Shown here one piece after another: positions 1 through 64,000 of a DNA stretch of 64,000 nt (positions within the stretch are counted from its first letter, which is position 1; each line of letters opens with the position of its first letter). A program made the position numbers and the translations under genes. Under the pieces are notes generated by a model, which was not told the DNA's origin, searched no databases, and was given only the letters and a program-made list of their open reading frames with translations. Source of the stretch: Malacoraja senta (taxonomy: Eukaryota). The DNA is taken from assembly GCA_038087875.1 (NCBI GenBank), contig CM075990.1:12712001-12776000 (forward strand). The letters are read 5' to 3'.

Positions 1-67
1 AAGATAGATCGGGTAGATGCACAGAGTCTCTTGCCCAGAGCAGGTGAATCAAGGACCAGATGACATA

Positions 68-1663
68 CAGTGGCTTGCAAAAGTTTTCATACCCCTTAAA
101 CTTTTCCACATTTTGTCACGTTACAACCACAAACGTAAATGTATTTTATTGGGATTTTATGTGATAGACCAACACAAAGTGGTGCATAATTGTGAAGTGG
201 AAGGAAAATGATACATGGTTTTCAAACTTTTTTACAAATAAAAAACTGAAAAGTGTGGCGTGCAAAAGTATTCAGCCCCCCTGAGTCAATACTTTGTAGA
301 ACCACCTTTTGCTGCAATTACAGCTGCAAGTCTTTTGGGGTATGTCTCTACCAGCTTTGCACATCTAGAGACTGACATTTTTGCCCATTCTTCTTTGCAA
401 AATAACTCAAGCTCAGTCAGATTGGATGGAGAGCATCTGTGAACAGCAATTTTCAAGTCTTGCCAGAGATTCTCAATTGGATTTAGGTCTGGAATTTGAC
501 TGGGCCATTCTAACACATGAATATGCTTTGATCTAAACCATTCCATTGTAGCTCTGGCTGTATGTTTAGGGTCGTTGCCCTGCTGGAAGGTGAACCTCCG
601 CCCCAGTCTCAAGTCTTTTGCAGACTCTAACAGGTTTTCTTCCAAGATTGCCCTGTATTTGGCTCTATCCATCTTCCCATCAACTCTGACCAGCTTCCCT
701 GTCCCTGCTGAAGAAAAGCATCCCCACAGCATGATGCTGCCACCACCATGTTTCACAGTGGGGATGGTGTGTTCAGGGTGATGTGCAGTGTTAGTTTTCC
801 GCCACACATAGCGTTTTGCATTTAGGCCAAAAACTTCAATTTTGGTCTCATCTGACCAGAGCACCTTCCTCCACGTTTGCTGTCCCACACATGACTTGTG
901 GCAAACTGCAAACGGGACTTCTTATGGCTTTCTTCTTGCCACTCTTCCATAAAGGCCCGATTTGTGGAGTGCACGACTAATAGTTGTCCTGTGGACAGAT
1001 TCTCCCACCTGAGCTGTGGATCTCTGCAGCTCCTCCAGAGTTACCATGGGCCTCTTGGCTGCTTCTCTGATCAATGCTCTCCTTGCCCGGCCTGTCAGTT
1101 TAGGTGGATGGCCATGTCTTGGTAGGTTTGCAGTTGTGCCATACTCTTTCCATTTTCGGATGATGGATTGAACAGTGCTTCGTGAGATGTTCAAAGCTTG
1201 AGATATTTTTTTATAACCTAACCCTGCTTTAAACTTCTCCACAACTTTATCCCTGACCTGTCTGGTGTGTTCCTTGGGTTTAATGATGCTGTTTGTTCAC
1301 TAATGTTTTCTAACAAACCTCTGAGGCCTTCACAGAACAGCTGTATTTATACTGAGATTAGATTACACACAAGTGGACTCTATTTACTAATTAGGTGACT
1401 TCTAAAGGCAATTGGTTGCACTGGATTGTATTTAGGGGTATCAGAGTAAAGGGGTCTGATTACTTTTGCACGCCACACTTGTCAGTTTTTTATTTGTAAA
1501 AAAATTTGAAAACCATGTATCATTTTCCTTCCACTTCACAATTATGCGCCACTTTGTGTTGGTCTATCACATAAAATCCCAATAAAATACATTTACGTTT
1601 GTGGTTGTAACGTGACAAAATGTGGAAAAGTTCAAGGGGTATGAATACTTTTGCAAGCCACTG
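68..1663 (-). mobile_element. Tc1/mariner DNA transposon, full length, long IR/DR-type terminal inverted repeats, defective
   Basis: About 213-bp inverted repeats at 68-280 and 1451-1663, starting CAGTGGCTTGCAAAAG. Each contains an internal repeat of TGCAAAAGTA/T. TA target duplication at 66-67 and 1664-1665. Confidence 0.96.
286..1284 (-). pseudogene. Tc1-type DD34E transposase, disrupted
   Basis: ORF 922-1242 encodes the HTH region (GYKKISQAL...), and ORF 286-888 encodes WSDETK...FQQGNDPKH...PDLNPIENLW. The two are in different frames. The expected start reads ATT at 1284-1282, and the second catalytic D (normally QQDND) is G. Confidence 0.93.
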
Positions 1664-2164
1664 TAGGTTTAAGGTGAAGGGGAAAAGATTGAATAAGAAT
1701 CTGAGGGGTAGCTTTTTCACACAAATGGTGGGGGGTGTATGGAACAAGCTGCCAGAGGAGGTAGTTGAGGCAGGGAAAATCCCAACATTTAAGAAACAGT
1801 TAGGGTACATGGATAGGACAGGTTTGGAGGGATATGGACCAAACGCAGGTGGGACTAGTGCAGCTGGGACATGTTGGCCGTTGTGGGCAAGTTGGGCCGA
1901 AGGACCTGTTTCCACACTGTATCACTCAATGACTATTTCTATGAGAACAAGGTAGACCTGACTGCTGGCCTAAGTAGGTCTACGAAATAGTATGCCTTGT
2001 GATGAATAATCTATTTAAAAGAATAGAGAGAAGCCGAGGATGTGTTGAAAGAATGAAAGAATAGGAAAGCCCTTCCTCCCCTCCGTCAATTTCTCCAGTA
2101 CATGGAAAAAATGATGAGTCGGCTTATTGACATCTAACAAATGCTCCACCTTCTTACACTATAC

Positions 2165-2311
2165 CTTTCCAATTTGTTCCAGTTCTTCCCTCAGGTCTTC
2201 GACATCCACACGGCCATCTTTGTGGACATTTAGCTTTTTGTAAAGATGTTCCCACAAAACGTTCACGTTTTTCGGCTCACCATAAAAGATGTCTTTGAAA
2301 CACGGCAACAT
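2165..2311 (-). CDS. Probable first coding exon of an EF-hand calcium-binding mitochondrial carrier (SCaMC, SLC25A23/24/25-like); gene continues off the left edge
   Basis: Acceptor ttttgtgtttcag, exon starting 2322; ATG at 2311; 49 codons MLPCFKDIF...WEHLYKKLNVHKDGRVDVEDLREELEQIGK; phase-0 donor AAG|gtatag. Resembles the recalled SCaMC-1 first EF-hand exon ([25 protein letters not shown]). Only one exon is visible. Confidence 0.6.
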
Positions 2312-4429
2312 TGTGATGACTCCTGAAACACAAAAGAACCATTCAAACTCTACCAATTTTGAATGAAAGCTACAAGCAGTTGCTTTATTTTTTTGTTCAT
2401 CTATGCACCATGTTAATCAGAAAATGAGTCAAAAAAGTCAATAGCGCTTTAACTTAATAATCATATAGCAGTTTACGGGCAAGAAACTCAGGGTCATGAT
2501 TGCGCATCTCGTAAATTAAATGCGTGTGGGAGCTTTGAACTCATCACTAGTTTCATCCATTCTCAAACCACAAAAAATGGCACACAACGAATAACTGAAA
2601 TTCAAGAGAGGTATAGGAAAGCAGGCATTATGTCACTCTTTCTGATCAATTGTAATAACCTTTTATGGATATCTGCTGTATCAGCTGGACTTACTTGCCT
2701 CACCTTCAGGTCAAAAGGATGCAAGTTCCAAGACCACCTCCATTCTCATGCAACACTTGGTGTACAGTGCACCACCAAAGGCTTCAGTTTAGCACAGGTG
2801 GGTACAAGGGCCTACAATGAGAGCAGGTGGTTACTTTCACGTTCTAGAAAAATCAAATGGATTAGATTTCATCTGAACAATCCCAGTCCCATTTTTCCGA
2901 CCCCGCCCCTCTCTGAGTTTTGAAAATTAGAGCAGAAAACTGATATTCCATTAACTGAATTTTCCGTTGCTTTTTCACGAACCACTCAAATTATAGTTTC
3001 CTCGAGAAACGATAGCAATGCGAAGATGCATCAACTCCAACACCAACAAACTCCTTCAGTCTTTACTTCAAAATCAGAAGGCAATGCAACTCTTACACAT
3101 TTACAATTTAGGCAGGTCTAAAGAAAAAAGGACATAAGCAGACGGAAAAGAATGATGACTCCTTTTAAAAAGTCAATGAGGAAAACCGAAAGGAATTTTT
3201 TTTTTAAACACAGATTAATTGCACAGTATTGTCCAATGAGTTGGAGATGAGTTGGGATGGATTACTTATGGAAAATAGTCTATTATACATCAAGGTCAGA
3301 CTGAGGAAACAGAAGCAACAGCAAGGGTAATTTCTCCAGTAAAATACATAGTGGAGTAAAGGATTACCTGCATAACTTCAATGACAGTCAATGACAATCA
3401 CCAGAATTAATAGGAAGATTGGTATTTTAAATGGTGGATTTAAAGTCCAGAAAATGTTATACAAAACTCTCACAAATTTGTCAGCGCCAAAACATGATGG
3501 CACTTGTGTATACTTGCCTAGATTGTATGCAAAACAAAGCATTTCACTGTACCTGGGTACATGTGACAATGAAGTATCATTCATTGCTCAATTGAAGGTG
3601 GGAAGCAATAACGCAAGAATAATGGACAGTGCGGTTTTAACATTTGACATTATAACAAGGTTGCCAACGCAGCAGATAAGACACAAAAGGCTAGAGTAAC
3701 TAACGGGTCAGACAGCATCTCTGGAGGACATTGCCGCACGTTGCTCAGGAGTCACCAGGAAATGAAAATTAATCCATGTGGTAATTGTAAAGAGAAGCTG
3801 AAGATCATACCAACTTTAAAAAGGTTTAAAAATACCAAATGTTGTTTGACCAAGAGCAAATTCGGTAGCGGAGTCTATCCGTGTTCCAAATAGCTTGGAA
3901 AGGCAGAGGGGGTTAGTATGGACATATTGAGCAAGAGAATAAGATGAAACAGCTGAGGTGATGAAACCTCCAGGATTACAGCTGCCGGATTGGGCAGCCC
4001 CACATAAAACCCATGCACTTTAATATGTTGACATATAGGTTGATGTGCACTGGAATGAAAGGATTAAATAGCTAATCAGCTGCTCGGAATAGCATTTTTT
4101 GATATAATCCATAGTTATTAAAGCCCAAAACTTATCAAATATTCCATGGTGAATTACCATACCAGAAAATCTGGAATCCTTTCTTAGCAATGTAGTCAAT
4201 AATGTGCTTGATGCCATGATATTTATTTATATTTGCTAGAATGCTAAATATCTTACCAACTGATGTAATAGTGACATCACAAAGGATTCAACCAAAATAT
4301 TACTGTTCAGAGAGGGGGTGGAAAAAAAATCAAGCGTCATTTAATCCATACTAAACTTATTATTTAGTGTGGCATGCTAGGCTCCAATGTTCACCATTCT
4401 TATATCAGTGTCATACGTTCTCAAGTTAC

Positions 4430-4980
4430 AGGAGTAAAATTACGCCATTCGGCCCATCAAGTTCACTCTGCCATGCAATCATGGCTGATCTCTGCCTCCG
4501 AATCCCATTTTCCTGCATTCTCCCCATAATCCTTGGCACCCGTTCTAACCAAGAATGTGTCTATCTCTGCCTTAAAAATATCCACCTACAGCCTCCACAG
4601 CCGTCTGTGGCAATATGTTCCACAGATTAACTACCCTCTGACTAAAGAAGTTCCTCCTCACCTCCGCCCTATAATTCTGAGACTATGACCTCTGGTCCTA
4701 GACTCTCCCATCAGTGGAAACATCCTTTCCACTTCCACTCTATCCATGCCTTTCATTATTCAGTAAGTTTCAATGAGGTTCCCCCTCAACCTTCTAAACT
4801 CCAGCGAGTAGAGGCCCAGTGCTCATCATATGCTAACCCACTCATTCCTGGAATCATTCTTATAAACCTCCTCTGAACCCTCTCTAGAGCCAGCACATCC
4901 TTCCTCAGATATGGGGGCCAAATTTGCTCACAGTACTCCAAATGTAGCCTGACCAGCGCCTTATAGAGCCTCAGCATTAC
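4430..4980 (-). mobile_element. CR1-type LINE 3' fragment
   Basis: ORF 4786-4977 reads LYKALVRLHLEYCEQIW...LERVQRRFIRMIPGM, typical of the CR1 ORF2 C-terminus. Confidence 0.88.
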
Positions 4981-6039
4981 ATCTCAGCCAGTGATGGCTG
5001 CAATAGTTCGATGGTTAGCACTACCATTAAAAGATGGTAGGTTCAAGCACCTCTATAAGGTAATGGGCAGCTGTCAAATGACACTGCAATCCGGTAGCAA
5101 GGTGCCGCTGCATATTTAAAGTACCAGTCTTCAGTATTTAATCTACATTAAATCAAAGTTCTATGTTAACCCTCTGTTCAGTGACCGATATTCCACAACC
5201 ATTACCATTTTCACACAAAGGGTGGTGGGTGTATTGAACGAGCTGCCAGAGGAGGTAGTTGAGGCAGGGACAATCCCAACGTTTAAGAAACAGTTAGACG
5301 GGTACATGGAAAGGACAGGTTTGGAGGGATATGGACCATAGGTGGGACTAGTGTAGCTGGGACATTTTGGCTGGTGTGGGCAGGTTGGGCCGAAGTTTCC
5401 ACACTGTATCACTCTATGACTCCATTACCCAACAGAAGATGGGTTTCTCACATTCCGTGCTGGAGGAACTCTGCGGATCAGGTAGCATCCGTGGTAGGTA
5501 AGGATAGACGACGTTCGGGACAAGATCATCTTCAGCATCTGTAGTTCCTTGTGTCTCCTTTTAACATTCTTCCCTGCCTTTACCAATAAAAACATTGAAC
5601 CCAAACACAATATCGCACCTTAGCAATTAAACATTGACCTAGAGTACAGAAATATAAAGATGTTGTAACTTTTAAAGACATTTATAGAGACCTAACAGAA
5701 AACCTAGGATGTTAATGTCATGGCGATTTTCCTCCAAAAAACACATTATTCTTTATTCGTTATTCCTTCCCAAAGATTCTTGTTGAACCCAATAACTAAT
5801 TCCAACACTTCAGCAAATTACTTCAGTAAAAATTACAATAACGTTTATTATTTTCTAACAAAAGTCCGCACAAGAAACGCAAAGTGTTTAGCCTTGAGAT
5901 AGTTTGATATCATGCCTATGTGGACTATTCCAAATGTTTGATTATTGGACTCCTCTAAGTGCAAATATCAGGTCTAACTTGCAACACTTGTCTGCAGAAA
6001 ATATTCTAATAGTAATATTAGATTATTATTATTATTATT

Positions 6040-6620
6040 AGTGTCATATGTACCGAGGTACAATGAAAAGCTTTTTTTGTGGCGTGCTGTCCAGTCAGTG
6101 AAAAAACTATACATGATCCCAATCAAGCCGTCCACCATGTACAGATACAGGATAAAAGGGATTAATGTTCAGTGCAAGAGATAAAGTCCAGTAAAGTTCA
6201 ATTAAAGATAGTCTTCAATGAGGTAGATGGGAGGTCAGAAACACTCTCTAGCAGCTGATAGCATGGTTCAGATGCCTGATGACAGCCTGTAAGTAACTGT
6301 CCCTGAATCTGGAGATGTGCGTTTTCAAACTTCTATACCTCTTGCTCAATGGGAGAAGAGAGAAGAGGGAATGGCTGGGGTGAAACTGGACCTTGGTGGT
6401 GGCCTTGCCGAGGCAGCATCAAGGGTAGATGGAGTCAATGAAAGGGAGGTTGGTTTGCGCAATGGTCTGGGCTACATCCATTACTCTTTGCAATTTCTTG
6501 TGGTCTTGGATGGAGCTGTCCCAAACCATGCTGTGATGCATCCCTATACAATGATTTCCACAGCACATCTGTAGAAACTGGTGAGGGTTGCAGGGGACAT
6601 GCCGAGCTTCCTTCGCCATC
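6040..6620 (-). mobile_element. Degraded Rex1/Babar-like LINE 3' fragment with (TTA)n tail
   Basis: The minus-strand translation includes QDHKKLQRVMDVAQTI...LPFIDSIY. It is similar to the better-preserved copy at 31955-32745. Confidence 0.6.
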
Positions 6621-7316
6621 TAAATTGTCTTGAAAAACAAATCATAGAAAAACTGAAAATGTGTATTGTGCAAATACCAAGCAATTCAGCAAGAATATGG
6701 AACCGTCTAAATGATGCTGTACATTATAAATAGAAGGACAACACAGGCAAAAGTCACTATTTCTCATCTACTTTTAAAATCGCAATGGCCTTGGAATACA
6801 CTTTAAAACTTTATCTTATGTTCACTTAAAATGCACTCTGCTAAGCAAATAACAGGGACTCCATCTAGTGGTTCTATTTAGAGTGAGCAAAGCACACTCA
6901 AGTAGCTAAACTCAGCGACTCCATTTCACAAAATAAACAAATTAATATTTTCTTTATAGATTGTTCTTGACTCTGCAGCCCATTTCTGTTTGGACTTCCA
7001 TGCTAACAACACAATTTGTACAATCACTTAAGAACATCTCAAACGTTTCAGGACTGCATTGAAACAAGCTAATCTTTACCTTCCCCCAATAGCAGAATCC
7101 TTCAAATTGATTGTGTTTATGGTCCGGAGGCATCAAGTCGACAACATTGTACATGTGCAACAATTTCTCAAACTGCACACACATTGGTCCAAATGGTTGC
7201 AAATAATTGATCTTATTATTAAAGAAACAAGGTGCTGGAGTAACTCAGCAGGTCAGGCAGCATCTATGGAAACATGGATAGGTGACGTTTTGAGTCGGGA
7301 CCCTTTTTCAGACTAA

Positions 7317-8015
7317 AGGGGCTGTCCCACTGCGGCGACCTAATCCGCGAGTTCAGAAGAGTGTCTTTGACCTTCAAGCTCGAGGGCACTCGCCTGGAAA
7401 ACCTCGAGCTCGATCGGCCCTCAGAGTTGAAACTACGAGCTGGATCGACCGACACACACACACACACAAACACATCGCAAAGGCTGGGCCCAGGGAAAGC
7501 GGGGGAGTGCTGTCTGAAATTCACACCCGCGATGAAGAGGAAGGTAAAATACGGCTGCACAGTGTACGGTAAGTCTTTTAGAGAGCATGGGGGGGGGGGG
7601 GGGGGAGACACTTTTAAGTAGTCAGACAACGTTTAATAAAGTTTAGCGGGCATTTTACTTACCGGTCCCTTTTCCTTGGTCCTGAAAACTCCAATGAGCC
7701 AATTAAAATGCCCGGTCAGCTAGGGAGATTGCCTATGGCTGCCCTCGACTGCCTGTAACTACATAGCGACTCCAGCCCACTGCACTATGAGTTAAAAAGA
7801 ACCATGCCGACCAATTTTTACTCGCGGAAAATTTTTCAACATGCTGACAATTTTTCCGCGACCTAGCTGAGGCCGTGAGTATGCGGGAAATTCCCTCGAG
7901 CATGAAGGAGAGTTCCAGTGACCTCATAGGACCACGTGTCGACCATGCTGCAAGTTTGAATCGAGGGCAAACTCTTCTAAACTCGCGGATTAGGTCGCCG
8001 CAGTGGGACAGCCCC
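7317..8015. mobile_element. Non-autonomous TIR element (MITE), probably PIF/Harbinger-type
   Basis: About 45-bp inverted repeats: GGGGCTGTCCCACTGCGGCGACCTAATCCGCGAGTT.AGAAGAGT from 7318 and its reverse complement ending at 8015. TAA precedes the left end. No transposase motif inside. Inserted in a Penelope-like terminal repeat. The superfamily is inferred from the TAA site and G-rich terminus. Confidence 0.8.
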
Positions 8016-11000
8016 ACTGTGGCGACCTAAGGGCGAAAGGTGGAAAAGAGGTGGGGATGGGACAAAGCCTGGCAAGTGACAGGTAGATACAGGTAGATAC
8101 AGATGAGAGGGTCCTTTGACTGGCACTCGGTTGGACAAAGGCCACAGATGGGAAAAAAAAAGTAAGATAAGGATAGAAGGATAAGGATAGAAGAGGTTTG
8201 AATTGTGAAGCCAGAGGTGGTAGGGGGAAATTGGTGCGAATCCTGGTGGGGTACACGGAAGAGAGGTAAGAAAAGGGGAGCAGAGATTTGCGGTGTATGT
8301 AGGTCAGCTACTTAAAATCGGAGAATTCAATGCTCTGTGTTTTTTTGTAAACCAACATTTGCAGTTCCTTGCATCTTGATCTAACTGTTGTTTTGTTTAA
8401 TTCACATATTAATAAATAAATGGTTTCAAAACAGTTACAAAAATTGCAGCTACAGGAGAAATGTATGTAAAATTAAGATATAATTTAATTTAACCACAAT
8501 CTGGCAGGTTAGTTGGAGAGGGTAGTTTTAAAGAACAGCAAGAGATTTCACTGGAGAATACACGCACTCACACTACTTACTTTTTATCCTCCATGTGCTT
8601 TACTCAAAGGATAAGGAACATTTATGTCAATCATTTTACAGATATGATGCATTTGGATACAAAAGCAGTGACCCAAATGTTAGTATCAAATCAGAACATT
8701 ACACCACAGACTTCCATGATATTGCAATACCCTTAAAACTCACTTCCAAATGCATATTTTTCAATACAGACCAACTAGTTAAATGGACATCAGATTATTA
8801 AAAAAACAGGTATAATTTGCTACTCTCAAGCTTCACTTGTGTATCAAGATCAGACGAATCTGCCAATGCAAGCGACTTTTAAATATACCTAGTGCATTCA
8901 TAGCCAAGAATATTGTTTCATACTTTTGTAAAAGATTGGTCAAAAATACCAGGTTCAAGTCCATTCTTTGTTGCGCCATCACAAAGATGTAAGCAAAACA
9001 TTTTGCAACTCATACAAATGCGTAAAAGGTACTTTAACTTCTACTGTACCATATTAATCAGCTATACATTATCACAAAGGGGAAGCTGTGGAAATGAAGC
9101 AGCCAGCAATGGACCATTGGAAAAAGTACAAAGGAGATGAACTGACATGATGCACATTTTAGCTGTAAAAAAATATTGAACAGAGTAGGGCTCTGCTCTC
9201 ATTCTATCCATGAGATCTAATGGAACTTAAAAGTACGGCATATCAATGTAGGGAAGTCTCGAAGAGGCAAGTCCAATAGAGAATTGAAGTAGAAATCTTT
9301 ATTGGGGGAGAGAAAGCAATTTAAATGTGGGAAATGCTGTGGTGATTTGGTTTGGGGTGATTGGTATATGTGCATTTGTAGAGAAGGCTAAATAAACACA
9401 AGAAAAAAGAATATGGGTATAGGATGGGATCAGATGAAGCAGGATGGGACACGGCTTATATTAAGTAGCAACACCAGGACTAGGCATTATGATTAATAGC
9501 CTTCTGTTATAAATAGCATGCAGCCACGCTTATGAACCATGAAACCCTGTTCTCCTAGACATCCAAATGTTAATTTGTCAAAAAGACACAAAGTGCTGAA
9601 GTAATTCAGCGAGTCAGGTAGCATCTCTGGAGAATATGGATAGATGACATTTCGGGTCGGGACCCTTCTTCACACACTTGAGATATATTTGTGAGATATA
9701 TTTCACAACTAAATTCACAACATCCCAAACATCATAAATGTCTACAAAGATTTAGAACACCTCTGTAGGATAACACTGGAGAACCGCCAGTATTCTCAAC
9801 AGACACCAATGTTACACATATTTTGTCCAAAAGAGATCCAGGGAGGAGAGTTTGACCAAAGATCACAGGGGACTAATCATTGATTAGTAAGGGTGTCATG
9901 GGGTTATGGGGCGAAGGCAGAAGAATGGGGTTTAGAAAAGATAGATCAGCCATGATTAAATGGCGGAGTAGTCTTGATGGGCCGAATGGCCTGATTCTGC
10001 TCCCAGAACTTATGAAGGACAAGGCAACTTTTATGCATCCAATTAGCAGCATAGCTCAAGAAATGTGAACATCCAGTACCATCCTATGAAACCTGTCATC
10101 CAGGTATGAGTTATTAAATAATGATAGAAACTGCCACTTGCGCCCGAACAAGGAAGAAAACCATGCCAGTAATTTGCACAGGCAGGGAGGAAGAGGCAGC
10201 CGACAGCATTACACTTTCATATAAACCAGTGGCAGAATATGCCATGGCAATTGAAGATTTAGAAAACTAAACTGAGTGTGGGGGGGGGGGGGGGAGTAAA
10301 GTATTTGCTTTGCATTGTTCAAGGTAAAAAAATCATTTCATTCACTCCTTATTTTCAATATGCCATAACAAGTCGCCATTAATACAAATTATAAGTAATC
10401 CGAGTTGGGTGCAGCATTGTACCAGATTGTACAATGGTTGAACTAACCCACCAGTATCGTGAACAGATTCTGGAGAATTCCACCAGTTCAATACTTACAA
10501 CAGGATACAGACCATTTGTTCCAGATTACGTTTCAATCGCTTTCATATAAAATACCAAAAGTTCTCTTTTCAATACACCAAATGGACTTGACAAAAAATT
10601 GACACTGGCCGCTGCATCTTCAATGAGAATTTAGGAACTATTATAAACAATTAACGAAGATGCAATATACCAGATAAAAGATTTCATAATTTAGCAAGAC
10701 CATTTCTAAGCAATTACTTCACAAGACTGAGGTTCTGTCCATGGAAGGTCAGTGGTTGGAGGTGCAGGGAGAGCTGAAGCCTTGAGAGCCTTTTCGCACT
10801 CCACCTTGGTACTCATAGGACTGATCGAGAGGCTTTGCTCCAATGGTCACAGAACAGATTCAGACAGAGAAGGAACAACCCATTCAAACCCAAATTCAAA
10901 CACAACAGAAAGTTAAGCTTTCAAGCTACTTGTACAGCAAATATTTACTATTATTACAAAATAGTTAGTAATTGCAATGTATCTAGTCCAAATAGGTTAC

Positions 11001-11201
11001 TTGTAGCTGAGACTCTTGCCCATGTGTGCAGGTAAAAGAATGTTCTAATTCAACCACTCTTTGCTGTGGATTTTTCAGTGCAGAATAATAAAGACTCGCT
11101 CCATCAGTCCCATCAGTTGTCTAGTTCTTTGTCAATCGCTTGAACATCATCTACCCATGGATGGACATAGATCATTCATGACATCTTCAGTGTAGTGGAG
11201 G

Positions 11202-11233
11202 TCATCGCTTCTCCAATTTCTTAAATTTGGCTT
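11202..11233 (-). CDS. BLOC1S2: BLOC-1 subunit 2, exon 5 (terminal coding exon)
   Basis: Acceptor tttttctttttatag-like tract; encodes (E)AKFKKLEKR-TGA, matching the BLOC1S2 C-terminus. Confidence 0.95.
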
Positions 11234-11979
11234 CTATAAAAGAAAAAAAAATGCATGAGAATTTTGAGTTACAACTTAGAAAGGGCTGTAACAAAGATGT
11301 CAATTGTTGTCTATAATGGGTTTGTTGAAACGTGTATGCTCGCAGCAGGTTCAGTAATACAACATGATAAATCTGTTTCATGGACAAATAAACTATAGAC
11401 ATCCAACACATGAAAACATTAAATCTTTCGATTCTGATCTATAGTTTCCGGCTTTATCTTGTTCCCATTTAGAATAAAGGAGTCGTACTTCCTATTTTTC
11501 AATCTAATGGAACGTACTATGAATATCGGAAATTTAGGAAAATTAAAAACACATCCACCAACTCACTAGCCAATTCTCTTGAGACGAAAATTAAATCCAC
11601 CTGGAAACTTGTCAGTCCACAACTCTGATAATCTGTTCAGTAATATTTCCCTAGTGATGATATTTTTCATAGCTCCCCACTCTCAATTCCCAATTTATAA
11701 CTACTTTTCGGATGCTGTATAGTGAAGCCTAATGTAAAATACCCATTAAATGCATCTGTCATTTCCCTGTTTACCATTATTAATTCCCCAGGCCCACTTT
11801 CTATCACTCTAATTACTCACTTTGTTAGCTCTGCTTTTATTATATAGTTATACATTTCTGGCTAGCTATATTGAACACAGATACACAAATTCAAACTTCT
11901 ATGCTATTCTCGAAAAGTAGATATTCACTGAACTGCAAAGATTGGCAGATTGTTACAAACTAAAGGCATGAGTTCCCAC

Positions 11980-12084
11980 CTAGTTTCTTGGAGTATGCAT
12001 CCAATCTGTATGCTGCTTGTTCCAGTGCCGCTACTTGTTCTTCAATCTGACCGATCTGGTCAAGGTACGGTTGTAGGCTAGCAT
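11980..12084 (-). CDS. BLOC1S2: BLOC-1 subunit 2, exon 4 (105 nt)
   Basis: (Y)[38 protein letters not shown] boundaries, phase 1-1. Confidence 0.97.
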
Positions 12085-12968
12085 CTAGGATAAGGACCAT
12101 ACAGATCTTATTACCCACATGTCCCCTAACAAAACCAACATAAACAAATGTTATTGTGAAATAAACTGAAATGATTTGCAATCAACATCAATCCCCTACC
12201 CCCAATACCATGTGCTCTCATTTTGCACACTATCTCGTGTGGGACCCTGTCAAAGACTTTTTGAAAGTCCAGATACACCACTAGCTCTCCCTTATCCATT
12301 CTACTTGTTATATCCTCAAAAAATGCCAGAAGAGTAGTCAAGCATGATTTCCCCTTCATAAATCCATGCTGATATACCCAAGATTGTACTGTTAAGATCG
12401 TACAAACAATTGTATCATAAGGCTGCATTTTCCCACTTCCAATGGAGATTTACCTATAAACTAAAACAGGTGGTCACTGGATTAAATAAGGGTCCCATTC
12501 TTGAGAACTGTCCAATTTATTTGTAAGTCAGAAATGTCCTTTTTCTAAAGCAACCACCTCAATGTGAAGTTGAACATTGGAAGAACTAAATTTCTATGCT
12601 ACAAAATTCAATAAAGCCCAGATTAATGAAGGTATTGGGCTCAGCTCTGCAGATCCTCATTCATCTTGAGAATGCTGAGGACATTGTGCGCACCATCCAT
12701 ACAAATTGGTTTCAGCTCTGGCTTCCCCGTCTAGACGAATACAACATTCAGCTTTTGAAGTGGGGAAAAAACATCCAGTAATTAACTTGACTGTGTATTA
12801 ATCAAGAAACATCAAACAGTTGCTAATCTCAAAGAACTTCAAATAAGTAACTAAGATTCACTCAAACAAATCTCTATAGGGTCTGAAAAGTAGCTAAAGT
12901 GGTTACCAATTAAACAATGAATGATGTGTCCCTTTGCACGCCAGAACCTTGAAATGCCAACTACTCAC

Positions 12969-13088
12969 ATTTCTGATTTAGATCTTTGAGGTTGCGATTA
13001 ATATTAACAGCGATCTCCTTCATCTCAAGGTACTTAAGGCCAGTCACTTTGTTCATGTTCTCCAATAGTTTGTAATCTTCACAGGTAG
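12969..13088 (-). CDS. BLOC1S2: BLOC-1 subunit 2, exon 3 (120 nt)
   Basis: (A)TCEDYKLLENMNKVTGLKYLEMKEIAVNINRNLKDLNQK; acceptor tttacttag, donor gtgagt. Not in the ORF track; translated by hand. Confidence 0.97.
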
Positions 13089-14112
13089 CTAAGTAAACAG
13101 TTTGGCATACATCAATAACTCAATGATCAGTTATTTCTGCAATGTGCAATAGTCTGTTAAAGACAGCAATAGGTGTAAGTTTTCATGCTCAACCTAGTGA
13201 TGCTAACAATGTTTTTACCTTCAAATTGAAGTAGTCAGATTGATTACAAACACAGTTCATCAACCTACATGAACTCATTGTTCATATTAACAAGCATTAC
13301 ATTATTTTACTGCAACATTCAATTATTTTTAAAGGAACCCAGAAGACTATCTTCAAAAACCTGGTATTTTTTGTTAATAAATACATCCAGTCATAATTTT
13401 ACCCTTTCACATGTTAATGTGCTTATTTTGTTCTTCCATTATCCCTCAGTCAACATACCAGCTCCTTGAACACACACTCTCTCTCCCTCCACCCATACCC
13501 ACAAAAGAACGCAAATTAATCATTTAGACTTCACCTTTCCCTTCACTCCACTACCCTCTCCTTATTCTCAATCTTCACAATTATGTAATATACCATATAA
13601 TGGTCACATCTTTCAACTGTTTTAATTCTTCACCCAGCCCTTCCCAAACCCGTTACTCATTTCTTTGGTTCCCTCAACTGACTCCTGTGCTCCAGTTAAT
13701 TCCTCTTGCTTTTATACTAAAATGACATTACCTCTTTTCTATAATAAAGGCTAATGGAAATGTAATTTTACTGCACTAGTTTTCTCAGAAAATATTAGCT
13801 CAGTTTACATCAAGCAAGTTGAACAATTAGGAGCCTAAAGTTCAGAATGTAAAGTGGATCTGCCACAGCCCTTTTTTGAACTGCAGGATAAATCAGTACA
13901 TTATTGACCAGCAGAAGCACCTTAAGGATGTACGATGTTACCTTGAAATTAAAACCCAAATGAAACAAGACAAAAAATCCAGTTGTTTCTAAAAAGCTTA
14001 TCCTGTAAATGTGCAAAGGATGATTACAGTGGTGTGAAACATGACATATACTGCTCGAGATGCAGAGGTCAGTTGTGAATTTTAATCACTGCAAAACCAA
14101 CCACCAACTGAC

Positions 14113-14229
14113 CTGTAAGCTCTCCTTGCAGATAGACGGACATTTTTGTAAACATCTCCTTACAGAGTTCATTTATGTCTGGTTCTGAAGGTTCTGTAGC
14201 TTCCTCTGCTGTCTCCACTCCAAAATCAT
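14113..14229 (-). CDS. BLOC1S2: BLOC-1 subunit 2, exon 2 (117 nt)
   Basis: (D)DFGVETAEEATEPSEPDINELCKEMFTKMSVYLQGELT; acceptor ttctctgacag, donor gtcagt. Confidence 0.97.
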
Positions 14230-15171
14230 CTGTCAGAGAAAATATATAACTAGTATTACAAGTAAACCCATTGACTCAAAAAGTGGAGGTGATAAGAGAA
14301 GAATAGAACCAAGATCCACAATTTGTTTTTAATCCAAATTAGAAAATTTCCAATCATAAAACATCTTTGGAAACGTACAGAAACAAATGTGTAGTCCTCA
14401 ACATTGGTGTTTTATATACAACTGTGGTGGTATTCAAAAGGTTTAATGTACATTTCGTATTTTATTATTTAACATATGTAAATAGATTTTAATTTCATAA
14501 ATGAATTCTGACTTGGAAAGATTGGTGTGAAACTGGCAAACACGTTAAAAACATCCCAATTTATGGTACGTTGCGCCACCTCAAGAAAGTTCCCAGGGAT
14601 TTGACCATGTACGACAGAGCAAGCAGCATCAGGAGATGTTGACTAAATATATTTGTTTAAATGGCAGATGCTGGAAATCTAAACTAAAAACAGAAAGTAC
14701 TGGCAATATTCAGTGTGTCAGGCTGCAATTGTAGAAAGAGAAACAGAGATAATGTTTCAGGCTGAAGATCCTTTATGTGAAATGGAAAGCGGAAGCATAA
14801 AGAAGCTTGAGAAGCTGCTGGGATGGGGGCGCAGGGGAGGGGGGTGGAGAGATGGTGTCTCTGGAAGGGTAAAACTAGTGACAATGGATTTTACCCTTTC
14901 AGAGTTATCCCTTCACCCTTAGACTCCCTGAAGCTTAACAAGCTATTTTCTTTTCTTCTTTGACCTGAAATATTAACTGTTTCTCTTCCAACAAATGAGC
15001 TGCTGAATATTTTCAGAATTTTCAGTTTTTATGTAAGTACATAGAAAGTTTCATTCGCATGAACCAGTTCACAGAATGTCCTGTGAACTTCGAAACATTT
15101 TACCAGTATACAAGCATATCTTGGCCTCTGTTCATCAAAACTATGTTATGAACGACAAACTACTTTGTAGT

Positions 15172-15650
15172 CCCTGCAGTTCACCTGCACCTCCTCCAAC
15201 CTCATCTATTGCATCCGCTGCTCTAGGTGTTAGCTGCTCTACATCGGTGAGATCAAGCGTAAGCTTGGCGATCGCTCCGCCCAAGACCTCCGCTCGGTTT
15301 CATTTACCTACCTGATCTCCCGATGGCTCAGCACTTCAACTCCCCCTCCCATTCCGAATCCGACCTTTCTGTCCTGGGCCTCCTCCATGGCCAGAGTGAG
15401 GCCCACTGTAAATTGGAGGAGCAGCACCTCATATTTCGCTTGGGCAGTTTGCACCCCAGCGGTATGAACATTGACTTCTCTAATTTCAGGTAGTCCCTGC
15501 CCTCTCCTCCCCTTCTCAGCTCTCCCTCAGCCCACTGTCTCCGCCTCTTCCTTTGTTCTTCCCGCCCCCCCTCACATCAGTCTGAAGAAGGGTCTCAACC
15601 TGAAACGTTGCCTATTTCCTTCGCTCCATAGATGCTGCCTCACCCGCTGT
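15172..15650 (+). mobile_element. Penelope-like retroelement 3' fragment (GIY-YIG remnant plus terminal repeat)
   Basis: Collinear with the minus-strand GIY-YIG copy at 44415-45024; includes CTGAAGAAGGGTCTCAACCTGAAACGTT. Confidence 0.82.
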
Positions 15651-15819
15651 CTATCTGCAGTTAATAGAGATTGTTTTAGTTTTGGTGAACAGCACGTAAA
15701 ATGGGCCCTTTGGCTCAGTGTCCATGAGGACCATCGATTAGTAATTTACACCATGTCTGTGTTATCCCATTTTTTCATCCATTTCGTACACTATGGACAA
15801 CTTATCGAGATAGAGATAA

Positions 15820-15995
15820 TAATTAACCTGCAAACCTGACCCATCTTTGGTTTGTAGGAGGAAACACGAGCACCTGGAGGATACCCACCCAGTCTCAGGG
15901 AGAACATGTAAACTTCATGCAGACAGCACCTGAGGTTCTGGATCGAACATGGACTCTGGCACTGTGAGACAACAGCTCTTCCAGCTGTGCTGCCC
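15820..15995 (-). mobile_element. tRNA-derived SINE (V-SINE/HE1-like), degraded
   Basis: Minus strand shows an A-box-like head, a B-box-like GTTCGATCC, then ...GAAGTTTACATGTTCTCCC...GGTGCTC.TGTTTCCTCC..CCAAAGA, resembling the V-SINE central domain (recalled). Confidence 0.6.
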
Positions 15996-16597
15996 CACAC
16001 ACGATAATGTAAATATACCCAGATGTTTATTTCCATAATGTTAATCAAGAAACAAATAATGACCAAGCAGCAAGGTGAATTCCCTTGTGGTTTTACATAG
16101 GTAGAGTATATGTCCACATTAAACAACGAGTTGCTTCATATTATGCCATGTAATTTCAGCCAAAATTTCTGCATGGATCTTTAGAATGAGGCTTGAAAAT
16201 GTTAACACAAGGAACAGTATTTGCTTGAATGTTGACCAAATGGAAGTTGTGCAAGTCTGAATTTGGAAGTGGAACGGTCCAGTGAACAAAATGCTTCCCA
16301 CCAGCAGCTCCATTTCCCGTTGCATATAATTAACAACTCAACATTAACTGGTAGGAGGATTGGATTTAGTTATTTTAACACTTGGCCTGGACATCAATGG
16401 TAAACAAAAGCAGCCATTATTGTTTTGAAAGTGCGTGTGGTGTTGCAGGCAATGGGACTACAGAGCGAGCGGTGAGAAGCGGTCCCCGGCATTTATTTGA
16501 GCTCCATGCACCGCTGCACTGCTCTCTCCTCCCCGGTGCGTGAACAAGGGGAGAGGGAACCAACCCCGGGCCCCCCAGACCGGCTCCAGCTGCTTAC

Positions 16598-16739
16598 CGG
16601 TCCTCTTGCCTCCGCCCTCCGCCACCTCCTGCTCCCCCGCATCCCCGTGACCGTTGTCGGCCGTGCCGGCCCCCAGCGCCGGGCCTGCGCCGCCATCGCT
16701 CAGCGGACGCGGCTGCGGCTGCGGATCCACCTCCGCCAT
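16598..16739 (-). CDS. BLOC1S2: BLOC-1 subunit 2, exon 1 (142 nt coding)
   Basis: ATG in a good Kozak context (AAGATGG) within a CpG island. Encodes MAEVDPQPQPRP...GGGKRT. The phase-1 donor CCG|gtaagc joins exon 2 in frame. Total CDS is 516 nt (171 aa). Confidence 0.9.
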
Positions 16740-16890
16740 CTTGCCTCCGACTGCGGGTCACGTGATGGCGGGGTCACATGACCGCGCGGCAACCCGCCGG
16801 TCTGCGTCATGCCCCCCACGTGATGCAGAGCGGGTGGCCCCGCCCCTTTGGGGGGGGGGAGGGGGGACAGACGGTGCTGGGGCCACGTGG
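16734..16890 (-). promoter_or_regulatory. BLOC1S2 CpG-island promoter with clustered E-box/CLEAR motifs
   Basis: GTCACGTGAT 16757-16766, GTCACATGAC 16773-16782, CACGTGA 16817-16823, CACGTG 16884-16889, a GC box near 16838-16847, and a YY1-like CAAGATGGCG over the ATG. Confidence 0.8.
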
Positions 16891-17276
16891 CTGCAGCTCA
16901 TGTCATACGGTCGTAGAGTGACACAGTGTAGAAACAGGCCCTTCAGCCCAACTTGCCCACACCGGCCAACTTGCCCCAGCTTCACTCGACCCACCTGCCA
17001 GCATTTGGTCCACACCCCTCCAAACCTCTCCTGTCCATAAGTGATGGGAGCAGAATTGGACCATTCGGCCCATCGAGTCTACCCCACCATTCAATCATGG
17101 CTGATCTATGTATCTCTCCCTCCTAACCCCAAATTCCTGCCTTAGAGTCATACAGTGTGGAAACAGGCCCTTTAGGCCCAACTCGCCCAATAATGTCCCA
17201 GCTACCCTAGTCCCACTTGCCTGTGCTTGGTCCATAACCCGACAAACCTGTCCTATCCATGTACCTGACCAAGCAA

Positions 17277-17672
17277 GCATAGGTTTGGCGATCATTTCGC
17301 CGAACACCTCCGCTCAGTCCACATTAACCAACCTGATCTCCCTGTGGCTCAGCACTTCAACTCCCCCTCCCATTCCGAATCCGACCTTACTGTCCTGTGC
17401 CTCCTCCATGGCCAGAATGAGCACCACCGGAAATTGGAGGAGCACCTCATATTCCACTTGGGCGGTTTGCACCCTAGACTTCTCCAATTTCCAGTAGCCC
17501 TTGCTGTCTCCTCCCCTTCTCAGCTCTCCCTCAGCCCTCGGGCTCCTCCTCTTCCTTTCTCCTTTCTCCCCCCCCCCCATCAGTCTGAAGAAGCGTTTCG
17601 GCCCAAAACATTACCTATTTCCTTTGCTCCATAGATGGTGCTGCATCCACTGAGTTTCTCCAGCACTTTTGT
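17277..17672 (+). mobile_element. Penelope-like retroelement 3' fragment
   Basis: ORF 17344-17634 (AQHFNSPSHS...RKLEEHLIFHLG) is the tail of the GIY-YIG domain also seen at 44648-44947. Confidence 0.82.
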
Positions 17673-19480
17673 CCACCAACTGTTTCTTAAACAATGGGAT
17701 AGTGGCCTCAACTACCTCCTCTGGCAGCTTGTTCCATACACCCACCACCCTCTGTGTGGAAAAAGTTACCCCTCTGATTCCTGTTAAATCTTTTCCCCTT
17801 CACCTTGAACCTATGTCCTCTGGTCCTCGATTCCTCTACTCTGGACAAAAGACTGTGCATCTACCCTATCCATTCCTCTCATGATTGTGTATACTTCTAA
17901 GATCACCCCTCACCCTCCTACACACCTTGGAATAGAGACCCAGCCTACTCAACCTCTCCCCATAGCTCACACCCTCCAGTCCTGGCAACATCCTCGTAAA
18001 TCTTTTCTGAACCCTTTCAAGCTCGACAATATCTATCCTATAACATGGTGCCCAGAACTGAATACATTATTCTAAATGCGGTCTCATCAATGTGTTATAC
18101 AACTGCAACATGACCTCCCAACTAAAATACTCAATACTCTGCCTGATGAAGGCCAAAGTGCAAAGTGCCTGTTTGACCTCCTTATCTATCTGCGACTCGA
18201 CCTTCATGGAACCATGCACTTGTACTCCTAGATCTCTGCTCCACACTACCCAGAGGCCCACCATTTACCCTGCCCTTGCCCATTAGGTCCTGCCCTTGTT
18301 CGACATCCCAAAATGCAACACCTCACACTTCTCTGTATTAAATTCCATCAACCAATTCTCCCCCCACCTGGCCAATCAATCCAGATCCTGCTGCAATTGT
18401 TCACAACCATCTTCACCATCTGCAAAACCACTAATCAGAAAACTTGTTAATCTTGCCCTGTATGTTCTCATCCAAATCATTGATGTAGATGACCTACAGT
18501 AATGGGCCCAGCACCAAACCCTGTGGCACATCACTAGTCACAGGCCTTCATTCTGAGAAGCAACCTTCCACCATCACCCTCTGCTTTCTTCCATGGAGCC
18601 AATTTGCTATCCATTCAGCTACCTCTCCTTCAATCCCATGAGATCTAACCTTCCAGAGCAGCCGACCATGCGGCACCTTGTTGAATGCCTTAAAGTCCAT
18701 GCACACATCTGCTGCTCTGCCTTCATTAACCTTTCTGCTCGCCTCTTCAAAAAAATCAGATTTGTGATACACGCCCTCCCACGTTCAAAACCGTGCTGAG
18801 TGTCCCTAATCAGCACTTGCCCATCCAAATGTCTGTGGCTCCTCAGAATACTCTCCAGATCGAAGGCAGGAACGGGGTACTGATTGGGGATGATCAGCCA
18901 TGATCACATTGAATGGCGGTGCTGGCCCGAATGGCCTACTCCTGCACCTATTGTCTATTGTAACTTACCAACTACAGATGTTAAGTTCCCAGCATTTTCC
19001 CTGCAGCCCTTCTTGAAAAGAGGCACATTTGCCATCCTCTAATACTGGCATCTCTGTATTTTACAACGACTCATAAATTTCAACCAGGGCTCCCGCAATC
19101 TCCTCGGATATATCTGAATAGGCCCCGGAAATTTGTCTACCTTCAAACCCGACAGTACCTTCAGTACTTCGACAGTAACGCTGAATGCTCTCATGACACT
19201 TCCAGTGACTGCTCCAATTTCCTACGTCCTACTGTCTTTCTCATCGATAAATACTCATTGAGGACCTTGCCCATCTCCCGTGGCTCCACAGAGGTGACCA
19301 CTTCTATTCCTGAGAGAACCCACTCTCTCTCTAGTTACCCTTTTCCCCCTAATGTATTTATAAAATATTCTGGGATTGTCTTTTATGCTACCCGCTGAAG
19401 CTCTCTCCTGGCCCTTTTGCCCTTCTGATCTCCTTTTTTAGTTTGCTCCTAAGTTCCCGAAACTCCACCAGGTATGCCCT
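17673..19480 (-). mobile_element. CR1-type LINE, decayed ORF2 (RT to 3' end), with a short plus-strand CR1 3' end nested at about 18860-18960
   Basis: Fragments QHGFERGRACITNL, DFKAFNKVPHGRLLWK, WIANWLHGRKQRVMV, DLGVQVH and LYNTLMRPHLE, with several frameshifts. Confidence 0.9.
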
Positions 19481-20289
19481 TCTCCGCAGAACCACTGACA
19501 CCTGTACTAATCAAGAATCTATCTATCTCTGCCTTAAAAATATCCATCAATTTGGCCTCCACAGTCTTCTGTGGCAAAGAATGTCACATCACAGACTCCA
19601 TCTGCACTTCAGAAAATAGGCACAAAATGCTGGAGTAACTCAGCAGGATAGGCAGCATCTCTGGAGAGAGAGAGAGAGAGAGAGAGAGAACGTGGGACAT
19701 TTCGGGTCAAGATCCTTTTCAGACCACAGAGAGGGAGCAGGCGAGTATGTTGCATCTCTCAATGGAGAGAGGAGAACTTCGAAGTAGGCATACCGTGAGG
19801 AGATTTTGCAGTGGAGCAGACAAAATGTGTAGGAAGGAACTGCAGATGCTAGAACCAAGCAGAGATTCACTTGCACCTCCTCCAACTTCATCTACGGTTC
19901 CAGGTGTGGAATCCTATATATTGGCTAGACGGAGCAGACTCTGCGATCGTTTCGCTGAACACCTCCGCTCAGACTTGCACGATCTCCCGGTTGCCAACCA
20001 TTAACTGTGCTTCTATTGACAATCCGAAGTTACCATCTCTCCACCCCCATCAAATTTCACCCCAATAATTTATGAAGGTAACATTCCTGCATTAAAGCCA
20101 TTTCAATTAGATCAAGTGAGGTCTTAAATAAATTCCAAGGAAAAATTCAGTTAAAATGTTCTTACAATACAATCCAACAGCAATGCTGTGGAAAAACGTA
20201 AGTGCTATTAACTTTGATCACTTCATAAAGTTGGCAAAGCTTTGATTTTTTTTTAAATATATATAGATAAAGGACTGTAGTAGAGATGC

Positions 20290-20663
20290 CAAGAACATGT
20301 ACAAACGTTTTATTTAATCACGCAGGAGGAGTTACAAATGGAAATATTTCACAGAGCTCATACAACAAAAAACACATTTTCCCCTTACATCTGCCACACT
20401 GATCCACGATGTGCTCACCAGCAGTAAAACTAAATGGTGGTACATTATATTAGTTTAAAAACTTTACACAAGAACTTTTGTCCCCTTTACAAAACAATGT
20501 CACAGTCAAGTATTACTTGCATTTAAAAAGAAAAAATACAAAGGAAAAGTAAAAAGTCCAAATTCAACACTGCCCATAATGCAAAAAAAATCTGTGACCG
20601 ATTTCTTCACTTAAAGGATTTCAAAAGATGTCTATTCCCTCTTGTTATTATATTTGCCGCCGC
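20290..20663 (-). other. hnRNP D-family gene, terminal non-coding 3'UTR exon
   Basis: Branch-like CTTAAC near 20695-20690, acceptor cccttctgtttttcag, exon starting 20663. The exon is U-rich, with overlapping ATTAAA/AATAAA at 20318-20309. The 3' end is approximate. Confidence 0.75.
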
Positions 20664-21283
20664 CTGAAAAACAGAAGGGACAACCACAAGGTTAAGCCTT
20701 TTACCTCAGCTTTGTAGAAGCAGACAGTAACCATGTGAAGTACTGGGCTGGCCGAGTCATGTTTACTGTTTTATCAATATTGGATTAGAAGAATTAGTTT
20801 GATGAGCAAAACTATATTTTTGTTTGATTGGTAGTTATCTTCAAAGGAATTACCCAAGTCCTCCATGCTCTTGGGCCCAGCCTTCAGTTGTTATGCCAAC
20901 TGCATTTACAATATATTAACTATAATCACACACTGCAGATGCTGTAAAAATATACAAGTCCATTAACATTACAGACATCAGTCACGCATCACTACTGAGC
21001 TATAGAAAGAAAAAAGCAAGCATTATTTAGCAATTGGTAGTACATTACCAAATTACACACTACTAAAAGAAAGCACTTTTGTAAGAACGGCTTTATCCAT
21101 TGAAGAAACAGGAGGTCATGGCTATATTACCACTTAACTTGAGCCTGTAAAGAAAATATGACTACATAATTTTATCTAAAAAAAGGAAAAACAATGGCTG
21201 CGTGAATGAAAGTGTATAATTAGAGTTTTTTTTAAACTGTCTTTAATCTTTATGGTGAGACAGAAGGTTGGAAGAGACCATAC

Positions 21284-21369
21284 CACAGGGCATCTCGAAT
21301 TCTGTCCACAATGTGCAGGCTTGTACGAATCGTGTGGTCATGGTGACATGGCCTGCAATGAAGTTCCCA
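21284..21369 (-). other. 86-nt 3'UTR cassette (poison) exon of the hnRNP D-family gene
   Basis: tgtttgtacctgccag|TGGGAACTTCATTGCAGGCCATGTCACCATGACCAC...CCCTGTG|gtatggtctcttccaac. The start, end and downstream intron resemble HNRNPD exon 9 / HNRNPDL exon 8 as recalled. Confidence 0.82.
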
Positions 21370-22763
21370 CTGGCAGGTACAAACATAACGGTACAAGTCA
21401 GAATTAGACTGGTAGAATTCTTATCAGGCTGTTGCTCTGATGTTCTTAAAACCCATTATGGTACATTACCTGAGATCTTTTACTCATTAAGTGTTCAAAT
21501 ATCTCTAGGTTATCCTTACACAATTTACTGCTGTAACTAGCTATGCAAAAATTCAAAGCTAAATGGGAGTAAGAGTAAAAAAAGTTATACCCATATTTAA
21601 CACTTAGAATAATTACATATCTGCAGCATAAAAATAGGCAATTCATGAATCTAGATTATATTAAGCACAGAAATTAAAGAGCTAGTTCAATCTGGTGACA
21701 AATTGTCAAGTTAATACTACACACCAAAGCAATTGATGACATTATATAATCTCACAATCCGATAAGTACTGCCCATTTCAGAACTCTAGTTTTACTTCTA
21801 GGTTGTCCAGTGAAATGCTTCCGCCCCAAAAATAAGTACTTACATGATGATTTGAATTGTCATTTCTGCCCTACTAATTCAATATAGAGCAGTATATGGA
21901 AACCATTAGATCATCAGTGGTAGCCTTAAAATTACAATGAATTGGAGCGTGGCATGTTGTCCTCTCATTACTCCACAACCCACTCTCGCAAACAGCCAGA
22001 TCCACGAACCAATTTATAAACTACACGCTCTCCTACAAACTCTGAAATTAGTCTCACATACATCATTTTAATTTTAAAAATGCAGCTATAATTCAATGAC
22101 TAAGAAAGGAGGATTTGGGTCCATGAAATCCAAGGCTTAATTGTACTACGTAACCTCAATAAGATGAGTTTTTACATCTATCATAAAAGGTTCTTCTTGT
22201 TTTTCCACTCAAGAGATCAGACATTTATGGCACAGAATGAATCCCATTGGTCTTATTATACCTGTGCAATGTGAAAGAACCATTTAATCTAATTTAATTT
22301 AACATAACCCTATAAACCTGTACTTCTATTTTTTGGGTAGTGACCTCAGAACTAATGCTACCCGCTTCTCACATCTAATACATCTAACAATTTTTAATCT
22401 ATGTGCCTAATTTATTGATCATGGATAGCAATCAAGCACATTTGGCATTGCATCACAGCAACAGTTTAAGACTCCGAAGTTGAATTTAATATTGCAAAAC
22501 GTAGGTAGCTTACCATCAACTGAAATCCATTAAAAAAAAATTACATTACAGACGCGGTGATGTATGCACAAGTTAGTGGACAGTGAAGGTTTCAGATGAA
22601 CTGTGGAGTTTATGATTTTAGGGTACCGGCAAAGGCTTAATATAAGGGCAATTTTAGAAAATATTGAACCAGCTTTTTAATTCTATATGTGCAATGTGGC
22701 CTCAAGTACCCAAGAAACATAGCTTTACCTTGTTCCTGGAGAGCTTCGGAACAGTCAAGTCAT

Positions 22764-22834
22764 CTAATAAGGCCTATACTGAGTTTGGCCACTTCCTCCT
22801 CTCCTAGGAGCTTTACCATAGGTGCCTGGTTGAC
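22764..22834 (-). CDS. hnRNP D/DL/AB-family protein, exon 7 (stop-containing; exon continues as UTR to 22729)
   Basis: (S)QPGTYGKAPRRGGSGQTQYRPY-TAG, the family's C-terminal PY-NLS-type end. Acceptor ttttcag; donor AAG|gtaaag lies 35 nt after the stop. Confidence 0.93.
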
Positions 22835-22935
22835 CTGAAAATAAAATTAGTTGAAGAAAAGGATTTGTCAACTCTTCAGCTGTTGACTACCTTTTGAACT
22901 AAACTGTTGTTCAGCCAAAACCTTTGCCAGAAGTG

Positions 22936-23290
22936 TCAGTTTGGCTCAGCTGGTAGCAACCTCATCTCCAGTAAGGAACCAGTGGGTTCCAAGCTCCTAA
23001 TCAGATTGGAATGCTAAATCCAGGTTGATTGTTACAGTACAGCGCTGAATTATGCAGTGATAAAGGTGCCATGCTTCAAATGAGATGTTAAGCAGAGGCA
23101 GCGTATAATCTAGAAGATTCTCTCGTACTATTCCAAGAAACCAGCAGCTCACGATACTCCACAACTGGCACAAAAAACAAACCACGACCATTCATTTTAT
23201 GTTGTTGATGGCATGCTGTGCATAAAGTGGATGAGTTTATCTACGCAACAGTAACTTCATTTCGGAAGTAGTTGGTTGAGGAGTGTTTTA
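22936..23290 (+). mobile_element. Ancient tRNA-derived SINE remnant (DeuSINE-like)
   Basis: TGGCTCAGCTGGTAGC head, GGTTCCAAG B-box-like sequence, then AGGTGCCATGCTTCAAATGAGATGTTAA resembling the Deu domain (recalled). A similar remnant lies at 24355-24700. Confidence 0.5.
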
Positions 23291-24354
23291 GGACAGCTAG
23301 CTAAAATATTGCTATTACAAGTCAGTTCTTTGACATAGCTTTAATTAATATGCACACTGCAAGTTGCAACTTTCCAAGCAGCTAATTTAAAAACAGACAG
23401 ACTTGCATCAAGTTTTTGTTCCTTTATCAAATACAGTAGCAGTTTTACAATGTCAGAGGTTTCATTTATACTTCACAGCATGGAAGTATCAGCTTCTCCT
23501 GATCACACAGAAGTATGGATCAAAGCCAAATTCCCTTCAGATTAAATTGGCATACATTCTATCCTGTACGAGTTCTTCGTGGAAGTTGAAATCAAATATA
23601 AATATACAAATACACTTTAAACAGCAGAGTAGTGCCAACAGCAGCAGGTACTTTCATTCAAATCAAATTTCACGTTAAAATTCATCCAACCAACATCTAC
23701 TGGTTGTTTTTAGGAGGTGTGAACAAAGATTGCACTGGGTTGTGCTCTATCAAGGCATCATACAAACATTGTTCTTAGGGTGAAGATATATCCTATTTAA
23801 ATAGTAAACAAACTTTTCATGAAATGCCCAATTTTACCCTTGAATGGGTATCATATCAGTTCTATTCATCAATCAAATTTGGAGGGATATCTAGTCAATT
23901 TTGGAGTTTTCATTTCTCATTGTAGCTGGAAAGATAGCATTCCTTTTCTTATGGGAACATAATTATTAACAAGATCTCTCCATTTCACCACAGATCAATC
24001 TGGAATAGTAAGATTTTCTGATTTTGTGGTAAGAAAAGGCACTATAACAAAATAGGAGTTATTTATGGAATACTACAAACTTCCCTGGACAGAGGATGCT
24101 ATCAAAAAAATGCACACCGGGTCCTTTAACGGCTCAGAAGAGGGCATGTAATTCTCTTGTTGCTTGACAAATACTCAGGCCTTGCCAAAGTTATTACCGT
24201 TCTAATGTATGTACCAAATCGTAATCGTATTCTCAGCTGTCTGCAAGTATATGTCCATCACAGGATCTGGTATATTGCTGACCTAGGGTGAAAACCCTAA
24301 ACAATAACCTCCCTGTCCAAGGAAATGTAGAGACCAGTCCCACTTGAAGGCATC

Positions 24355-24700
24355 AGCCATGGCTCAGGTGGTTAATTTCACCTCAGAATCAAAGCTGTGA
24401 GTTCAAGCCTAAGGGATTGAGCATAACATTCAAAATGGAACTCCCAACACAACAAAGAAATTATGCTACCATCAGAGACTCGGTCATATTAAATGATGGC
24501 CATAACTGCCCTCAGGTGGATATATAATGACAAGCTGAGTGAGTTTCCCCAGTGGCCCAGTCAAATAATTCCTCAGAACACATCTAAAAGGGATGATCAA
24601 GTTATTTAATGCATTGCTATTTGCGGGTACTGCTGTGTACAAATTGGCTCGAGTTTCCTCTATTACACTAACTATACTGAAAAAAAAGCATTTAATTCGA
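24355..24700 (+). mobile_element. Ancient tRNA-derived SINE remnant (DeuSINE-like)
   Basis: TGGCTCAGGTGGT...GAGTTCAAGCC head, and a TGCTGTGTACAAATTGGC segment shared loosely with the 22936 copy. Confidence 0.45.
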
Positions 24701-25110
24701 TGCCGAGTGTGTTAGGATGCGATGTAATTAACAACAAAAAAATAAACAAGTCTTTAATTTATACCTACCACTGTCCAAGTGCAGATGATCTAACACCAGA
24801 GTCTGCAAAATCCAATTGTCTCCCTAGTAAGCAATCATCCAGGCAACAGTTTGGGGGAAAACTATGTTCTCTCTCAGCTTCTCCAAGCCAGACAAATACC
24901 GAGTAGGTGTGACTCACTATTAATGACTAACAAATCACCTGCTAGAGAGACAAAGAAAGCCACTCTCCATTTTTCCACTCCTTTTGCAAATATTTCTCTA
25001 CATCAGATTAGCCAAGATCAGCAACCCAGAAGACTGACAGAATATGGGACTACTTACTGGATTTTGTCAAGTAAACTATTGAGAATTGACTCCTGGTCAC
25101 TGAAACTTAC

Positions 25111-25278
25111 TGTTATAATCACCATATCCCTGTCCATAACCATAATAGCCATAGTTGTATGCTGGGTAGTCATAGCCACTATATCCACCATAATTCTGGT
25201 TATAGCCATAGTTATAATTTCCATAACTTGGGTTCCAATAGTTACTGTTGTAGCTTTGGCTCCAGGTCTGACTTTGTC
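25111..25278 (-). CDS. hnRNP D/DL/AB-family protein, exon 6 (168 nt, Tyr/Gly/Asn-rich low-complexity region)
   Basis: (G)[55 protein letters not shown]; acceptor tttccctttctag, donor gtaagt, phase 1-1. Confidence 0.95.
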
Positions 25279-26279
25279 CTAGAAAGGGAAAAACAAACAA
25301 TTATTAGCAATTCAGTGGACAAAAAAAGTATCAATATTTGTACAGACCACGTTTCATCTTTATGGCAGCAATCCATACACCTCATTCTCAACTGTAGTTG
25401 TGAATTAGATGGATAAACAACAGAAAGCTACCAAAGCAAATAGACAAAGCAAATAAAGCATAAGATTGACAGAGTTGCTGGTACATCTCATGGCAGAAGA
25501 TTGAATTTGATCCTATAATCCAGACCCTCAGAATAATTTAATTCCAGCACAGTATTATGTGGAGCTGTACTGTCCAGACCCACATAAACATGGCCATAGC
25601 TTGCAAGCGAAAGACTGAACATTTGGATGGTTGCAAGATTATTGCAAGTTACCCCATCTCCTGGCCAATCCGCATTCAACCATATCAGATGAACGATTTG
25701 AATCATTCAACAGCTGCTTAAGGAATCTTTTTTTTTTAAATTAAGACATTATAAATGACACTTCCCATTGACTGCATGCACAATCATTCTGAAGGAATGA
25801 TTTGCAATTTAAATGCAAGCCTTTTCTATGTGAACATTTCATCATATATTGTCTACAGTCATGACAGTCGTGCCAACGGGATAAAATAACATAGTATTTC
25901 CGTGTTATAACACACCGATACCTTGCATAGCACAATTTAGCACGGGATGTTTGCAGGAACAAGAGGATTAATTGAATTAACAATAAAAAAAGGACACAAG
26001 AGACAGAAGCTGTGCTGGGAATCCATCGTGAATTAGACATCCCACCCCCACCCAGAATTACTGCACTAGGCACAAACTGCCACCCTTCCTATCACAACAC
26101 ACCACTTTGCTGGAAACCTACTCTGCTGATGTTCCCTCAGCAAAGAACTGCCCATAGCTCAGTATGAAGATGTTGCCTGTGAAAGTTGCTATTGAGAAAG
26201 CAGCTTAACCGTTTGCTGCCAAGATGTGTTGCTCAGAAGCTGCACTCCAGCCAGATTTTTCCTTGAAAGTGGTGTCATC

Positions 26280-26765
26280 TTGTAGGAAAGATATCAAGCT
26301 GGAAAGGGTTTAGAAGATTTGAGCTTGTTGCCAGGACTCGAGGGCCTGAGCTACAGGGAGAGGTTGAGCAGGCTAGGACCCTATTCTTTGCAATGCAGGA
26401 GGATGAGGGGTGATATTATAGAGGTACACAAAATCATGAGGAATAGATCGGATAAACACACAATGTCTCTCGCCCAGAGTAAGGAAATTGAGAACCAGAA
26501 GACATTGGTTTACAGTGAGGGAGGAATGATTGAATAGGAACCCAAGGGGTAACCTTTGGTTTTACACAAAGGGTGTATGGAACAAACTGTCGAAAGAGGT
26601 AGTTGAAGCAACGTTTAAGAAACATTTAGATAGGTACATGGATAGAATAGGTTTAAAGGGTTATGGGCCAAATGTAGGCAGGCGGGACTAATGTAGAGGA
26701 GACACGTGGGTCACTGTGGGCAAGTTGGGTCAAAGGGCCTGTTTCCACATCGTAAGACTCGATGA
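26280..26765 (+). mobile_element. CR1-type LINE 3' fragment
   Basis: LPGLEGLSYRERLSRLG.YSL..RRMRGDIIEV.KIM, followed by the 3'UTR shared with the other copies. Confidence 0.88.
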
Positions 26766-27059
26766 CTGTTGTCCAGATTTCATGTGCTCCAAAATTATAA
26801 TTGTTAGGTGTTTCGAGATATAGTGAAAAACTTAGTTTTGCATGCCCCATTCACCTCCTGTTAAATGTCAAGATTACAGTGACTCCCTTTCTGTTTTTGG
26901 CCGCACTGCTCTTCCCATGTATGGAAAAACCTCAATGGCCAGCAGCCACCATAAAATGTGTTGCTAGGGGAAAAAATGGGTTGGCAAGGGCTGTACATTT
27001 ATTACAGCATGTAATCATTGTTCCCTGCTGTGAAGATCACTGCCCTCCATACATTATAC

Positions 27060-27153
27060 CTCCTCTACCTCTTCCTCTTCCTGTGAGTCCACCTCTGCCT
27101 CCCCACTGCTGTTGCTGGTACACTTCCTTAGGCTGAGCCAATTTGATTTCCAC
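27060..27153 (-). CDS. hnRNP D/DL/AB-family protein, exon 5 (end of RRM2, Q-rich and RGG)
   Basis: [31 protein letters not shown]; acceptor ttttaaag, donor gtataa, phase 0-1. Confidence 0.94.
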
Positions 27154-27446
27154 CTTTAAAACAAAACACAGTAGCAATTAAAAGTTGTGCTTGTGTTCCA
27201 GAAACAACATGCATTATATGAAAGCTTAGAGCAACTGTGAGGCTTTTAAAATTGGATTCGATATTTATTTATTCTTGTAATTGACAAGGTAATAATATAG
27301 TGTACACACTATCAGCATTTATTAACCAATTCACAGAAAATGAGATTAGTGTAATGTACTAATGGTCTACATGGACATGGTGGGCCAAAGGGCCATTTTG
27401 TGTTGTGAAACGAGGACTCTTAATTACCATTAGAAAATGACCATAC

Positions 27447-27578
27447 CTTGCTCGTTCCCACGTCGTGAAACTTCTTCTCCATAATCGTCTTTACTGGATT
27501 ATCTTCCTTGAATGTGATGAAGCAGAACCCTCTTCTCTTGTTGGTCTTGGTATCCATGGGAAGTTCAATTGATTCAAT
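27447..27578 (-). CDS. hnRNP D/DL/AB-family protein, exon 4 (132 nt, RRM2 RNP1)
   Basis: [48 protein letters not shown], phase 0-0. Confidence 0.96.
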
Positions 27579-27685
27579 CTATGAAATAACAAAACATTTT
27601 TTTCTAAATTGTGTAAACCAACTTTACCGTTCTCTTAACAGTTCTTTCTGACAGCCTTTACATCATTGAGCATGTTGGTCCAAGG

Positions 27686-27817
27686 GTGGAAGATTGCAAC
27701 CTTCACGTGGTCCGCCCTGTTTCGACTAATGCAATCAACTCGACGTGCACAAACGGAAGATCAAATAGAACAAGTTGCCCTACAACTTTAGGCTGTGCAC
27801 GCCACATGAAAGAAGAA
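27686..27817 (+). mobile_element. Short 5'-truncated non-LTR retroelement end with target-site duplication
   Basis: Direct repeat GTCCAAGG at 27678-27685 and 27818-27825, an AAGAAGAAG tail, and CpG-richer sequence than the surrounding intron. Confidence 0.7.
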
Positions 27818-28061
27818 GTCCAAGGCAAACTTTTGGAAATTATTTTCTCTTTCTTACCAAACCCCCAGGAATACCAAAGACCGGGCAACAGTGATCAGCT
27901 AGAAAATGACAAATACAGCCTCTCCTCGATTAAACAAATTATTGGCCTGAAAGTATTTATGTAGATACAGGTTTCCATCCTGGATTAATTTGTGAATGAT
28001 GATACACTTATTACAAAACATATTTACGTACCATTTTGCTGAGGGCAAAGCAAGATCTTAC

Positions 28062-28220
28062 CTCTCCATAGGTTCCGAAGTATTCTCTCACTTTTTCTTC
28101 CGGACAGTCAGGATCCAACCCACCCACAAAGATTTTCTTGATTTGTTCTTTGCCCTTCATAGCCTGTGCTCTCTTGGGGTCAATAACTCTTCCATCAAGT
28201 TTGTGTTCCTTATTTAATAC
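28062..28220 (-). CDS. hnRNP D/DL/AB-family protein, exon 3 (159 nt, RRM1 end and RRM2 RNP2)
   Basis: [53 protein letters not shown]; acceptor gttcag, donor gtaaga. Confidence 0.96.
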
Positions 28221-31200
28221 CTGAACATTAAAACAAAATACTGATTTATAATGCTTTTGTTGAATTAATGTAATGATCACGTGCAAGTGATTTTATTTAA
28301 ACAAGCAAAATTAAATTAATATGCATGTAAATTCTGTAGGTTCTAAAATCCCTGGTTAAGTACTTTTTGAAAAAGTGATAATAGCTTAATTCAGAATTTA
28401 TCCTCCATCTCCCAAATCTCTTACTCTGTTCCAACAACCACCTTAAATACATGAAACAGTTGGAGCAGGCCACTCAGCCCCTTATACTACTCCAAGAGAT
28501 CATGGCCGATCACAAACATAGTCCCCGAGCCCTCGCTGCCCTCTCAAATAGAGAATTTCAAAGATTCACTTCCCTCTCTATAAAGAAATTTCTCGTGTCC
28601 CATTTGGAGACCATAGCTCCTGATTCTGAACAGTTACAGGAAACATCGACTCCACATCTACCCCCCAGGGCAGCTCTCATTCTGCTAAAACGTTAGAGTG
28701 CTTTTATTCTGGAAACTCGTCCTTTCTATTCCTCCATGTAAAATATATCCTTCCTAACATGGGAAATAAATTTGTACACAATATTCATGACATGGAGTCA
28801 CCAGGAATTTAATTGCATGGTATTTCTGCTCTTTTACTTAAAACTCTCTTGCAATGAAAAACAAGGTATAATTTGACTTCCAAATTTCTTGTGCACCCAA
28901 ATTTTAAATGTCAGCAATACAAAGGAATTCAGTGAAATAATTAACAATGTTGTACTACAAACTGTCTAATATAAGCAGCATTAGAGAAAACAATTAACCT
29001 ATGTTGAGGGGGAAATCAGTGCAAGCATTATCACCATTTAACTAGTGGTTTCTGATTGTATTCCAATTTTCAAGCTGAACTCCATGATGAAAGGTTCCCC
29101 ACTATACAAGTGTTTGTCACTGTGCCTTTATTTCATTCAGATCTTGGATCATTTGTAAATCCCACATATTATTTCACATTTTAAAATCGCATATACCAAA
29201 CTTTAAAATGTTTTTTTTTTTAAATTAAGGATGGAATTCATCTGCGTTTCAGTGCATCAGGCCTTGCATTTGTTTGAAGATTTCATTCTTAGTGCTAGCC
29301 TCAGCCCCTCCTGGCATCAAATATCTATGCCAACCTGTCAAAGGCCGAAATACAGATGTGTGATTTATATGGGAACAAGGATATGGACATTTATACTTCC
29401 CTGTTTCTCATCACCAAGTTTAAATCCTAAAATGTTTGAACCAACAGACAAGGAGCCACAAGAGACTGCAGATGCTGGAATTGTGAGTAAAAGCAAACTG
29501 CTAGAAGAACAGGCAGGCAGCAATGTTTCAGTGAAACTTTGTTTGTCCATGTTCCTCCACCAATGTCTTGTCTCAGAGTTCCTCCAGCAGTTTATTTTTT
29601 GTCAACAGACCGGGAGCATCTTCTCAGAAGCAGTAAATCATTCCAAGATATTAATTTATCACAAGCCTTCATGGGTAATCAATGTGCTAAAGCCAGCACT
29701 GTCAAAATACCCAAATACCTCAAGACATTTATCAGAAGAACCTTGATATTATTGATCAGGGGCAACTTTACCAATACTTTATTGATGAGCCACACATTAG
29801 TTCATTCCACCAAAAACTGTTATAAGGTAGTGCTTTGGCAACTAAAGATATAGAAACTGTCCTTGATACAGCGTATTGACCTGAAATATCAAACATCCAT
29901 TTACATCCACAGATGCTGATTGACCTGCCAAGATCACCGAGCAGTTTTTTTGCTCCAGATTTCAGTATCTGCATCCTCTTGTGGCTCCTTGTATCCAGAT
30001 TTTCTGAAATATGACACTCAGTTCCATCAGTTATTCATAGATTATAACCACAACTCCAGTATTGATGATTTACATTTTGCCAACTTGAGGAACGACCCAT
30101 TTGTCACGACCTCTATTTGTTAACCAATCTTTCAGCAATATTCAATCCTAAAGTCCTTATCTTGTGGCACCTTGTCATGCATAGAGAAAATTATAATACA
30201 GGTACAGCAACGGAATATTGACCTTTATTGCAGAGGATGGAGTAGATAAAGAATCAATATTTTACACAGATACATTCTTAGGTTACCCTTTACCTAACCT
30301 TCTGGTTAGATCTTCAAAAATAACTAATTTGTTAATCACAATATCTTTTTCATAAAACACTACGTCCTCTGTTAGCACTTAATTTTATCCAAGTTACTTA
30401 ATATAAAATGCAAGAAAACTTGTAAGTTGCATATACCTGTGTCTAAAATGCAAAAGGAACCTCGTCACAAGATGAATGTGAAAGAGACCAAATTCTAAAC
30501 AGTTACATTACTAAATACCCAAATTAAATGGTAGAAAACAATTTAACAGCTACTTCTGAAGTCATCCTATTTACCCAATAGTGGATAAAATGCAGAAAGC
30601 AGACTAGGTGCACATTAGCATTTGCCCAAAACATTTTTTTCCCACAATGAACTATCACCCTCCCAATTAACAAGAGGTACACCTATCCTAGTATCATTTC
30701 AATGCTCAATTCACAACCCAAAGCAAAATGCACCATGGTGTCCAACGCCTTGGGATAAGTGAATGTTTCCTTGTGATTCAATGGCGATAATGGGTCACTT
30801 GAAAGAGCACTTCATGAAGCCCCTCAACCATTTTGACCTCAACAATATATTTAAGTACCTTGCTGTGATCTGCACACTGCATAACACATCCTAATATTTG
30901 CTATAAAATGTGTAATATTTAGCTATCAAAATGAAAGCATATACTTGGGATTATAATCTGTTGTTTTAGCAAAGCCTTCCTTCACTGTATTCAACTGATT
31001 TTCCTTCATGTTTTACACCCCTTCCACAGGGAAACAGCCATGTTAAAACAGAATCAAGTTCAAATACTGGCTGTTGCAGTTTGTCAACATGTCAAAATCA
31101 TGATGGTATATTGAAGAAACTTCAAAACGCAAATACTTTAAGTTTGCTGTTGAAAAGGTCTGCAGGACAAAACTGCATTGCAATAGTTCCTTTACTTTCC

Positions 31201-31639
31201 TGGTCACCTCCACAATTCAAGTCAAGCATTGATAATTTCAGCTGCCAAGACCACTTAAATGTATAGCTCTCAGACAGCACTTCCAGATTTCTGCCATTTT
31301 CAAAATATTATTTTCTTCTGTCGATCTCCGATATCTTGCTCCAGAGAAGAGCTCTTGATCCCAGACCTCTTCCATTGTCCTCCCAAATAAAATTGCGACA
31401 CTTGTTGTAATAAGACCCTTAGACAAAGTTACAATGTCAATTTTTCCCAGCCCTAACTGACGACACAAATGCAATCTAGATCAGCACATGAAGATGTGCA
31501 GCAGCATCAATTCAAACCAGTAACTTCAATGCCAGCATACTTATATGTAAAATCCTTGTATCATTCCCCCTAGTCAACGCATCACCCAGTTATCAACTCA
31601 CTATTTAAACTGGCTTCAATGTGTGACAACACCAAAAGG

Positions 31640-34600
31640 AATGGTATAGCAGCGATATAGCACAGGTGGGCAGGAAAGAGAGTGGGAGAGCTCTAGTGAT
31701 AGGGGATTCCATGTAACGGGAATCGATAGGCGTTTCTGCGATCGCAAAAGAGACTCCGTGATGGTATTTTGCCTCGCTGGTGCAAGGGTCAAGGATGACT
31801 CGGAGCGGCTGCAAGGCATTCTTGGAGGAGGAGGGCGAACAGCAAGTTTTAGGTGGGCACGTAGGTACCAGCGGCATAGGTAGAAAACGGGATGAGGTCT
31901 TACAAAGCGAATTTAGGGAGTTAGGAAGTAAATTAAAAAGTAGGATCCCAAAAGAGTCAAGAGTGTTTTATTGTCATATGTCCCGGATGGGACAAGGAAA
32001 TTCTTACTTGCTGCAGCACAACAGAATATGTGAATATGCAAACATTGTATATAACGGGGGGGGGAAAGAAAAAGTTCAATAAATGAAAAAAAATAGTGGT
32101 TACCAAATAATAATATACTTTTGCAATTCAGAGCTCATAGCTTATTCGTTGTGTTTAATAGCCTGATGGCTGTGGGGAAGTAGCTGTTCCTGAACCTGGA
32201 CGTTAGTATTCAGGCTCCTGTACCTTCTTCCTGATGGCAGTGGTGAGATAAGTGTGTGGCCAGGATGGTGTGGGTCCTTAATGATTTTGGCTGCCTTTGA
32301 GGCAGCAACTACGATAGATTCCTTCGATGGTGGGAAGATCAAAGCCGGTGATGGACTGCGCAGTGGTCACAACCTTTTGTAGTCTTTTTCGCTCCTGGAC
32401 ATTCAAGTTGCCGAATCAGGCCATGATGCAACCAGTCAGAATGCTCTCTACCGTGCACCTGTAGAAGTTTAGGAGAATCCTCTTCGACATGCCGAATCTC
32501 CGTAATCTTCTCAGGAAGTAGAGTCGCTGATGTGCCTTCTTTACAATTGCATCGGTGTGCTGGGTCCAGGAAAGATCTTCTAATATATGCACGCCCAGGA
32601 ATTTGAAGTTATAGACCCTCTCCACCATCGTCCCGTAGATATAAACAGGATTGTGGGTCCTCATCCTTCCCCTACTAAAGTCCACAATCAGTTCCTTGGT
32701 CTTACTGATGTTGAGAGCCAGGTTGTTGTGCTTGCACCATTTGGTCATCTTTGGATTACTACCAGTGCCACGTGCTAGTAAGAGTAGAAATTACAGGATA
32801 TTTCAGATCAATCCATGGCTTGAGAGATGGTGCAAGGAGGTGGGATTCATATTCCAGGGCATTGGAACCGGTTCTGGGAGAGGTGGGACCAGTACACCTC
32901 GGCTGGACTGGAACCAATGTCCTCAGGGGAGTGTTTGTTAGTGCTGTTGGGAAGTAATTAGTTTAAACTAATATGGCAGGGAATATGGGATCCAATGCAG
33001 GGAGACAGAGGGCTGTAAAATGAGGGCAGAATCTAAAGGTAGAAGGGAGAAAAGTAGAAGTGGAAGGTCTAAGAATATTAAAATAAACCTGAAAGCTTTG
33101 TGCCTTAATGCGAGGAGCATTCGTAATAAGGTGGATGAATTTAATGTGGTTAGTTGTTAATGGATATGCTATAGTTGGGATTATGGAGACATGGCTCCAG
33201 GGTGACCAAGGCTGGGAGCTCAACATGCAGGGAATTCAATATTCAGGAAGAATAGACAAAGGAAGAGGAGGTGGGGTGGTATAGCTGGTTAAAGAGGATA
33301 TTAATGCAATAGTAAGGAGTAACATTAGCTTGGATGCTGTAGAATATGTATGGGTGGAACTGCGAAATAGCAAAGGGCAGAAAACGCTTGTTGGAGTTGT
33401 GTACAGACCACCAAACAGCAGTAGTGAAGTTGGGGGTATTAGGAAATTAGGGATGCGTGTAGCAAAGGTATAGCAGTTATCATAAGTGACTTTAATCTAC
33501 GTATAGATTGGACTAACCAAATTGGTAACAACACGGAGGATTTCTTGGAATGTATACGGGATGGTTTTCTAAGTCAATATGTAGAGGAACCAACTAGAGG
33601 GCATGCCATCCTAGACTGGGTATTGTGCAATGGGGAAGGATCAGTTAGCAATCTTGTAGTGCAAAGCCCCTTGGGCAACAGTGACCATAATATTGTAGAA
33701 TTCTGCATTAAGATGGAGAGCGACACAGTTAATTCAGAGACATGGGCCCTGAACGTAAAGAAAGGTAACTTTGATGGCATGAGATGGAAATTTGCTAGGA
33801 TAGACTTAAGGTTGACAGTGGATATGCAATGGCAAAGATTTAAAGATTGCATGGATGAATTATAACAATTGTTCAAACTTGTCTGGCATAAAAATAAAAC
33901 AGGGAAGGCGGCTCAACCGTGGCTAACGAAGGAAATTAGGGATAGCGTTAAATCCAAGGAAGAGGCATATAAATTGGCCAGAGGAACCAGCAAACCAGAG
34001 GACTGGGAGAAACTTAGAATTCAAGAGGAGGACAAAGGGGTTAATTAAGATACGGAAAATAGAGCATGAAAGAAAGCTTGTGGGGAATAAAAACTGACTG
34101 AAAGCTTCTATAGATATGATACGAGGAAAAGATTAGTGAGGAAAAATGTAGGTCCCTTACAGTCAGAAACAGGTGAATTTATAATGGGAAACAGGGAAAT
34201 GGCAGAGAGATACTTTGGTTTTGTCTTCACTAAGAAAGACAAACAATCTCTCAGAAATACTAATGGACCGAGGATCTAATGGGAGGGAGGAACTGAAGGG
34301 AATCCATGTTAGTCAGAAAATGGTTTTAGGTAAACTGTTGGGACTGAAGGCAGATAAATCCCCAGGGCCTGATGGTCTGCATCCCAGAGTACTCAAGGAG
34401 ATGGCCCTAGAAATCGTTGATGCATTAGTGATCATTTTCCAAAGTTCTATAGACTGAGGATCAGTTCCTGTGGACTGGAGGGTAGCTAATGTAACCCCAC
34501 TTTTTAAGAAAGGAGTGAAAGAGAAAAGAGGGAATTATAGACCAGTTAGACTGATATCGGTTGTAGGGAAGATGCTCGAGTCAATTATTAAATATGTAAT

Positions 34601-35890
34601 AGCAGCGCATTTGGAAAGCAGTGACAGGATCGGTCAAAGTCAGCATGGATTTATGAAGGGGAAACCATGCTCGACTAATCTTCTGGAATTTTTTTGAGGA
34701 TGTAACATGTAGAATGGATAAGGGAGACCCAGTGGATGTGGTGTATCTGGATTTTCAAAAAGAATTTGACAAGGTCCCACACAAGAGATTAGTGTGCAAA
34801 ATTAGATCATATGGTATTGGGGGTAGGGGATTGACATGGTTGGCAGACAGGAAGCAAAGAGTAGGAATTAACGGGTCGTTTGAAAAATGGCAGGCAGTGA
34901 CTAGTGGGGTGCCGCAACACTCAGTGCTGGGACCCCAGTTATTTACAATATATATTAACAATTTAGACAAAGGAGTTAAATGTAACACTTCCAAGTTAGC
35001 GAATGACACAAAGCTGGGTGGCGGGGTGAGCTACAACGAGGCTGCAGGGTGACTTGGATAGGTTGGGTGAGTATAATGTGGATAAATGTGAGGTTATCCA
35101 CTTTGGTGACAAGAACAAGGCTGCAGATTATTATCTGAACGGTGTCAGATTTGGAAAAGGGGAGGTGCAATTAGACTTGCGTGTGTCCTTGTACATCAGT
35201 CACTGAAAGTAAACATGCAGGTACAGCAGGCAGTGAAGAAAGCAAATGGCATGTTGGCCTTTATAGCGAGATAATTTGAGTATAGGAGCCAGGAGTTCCT
35301 ACTGTAGTTGTACAGGGCCCAGGCAAGACCACACCTGGATTGTGTGCAGTTTTGGTCTCCTAATTTGAGGAAGGACATTCTTGCTATTGAGGGAGCGCTG
35401 CGTAGGTTCACCAGATTAATTCCCAGGATGGCGGGACTGACGTATGATGAAGGAATGGATCAACTGGGCTTATATTCACTGGAATTTAGATGGATGAGAG
35501 GGGATCTTATAGAAACATATACAATTCTTAAGGGATTGGACAGGCTAGATGCAGGAAAAATGTTCCCCGTGTTGGGGGAGTCCAGAACCAGGGGTCACAG
35601 TGTAAGAATAATGGGTAGGCCTTTTAGGACTGGGATGAGGAAAAATGTTTTCATCCTGATAGTTGTGAATCTATGGAATTCTCTGCCACAGAAGGCAGTG
35701 GAGGCCATTTCACTGGATGTTTAACAGACAGTTTGATATAGCTCTTAGGGCTAATGGAATCAAGGGATATGGGGAGAAGGCAGGAACGGAGTACTGATTT
35801 TGAATGATCCGCCATGATCATATTGAATGGCGGTGCTGGCTTGCAGGGCCGAATGGCCTACTCCTGCACCTATTTTCTATGTCTATGTTT
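31640..35890 (+). mobile_element. Near-full-length CR1-type LINE (esterase-type ORF1 remnant, APE endonuclease, RT), decayed, antisense in hnRNP intron 2
   Basis: ORF1-like LVIGDS / HVGT..IGRKRDEVLQSEFRELG; endonuclease-like CLNARSIRNK and SDHNIVEF; RT-like KSPGPDGLHPRVLKE, QHGFMKGK, YLDFQK.FDKVPH and SGVPQ.SVLGP; CTAT-repeat tail near 35875-35890. Confidence 0.93.
31955..32745 (-). mobile_element. Rex1/Babar-like LINE 3' fragment nested in the CR1 ORF1
   Basis: WCKHNNLALNISKTKELIVDF...FKFLGVHI...KKAHQRLYFLRRLRRFG...FYRCTVESILTGCI; AAGAGT-type repeat tail near 31952-31964; CR1 sequence resumes at about 32745. Confidence 0.85.
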
Positions 35891-37548
35891 AAAACAAATA
35901 TCGTGTGTATTAATCAGAAATGGCATCTTTATACTCTCAAGCAGAGATGGTTGATAGCCCAACTGAAGAATTCACAATGAAGGAAATCAATATTGTCCAT
36001 AGAGAGAAACTAGATTCCTAAAAGTAGCCTAAAGTAGAAATTAGCCAACGAGAAACAAATAAAAAATTGACATGCAAAGATTAATACAAATCTTCCCAAG
36101 ATTGTGGAATACCAAGTCAACCCACAATTTTAACAAAAAATAAATTTGAATGTACTTTTAAACATATTACAATAGCTACTTCAGGACACCCTCTTCCCAT
36201 TAGACAAATGTTTAATGTTTAAGTGTTGGATAATGTCATTTAAACACACTATGTTGCAACACAAATTCCACACAAACCTCAACCCAATGCACACTGGATT
36301 CTTTGTTTCCCCAAATTTAAAATGCAAAATTTAGTCAGGTCTGGTCCGTAATCTAATCAAGCAGGAGCCTATTTTACCAAGTATTATTTCTACCCTAACC
36401 CCATCTACCGAGTCCGTGGGACTAGAACCTTTCAATTTCCAAAAATGAAATTTTCAAGCTGAACCACCTAAATGTTCTTTGTACTACTTCAGGGTACTTT
36501 TTTCCCCCTTTTAAATGAACACATGCAATTGAGAGAGTAGTATGAGATATTTTTTTAACATTTATTCACAACTATAATACTTAATTAGCATGCCAGTGAA
36601 ATATAACCATTGCATTTCCAAAAAAAAAATCTCCTAGGGCCACAGAAACACAATTGCAGTTTCTATTCAATTTTTATTGTGGTCTGTGGGGTGTTCAAAG
36701 TTCAATGAATGCAGGAGAATCATAAAAAGACAACAAGAGCGCTTTTAACAATCGCTGAACAAACTGACGGAGTCCAATGAGAAACACCAAATGGGATCTG
36801 AGGAATCCACTGGGTGATTGTGACATGAACATGTGCCCAATATATCTCCCTGATATATTCAGTATTCAATTAAATGAAGCAGAATTTGTGTCTGAAAATG
36901 CAAACTTGTGGTCAAACGGTTGTGGATTCAGGTTCTACTGGGATGTGTGCACATGACTGGAGCACCGAGAAAGTGCGGCTTGTTGAAGGAGTTATTTGCC
37001 AGATAAGACATTTTTATCTGACTTTAAGTAGATAATGGAAATGGTGTAATTGCCATCAGAAGCAAGTTCTCTATGTCTTGCAGTTACTTCTCTCAAGAAC
37101 AAAAAACTTTAAAATAATTCATCTTATTATTCATTATACTCTGCGTACACCAATACAGAAGCTGCATTTGTCCAAAAAAAATAAACACACAAATACTTTG
37201 GATGTTCAGTCATATAATGGCAGTATATGAATGTAAATTTTATACTTGTAAAATTTGCAGTTCAACTTCACCCTACAGGAAGATGTGGTAAACAGATGGT
37301 GCAAATTAAAATGATATGCTCAAATGATTTGGGCAAACACCCAGGAACAGATCACTCATTTGTCATCCTGGTGGAAGAATGGAGTTAGTATCGGTAGATC
37401 TAAAGAAAGGAGCACAAGTAAAATGGAAACCAAAATACCCTGCTGTTCAACCTTATGCAGTATCAGAGTTGAATTGTTTTAAGAAGTTAGGTTTCCTCAT
37501 TTAACCTGAATGAAGTCAGGTTAAAACCAGGTGAATACCAAATCCTAC

Positions 37549-37717
37549 CTTTTCTACACTTTCAGGATCCTTGAAGAGGATAAACCCAAATCCTCGCGAA
37601 CGCCCAGTCACAGGATCCATTTTGATTACGCAGTCTACAATGTCTCCATATTTAGAAAAGTAGTCCCTTAAATCTTTCTTGCTTGTTTCCCAGCTGAGTC
37701 CACCAACAAACATCTTC
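37549..37717 (-). CDS. hnRNP D/DL/AB-family protein, exon 2 (169 nt, RRM1)
   Basis: [59 protein letters not shown]2 and RNP1 motifs; phase 2-0. Confidence 0.97.
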
Positions 37718-40700
37718 CTGCACAGTGACAATATAAAAAAAGGAAGTGCAAATCAGTTTTGAGAACAGCGCTAGTACAAGAATGTTAACTTAGCTCAGAT
37801 GGGGTGGGGTCAGCACTACCAATACTGGTCACCTCCTCCACAGGCATTTTAGTGCAAACTCAATCTTGGCTTAGAGGTGAATATCTTGTTTCTCCGTCCA
37901 ATGCTCTGGGAATTAGTTAGCATTATCCATGTTACATTACCTAGAAATTTAAATGTCATACTCCAATGGAAGACGTTTATCAAGAAAGAAAGAAAGAAAA
38001 AAAATCAGGGATGCTAACTCCAAGTACTTTGCATCAGACACTTCAACCATCAAGCTACCCATAACCTTTGACAAATCCCATGTAACATTCAGGCCAAGTA
38101 GACAAATGAAAACTACATGATCTAATTATTTTTTTTTTGTAGAAGTTGGGATGGTAGAAATTTTGTATATTGTGATTTTGAGCAACAGCAGTAGTTGTTA
38201 GCCTAACATTATTTCTTCATCATATTAAAATACAAACATACCATAATCGTTCAAGAGCTGGAAAAGAGATTCCAAGACCTGTGTACTTAAAAGAACAACA
38301 CAAACCCTTATGTCATGCAAGCAATTCCAAATAATACATGCACACTCTACCCAACTTCTGTGAATAGCATTGTGAAATATCTTCCCCTCATTGTCCTGGA
38401 TTTTACTCAGTTCTAACTGTGCTTTCATGTTGTGCCTTGCTCTTAAGGCCAAGGAAGACAGACTATGTGTACCCGGTTCATTCATCACACTGGTTCCAAT
38501 CAAAAAAAGGTACTTGGATTACCAAACACATTATGATTAAAGCAAACTATGAATTAAAAAAAATGGTTTCAAGATGGTCAAGGAAAGCAGAAATTACTAA
38601 GGCAAGTGAAAACAGTCAGAAATGTCTTTTGATTGCAATTTCGGTTGGATAAGAGATAATTCACACACCAAAGAAAGAGATCACTACTTCCAGATCTATA
38701 AAACAATGGTTAAATAATCAAATTGAAATGGTACCAGCATTATTAGCCTCCAAGACGCCATTTTAGTTGAGAGCAGGTTTAATAGAGTACAAAGCCCTGG
38801 ATTCAAAGAGTTATAACCACCATTTGACCAGCAACTGGTGGGGTTATTGAGTCATGAAACTTATATGTCTTCTTGGCTTGAACATGCCAAGAAAAAAATC
38901 TCAAGTACTCCAAATTGTTGCTTCAATTGCTTTCAATTAAAAATATTTTTTTATAATCAGAGTTCAGTCTTTGTCTTGTATTAAATTGTATTACCTGATC
39001 TGGACACAGAAGAGACGGGAAGAGTTTTGGTTTGAATGAAATTAATATGAATTTCATTAAACAAGACGAATAGTGAAGCTAAAAAAAGGGAATTGGAATG
39101 CAACATACAAAGCTCTGCAATGTCCCAAATACCTTTCAAAATAGTTTTGTTATAAGGTTATAAATGTTATTCACTGTTGCATATGAGAAAATAACAAACA
39201 TAGTTAATGGTGCAAAGTTGGCCAGAAACCTCAACTGACAAAGATTCCATGCATTGGCTTGCAACAGACATCATGGTAATTTAAACAATGTCCTAGGCCA
39301 AAATGATAATCAACAGCCCATGCAATTTTCAATGGTAATAATTTCCTTCATGGATGCCAATAATATAGTTTAGTTTATAGGAATGATGCAAGAGCCAACA
39401 TTACAACATAATTGGAGCAAGTATACCATGAAAGAAAACCCATCTTTTGCTCCAGGTTTAGTAAAGGAGCCAGGAATGCTATTATTCATTACACCTTGCA
39501 AACACCATTGCACAAATTATCAATTGTCAAACTTCACTGCACAAATATCTGCTCACTTATCAACCTGCCCAGACGAACATGTCCTGGCCCTGTGCCCGGC
39601 TGCATATTAAATAATTATGTCACTGTGCTCCTCCTCCAACTAATTTCTAAATCATTGTCTTGTCAACACCATCCAAAAATTCTTGCAAGCCAACTTACAC
39701 ACATATCCCTCCTAACTGCTTACTGTACCTCAACTTTCTGCATTTCACAAACCAGTAACATTCCATTCCACACCAATATTTAAAAAGCTTTTCTATTCTT
39801 TCTCCATGTGAACAACTTCTCATGGAACTGGTGCCCATTATTGACGATTGTCTGCTACAACTGAGTAAAGGATTTGCTCCAACCACCTAGCAGTCACTCC
39901 ATGAAACAAGTTTTTTTCAACTAAAAGCTATTTTGAACAGCTAAAAATGTATTCTTGTTACTGCAAATTAAAAAACACTTTAAAAAAATTGTTACATTGT
40001 TTAACAGAGTATCATTCCACAAATGTCCATCGAAGCAATTGCTTGTCAATTTCAACGATCCTCTCGCAGTGTAACTAACAGCCTGTGTTCTTAGAGATAA
40101 TGGTGTCTGATTACTGTGGGGACGCTCCCTACAACTTAACCAAAATCTGGTACAAAAGAGTGTAAGAAGGAACTGCAGATGCAGATTTACACCTAAGATA
40201 GACATAAAATGCACTGAGTAACTCAGTGGGTCAGACATCTCTGGAGAAAAGGAATAAATAGGTGACGTTTCCAATCAAGACCATTCTTCAGACTGAGAAT
40301 CAGGAGAGAGGGAAACGAGATATGAAAAGGAACATAGAATAAATAAATTAATGAAAGGTATGCAAAGGGGCAAATCAAAGCTACCAATGATGATCAAGAG
40401 AAGATGGGAGCCCACAATGGTCCATTTTTGTCTGTGGAGAAGGTGATAACGAGTGATACAAACTGAAACTCGGCAGGATGACAGTTAAACTAGTACAAAG
40501 ACTAGGGTGGGGGAGGGACAGAGAGAGGGGATTGAAGGGTTACTTGAAGTTAGAGAAATCAATATTTCATTAAAGATGAATAGTGAAGTTCAAAAAGGAA
40601 AATGGAATGCAACTCAGCCATATAGTCAATCTTTGGGAAGTACAGATATCAGGATAGGCCAGAATCTCTCCTTTTGTCTGAGCCGACTTCACTTTCCTGG

Positions 40701-41024
40701 CATAAAGACAACTTAACTGAGAACTTCCAGAACCAATTCTTGTGCATTTCCAGGCATAGCTGTCAACATTAATACATAACCTTGAGTTTGCAAAGAGTTT
40801 TTTGAAGACAGCAAGGGATCAGGCACTAAGTTGGCACTAAGCATCCTGCCAACTCATCATTCTCCAAACAAAACCCTCATAGAAAAGTAGTGAAGAGCAG
40901 TGCAACTAACCGAATTTCTCTTCAGCCAAATAAGGAATGCAGAGCAAAAGTTATAAAATTGTGCGTAATGTTTTGTTTTTAGACTAGTTGAAATCACTCA
41001 GGCCACCCAACAGGCAATTTGCCT

Positions 41025-41815
41025 CACCTTCCACCCCATCAGCCGTCGCATACATCATATAATCTGCCAACACTTTTGCCACCTCCAATGGGATCCCACT
41101 ACTGGCCACATCTTCCCATCTCCACCTTTTTCTGCTTTCCTTAGAGACCGTTCCTTCCCCAACTCCCTGTTCAACTCGTCCCTTCCCACCCAAACCACCC
41201 CCTCCCCAGGTACTTTCCCCTGCAACCACACGAGATGCAACACTTGTCCATTTACCTCCCTCCCGACTGCACCCAAGGACCCCAACAGTCTTTTCAGGTG
41301 AGGCAGAGGTTCACTTGCATGTCCTCCAACCTCATCTACCGAGACCAAGCACTGGCTCGGCGATAGTTTCCCTGAACACCCCCACTCAATCCGCCTTAAC
41401 CTACCTGATCTCCCGGTTGCTCAGCACATAACTCTCCCTCCCATTCCCAATCTGACCTTTCTGTCCTGGGCCTCCTCCATTGTCAGAGTTAGGCCCAGCG
41501 CAAATTGGAGGAAAAGCACCTCATATTTTGTTTGGGTAGCTTACACCCCAGCGGTATGAACATTGACTTCTCTAACTTCAAATAGCCCTTGCTTTCCCCT
41601 CCATCCCCTCCCCCTTCCCAGTTCTCCCACCAGTCTTACCATCTCCGACTACATTCTATCTCTGTCCCGCCCACTCCCCGGCATTAGTCTGAAGGGTCTC
41701 GACGCGAAACGTCACGCATTCCTTCTCTCCTGAGATGCTGCCTGTCCCGCTGAGTTACTCCAGCATTTGTGTCTACCTTCGATTTAAACCAGCATCCGCA
41801 GTTCTTTCCTACACA
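41025..41815 (+). mobile_element. Penelope-like retroelement 3' portion
   Basis: Longer homologue of the 44415-45024 copy, including the Cys-containing linker (PCNHTRCNTCP), GIY-YIG remnant and terminal repeat. Confidence 0.82.
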
Positions 41816-44414
41816 TCCTAGGCAATAGATTGTTGTTTATTGATGTCAGGAGTGACACTGTAGGTACTTCCCATACTCATGTAAAATATAGATTCTTATT
41901 CTAGTTCAAAACCTATGAGATAGAGTCATGAACCAGTCAGATCAACATATAGGTTTCCAGACCTGTTTTTTGCATTTTTCCACCCAATATAAAAGATGCA
42001 GTAAAGATGAAGGTAAAGAAAATCCCTGTATCCATCAACCTATTATTGCAGCATTATACTTGTACCAAGCATTGTAGTGTGACAAAAGATAAAATATTGC
42101 AATTACAAGCAAATTATTATAAGCAAATCCGTGCAGAGATCTCAGATACTAAGCATGATTTATTCGCAGTCACCTGAAGCAATACTCCATACTAGCTATT
42201 GCAGGTAATTTGAATTAAAAGGTAAAAGAAAGGCTTGGTTTTCCCAGCATTAGTTGAGGATTCCAACAAGTTCCACTCTAAACTGGATGCTCAACTTCAT
42301 GACCAACAGTCAGTGATGATAGGCGACAAATCATCTTCTACAATAATCCTCAACACTGGTGCCCCGCAAGGATGCGTACAATAATAAAACTGAAACATAA
42401 AGAACTGCAGATACTGATTCAGTATCTGAAAGAGGTACTGAAAGCACAATAATAAAGCCAATTCCTGCAATACCTCACGTATACCATCATGGATTTCACT
42501 GTATTTGGAAAGAGGTTCATACCTGAAACACACCCAATTATTTATAAACCACTAGCATTATCCTTGCAGTCGTTCTTTCCACTATAACCAAAATCCATTA
42601 CAAAGAGGTTCATAATAACAAGGGTAGACTCTACTACAAACTCAAATAGTCCATTCTTTATCTGCGGCTAAATGTTGAAATGACCCTTGTGGACAATTCC
42701 ACCCTGGGAAAAAAGTTTTAACTTTCTACCCTCTCTGTGCCTTTTATAATTTATTTTGCATATAAAATTTATGAGTGGCCTAGTCAGAGCTTTTTCCCGG
42801 GGTGGAAATAAATCTATACGGTGAGAGGGGGAAAGTATAAAGGAGATGCGCGGGTCAAGGTTTTTTTCACACGGAGATTGGTGGGTACCTAGAATGCATT
42901 GCCATGGGTGGTGGTGGAGGCAGATACGATAGTGGCATTTAAGAGCTTTTAGATAGGCGTGTGGAAGTCTGGGGAATAGAGGAATATGGATGATGTACAG
43001 GCAGATGAAGTCAGTTTAACTTGGCATCATGTTCGGCACAAACATTGTGGACAAAGGGCCCATTACTGTGCTGTACTGTTCTATGTGAACTCATCAAATA
43101 ACTTATAGCTTTCACAGAAGCAGTCCAGACAAAATTAAAAATGTCTGCAAGAAACTTCTCACCTACTCCAACAGATGCTAGCAATAGCAGAATTGCCACT
43201 GAAATAAAAACTAGGCAGTTTTAAGAGAATAATTAAATAGACCGTTTAATGAGGTGTTTAACACGGCATTGAATTAGGAAGCAAACGTGTACTGTTAATA
43301 GAGACCTAGTAACAAAGGTGGAAACAGCAATGGAAAATTATGATTGCCCAGCATATTACTGGTAAAGAAAAATAGGATGAGTAGGGTCAGTTGGCACTTT
43401 GAGTGTGTTCTGCCATTCATCGAGACTATGGCTGTCCATCTTGCTATAGACTAATTTCCTCAACCATTACCTCGATTCCCTTAGTCATTTTGTCAAGATT
43501 TAGACAATTCCCTTAGTCAAGATTGTTTTCTGAATAATAAGCCTCCACATTCTTCCAGGGTAGAGAATTCATAAGATTTGCCACTCTGCCTGAAGCAATT
43601 TCTCACTTTTAAATGGTTCTGCCCTTATTCCGAGACACAGATCCAAACTATAGCTCTGGCCCTCAAACCTAATTTAATATCTAACCCGGAAATATAACTG
43701 ATCTCCTCAGCCAGCCTGATAATTATGAGTGGTTGGGACTCAAGCACTGATCCCAACTAATCAACAATCCTGATTATGTGGCAGCCTATTTTAGAATGGT
43801 TTGCTGAAAAACAAAGCAAAACCAACAATTGTGTCCTTGATTAAATCTTTAAAAGGCCATTCATACTGGCGGCAAAGAAACCGGGATTGTAATAAATCCC
43901 AAGGCTTTAAATCATGCACACGTCAATTGGTCAATTAATGCACAATGACACCAAAAAAATATTTCCACCCTAAAAAAAAAATCAAGTCTAGTAACTTAAA
44001 TCGTCCTAGTGAAACAGTAGCAAAAACAACTGTTTTCAAAGACAAAAAGCAAGTTCCCAAGCGCCATTGGTCAGAGTACCAAAGTTTTGCAACCTACAAC
44101 TTAGACATCCTGAGTTAAGGCAGTAAGACCAAAATAAGGCACCAAATTAGAGTACTTCCTGAAAAGACTGAACTAAGGCACAAAGTTATTCTACCTTAAA
44201 AAGTATGAGATGGCAAACACTGGATGTACAACTTCATTAGCACCGAGTATGGAAATAAGAAACAAAGTTCAAAATTAAATTGGCCCATTAAACTGCAAAT
44301 CTCTCCCCAAATGATTTCCATCCAAAGGAACTAATGAATCCTCTAATATGCCAGATAGCTACAAAAAAACATGCAGGCAACAGCTAGAGCAATCAAATAG
44401 TCAAAATCATCAGG

Positions 44415-45024
44415 TACACAAAAATGCTGGAGAAACTCAGCGGGTGCAGCAGCATCTATGGAGCGAAGGAAATAGGTAACGTTTCGGGCCGAAACCCTTC
44501 TTCAGACTGATAGGGGGTGGGGAGAAGAAAGGAAAAAAGGAAAAGGCGGAGGAGGAGCCCGAGGGCTGGGGGAGGGGAGGAGACAACCAGATGGCTGATG
44601 AAGGGGAGGGGACAGCCAGGGCTAGCAGAATTGGGAGAATTCAACGTTCAGGCCACCAGGATGTAGACTGCCCAAGCGGAATATGAGGTACATTTCCTCC
44701 AATTTACGGTGTTGCTCGCTGTGGCCATGGAGGAGACCCAGGACAGAGAGGTCAGATACGGAATGGAGGGGGAGTTGAAGTGCTGAGCCACCGGGAGTTC
44801 AGGTTGGTTATTGCGGACCGACCGGAGGTGTTCGGCGAAACGATCGCCAAGCCTCCGCTTGGTCTCACCGATGTAGATCAGCTGGCATCTAGAGCAGCGA
44901 ATGCAATAGATGAGGTTGGAGGAGATGCAGGTGAACCTCTGTCGCACCTGGAACGACTGCTTGCGTCCTTGAATGGAGTGGAGGGGGGAAGTGAAGGGAC
45001 AAGTGTTGCATCTCTTGCGGTTGC
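44415..45024 (-). mobile_element. Penelope-like retroelement 3' portion with GIY-YIG endonuclease
   Basis: ORF 44648-44947: FTCISSNLIYCIRCSRCQLIYIGETKRRLGDRFAEH...VAQHFN, i.e. LIY-YIG, R and EH motifs of the PLE GIY-YIG domain. Confidence 0.9.
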
Positions 45025-46767
45025 AATCATCATGTGGGTTGGGTGCATCAGAACATCAAAAGACTAAACTGGGATTAAATCATGATTATGGTGGAATTAA
45101 TGCCCTAGAGATTGCTTAATACTTAAGGAATCAAAAAGCATTTGTACAAATTCTCCCATAGATAAGCTTAACAGTGCATTTATGGTTTTTGTTTCCAACT
45201 ATGGTGCACAGTAATAAGAAGAAAATCTAGTGTGATGAGTTATGTTCAGAGATTTTTTATGATATGGCATATAAAGAAAACTCCTAGATTAAAAAGTAAT
45301 CATCCATTTTAAAGAAACCCTCAAAGATTTTAGGAGATGCTTATTTGCTGGCCCTGCAAGCGGATTTGGAGAACTTTACAAATATAGGGCTGTGCTACTT
45401 CTTACAGTGCTCTGAGATGTCTGCTGCATGGCTCCAGAGCCAGGTCAAGAACTAGAAACACACATTTTTCCCTCAGGCTATGTTGACACACTGAAGATAA
45501 TGATGAATTTTATCAGCATGAATGCCTGCCTTTGACGAGAGATGGTTCCTGGGATATCAGAAGTGCAACGTGTTTTCTGGGGTCTCTTTATAGCCCTTTA
45601 ACATTGGACATCGTTGAGGCAAGTTACCGAATGAAGTAAATATAAAAGTGCAGAGAATAAGATAACCATTACAAAAAAAAAACACTAAAACTGGCAGGGA
45701 TTACATTATAAAAACAGCTATCCAACATGGTTCCAAAAAAAAATGTAGACCTTTGTCGAAAGTCACTTCAATATCCCTGCTACTAGAGAATGTAAGCAGC
45801 TTCGATCAGGGTTCAACTGCACATTCATTTCACTGCCAACCTCAGACCAGAGCAGAAGGACAAAACTATTTGCAGTGCAAATTCCAAGGAATAAAAAAAT
45901 ATTTATATTTTTCTACATTATTGTAAATTTTCATCATCCATGCACACTTCTATGGAACACAAAATGTATCAATATTTACAAGAAGAATAAATACTGAACA
46001 ATCACTATTTTGGACTCACATTTCAATCACATTTGTCTAACGATAGAAAAAAACCTATGAAACCTAGCCTGGTGAAAAATCAGAATTAATAAAAAGCTGA
46101 AGATGCTGGAAATCAGATTTATAAATAGAAAATGCTGGAAATGTCAGCATGTCAGGTAGAACCTGTGAAAAGAGATATTGTGCGACGTGCTTGGCGTTTG
46201 AGCATTTTCTCTTTAAGTTCAGCTTTGAAGGCCTTGGATCAACTCATAACATTTTCACTTAAGGAACTAGCATGTCCAAGTCCTTCTCCAGAAGTCCAAA
46301 CACAAATATCTAGGGTGACATTTAAGTTTGGTACTGAGGGAGTAAGTACCGTGTGGTCGGAGACAACTTAAAAGTTGTTAAACCAAGGCATTGGTTGCAG
46401 TTCTAGTTGAATGATCAGTGCCACAATATCACTGATACAACAGTGGGGTGATTAACAACAACTAACTAGCAACAGAGGCAGGTAGACAAAAATGCTGGAG
46501 AAATTCAGCGGGTGAGGCAGCATCTATGGAGCGAAGGAAATAGGCAACGTTTCGGGCCGAAAGCCTTCTTCATTCAGGACCAATAATCTGACATATAATC
46601 TTAAATTTCCACACAGGCAGCTCTGCAACTAAATGAATCTGAATTTTCAAAAATCTGGTATAATTGCCTGTAAACATAAACCCACTAGATGGTCAGATCA
46701 TACCCCATTATTCACATGTCCATCTGAAAAGGAAATCTGCCAACCTTACCTGGTACCTGCATTTCTC

Positions 46768-47057
46768 AGGAAATGCACCTCATATTCCGCTTGGGCAGTC
46801 TACATCCTGGTGGCCTGAACGTTGAATTCTCCCAATTCTGCTAGCCCTGGCTGTCCCCTCCCCTTCATCAGCCATCTGGTTGTCTCCGCCCCTCCCCCAA
46901 CCCTCGGGCTCCTCCTTTTCCTCCTTTTCCTTTTTTCCTTTCTTCTCCCCACCCCCTATCAGTCTGAGGAAGGGTTTCGGCCCGAAACGTTACCTATTTC
47001 CTTCGCTCCATAGATGCTGCTGCACCCGCTGAGTTTCTCCAGCATTTTTGTGTACCT
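46768..47057 (+). mobile_element. Penelope-like terminal fragment, near-identical inverted copy of 44415-44700
   Basis: ORFs 46822-47013 (+) and 44456-44644 (-) translate almost identically. The copy is flanked by TACCTGGTAC at 46747-46756 and 47053-47062. Confidence 0.85.
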
Positions 47058-47219
47058 GGTACAGACCATGTCTGACTCTATCCACCCGAATATTGTCAAC
47101 TTTTAACAGCCATCTCATTTCAAGGTAATTAGAAAGGGGCAATATTCACAAGAAAGGGAGGAGTTCAAGAGAATACTGGATATTATTCCCCATCCAACAT
47201 CAAAAACATGATCACAAAA

Positions 47220-48090
47220 TATAGAATGGTACAGCACAGGAATTGGCCCATTGACCCAATGTTTGTGCCGAACATGTTTAGCTGAACTGATCTCATCGGC
47301 CTGCAAGTGATCCATATCCCTCCATTCCCTGCAAATCCATGTGCCTAACTAAACATTTCTTAAACGCCACCATCACATCTGCCTCCTTCACCACCTCGGC
47401 AATGCATTCCAAGCCCCCAAAAAACACCCTGCACATCTCCATTATATTTCCCCCTCATCTTATAGCTATGTCCTCTAATGTTGGGCATTTCCACCATGGG
47501 GAAAAATGTTCTGACTGTCTATCCTATCTATGCCTCTCATAATTTTGTATACTATCAAGTCTCCCCTCAACATCTGACTTTCCAGAGAAAACAATCCAAA
47601 TCTATCTAACCTCTCCCTGTAGCTGAAACCCTCTAATCCTGATAGCATCCTGGTAAACCACCTCTGCACCCTCTTCAAATCTTTCACATTGTTCCTGTCA
47701 TGGGGCAACCAGATCTGCACACAATTACCAAATGTGGTCAAACCAAAGTCTTAAAAAGCTGCATCAAGACTTCCCGACTCTTGTATTCAATGCTCCTAAC
47801 AATGAAGGCAAGCATACCATATACCCTCTTTACCACTATCTACTTGGACTGCCATCTCTAGTGAGCTATGAACTTTGATTCCAAGATCCCTCTGCACATT
47901 AATGTTGTTACGGTCTTGCCATTAACCGTATACTGCCTCCTTACATTCAGGCTCTCAAAATGCAACAACTCACACTTGCTCAGGTTAAACCTCATCTGCT
48001 ATTTTTCCACCCATTTCTGCAGCTTATCTATATCCTGCTTTATCTTCTGACAGCCTTCCTCACTGTCTGCAACTCTCCAATATTGGTACT
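47220..48090 (-). mobile_element. CR1-type LINE 3' fragment, decayed
   Basis: CVQIW.PH...LKRVQRWFTRMLSGLEGFSYRERLDRFGLFSLE..MLRGDLI.YKIMRG. Confidence 0.85.
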
Positions 48091-48982
48091 GTCAGCAATC
48101 TTAAATCAAGCTGCTGATTTTCACATTATGCAATGCCCATGGACAAAAAAAATGCTATTATGTGTCTATGTTATCCTGCACTACAAATACTTTTCTTCAG
48201 CTGCAAAATATTTTGGAAACAATAGAAGCCTCTGCCATATATTGTGCAGACCAGTTTAAAAAAAATCAAGGCCATGGAAGTTCAAAACATTTTTTGTTCT
48301 AAATGTTCATTATGTGATCATTTGTCAGCACAGCATCTATTGCACCCCAGCACGTTGTTACGCCATTTCAGTTGAATCAACAACATTGCTGTAAATCAGA
48401 TGTCGTGAAAGATCATGAATTTGAATCTCAGTGTCCTATCTGGGACATGACAATAAAACACTCTGGACTCTTGAATTTGATCGTCAGTATTGTTTACCTC
48501 ACCACCGATGTTGATTGAGCTGATGAGTATTTCCAGCGTTTTATTTGAAATGAATATTTTGCACAAAGATCAATGAATGGGCCGTGAGGGGAACGTGAGT
48601 AATAAGGGCACTTTGAAGAAGGGTCTCGACCTATTCCTTTTCTCCAGAGATACTGCCTGTCCCGCTGAGTTACTCCAGCTTTTTGTGTCTATCTTCAGAG
48701 CATTTTCAATAACAGGGTCAGGATGAGTATTTAATTTCACATAGTTAATTCAAAGTAGACTACCTTTGTTGCTTTGCTTGATCAGGACCCTGGTCTCTGG
48801 TGGTTAGATTCCCCTGTCATTAAGCCGCTGAGGCAATAAGGTGGGGAACATTTAATCTCAGTACAAACTGGCTCACCAGACCCTCAATGAGCTCCACAAA
48901 GGGGGGTCACCCGCGGGTCAGCCCAGGACTAGGCCCCAGCGCCCCAAACACAAGCCCGGCCTCTGCTCCCTCCCGCACTCAC

Positions 48983-49302
48983 CCCTCGTCCTCCTCGTTC
49001 TTGCTGGCGTTGATCTTCGAGCCTTCCATCTCCTTGTTGGTCGGCGGCTGTAGCTGCTGCGACGACGGCACCGCCTGGCTCCCGTCGCCCGCCCGCCCCG
49101 AGGCCTCGTGGCCAGGCCCGCCGCCGACACCGACGCCGCCGCCGCCGCCACCCACGCCTTTGGACGCATCGGCTTTCGAGTCCGTCGCGTTGCCGAAAGC
49201 CTCGTTGTCTACCGGGCCGCCGAAACTGTAAAAGGCGGCGTCGAAACCGTCGGGACCCGCCCCGGCGCTGCCGTTTTCTGTGAACTGAGCCGAGTCCGCC
49301 AT
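48983..49302 (-). CDS. hnRNP D/DL/AB-family protein, exon 1 (320 nt coding, Gly/Ala-rich N-terminus)
   Basis: ATG at 49302 (AAGATGG). MADSAQFTENG...EGSKINASKNEEDEG ends in the family's pre-RRM motif. The phase-2 donor GG|gtgagt matches exon 2. Total CDS is 1113 nt (370 aa). Confidence 0.93.
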
Positions 49303-49324
49303 CTTGACAAGAGCTGGAGCACGA

Positions 49325-49760
49325 GGGCGGGTCGGTGGCGGGACGTCCGCCTGATGGACGGGCGCTGTCACCAATCATCAACAGGCCCGCCCACTCATCT
49401 GCCGCACTGGGCCAATAGTGATGGAGAGGGCGGGACATCCGCCTGATGGACGGGGACTATAACCAATCAACAACGGAGGCTCCACCGCCGCTGCCAGATC
49501 TGGCCAATAGAAATGGAGGGGCGGGACAGGTGCCTGACTGACGGGTGTTCTCGCCAATCAGCAGCTGAAGCTCCCCTCCCGCCCTGGCCAATAGTCATTG
49601 AGAGGGCGGGATCTTGCCTGATGGACGGGCGCGTTAACCAATCAGCAACGGAGCCTGGACCATCGCTGTGGAGAGGGCGGGACAATGTACAGACAATGAA
49701 CAACCGGTCCCGGATGACGAGGGCTGACCGCTGTGTGACAGCGCGGCTCACCAATGGGTG
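49325..49760 (-). promoter_or_regulatory. hnRNP gene CpG-island promoter with tandem CCAAT/GC-box modules
   Basis: CCAAT at 49371, 49412, 49463, 49504, 49554, 49588, 49638 and 49751, alternating with GGGCGGGA boxes, immediately upstream of exon 1. Confidence 0.85.
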
Positions 49761-51884
49761 GAGAGAAGGAAGCCAAACAATGGCAGGTCTCAGCCTATCG
49801 CAGGCGGCGGGGGGCGGGAGCAGCGCTGATTCTGCAACAATTCAAACCAGCATCTGCAATTCCTTCCTATTCACTGAATACATTGATGTTGCCACGTCCC
49901 ATCTGCCAAATATTTCACAAGTTACCATGGGCTTTACCTGCATTCGCCTCCCCTTCAGTTTTTTTTGCAAAATCCAGTTTGCATTGCTGGCGTATGCAGA
50001 GATCGAACCCGGCGTTCGGAAGCCGCGGTCATGTGACTCTGGAGGGGCCGCTTGTTTCGCGCGGTTTTTGCTTGCGCGCGTTAGTTCAGCGCTGACCACC
50101 GTTGTGGGCAGACGTGTCTAAAGAACCTGTATATTGGAAATCGAACTTTTGAATAAAGATCTGTTGGAAACCCCAGTTGTCGTTCTTCAGACCGCCAAAG
50201 TATCTGTTTTCCTTCATTGTTTTTGTCCCTTTCCCGATTAACTAATAATAATAGACACAAAATGCTGGGGTAACAGCGGGACAGACGGCATCTCTTGATC
50301 ATCTTTACATTTCACATGTCTTTCATTCATTTGTTCTATATCTATATATACAGTACCACCGTCTTTGTCTCTCGTTCCCCTTTCTCCTGACTCTCAGTCT
50401 GAAGAGGGGTCTCAACCCGAAACGTCTCCAAACCTGTCCTATCCAGCTTCTTGTGTCTGTTAGACTGGGATGGCAGATTCACACCAACTTGGATGTGCAG
50501 TTGATTGATTGGCTTCCTCCTGAGGAATTGAGAAAAAGCTTTTGTTTCATATTTTTAACACATGCAGCTTTCTGCATTGCAATGAATGAGAAAACTTGCT
50601 TGCAGCAGATTTCAATAAACTCACTGTTCTCTATTGTTTAATACCATAAGTTGCATCACAACTCAATTTCATAAAGGTTAAAAGCATTCCTGAACAATTT
50701 GAATGCTTGTATTAATCAAGAAATATTTGACAGTACACTCAATCAACTTGCATTTATTTCTTTGTGTATTGTATCAGTTTATCATTGTCATATTGTTATC
50801 TGGTGATATGCTGTGTTATCAAGCACCAGGGCTCATAAAAAGATTGTTGAGTAGGTGAACAAAAGCAGAATGAAAAGGTATATTTCAAGGAATATTTCAA
50901 ATGAGAAAGGGAAGTGGAGAGATTTAGAGAGGGAAATTTTAGAGCTAGGGTCCAGATAGGTGAAAACATGGCTGCTAATAATGGTGTCGTAAAAAAAATA
51001 GATTTGTGAAAGAGGTTGAAGGAGGGGCAGAGATCTCAGAGAATTGTAGACTGGAAGATGGAAAGGGACAAGGCTATTGAGAAATCTGAAAAGAATGAGA
51101 TTTAATTTGCTGGACTAGGTAAATCAGAAAACGCAAAGATGACGGGTGAAAGAGATTTTGTGCAAAAAAGGGTACATACAAGAGTTCTGAGAAGATCCAG
51201 TTCCAGGAGGGGGCAGGGGCATTTTGGAATACTGAGGTTAAAGGAAGCAAAAGCATGCGTAACAGTTTGATGGTGCAGAGATGGGAGACATGAAGGGGAT
51301 GAAACCAGGCAGTCTGTTGAGGAGGATATTGGCTGGGAATCTCAACTCTCGGTGACACATGACAACAAACTGATAGCAAATCCCAGATCAATTTCAGACA
51401 CTTGCCTTGGTGGGCAATAGCGTCATTGGAATTTGTGACATGACCAATGAAAGCTTTGGTCTTCACAATATTTAATTGGTGACAGTCTAGTTCATCTCCC
51501 GGGGTCAAGGAAAGAGCGTTCACGTCGCCACCCTGTTTCCACCAATCTTTCCACCACCACGCACAAGAAGCACAAGAAGCGCAAGACAGACACCATTGTA
51601 CGCAAATACCGAGAAGTGTGTTCAGCTCTGGCTGAACAACTTCTGATGTTGTGACGTGGACTCGATAAGAAGTTGTTCATTTCCCATCGAGTGCCAGCAA
51701 AGCAGCACAATCAATCAAACTGGGGAGGAGTTTATAACACCGAAGCTGAGAGAGCTGGTCTCCAACAACACAGGAAGAGAAGCCTTGGGGTAGTAGCTTT
51801 GGGTGAGGAGGAAGAAGAACGAAACTAAGCAAAGACATTCACATTACAGCTATAAAATGATGGAAAAGCATTGAAGGAGGACGG

Positions 51885-52250
51885 TCATAGAGTCACAGAG
51901 TGATACAGTGTGGAAACAGGCCCTTTGGCCCAACTTACCCACACCAGCCAACATGTCCCAGCTACATTAGTCCCACCTGCCCGCGTTTGGTCTATATCCC
52001 TCCAAACCTGTCCTATCCATGTACCTATCTAACTGTTTCTTAAACGTTGGGACAGTCCCTGTCTCAACTACCTCCTCTGGCAGCTCGTTCCATACACCCA
52101 CCACCCTTTGTGTGAAAAAGTTACTCCTCAGATTCCTATTAAATCTTTTCCCCTTCACCTTAAACCTATGTCCTCTGGTCATCGGTTCACCCACTCTGGG
52201 CAAGAGGCTCGGTGCATCTACCTGATCTATTCCTCTCATGATTCTATATA
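51885..52250 (-). mobile_element. CR1-type LINE 3' end
   Basis: YRIMRGID...TRGHRFKV...RSNFFTQRVVGVWNELPEEVV...FKKQLDRYM. Confidence 0.9.
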
Positions 52251-52744
52251 CGGTGTGAGCAAATAAAGTCTGAAGACAAATCAAGATGCAATACCATGAA
52301 AGTTGAACTGCAGGCCAATCCTTGTGATTCTGATATAACGGCATTTTTTATATCAGAACGTATTCAGAACAAAATGGCTAACTGCTACTACAAATCCGAC
52401 TTAACTTATCTTTCCAAACTTGTCACTTCCTTATGTTTTATGTTTATTTACCTTTTAAAAAAGCGTATTCCTACTTCTTGTGTGTAATATATAATTTCAC
52501 TCCGTGGCACTGCATTGAAACTGCCATCACTAACCACAAAACATCACCTGGTTAAACACAAATAGAGCAGAAGTTCCTCAATACACGAAGGTGATTCTGG
52601 ATTCTCATGACCAAAGTGCTGGAGTAACTCAGCGGGTCAGCCAGCATCTCTGGAGAACATGGATAAGTGACGTTTTGGGTCGAGACCATTCTCCAAATGT
52701 TTTGTCCGAGACCCGTTGATTATAATAGCATAGGAAAAATACAA

Positions 52745-53178
52745 ACATAGAAAATAGGTGCAGGAGTAGGCCTTTCGGCCCTTCGAGCAAGCACCGCCAT
52801 TCAATATGATCATGGCTGATCATCCAAAATCAGTACCCCGTTCCTGCTTTCTCCCCATATCCCTAGATTCAGTTAGCCCGAAGAGCTATCTCCAAATCTC
52901 TCTTGAAAACATCCTGTGAATAGGCCTCCACTGTCTTATGTGGCAGAGAATTCCACAGATTCACGATTCTAGGTGAAAAAGTTTTTCCTCATCTCAGTCC
53001 TAAATGGCCTATCCCTTATTCTTAAACTGTGACCCCTGGTTCTGGACTCCCCCAACATGGGGAACATTTTTCCTGCATCTAGCCTATCCAATCCCTTAAC
53101 AATTTTTTATGTTTCTATAAGATCCCCTCTCATTCTTCTAAATTCCAGTGAATACAAGCCCAGTCGACCCATTCTTTC
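52745..53178 (-). mobile_element. CR1-type LINE 3' end (same subfamily as the 35450-35890 segment)
   Basis: Reverse complement closely matches the 3' end of the long CR1 at 35450-35890. Confidence 0.85.
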
Positions 53179-53714
53179 ATTGGAAAGGCATTGGGGGACA
53201 CATGCCTAATGTGGGCAAAGGGGATTAATGAATGAATGAATGAATGAATACGTTTATTGGCCAAGTATGTACACATACAAGGAATTTGCCTTGGTGCTCC
53301 GTTCGCAAGTAACAACACGACATACAGTAAACCATTAAGAATAAAACATTAAAACATTAGGAATAAAACATTATAGTTTAAACATGTGAATGAAATAAAA
53401 CACCAGAGCAAAAGGGTACATATAACATGGATAGACATCGCAGTGTGCATGCTTAAGGTGAGCTGAAAGGGACATGTTTCTGTGCTGTCCAATTTTACAA
53501 TGAGAGCAGGAGAATCACACTGCAGATGTAGGCTACAGTGCCACACACAGGCAGCAGTCCGGCATCATCACAATATCTGCATGAACATCAAAAACAAATT
53601 GCTGGAAGTACTCAGCAGGTCAGACAGCATTTGTGGAGGCAGAGGGATGATTGACGTTTTGAGGTAAGACCTTGCCTTAGAGCTCATGAGAATTATCATC
53701 TGAATGAGGTAATA

Positions 53715-53790
53715 CAACACAGCAGTAGAGTTGCTGCCTTACAGGATCAGAGACCCAGGTTCGATCCTGACGATGGGTACCGTCTGTGTG
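53715..53790 (+). mobile_element. tRNA-derived SINE head truncated by the assembly gap
   Basis: GCAGTAGAGTTGCTGCCTTACAG...GACCCAGGTTCGATCCTGAC; similar to the SINE at 15820-15995. Confidence 0.6.
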
Positions 53791-53990
53791 NNNNNNNNNN
53801 NNNNNNNNNNNNNNNNNNNNNNNNNNNNNNNNNNNNNNNNNNNNNNNNNNNNNNNNNNNNNNNNNNNNNNNNNNNNNNNNNNNNNNNNNNNNNNNNNNNN
53901 NNNNNNNNNNNNNNNNNNNNNNNNNNNNNNNNNNNNNNNNNNNNNNNNNNNNNNNNNNNNNNNNNNNNNNNNNNNNNNNNNNNNNNNNNN
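53791..53990. other. Assembly gap (200 N)
   Basis: Run of exactly 200 N, a typical fixed-size scaffolding spacer. Confidence 0.99.
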
Positions 53991-54036
53991 AGAGGGAACC
54001 AACCCCGGGCCCCCCAGACCGGCTCCAGCTGCTTAC

Positions 54037-54166
54037 CGGTCCTCTTGCCTCCGCCCTCCGCCACCTCCTGCTCCCCCGCATCCCCGTGACCGTTGTCGGC
54101 CGTGCTGGCCCCCAGCGCCGGGCCTGCGCCGCCATCGCTCAGCGGACGCGGATCCACCTCCGCCAT
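54037..54166 (-). CDS. BLOC1S2: BLOC1S2 exon 1, duplicate copy (12-bp deletion, G>S change)
   Basis: MAEVDPRPLSDGGAGPALGASTADNG...KRT|gtaagc. No exons 2-5 adjoin it; the gap begins 46 nt into intron 1. Confidence 0.75.
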
Positions 54167-57100
54167 CTTGCCTCCGACTGCGGGTCACGTGATGGCGGGG
54201 TCACATGACCGCGCGGCAACCCGCCGGTCTGCGTCATGCCCCCCACGTGATGCAGAGCGGGTGGCCCCGCCCCTTTGGGGGGGGGAGGGGGGACAGACGG
54301 TGCTGGGGCCACGTGGCTGCAGCTCATGTCATACGGTCGTAGAGTGAGTGACAGTGTAGAAACAGGCCCTTCAGCCCAACTTGCCCACACCGGCCAACTT
54401 GCCCCAGCTTCACTCGACCCACCTGCCAGCATTTGGTCCACACCCCTCCAAACCTCTCCTGTCCATAAGTGATGGGAGCAGAATTGGACCATTCGGCCCA
54501 TCGAGTCTACCCCACCATTCAATCATGGCTGATCTATGTATCTCTCCCTCCTAACCCCAAATTCCTGCCTTAGAGTCATACAGTGTGGAAACAGGCCCTT
54601 TAGGCCCAACTCGCCCAATAATGTCCCAGCTACCCTAGTCCCACTTGCCTGTGCTTGGTCCATAACCCGACAAACCTGTCCTATCCATGTACCTGACCAA
54701 GCAAGCATAGGTTTGGCGATCATTTCGCCGAACACCTCCGCTCAGTCCACATTAACCAACCTGATCTCCCTGTGGCTCAGCACTTCAACTCCCCCTCCCA
54801 TTCCGAATCCGACCTTACTGTCCTGTGCCTCCTCCATGGCCAGAATGAGCACCACCGGAAATTGGAGGAGCACCTCATATTCCACTTGGGCGGTTTGCAC
54901 CCTAGACTTCTCCAATTTCCAGTAGCCCTTGCTGTCTCCTCCCCTTCTCAGCTCTCCCTCAGCCCTCGGGCTCCTCCTCTTCCTTTCTCCTTTCTCCCCC
55001 CCCCCCCCCATCAGTCTGAAGAAGCGTTTCGGCCCAAAACATTACCTATTTCCTTTGCTCCATAGATGGTGCTGCATCCACTGAGTTTCTCCAGCACTTT
55101 TGTCCACCAACTGTTTCTTAAACAATGGGATAGTGGCCTCAACTACCTCCTCTGGCAGCTTGTTCCATACACCCACCACCCTCTGTGTGGAAAAAGTTAC
55201 CCCTCTGATTCCTGTTAAATCTTTTCCCCTTCACCTTGAACCTATGTCCTCTGGTCCTCGATTCCTCTACTCTGGACAAAAGACTGTGCATCTACCCTAT
55301 CCATTCCTCTCATGATTGTGTATACTTCTAAGATCACCCCTCACCCTCCTACACACCTTGGAATAGAGACCCAGCCTACTCAACCTCTCCCCATAGCTCA
55401 CACCCTCCAGTCCTGGCAACATCCTCGTAAATCTTTTCTGAACCCTTTCAAGCTCGACAATATCTATCCTATAACATGGTGCCCAGAACTGAATACATTA
55501 TTCTAAATGCGGTCTCATCAATGTGTTATACAACTGCAACATGACCTCCCAACTAAAATACTCAATACTCTGCCTGATGAAGGCCAAAGTGCAAAGTGCC
55601 TGTTTGACCTCCTTATCTATCTGCGACTCGACCTTCATGGAACCATGCACTTGTACTCCTAGATCTCTGCTCCACACTACCCAGAGGCCCACCATTTACC
55701 CTGCCCTTGCCCATTAGGTCCTGCCCTTGTTCGACATCCCAAAATGCAACACCTCACACTTCTCTGTATTAAATTCCATCAACCAATTCTCCCCCCACCT
55801 GGCCAATCAATCCAGATCCTGCTGCAATTGTTCACAACCATCTTCACCATCTGCAAAACCACTAATCAGAAAACTTGTTAATCTTGCCCTGTATGTTCTC
55901 ATCCAAATCATTGATGTAGATGACCTACAGTAATGGGCCCAGCACCAAACCCTGTGGCACATCACTAGTCACAGGCCTTCATTCTGAGAAGCAACCTTCC
56001 ACCATCACCCTCTGCTTTCTTCCATGGAGCCAATTTGCTATCCATTCAGCTACCTCTCCTTCAATCCCATGAGATCTAACCTTCCAGAGCAGCCGACCAT
56101 GCGGCACCTTGTTGAATGCCTTAAAGTCCATGCACACATCTGCTGCTCTGCCTTCATTAACCTTTCTGCTCGCCTCTTCAAAAAAATCAGATTTGTGATA
56201 CACGCCCTCCCACGTTCAAAACCGTGCTGAGTGTCCCTAATCAGCACTTGCCCATCCAAATGTCTGTGGCTCCTCAGAATACTCTCCAGATCGAAGGCAG
56301 GAACGGGGTACTGATTGGGGATGATCAGCCATGATCACATTGAATGGCGGTGCTGGCCCGAATGGCCTACTCCTGCACCTATTGTCTATTGTAACTTACC
56401 AACTACAGATGTTAAGTTCCCAGCATTTTCCCTGCAGCCCTTCTTGAAAAGAGGCACATTTGCCATCCTCTAATACTGGCATCTCTGTATTTTACAACGA
56501 CTCATAAATTTCAACCAGGGCTCCCGCAATCTCCTCGGATATATCTGAATAGGCCCCGGAAATTTGTCTACCTTCAAACCCGACAGTACCTTCAGTACTT
56601 CCTCGACAGTAACGCTGAATGCTCTCATGACACTTCCAGTGACTGCTCCAATTTCCTACGTCCTACTGTCTTTCTCATCGATAAATACTCATTGAGGACC
56701 TTGCCCATCTCCCGTGGCTCCACAGAGGTGACCACTTCTATTCCTGAGAGAACCCACTCTCTCTCTAGTTACCCTTTTCCCCCTAATGTATTTATAAAAT
56801 ATTCTGGGATTGTCTTTTATGCTACCCGCTGAAGCTCTCTCCTGGCCCTTTTGCCCTTCTGATCTCCTTTTTTAGTTTGCTCCTAAGTTCCCGAAACTCC
56901 ACCAGGTATGCCCTTCTCCGCAGAACCACTGACACCTGTACTAATCAAGAATCTATCTATCTCTGCCTTAAAAATATCCATCAATTTGGCCTCCACAGCC
57001 TTCTGTGGCAAAGAATGTCACATCACAGACTCCATCTGCACTTCAGAAAATAGGCACAAAATGCTGGAGTAACTCAGCAGGATAGGCAGCATCTCTGGAG

Positions 57101-58716
57101 AGAGAGAGAGAGAGAGAGAGAACGTGGGACATTTCGGGTCAAGATCCTTTTCAGACCACAGAGAGGGAGCAGGCGAGTATGTTGCATCTCTCAATGGAGA
57201 GAGGAGAACTTCGAAGTAGGCATACCGTGAGGAGATTTTGCAGTGGAGCAGACAAAATGTGTAGGAAGGAACTGCAGATGCTAGAACCAAGCAGAGATTC
57301 ACTTGCACCTCCTCCAACTTCATCTACGGTTCCAGGTGTGGAATCCTATATATTGGCTAGACGGAGCAGACTCTGCGATCGTTTCGCTGAACACCTCCGC
57401 TCAGACTTGCACGATCTCCCGGTTGCCAACCATTAACTGTGCTTCTATTGACAATCCGAAGTTACCATCTCTCCACCCCCATCAAATTTCACCCCAATAA
57501 TTTATGAAGGTAACATTCCTGCATTAAAGCCATTTCAATTAGATCAAGTGAGGTCTTAAATAAATTCCAAGGAAAAAATTCAGTTAAAATGTTCTTACAA
57601 TACAATCCAACAGCAATGCTGTGGAAAAACGTAAGTGCTATTAACTTTGATCACTTCATAAAGTTGGCAAAGCTTTGATTTTTTTTTAAATATATATAGA
57701 TAAAGGACTGTAGTAGAGATGCCAAGAACATGTACAAACGTTTTATTTAATCACGCAGGAGGAGTTACAAATGGAAATATTTCACAGAGCTCATACAACA
57801 AAAAACACATTTTCCCCTTACATCTGCCACACTGATCCACGATGTGCTCACCAGCAGTAAAACTAAATGGTGGTACATTATATTAGTTTAAAAACTTTAC
57901 ACAAGAACTTTTGTCCCCTTTACAAAACAATGTCACAGTCAAGTATTACTTGCATTTAAAAAGAAAAAATACAAAGGAAAAGTAAAAAGTCCAAATTCAA
58001 CACTGCCCATAATGCAAAAAAAATCTGTGACCGATTTCTTCACTTAAAGGATTTCAAAAGATGTCTATTCCCTCTTGTTATTATATTTGCCGCCGCCTGA
58101 AAAACAGAAGGGACAACCACAAGGTTAAGCCTTTTACCTCAGCTTTGTAGAAGCAGACAGTAACCATGTGAAGTACTGGGCTGGCCGAGTCATGTTTACT
58201 GTTTTATCAATATTGGATTAGAAGAATTAGTTTGATGAGCAAAACTATATTTTTGTTTGATTGGTAGTTATCTTCAAAGGAATTACCCAAGTCCTCCATG
58301 CTCTTGGGCCCAGCCTTCAGTTGTTATGCCAACTGCATTTACAATATATTAACTATAATCACACACTGCAGATGCTGTAAAAATATACAAGTCCATTAAC
58401 ATTACAGACATCAGTCACGCATCACTACTGAGCTATAGAAAGAAAAAAGCAAGCATTATTTAGCAATTGGTAGTACATTACCAAATTACACACTACTAAA
58501 AGAAAGCACTTTTGTAAGAACGGCTTTATCCATTGAAGAAACAGGAGGTCATGGCTATATTACCACTTAACTTGAGCCTGTAAAGAAAATATGACTACAT
58601 AATTTTATCTAAAAAAAGGAAAAACAATGGCTGCGTGAATGAAAGTGTATAATTAGAGTTTTTTTTAAACTGTCTTTAATCTTTATGGTGAGACAGAAGG
58701 TTGGAAGAGACCATAC

Positions 58717-58802
58717 CACAGGGCATCTCGAATTCTGTCCACAATGTGCAGGCTTGTACGAATCGTGTGGTCATGGTGACATGGCCTGCAATGAAGTTCC
58801 CA
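58717..58802 (-). other. Poison exon, duplicate copy
   Basis: Same sequence as 21284-21369. Confidence 0.75.
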
Positions 58803-60196
58803 CTGGCAGGTACAAACATAACGGTACAAGTCAGAATTAGACTGGTAGAATTCTTATCAGGCTGTTGCTCTGATGTTCTTAAAACCCATTATGGTACATT
58901 ACCTGAGATCTTTTACTCATTAAGTGTTCAAATATCTCTAGGTTATCCTTACACAATTTACTGCTGTAACTAGCTATGCAAAAATTCAAAGCTAAATGGG
59001 AGTAAGAGTAAAAAAAGTTATACCCATATTTAACACTTAGAATAATTACATATCTGCAGCATAAAAATAGGCAATTCATGAATCTAGATTATATTAAGCA
59101 CAGAAATTAAAGAGCTAGTTCAATCTGGTGACAAATTGTCAAGTTAATACTACACACCAAAGCAATTGATGACATTATATAATCTCACAATCCGATAAGT
59201 ACTGCCCATTTCAGAACTCTAGTTTTACTTCTAGGTTGTCCAGTGAAATGCTTCCGCCCCAAAAATAAGTACTTACATGATGATTTGAATTGTCATTTCT
59301 GCCCTACTAATTCAATATAGAGCAGTATATGGAAACCATTAGATCATCAGTGGTAGCCTTAAAATTACAATGAATTGGAGCGTGGCATGTTGTCCTCTCA
59401 TTACTCCACAACCCACTCTCGCAAACAGCCAGATCCACGAACCAATTTATAAACTACACGCTCTCCTACAAACTCTGAAATTAGTCTCACATACATCATT
59501 TTAATTTTAAAAATGCAGCTATAATTCAATGACTAAGAAAGGAGGATTTGGGTCCATGAAATCCAAGGCTTAATTGTACTACGTAACCTCAATAAGATGA
59601 GTTTTTACATCTATCATAAAAGGTTCTTCTTGTTTTTCCACTCAAGAGATCAGACATTTATGGCACAGAATGAATCCCATTGGTCTTATTATACCTGTGC
59701 AATGTGAAAGAACCATTTAATCTAATTTAATTTAACATAACCCTATAAACCTGTACTTCTATTTTTTGGGTAGTGACCTCAGAACTAATGCTACCCGCTT
59801 CTCACATCTAATACATCTAACAATTTTTAATCTATGTGCCTAATTTATTGATCATGGATAGCAATCAAGCACATTTGGCATTGCATCACAGCAACAGTTT
59901 AAGACTCCGAAGTTGAATTTAATATTGCAAAACGTAGGTAGCTTACCATCAACTGAAATCCATTAAAAAAAAATTACATTACAGACGCGGTGATGTATGC
60001 ACAAGTTAGTGGACAGTGAAGGTTTCAGATGAACTGTGGAGTTTATGATTTTAGGGTACCGGCAAAGGCTTAATATAAGGGCAATTTTAGAAAATATTGA
60101 ACCAGCTTTTTAATTCTATATGTGCAATGTGGCCTCAAGTACCCAAGAAACATAGCTTTACCTTGTTCCTGGAGAGCTTCGGAACAGTCAAGTCAT

Positions 60197-60267
60197 CTAA
60201 TAAGGCCTATACTGAGTTTGGCCACTTCCTCCTCTCCTAGGAGCTTTACCATAGGTGCCTGGTTGAC
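60197..60267 (-). CDS. hnRNP D-family exon 7, duplicate copy
   Basis: Same sequence as 22764-22834. Confidence 0.85.
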
Positions 60268-62543
60268 CTGAAAATAAAATTAGTTGAAGAAAAGGATTTG
60301 TCAACTCTTCAGCTGTTGACTACCTTTTGAACTAAACTGTTGTTCAGCCAAAACCTTTGCCAGAAGTGTCAGTTTGGCTCAGCTGGTAGCAACCTCATCT
60401 CCAGTAAGGAACCAGTGGGTTCCAAGCTCCTAATCAGATTGGAATGCTAAATCCAGGTTGATTGTTACAGTACAGCGCTGAATTATGCAGTGATAAAGGT
60501 GCCATGCTTCAAATGAGATGTTAAGCAGAGGCAGCGTATAATCTAGAAGATTCTCTCGTACTATTCCAAGAAACCAGCAGCTCACGATACTCCACAACTG
60601 GCACAAAAAACAAACCACGACCATTCATTTTATGTTGTTGATGGCATGCTGTGCATAAAGTGGATGAGTTTATCTACGCAACAGTAACTTCATTTCGGAA
60701 GTAGTTGGTTGAGGAGTGTTTTAGGACAGCTAGCTAAAATATTGCTATTACAAGTCAGTTCTTTGACATAGCTTTAATTAATATGCACACTGCAAGTTGC
60801 AACTTTCCAAGCAGCTAATTTAAAAACAGACAGACTTGCATCAAGTTTTTGTTCCTTTATCAAATACAGTAGCAGTTTTACAATGTCAGAGGTTTCATTT
60901 ATACTTCACAGCATGGAAGTATCAGCTTCTCCTGATCACACAGAAGTATGGATCAAAGCCAAATTCCCTTCAGATTAAATTGGCATACATTCTATCCTGT
61001 ACGAGTTCTTCGTGGAAGTTGAAATCAAATATAAATATACAAATACACTTTAAACAGCAGAGTAGTGCCAACAGCAGCAGGTACTTTCATTCAAATCAAA
61101 TTTCACGTTAAAATTCATCCAACCAACATCTACTGGTTGTTTTTAGGAGGTGTGAACAAAGATTGCACTGGGTTGTGCTCTATCAAGGCATCATACAAAC
61201 ATTGTTCTTAGGGTGAAGATATATCCTATTTAAATAGTAAACAAACTTTTCATGAAATGCCCAATTTTACCCTTGAATGGGTATCATATCAGTTCTATTC
61301 ATCAATCAAATTTGGAGGGATATCTAGTCAATTTTGGAGTTTTCATTTCTCATTGTAGCTGGAAAGATAGCATTCCTTTTCTTATGGGAACATAATTATT
61401 AACAAGATCTCTCCATTTCACCACAGATCAATCTGGAATAGTAAGATTTTCTGATTTTGTGGTAAGAAAAGGCACTATAACAAAATAGGAGTTATTTATG
61501 GAATACTACAAACTTCCCTGGACAGAGGATGCTATCAAAAAAATGCACACCGGGTCCTTTAACGGCTCAGAAGAGGGCATGTAATTCTCTTGTTGCTTGA
61601 CAAATACTCAGGCCTTGCCAAAGTTATTACCGTTCTAATGTATGTACCAAATCGTAATCGTATTCTCAGCTGTCTGCAAGTATATGTCCATCACAGGATC
61701 TGGTATATTGCTGACCTAGGGTGAAAACCCTAAACAATAACCTCCCTGTCCAAGGAAATGTAGAGACCAGTCCCACTTGAAGGCATCAGCCATGGCTCAG
61801 GTGGTTAATTTCACCTCAGAATCAAAGCTGTGAGTTCAAGCCTAAGGGATTGAGCATAACATTCAAAATGGAACTCCCAACACAACAAAGAAATTATGCT
61901 ACCATCAGAGACTCGGTCATATTAAATGATGGCCATAACTGCCCTCAGGTGGATATATAATGACAAGCTGAGTGAGTTTCCCCAGTGGCCCAGTCAAATA
62001 ATTCCTCAGAACACATCTAAAAGGGATGATCAAGTTATTTAATGCATTGCTATTTGCGGGTACTGCTGTGTACAAATTGGCTCGAGTTTCCTCTATTACA
62101 CTAACTATACTGAAAAAAAAGCATTTAATTCGATGCCGAGTGTGTTAGGATGCGATGTAATTAACAACAAAAAAATAAACAAGTCTTTAATTTATACCTA
62201 CCACTGTCCAAGTGCAGATGATCTAACACCAGAGTCTGCAAAATCCAATTGTCTCCCTAGTAAGCAATCATCCAGGCAACAGTTTGGGGGAAAACTATGT
62301 TCTCTCTCAGCTTCTCCAAGCCAGACAAATACCGAGTAGGTGTGACTCACTATTAATGACTAACAAATCACCTGCTAGAGAGACAAAGAAAGCCACTCTC
62401 CATTTTTCCACTCCTTTTGCAAATATTTCTCTACATCAGATTAGCCAAGATCAGCAACCCAGAAGACTGACAGAATATGGGACTACTTACTGGATTTTGT
62501 CAAGTAAACTATTGAGAATTGACTCCTGGTCACTGAAACTTAC

Positions 62544-62711
62544 TGTTATAATCACCATATCCCTGTCCATAACCATAATAGCCATAGTTGTATGCTGGGT
62601 AGTCATAGCCACTATATCCACCATAATTCTGGTTATAGCCATAGTTATAATTTCCATAACTTGGGTTCCAATAGTTACTGTTGTAGCTTTGGCTCCAGGT
62701 CTGACTTTGTC
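62544..62711 (-). CDS. hnRNP D-family exon 6, duplicate copy
   Basis: Same sequence as 25111-25278. Confidence 0.85.
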
Positions 62712-64000
62712 CTAGAAAGGGAAAAACAAACAATTATTAGCAATTCAGTGGACAAAAAAAGTATCAATATTTGTACAGACCACGTTTCATCTTTATGGCA
62801 GCAATCCATACACCTCATTCTCAACTGTAGTTGTGAATTAGATGGATAAACAACAGAAAGCTACCAAAGCAAATAGACAAAGCAAATAAAGCATAAGATT
62901 GACAGAGTTGCTGGTACATCTCATGGCAAAAGATTGAATTTGATCCTATAATCCAGACCCTCAGAATAATTTAATTCCAGCACAGTATTATGTGGAGCTG
63001 TACTGTCCAGACCCACATAAACATGGCCATAGCTTGCAAGCGAAAGACTGAACATTTGGATGGTTGCAAGATTATTGCAAGTTACCCCATCTCCTGGCCA
63101 ATCCGCATTCAACCATATCAGATGAACGATTTGAATCATTCAACAGCTGCTTAAGGAATCTTTTTTTTTTAAATTAAGACATTATAAATGACACTTCCCA
63201 TTGACTGCATGCACAATCATTCTGAAGGAATGATTTGCAATTTAAATGCAAGCCTTTTCTATGTGAACATTTCATCATATATTGTCTACAGTCATGACAG
63301 TCGTGCCAACGGGATAAAATAACATAGTATTTCCGTGTTATAACACACCGATACCTTGCATAGCACAATTTAGCACGGGATGTTTGCAGGAACAAGAGGA
63401 TTAATTGAATTAACAATAAAAAAAGGACACAAGAGACAGAAGCTGTGCTGGGAATCCATCGTGAATTAGACATCCCACCCCCACCCAGAATTACTGCACT
63501 AGGCACAAACTGCCACCCTTCCTATCACAACACACCACTTTGCTGGAAACCTACTCTGCTGATGTTCCCTCAGCAAAGAACTGCCCATAGCTCAGTATGA
63601 AGATGTTGCCTGTGAAAGTTGCTATTGAGAAAGCAGCTTAACCGTTTGCTGCCAAGATGTGTTGCTCAGAAGCTGCACTCCAGCCAGATTTTTCCTTGAA
63701 AGTGGTGTCATCTTGTAGGAAAGATATCAAGCTGGAAAGGGTTTAGAAGATTTGAGCTTGTTGCCAGGACTCGAGGGCCTGAGCTACAGGGAGAGGTTGA
63801 GCAGGCTAGGACCCTATTCTTTGCAATGCAGGAGGATGAGGGGTGATATTATAGAGGTACACAAAATCATGAGGAATAGATCGGATAAACACACAATGTC
63901 TCTCGCCCAGAGTAAGGAAATTGAGAACCAGAAGACATTGGTTTACAGTGAGGGAGGAATGATTGAATAGGAACCCAAGGGGTAACCTTTGGTTTTACAC

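Follow-up and report, generated by a model that had tools for sequence, protein, structure and literature searches.

The closest described relatives of the gene reported here are HNRNPDL (hnRNP D-like, JKTBP), HNRNPD (AUF1) and HNRNPAB (CBF-A). In humans, the levels of HNRNPD and HNRNPDL are set by a cassette element in the 3'UTR that leads to nonsense-mediated decay (NMD); the conserved cassette exon of HNRNPDL, itself a limb-girdle muscular dystrophy gene, is known as uc.144 or exon 8 (PMC5824352). For the little skate, the supplement of PMC10115646 gives four loci: Hnrnpd-1 and Hnrnpdl on Leri_1C, Hnrnpab on Leri_11C, and a gene named there just Hnrnpd-2 at 6.46 Mb of Leri_34C, adjoining Bloc1s2. 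The retention of ohnologues in cartilaginous fishes is a known pattern, with wnt6b and cspg5 as examples of loss in bony vertebrates and 19 cases counted in the same study (PMC10115646), and the gene described below would follow it.

We analysed a window of 64,000 nucleotides of Malacoraja senta DNA, which carries a fourth hnRNP D-family gene on the minus strand (Table 1). Its seven coding exons encode an intact protein of 370 amino acids followed by a stop codon, and all introns are of the GT..AG type with consistent phases. An earlier note on this DNA had described an intact two-RRM gene of this length directly upstream of BLOC1S2, and this holds, as do the seven motifs it quoted, all located on the minus strand within its span. 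BLOC1S2, encoded on the same strand, starts about 3.5 kb beyond the poly(A) site; Pfam BLOC1_2 matched one of its two exons tested. A retrocopy origin of the fourth gene is ruled out by six introns at family positions. The repeat of four units just upstream of the start codon is likely its promoter.

Table 1. Features of the fourth-gene locus in the Malacoraja senta window.
Feature	Position	Strand	Content	Further support
Probable promoter	49336..49682	.	unit of 84-92 nt, present in four copies immediately ahead of the start codon; contains GC-box and CCAAT-like words	
Coding exon 1	48983..49302	-	start codon, Gly/Ala-rich N-terminus, conserved linker ahead of RRM1	matches little skate RefSeq protein P0123
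Coding exon 2	37549..37717	-	bulk of RRM1 including RNP2 and RNP1	
Coding exon 3	28062..28220	-	end of RRM1, linker, start of RRM2	
Coding exon 4	27447..27578	-	RRM2 including RNP1	
Coding exon 5	27060..27153	-	end of RRM2, Gln run, RGG stretch	in 4/4 runs, RNA loose ends at 25280 continue into exon 5
Coding exon 6	25111..25278	-	Tyr/Gly-rich, low complexity	joint to exon 7 in 4/4 RNA runs
Exon 7	22729..22834	-	coding part 22834-22764, ends in PY motif; stop 22764-22766, 35 nt before donor	
Conserved non-coding block common to D and DL	21242..21408	-	contains predicted 86-nt cassette (poison) exon 21284-21369	
Last exon, non-coding	20294..20663	-	AATAAA 20309-20314; poly(A) at 20294	
BLOC1S2 coding span, downstream neighbour	11202..16739	-	five exons	Pfam BLOC1_2 in 12970-13089
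Start of second copy of 16552-53790	53991..64000	.	directly after 200-N gap; likely assembly false duplication	

The protein differs from P0123 at 3 of 370 positions, and Pfam recognised two RRM_1 stretches in the latter. It shows the traits of the family, namely tandem RRMs with intact RNP1 and RNP2 motifs, a Gln run, an RGG stretch, a Tyr/Gly-rich tail and a terminal PY motif; comparison with the ESM Atlas returned names at family level only. Exon 3 lacks one residue relative to DL and to the chimaera copy of the fourth gene, and exon 6 is missing in the shorter database isoforms of relatives (P0004, P0006, P0049). HNRNPDL likewise combines two RRMs, Gln run, RGG and a Tyr/Gly tail with an optional exon and terminal PY, HNRNPD has the same architecture and intron positions, and HNRNPAB too shares the architecture. 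At the N-terminus, shark AB has a full CBFNT match (1-58, E 1e-8) and the fourth protein a partial one (68-107, E 2e-5). By homology, the fourth protein would bind U/AU-rich RNA via its two RRMs and act on splicing and mRNA stability as AUF1 and hnRNP DL do; its Tyr/Gly tail, with exon 6 as an optional part, may serve assembly, and the PY motif may direct nuclear import.

A feature missed by the earlier note is that the segment 16552-53790 is repeated after a 200-N gap with 99.8-99.9% identity. The 37.2-kb copies are near-identical down to their introns, the gap lies exactly between the end of the first and the start of the second, and identical paired matches occur elsewhere in the assembly (SEC31 on contig C1, Wnt8 exons and two further pairs). 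On these grounds a true tandem duplication of the fourth gene was judged unlikely, and the second copy is likely an assembly error in the form of a false duplication.

RNA of related species shows splicing of the 3' exons. The joint between exon 7 and the last exon was seen in 13 raw reads of run X21, an RNA run from a related organism, and in contigs of runs X16, X18 and X19, and a poly-T loose end in X19 marks the poly(A) end. At 35 nt before the donor, the stop codon lies less than 50 nt from the junction of the cassette-skipped form, and HNRNPDL similarly has its stop just before a 3'UTR junction, with a conserved cassette exon (human: PMC5824352). The intronic block of the fourth gene, which holds the cassette with its splice sites, matches D at E 5e-28 and DL at E 9e-25, with 2 of 20 shuffles giving any match at E<=0.01. 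This bears out the earlier description of the 3'UTR introns as D/DL-like, and by similarity the 3'UTR element is shown to be homologous to those of D and DL. The cassettes differ in length (86 nt in the fourth gene, 105 nt in DL, 107 nt in D, the last figure from the Malacoraja senta genome). The cassette-exon junction was not found in RNA of six runs; read cover beside the cassette was low in X21. Were the 86-nt cassette included, a splice junction would come to lie over 50 nt downstream of the stop, exposing the transcript to NMD; this would set the level of the fourth gene, probably with the three paralogues controlling each other through this cassette/NMD route.

To place the gene within the family, we used trees that included one lamprey gene and were built without amphioxus, tunicate and hagfish. 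Redundant isoforms, fused D+DL models (save the N-terminal half of the pigeon model), divergent mammalian DL-derived proteins and pufferfish D with an insertion were left out. The chimaera record P0009 was handled as a chimeric transcript: its last 105 residues equal the chimaera AB record (105/105), its RRMs are of the fourth-gene type (155/165 vs 136/165), and the RRM part alone was used. The fourth gene forms a clade of its own with support of 100/95 (RRM tree, 70 rows), 100/94 (second tree) and 99/99 (tail added), inside a vertebrate D/DL/AB clade that is separated from invertebrate relatives at 100/99. Since the chimaera RRM sequence falls inside the fourth-gene clade and invertebrates fall outside, the underlying duplication dates after the invertebrate split and before that of chimaeras and sharks. 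Nesting with shark D (AU test, p 0.0002) and with shark DL (p 0.0004) was rejected. The gene is a paralogue separate from HNRNPD, HNRNPDL and HNRNPAB and not a moved D, DL or AB; the outcome that the earlier note had named as fatal to its proposal, nesting inside one of these clades with no other copy in the genome, did not occur.

In the best RRM tree the branching is (fourth gene,(D/DL,AB)), with a support of 88/86 for the basal position (85/84 in the second tree) that is not decisive; once the tail is included, the branching collapses into a polytomy. One alternative to an ancient origin is an early HNRNPAB duplicate of cartilaginous fishes that moved to its present chromosome and diverged fast. 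RRM identity is indeed highest to shark AB (78%, compared with 75% for D and 72% for DL; the ranges are 76-78% for HNRNPAB and 70-72% for HNRNPDL), union with shark AB is not rejected (p 0.075 and 0.069 in two trees), two alignment columns are common to the fourth gene and AB only, and among the proteins fetched the gene occurs in cartilaginous fishes only. AU tests also gave p 0.18 for union with all AB, and 0.17 each for D + DL and for all DL. Yet AB of sharks and bony vertebrates unites without the fourth gene at 94/88, 96/88 and 98/95 (94-98% bootstrap), and forcing the union costs 5.7 and 10.7 log-likelihood units. Of the two residues shared with AB, one is present in lamprey too, and the fourth gene retains two lamprey residues seen in no D, DL or AB. 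It also has a D/DL-type cassette element, and a move at random would have had to end on a chromosome of the same paralogon, of which there are few. We regard an AB duplicate as unlikely.

The earlier note had seen in the protein a mosaic that included AB-like and DL-like residues. Across 183 columns, the fourth-gene clade has eight unique residues and shares two only with lamprey, two with AB, two with DL and none with D; this is no real patchwork, and a recombinant protein was rejected. The "DL-like" linker before RRM1 occurs in shark AB as well. The apparent mosaic consists mostly of ancestral states.

The chromosomal context adds to the separate position of the gene. The contig of the fourth gene (C14) carries NDUFB8, SEC31, WNT8 and SCD genes at 5.05-5.22 Mb, the SCD having been missed by a Pfam FA_desaturase search and identified by exon reading, and on C1 the genes D, DL, SCD and SEC31 lie at 345.38-345.69 Mb, with D in tandem with DL. 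The segment that holds the fourth gene thus belongs to the same paralogon and has paralogues among its genes, although the SCD-SEC31 block is 7.5 Mb away, so that synteny is of chromosome scale and not gene by gene. Among the markers that the earlier note had expected on one chromosome, SCD and a SEC31-family gene are on C14, CWF19L1 maps to a different contig, C9, and C14 yielded no PKD2L1-type match. Neighbours that we take to be SEC31B, WNT8B, SAR1A and SPOCK2 were assigned by sequence to family level only (4 of 13 neighbour exons had no Pfam match), and the human gene order around them, including the 10q side, is presumed here. In the little skate, LER34 is assigned to segment 1alpha, LER1 to 2alpha and LER11, which bears AB, to 2beta (PMC10115646). 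With the fourth gene on 1-alpha, D/DL on 2alpha and AB on 2beta, the predicted branching is (fourth gene,(D/DL,AB)), which is that of the best RRM tree.

An old segmental duplicate of the D/DL locus, made before the D-DL tandem split or from DL and involving no genome doubling, would account for the cassette element and 3'UTR layout common to D, DL and the fourth gene. It would also fit the best solved-structure (PDB) match, human DL at E 2e-122, as well as the unrejected unions with D + DL or all DL. The cassette element is equally explicable as ancestral, however, AB is nearer to D and DL in the best RRM tree, and SCD and SEC31, which lie next to D/DL, have paralogues on C14, as genome doubling predicts; we give this derivation very little credence. 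A survivor of the first vertebrate genome doubling is the likely identity of the fourth gene, and its split from the D/DL/AB ancestor would fall at that event (1R).

The earlier note had proposed a 10q24-side genome-duplication copy retained in this lineage. Its separateness and paralogon neighbours are supported, but its scope is wider: the fourth gene is common to sharks, rays, skates and chimaeras and not restricted to the skate lineage. Of 515 proteins fetched, 47 are of the fourth-gene type, with an RRM identity of at least 96%; they come from 19 species, every one a cartilaginous fish. All four paralogue types are on record for Hemiscyllium ocellatum, Mustelus asterias, Rhincodon typus, Chiloscyllium punctatum and Scyliorhinus torazame, of which the first three were placed in the tree.

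In the Malacoraja senta assembly itself, the separate D, DL and AB loci foreseen by the earlier note were recovered in part: D and DL occupy separate loci on C1, and HNRNPAB was not found in three genome searches or on the contig with NME5, so that the full set of four is documented in other cartilaginous fishes. Taken alone, this would fit a relocated HNRNPAB. In five sharks and in little skate, however, where the two lie on different chromosomes, the same gene (99% identical) occurs together with a true AB. The assembly likewise yielded no match for a second Wnt8, a Sec24a or a Pkd2l, which belong to the AB segment, and NME5 sits on an unplaced 76-kb contig. The missing AB is likely an assembly gap, and relocation is refuted by the presence of both genes in single species.

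No bony-vertebrate copy was found among the 515 proteins (protein searches, not genomes), and by sequence the gene appears to be lost there. Two pufferfish records flagged by BLAST as fourth-gene type are really D with an insertion. It is conceivable that the ohnologue survives unnoticed in some bony vertebrates as well (gar, bichir, sturgeon, coelacanth, lungfish), so that mammals lack it but bony vertebrates as a whole do not. The counts in PMC10115646 lend this some plausibility, since chondrichthyans share 17 ohnologues with coelacanth and 24 with ray-finned fish, against 19 of their own, and the protein evidence consists of top matches. Among the best 120 of 960 matches, however, the 10 with at least 93% identity are all chondrichthyan and the other 110 reach at most 82%; those of gar, bowfin, bichir, paddlefish, coelacanth and lungfish carry AB names, and six were placed in the AB clade. 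Such cryptic retention is improbable to about the same degree as an AB duplicate.

We consider it probable that an intact fourth hnRNP D-family gene has been kept across cartilaginous fishes as the likely 1-alpha (human 10q-side) copy of the genome duplications and has apparently been lost by bony vertebrates. The gene is already auto-annotated in databases as hnRNP D-like or Hnrnpd-2. Literature listings showed no description of it as a distinct ohnologue, and 12 of 24 whale shark supplementary files searched held no match. A more far-reaching proposal, for which we would claim somewhat less than an even chance, is that it alone survives as 1R sister to the D/DL/AB group as a whole, after loss in all bony vertebrates, that the poison-exon element (human uc.144) is older than the first vertebrate doubling, and that the three cartilaginous fish paralogues now form one cross-regulating NMD circuit. 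On this view a SEC24A/B-type gene at a distance of 30 kb, the third of its kind, would turn the locus into part of a small block of retained 1-alpha genes.

For the family, the finding would raise its size in the jawed-vertebrate ancestor from three to four genes, provide a slow-evolving outgroup for AUF1, hnRNP DL and hnRNP AB, and date the dosage-control element of D and DL to an older duplication. Orthology would be corrected as well, as databases call the fourth gene, shark AB and shark DL all "D-like", by which expression comparisons are misled. Finally, cartilaginous fishes would be a natural setting in which to test how cross-regulation accommodates one more paralogue.

The hnRNP D-family gene beside BLOC1S2 is almost certainly a distinct ancient paralogue and a real fourth member of the family besides HNRNPD (D), HNRNPDL (DL) and HNRNPAB (AB). 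As described in the earlier note, it is an intact two-RRM gene of 370 residues, with seven coding exons, GT..AG introns and agreeing phases; all seven motifs quoted from it were found on the minus strand, and BLOC1S2 indeed follows downstream on the same strand (see table). Between the protein and little skate RefSeq entry P0123, in which two RRM_1 stretches were found, 3 of 370 residues differ, which marks the window as coming from a skate-like fish. The gene is already annotated, as "hnRNP D-like" in RefSeq and as Hnrnpd-2 in little skate; the literature that we searched, subscription papers and a list of 19 chondrichthyan-retained genes aside, does not describe it as a separate paralogue.

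In a tree of 70 RRM-core rows, separate clades were obtained for the subject gene (100/95), D (100/99), DL (100/99) and AB of sharks and bony vertebrates (94/88), and D, DL and AB grouped without the subject gene (88/86). A 29-row subset gave 100/94 for the subject clade and 85/84 for the latter grouping; when the alignment also took in the tail (28 rows), all four clades persisted (99/99, 83/99, 100/99 and 98/95), their branching order being open. AU tests on the 29 rows rejected grouping of the subject gene with shark D (p 0.0002) or with shark DL (p 0.0004); they did not reject its grouping with shark AB (p 0.075, or 0.069 once the tail was included), with AB as a whole (0.18), with D+DL (0.17) or with all DL (0.17). 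The supposed "mosaic" of AB-like and DL-like residues proved on column counts to consist mainly of changes specific to the gene and of ancestral states. Columns unique to the subject clade number 8, and 2 each are shared with lamprey only, AB only and DL only.

Among 515 fetched proteins (499 with an RRM match), 47 belong to the subject type (at least 96% identical); the 19 species that they represent are sharks, rays, skates and a chimaera. A separate shark AB gene exists, and five sharks have all four types on record. Among the best 120 of 960 matches, the 10 with at least 93% identity are all chondrichthyan and the remaining 110 have at most 82%. These protein records suggest loss of the gene in bony vertebrates. 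Two records from pufferfish, flagged as closest to the subject type, are D proteins with an insertion. The chimaera record P0009, with RRMs of the subject type and a tail identical to that of a chimaera AB record, is likely a chimeric transcript. Ten divergent DL-like cluster representatives with long unusual tails (P0347, P0363, P0369, P0370, P0376, P0378, P0382, P0395, P0404 and P0408), one named from a tree shrew, are possibly a fast-evolving mammalian DL-derived group.

An exon-2 search of the assembly gave 12 matches: the subject gene and its second copy at a distance of 37 kb, two tandem genes on contig C1 (73% identity), identified as D and DL, and eight distant RRMs. The repeated blocks (37.2 kb, 99.8–99.9% identity), which contain the hnRNP gene in full together with BLOC1S2 exon 1, both end at a 200-N gap. 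Contig ends that overlap but were left unmerged give this arrangement, so we counted one gene and consider the repeat a likely false duplication of the assembly. Of the three separate loci that were to be confirmed, D and DL were located; AB was not found with a teleost AB-NME5 fusion model or shark AB as queries, nor on the whole 75.7-kb NME5 contig. A second Wnt8, a Sec24a match and Pkd2l were likewise not found in the assembly, which matched one Wnt8-type gene only and two SEC24A/B-type genes (C14 and C1). According to the supplement of PMC10115646, Hnrnpab, Sec24a and a Pkd2l gene all lie on little skate chromosome Leri_11C. We infer from these joint absences that the segment matching little skate chromosome 11 near 45–50 Mb is poorly assembled here, though AB may instead be truly lost in this species.

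On C14, where the window occupies 12.712–12.776 Mb, NDUFB8 (5.05 Mb), a SEC31 (5.06–5.12), a Wnt8 (5.13) and an SCD (5.20–5.22) follow what we take to be the human 10q24.31 order; a Pax-type gene lies at 2.89 Mb. On C1, D and DL are followed by SCD (345.56 Mb) and SEC31 (345.69), presumably as at human 4q21. Near the window are cadherin, mitochondrial carrier, BLOC1S2, subject, SEC24A/B-type, SAR1/Arf-type, trypsin-like and SPOCK-type genes; the cadherin, SAR1/Arf-type, trypsin-like and SPOCK-type genes presumably correspond to CDH23, SAR1A, TYSND1 and SPOCK2 of human 10q22. The carrier is presumably SLC25A24/25-like, and we know of none of this kind on human 10q. The linkage of SCD, SEC31B, PKD2L1 and CWF19L1 with BLOC1S2 considered earlier holds for an SCD and a SEC31; Pkd2l gave no match and CWF19L1 lies on C9, unlike the human order, which we assume to place it with BLOC1S2. 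Little skate CWF19L1 is likewise elsewhere, on Leri_22C, and Hnrnpd-2 adjoins Bloc1s2 on Leri_34C (PMC10115646, supplementary file 2). The linkage table of that paper assigns LER34 and LER15 to paralogon copy 1alpha, LER1 to 2alpha and LER11 to 2beta, which places the subject gene on the other 1R copy and predicts the branching seen in the best RRM tree. The full reading, an ohnologue lost in bony vertebrates, is in our view probable. Matched best in the PDB by SEC24B and next by SEC24A, the C14 SEC24A/B-type gene shares only 55% identity with the C1 copy in the one exon compared; it may be another retained 1alpha ohnologue absent from mammals, since little skate has Sec24a on Leri_11C.

Features of the locus and of related loci (G000, the assembly; C, its contigs; L, neighbouring pieces)
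Feature	Location	Strand	Remark
Transposase reading frames, two pieces	window 286-1296	-	presumably Tc1/mariner-like
Mitochondrial carrier gene, first exon EF-hand-like	window 2159-2416; L030:7705-7863	-	downstream of BLOC1S2
BLOC1S2, coding span	window 16739-11202	-	
Subject gene, coding exons	window 49302-22764	-	
Last-intron block	window 21242-21408		matches D and DL
Four copies of 84-92 nt unit	window 49336-49682		directly upstream of start codon; GC-box and CCAAT-like words
Repeat, first copy	window 16552-53790		
Repeat, second copy	53991-91260 (window numbering)		reaches G000:C14:12803260
SEC24A/B-type gene	G000:C14:12.81-12.85 Mb (L026-L031; exon L028:1458-1643)		adjoins SAR1-type gene
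D; DL	C1, 345.38 Mb; 345.42 Mb		tandem
NME5	C1467:882-4408		unplaced 76-kb contig
CWF19L1-type exon	G000:C9:29289591-29289809		

All sequencing runs used are from relatives, and four of them are presumed RNA. In the poly(A) RNA run X21, 10 reads span the exon 6/exon 7 joint and 13 the exon 7/last exon joint, with nearly all first mates on the plus strand, which fits minus-strand RNA. Both joints are present in contigs of X15, X16, X18 and X19, the last of which ends in poly(A) at 20294. The last two introns (20636-22757 and 22805-25138) are also present whole in contigs of the four presumed-RNA runs, covered about one tenth to one fifth as deeply as the spliced form; this may reflect intron retention, pre-mRNA or DNA.

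The D/DL-like character of the 3'UTR was borne out by the last-intron block, which matches D and DL (E 5e-28 and 9e-25) and contains an 86-nt exon bounded by AG..GT, aligned with exons of 107 nt (D) and 105 nt (DL). A relative differs from the window at 17 of 1703 bases in 20636-22345 and at 71 of 2328 in intron 6, which fits constraint on the former. No cassette junction was seen in six runs; in X21, read depth drops from near 2 on the downstream side of the cassette to 0 on its upstream side, coverage too sparse to carry weight. From the stop codon to the last junction the distance is 35 nt, below the 50–55 nt limit for nonsense-mediated decay (NMD) given in PMC5824352, which also describes inclusion of the homologous exon in human cells under D and DL control, leading to NMD. 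Cassette-driven NMD regulation is predicted for the subject gene too. Its protein has intact RNP motifs in both RRMs and the Gln, RGG, Tyr/Gly and PY tail elements of the family, in which it resembles AUF1 and hnRNP DL; with these kept, it would bind U/AU-rich RNA and would act in splicing and mRNA decay, as those two proteins do.

Follow-up and report, generated by a model that had tools for sequence, protein, structure and literature searches.

A gene of the hnRNP D family on the minus strand of the analysed window (the whole stretch of 64,000 nucleotides) carries in its 3'UTR a small cassette exon which shares a common origin with the HNRNPD and HNRNPDL poison exons, and whose inclusion likely routes the mRNA of this gene, a fourth paralogue of the family, to NMD, with the hnRNP D-family proteins likely acting through it as a feedback brake. 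The use of such cassettes by HNRNPD and HNRNPDL in alternative splicing coupled to NMD has been published, and the gene itself is already annotated under automatic names.

The gene model comprises nine exons and predicts a hnRNP D-family protein of 370 aa. Coding exons 1-6 were placed, on the basis of the gene model and orthologue proteins, at 49302-48983, 37717-37549, 28220-28062, 27578-27447, 27153-27060 and 25278-25111 (minus strand). Exon 7 (22729..22834, minus strand, from the gene model) encodes a C-terminal tail of the PY type, the stop codon TAG at 22766-22764 and the 35 nt of 3'UTR that follow it. This tail aligned weakly with the C-terminal ends of hnRNP D and DL present in PDB entries 2z5n and 7zir (E 0.1 and 0.45). 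The last exon (20295..20663, minus strand) is entirely 3'UTR and was defined by RNA reads; it contains AATAAA at 20318, and poly(A) tails were found at 20293-20296. The domain set, obtained from a Pfam run on an orthologue (P0002), consists of CBFNT, two RRMs and a G/Y-rich tail. The protein is near-identical to models of Leucoraja and Amblyraja, RefSeq models named 'hnRNP D-like', such as XP_055517729.1, represent the same gene with a near-identical product of 370 aa, and judged by this sequence similarity the source genome is that of a skate.

Exon 7 was found to be skipped in 8 reads of RNA run X24 (junction 25111 to 20663, minus strand), an event which replaces the PY-type tail with a short tail with an NKRE end. 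Annotated proteins of Amblyraja, Heterodontus and Pristiophorus also end in NKRE, and those of Stegostoma do not. Skipping of exon 7 may alter nuclear import.

The cassette, exon 8 of 9, is a non-coding exon of 86 nt at 21284..21369 (minus strand), situated after the exon with the stop codon and before the terminal one, and the reading frame is the same with or without it. The preliminary description had placed the stop codon 35 nt from a donor at 22729, and had proposed that the exon 21369-21284 shifts the last junction to 121 nt after the stop. Both points were confirmed: the stop-to-last-junction distance is 35 nt when the cassette is skipped and 121 nt when it is included, the exon is bounded by AG and GT, and the last exon starts from 20663. 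The two inclusion junctions that it had predicted, 22729>21369 and 21284>20663, are present in raw RNA reads of a related species. In run X24 of that species, the upstream inclusion intron of 1359 nt was covered by 6 reads with 5 start sites, the downstream inclusion intron of 620 nt by 4 reads with 4 start sites, and the skipping intron of 2065 nt by 182 reads. Inclusion of the cassette in X24 was therefore 2.7% (95% interval 0.9-6.1%), a value based on small counts from a related species and on a sample of about 5% of this single run. Another run, X23, which is a 3'-biased library, contained 2 downstream inclusion reads against 7 skipping reads, a ratio left out of the estimate. Two sets of assembled contigs contained the skipping junction only, as expected where rare forms are lost. 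None of the 24 listed runs bears a label of NMD inhibition. The low steady-state inclusion is compatible with NMD, and equally with rare splicing.

The splice sites of the cassette lie within conserved sequence. The branch and acceptor region (21370..21400, minus strand), which has a weak pyrimidine tract, can be aligned in all three paralogues, the window gene, HNRNPD and HNRNPDL. On the other side of the exon, the donor site is followed by conserved intron sequence (21255..21283, minus strand), the first 17 intron bases being identical in the three paralogues. In the data of a distant relative, in which a fraction of 0.04 of the region's sampled words recurs, a single contig of 173 nt covered 21282-21454 with 5 differences and no gaps (97% identity). 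This piece, which includes the acceptor region, was the sole stretch among 1201 nt to match at 80% or more, and it establishes presence only. Skate DNA runs X16 and X18 differed from the window at just 4 and 6 positions in 1.2 kb, and are uninformative about constraint.

The preliminary description had noted a resemblance of the exon to HNRNPD exon 9 and HNRNPDL exon 8, and this resemblance was borne out. When positions 21200-21450 (251 nt) were used as a DNA query against the 1.94-Gb genome, four matches were returned at E<=10. One was the query locus and one a second copy identical to it; the remaining two lie 36 kb apart on contig C1 (E 7e-25 and 3e-21). The two contig C1 sites fall at the 3' ends of the tandem HNRNPD and HNRNPDL genes, recognised from their coding exons, so that the D and DL poison-exon matches anticipated from a nucleotide search were obtained within the genome of the window itself. 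The window cassette is identical at 73 of 86 positions to the skate HNRNPD cassette (107 nt), and at 71 of 86 to that of skate HNRNPDL (105 nt). When the 3' region of the gene was divided into 25 windows of 120 nt, two windows over the cassette scored far above shuffled sequences against D and DL (98/96 and 57/58, with shuffle maxima of 40 and 24), and the others were at shuffle level. The likeness of the cassettes is not due to chance, given just four genome matches at E<=10 and two of 25 windows above shuffles.

The geometry is also shared. In skate HNRNPD the last junction lies 29 nt past the stop when the cassette is skipped and 136 nt when it is included; the corresponding distances in skate HNRNPDL are 30 and 135 nt. 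The DL exon is used as well in the species sampled by run X22, in which 4 reads span the junction of DL exon 7 with the DL cassette. The tie to the human exons was made through the skate D and DL orthologues, equal exon lengths and one published primer. The human product sizes listed by Kemmerer 2018 (Table S1, PMC5824352), 464/357 for D and 313/208 for DL, correspond to cassettes of 107 and 105 nt, and the human and skate lengths are equal for both genes. The primer given there for the human DL junction has an exon-8 part that ends like the window cassette.

The correspondence with HNRNPDL exon 8 (uc.144), as described in the same paper (PMC5824352), extends to its 3'UTR placement between stop-codon exon and last exon, to the donor region, which is the same, and to the 3' end of the exon, which is alike. 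In each case the skipped junction lies less than 50 nt from the stop (22 nt in human, 30 nt in skate DL and 35 nt here), and inclusion adds a junction more than 55 nt away. The differences are that the DL exon has 105 nt rather than 86 nt, and that it belongs to another gene on another chromosome. HNRNPD (AUF1) exon 9, also covered by Kemmerer 2018, has the same position, the same logic and the same flanking donor-like and acceptor-like motifs as the window cassette. Compared with HNRNPD exon 9, the window cassette is without about 19 nt of the 3' half, and its host gene is not HNRNPD. The upstream intron also differs, having 1359 nt in the window gene, where the skate D and DL introns measure about 300 nt.

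These length differences, together with the low inclusion, could be taken to mean that the exon is a decaying relic and that its inclusion is splicing noise with no regulatory role in the host gene. The cassette is 19-21 nt shorter than those of D and DL, which are themselves closer to each other (84 of 105 positions identical), and it is included in only about 3% of cases. However, the 73 identities in 86 positions have been kept where the other 3' sequence of the paralogues cannot be aligned, and the identity is 97% over 173 nt in a relative in which just 0.04 of the sampled words recur; a relic is considered very unlikely.

For the human D and DL cassettes, NMD and both auto- and cross-regulation have been demonstrated (Kemmerer, Fischer and Weigand 2018, PMC5824352), and an earlier study of HNRNPD (AUF1) exon 9 is cited there (Banihashemi 2006). 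Mouse Hnrnpdl exon 8 is temperature-sensitive and is included on heat (PMC7726792). NMD and feedback, shown for human DL (PMC5824352), are predicted here for the window gene. As it agrees with the D and DL cassettes in position, in geometry and in core sequence, the skate exon most likely acts as they do. By this analogy with the human genes, the mRNA form containing the exon would be a target of UPF1, and a rising level of the protein in the nucleus would lead to more inclusion and hence to more mRNA decay. The RRMs are 73-77% identical and all three genes possess the element, which makes cross-regulation with D and DL plausible; D, DL and the protein of the window gene may then regulate each other through it.

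The gene was treated in the preliminary description as a possible separate paralogue, and the comparisons support this. Judged from its sequence, the host gene is a fourth hnRNP D-family paralogue, distinct from D, DL and AB. The identity of its RRM core to proteins of sharks, rays, skates and elephant shark is 94-100%, and the next proteins share at most 81%; the RRMs are 78-81% identical to those of cartilaginous-fish AB and 75-77% identical to those of D. No bony-vertebrate protein of this type was present in the best 120 of 984 and the best 120 of 931 matches, nor among 27 sequences inspected from the best 150 cluster representatives, 24 of the representatives being looked up by name. On the basis of these best-ranked protein matches, the gene is likely confined to cartilaginous fishes and was likely lost by bony vertebrates. 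Single species carry all four genes on three chromosomes; for example, in Hemiscyllium the gene is on a 36.8-Mb contig, AB on one of 87.8 Mb, and D and DL on one of 167.6 Mb. HNRNPAB was not found in the assembly of the window, and identity of the gene with HNRNPAB was ruled out, as named skates and sharks hold a separate AB.

Phylogenetic analysis was based on 186 RRM-core columns from 37 chosen proteins under LG+G4, and a mixture model was applied to 26 of these rows. On the LG+G4 tree the gene and its orthologues form their own clade (100/98), placed outside D+DL+AB (90/87), with the lamprey protein and invertebrates further out; the mixture model recovered the same clade (96/98) and the same placement outside D+DL+AB (85/89). 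The gene falls in none of the D, DL or AB clades or loci: D and DL lie elsewhere in the same genome, and the named species carry AB alongside it as a gene of its own. Support for the node outside D+DL+AB is moderate, not strong.

The competing view is that the gene arose later, by duplication of AB or of D/DL in jawed vertebrates or in cartilaginous fishes, in which case the cassette need not predate the second doubling. It draws on the closeness of the RRMs to cartilaginous-fish AB (78-81%, against 75-77% for D) and on a tree of whole proteins, which joined the gene to cartilaginous-fish AB (90/84). That tree was set aside on account of its low-complexity tails and of a probable chimera: it contained the elephant shark protein P0016 (UniRef V9KVZ5), which looks like a chimeric transcript, with RRMs of the gene's type and a tail nearly that of the AB protein P0088. 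With the RRM core, grouping with cartilaginous-fish AB, D or DL alone was rejected by the AU test (p 0.017, 1e-6 and 6e-4), and the mixture model also rejected the cartilaginous-fish AB grouping (p 0.031). These rejections argue against a shark-specific duplicate. Positions sister to all AB, all D or all DL were not rejected (p 0.07, 0.09 and 0.07), which counts in favour of the competing view. Taken with the chromosomal evidence described below, a later duplication of either kind is considered unlikely.

The chromosomal neighbourhood of the fourth paralogue provides a synteny marker. In the window it is accompanied by BLOC1S2 (11960..16757, minus strand), identified by a Pfam BLOC1_2 match (E 3e-11) on the exon 11963-12181; the other BLOC1S2 exons in the window are presumed ones. 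Upstream neighbours recognised from sequence are TYSND1 (L025:337-1602, plus strand) and a SPOCK/testican gene (L032:2968-3180, minus strand). The latter we take to be SPOCK2, and BLOC1S2, TYSND1 and SPOCK2 are all, as we assume, on human 10q. The contig with D and DL also bears a SPOCK paralogue, at a distance of 69 Mb from D. Neighbours of the SCD and CWF19 types, sought by family searches, gave no match on the contig of the gene; one Wnt gene was seen on this contig, 7.6 Mb away.

In the little-skate genome paper (PMC10115646), Hnrnpd-1 and Hnrnpdl are on chromosome 1, Hnrnpab is on 11 and Hnrnpd-2 is on 34, with Bloc1s2 about 30 kb from Hnrnpd-2. The spacing between the gene and BLOC1S2 in the window is 33 kb, in agreement with this. 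The little-skate 'Hnrnpd-2' is the same gene, appearing in the supplement of that paper as a table row with an automatic name. In the literature examined, no text was found on the orthology or the poison exon of Hnrnpd-2 or of the 'hnRNP D-like' models, and a literature search, whose scope left out most subscription journals, returned no paper on the fourth paralogue or its exon. The paper reports 19 ohnologues kept in cartilaginous fishes only (PMC10115646), and these may include the host gene.

In the linkage map of that paper, the row for linkage group I/Q assigns chromosome 34 to 1-alpha, chromosome 1 to 2-alpha and chromosome 11 to 2-beta, the 2-alpha cell carrying the map authors' own question marks, and the labels 1 and 2 denote the first doubling (PMC10115646). 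The gene is therefore on a segment (1-alpha) paralogous to that of D and DL, and its surroundings are paralogous too, with SPOCK paralogues on both contigs. This location in a 1-alpha segment beside TYSND1 and SPOCK, with the SPOCK paralogue on the D/DL contig, also speaks against the origin of the gene by later duplication. The map and the tree are concordant in suggesting that the first vertebrate genome doubling separated the gene from the D/DL/AB line; the cassette, being common to both lines, would then have been present before it. The poison-exon switch thus probably predates the first vertebrate genome doubling, as judged from the published chromosome map and a moderately supported tree node. 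The suggestion of the preliminary description that the switch is older than the duplication of the family is upheld in this narrower form. According to this map and tree, the gene would have split off with the switch already in place, and its copy would have been lost in bony vertebrates.

The human 4/5/8/10 paralogon described by Larsson 2008 (PMC2453138) contains two hnRNP D-family members on chromosome 4 and one on chromosome 5, and members of the family were suspected there to have been lost in human and mouse. The window gene would be the missing member of the chromosome-10 type in this paralogon, kept in cartilaginous fishes.

Only two SPOCK genes were found in the genome of the window, and this, together with the missing HNRNPAB, suggests that either the assembly or the search lacks the equivalent of skate chromosome 11. 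Predicted HNRNPAB isoforms of sharks and skates (P0420, P0450 and P0425) are without the last coding exons and continue instead into an exon further downstream. From these sequences, AB of cartilaginous fishes may retain a 3'UTR intron; human HNRNPAB is not known to have such introns.

Beyond the cassette itself, the alignment of the three paralogues revealed two flanking motifs, both defined post hoc, once the alignment had been seen. The first is a donor-like 12-mer at 21461..21472 (minus strand), a possible decoy site, whose GT is located 100 nt before the cassette, compared with 97 nt in D and DL. It occurs three times in 728 kb (both strands), once ahead of each cassette. The second, an acceptor-like 10-mer at 21143..21152 (minus strand), has its AG ending 139 nt after the cassette, against 114 nt in D and 120 nt in DL, and occurs six times in the same 728 kb (both strands), three of these following cassettes. 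The paralogous pairs are near 8065 and 7748 of L006, and near 3912 and 3591 of L010. By local score alone, the window containing the upstream motif was not above shuffles. Searches of literature text with three motifs gave no matches, pattern scans of metagenome contigs found no vertebrate copies, and Rfam gave no matches in 19500-50000. The flanking motifs merit no more weight than a hint at decoy or nested splicing.

These motifs invite a different reading, in which the old conserved element works mainly by withholding or re-routing splicing, through intron detention or decoy sites, with NMD triggered by the EJC being secondary. The preservation of the donor-like 12-mer 97-100 nt upstream and of the acceptor-like 10-mer 114-139 nt downstream in three paralogues would accord with such a role, as would the unspliced sequence of introns 7-8, which forms a single contig in two runs. 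In the RNA reads of related species, however, no junction using either flanking motif reached the 3-read listing threshold, and the depth of intron 6 is near that of introns 7-8 (12.8 against 17.7 in X1, and 72.6 against 90.6 in X7), so that retention is not clearly specific. Human D minigene assays reported by Kemmerer 2018 (PMC5824352) were also without intron 9-containing isoforms. Splicing detention as the main function is accordingly regarded as very unlikely, and NMD of the included form remains the preferred mechanism.

A stem hiding the donor, suggested by a consensus fold, was considered and rejected. In folds of single sequences its pairing probability did not exceed 0.18, its stability was no better than that of shuffles (z-scores of 0.1 to 0.9 at 37 C), and compensatory change was seen in none of 34 pairs among three sequences.

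The cassette might also be the core of a larger module that existed before the first doubling, composed of a decoy donor about 100 nt upstream, the poison exon, and a decoy acceptor 115-140 nt downstream. Such a module could be read by three, perhaps four, paralogues in sharks, skates and rays as a shared dosage-sensing loop, which bony vertebrates have cut back to D and DL. This extension of the NMD switch is tentative, and we would sooner doubt than accept it.

Some features of the window concern the assembly rather than the gene. Past a 200-N gap, positions 53991..64000 hold the start of a second copy of window 16552-53790 with 99.8-99.9% identity, which continues to C14:12803260. The repeated block is 37 kb long and holds the whole gene and BLOC1S2 exon 1; the cassette in the second copy is identical, at 58802-58717. 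Repeat matches of identical score were also seen at 5.13/5.14 Mb of C14 and at 9.96/9.99 Mb of C19. The 37-kb repeat is probably a false duplication in the assembly, as other apparent tandem gene repeats suggest an assembly artefact. Elsewhere in the window, an exon-like sequence at 2159-2416 (minus strand), with no Pfam match on the exon alone, resembles the EF-hand N-terminus of a calcium-binding mitochondrial carrier, presumably of the SLC25A24 type. Positions 286-1296 (minus strand) hold what we take, from its motifs, to be a Tc1/mariner-like transposase in two frames, and LINE reverse-transcriptase-like fragments occur throughout the window, e.g. at 33400-35750.

It is still a question why RNA-binding proteins have ultraconserved poison exons and at what time these exons originated. 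In human, D and DL are adjacent, and are alike enough that comparing them narrows the answer little. The mechanism is already known, so the surprise is moderate; what the skate gene supplies is a third copy, more distant than these two and located on a different paralogous chromosome, which gives the exon a probable date before the first doubling and predicts its occurrence in lampreys and hagfish. This third copy also serves as a natural deletion and mutation scan, in which about 20 nt of the exon appear dispensable. Kept across the copies are the acceptor, the exon's first half, 17 bases of intron past the donor and two flanking motifs resembling splice sites. If the tentative reading of a larger module were true, the bases unchanged in three copies would show which parts of the human element of uc.144 type do the work, and these working parts would include the two flanking sites, for which no description was found.
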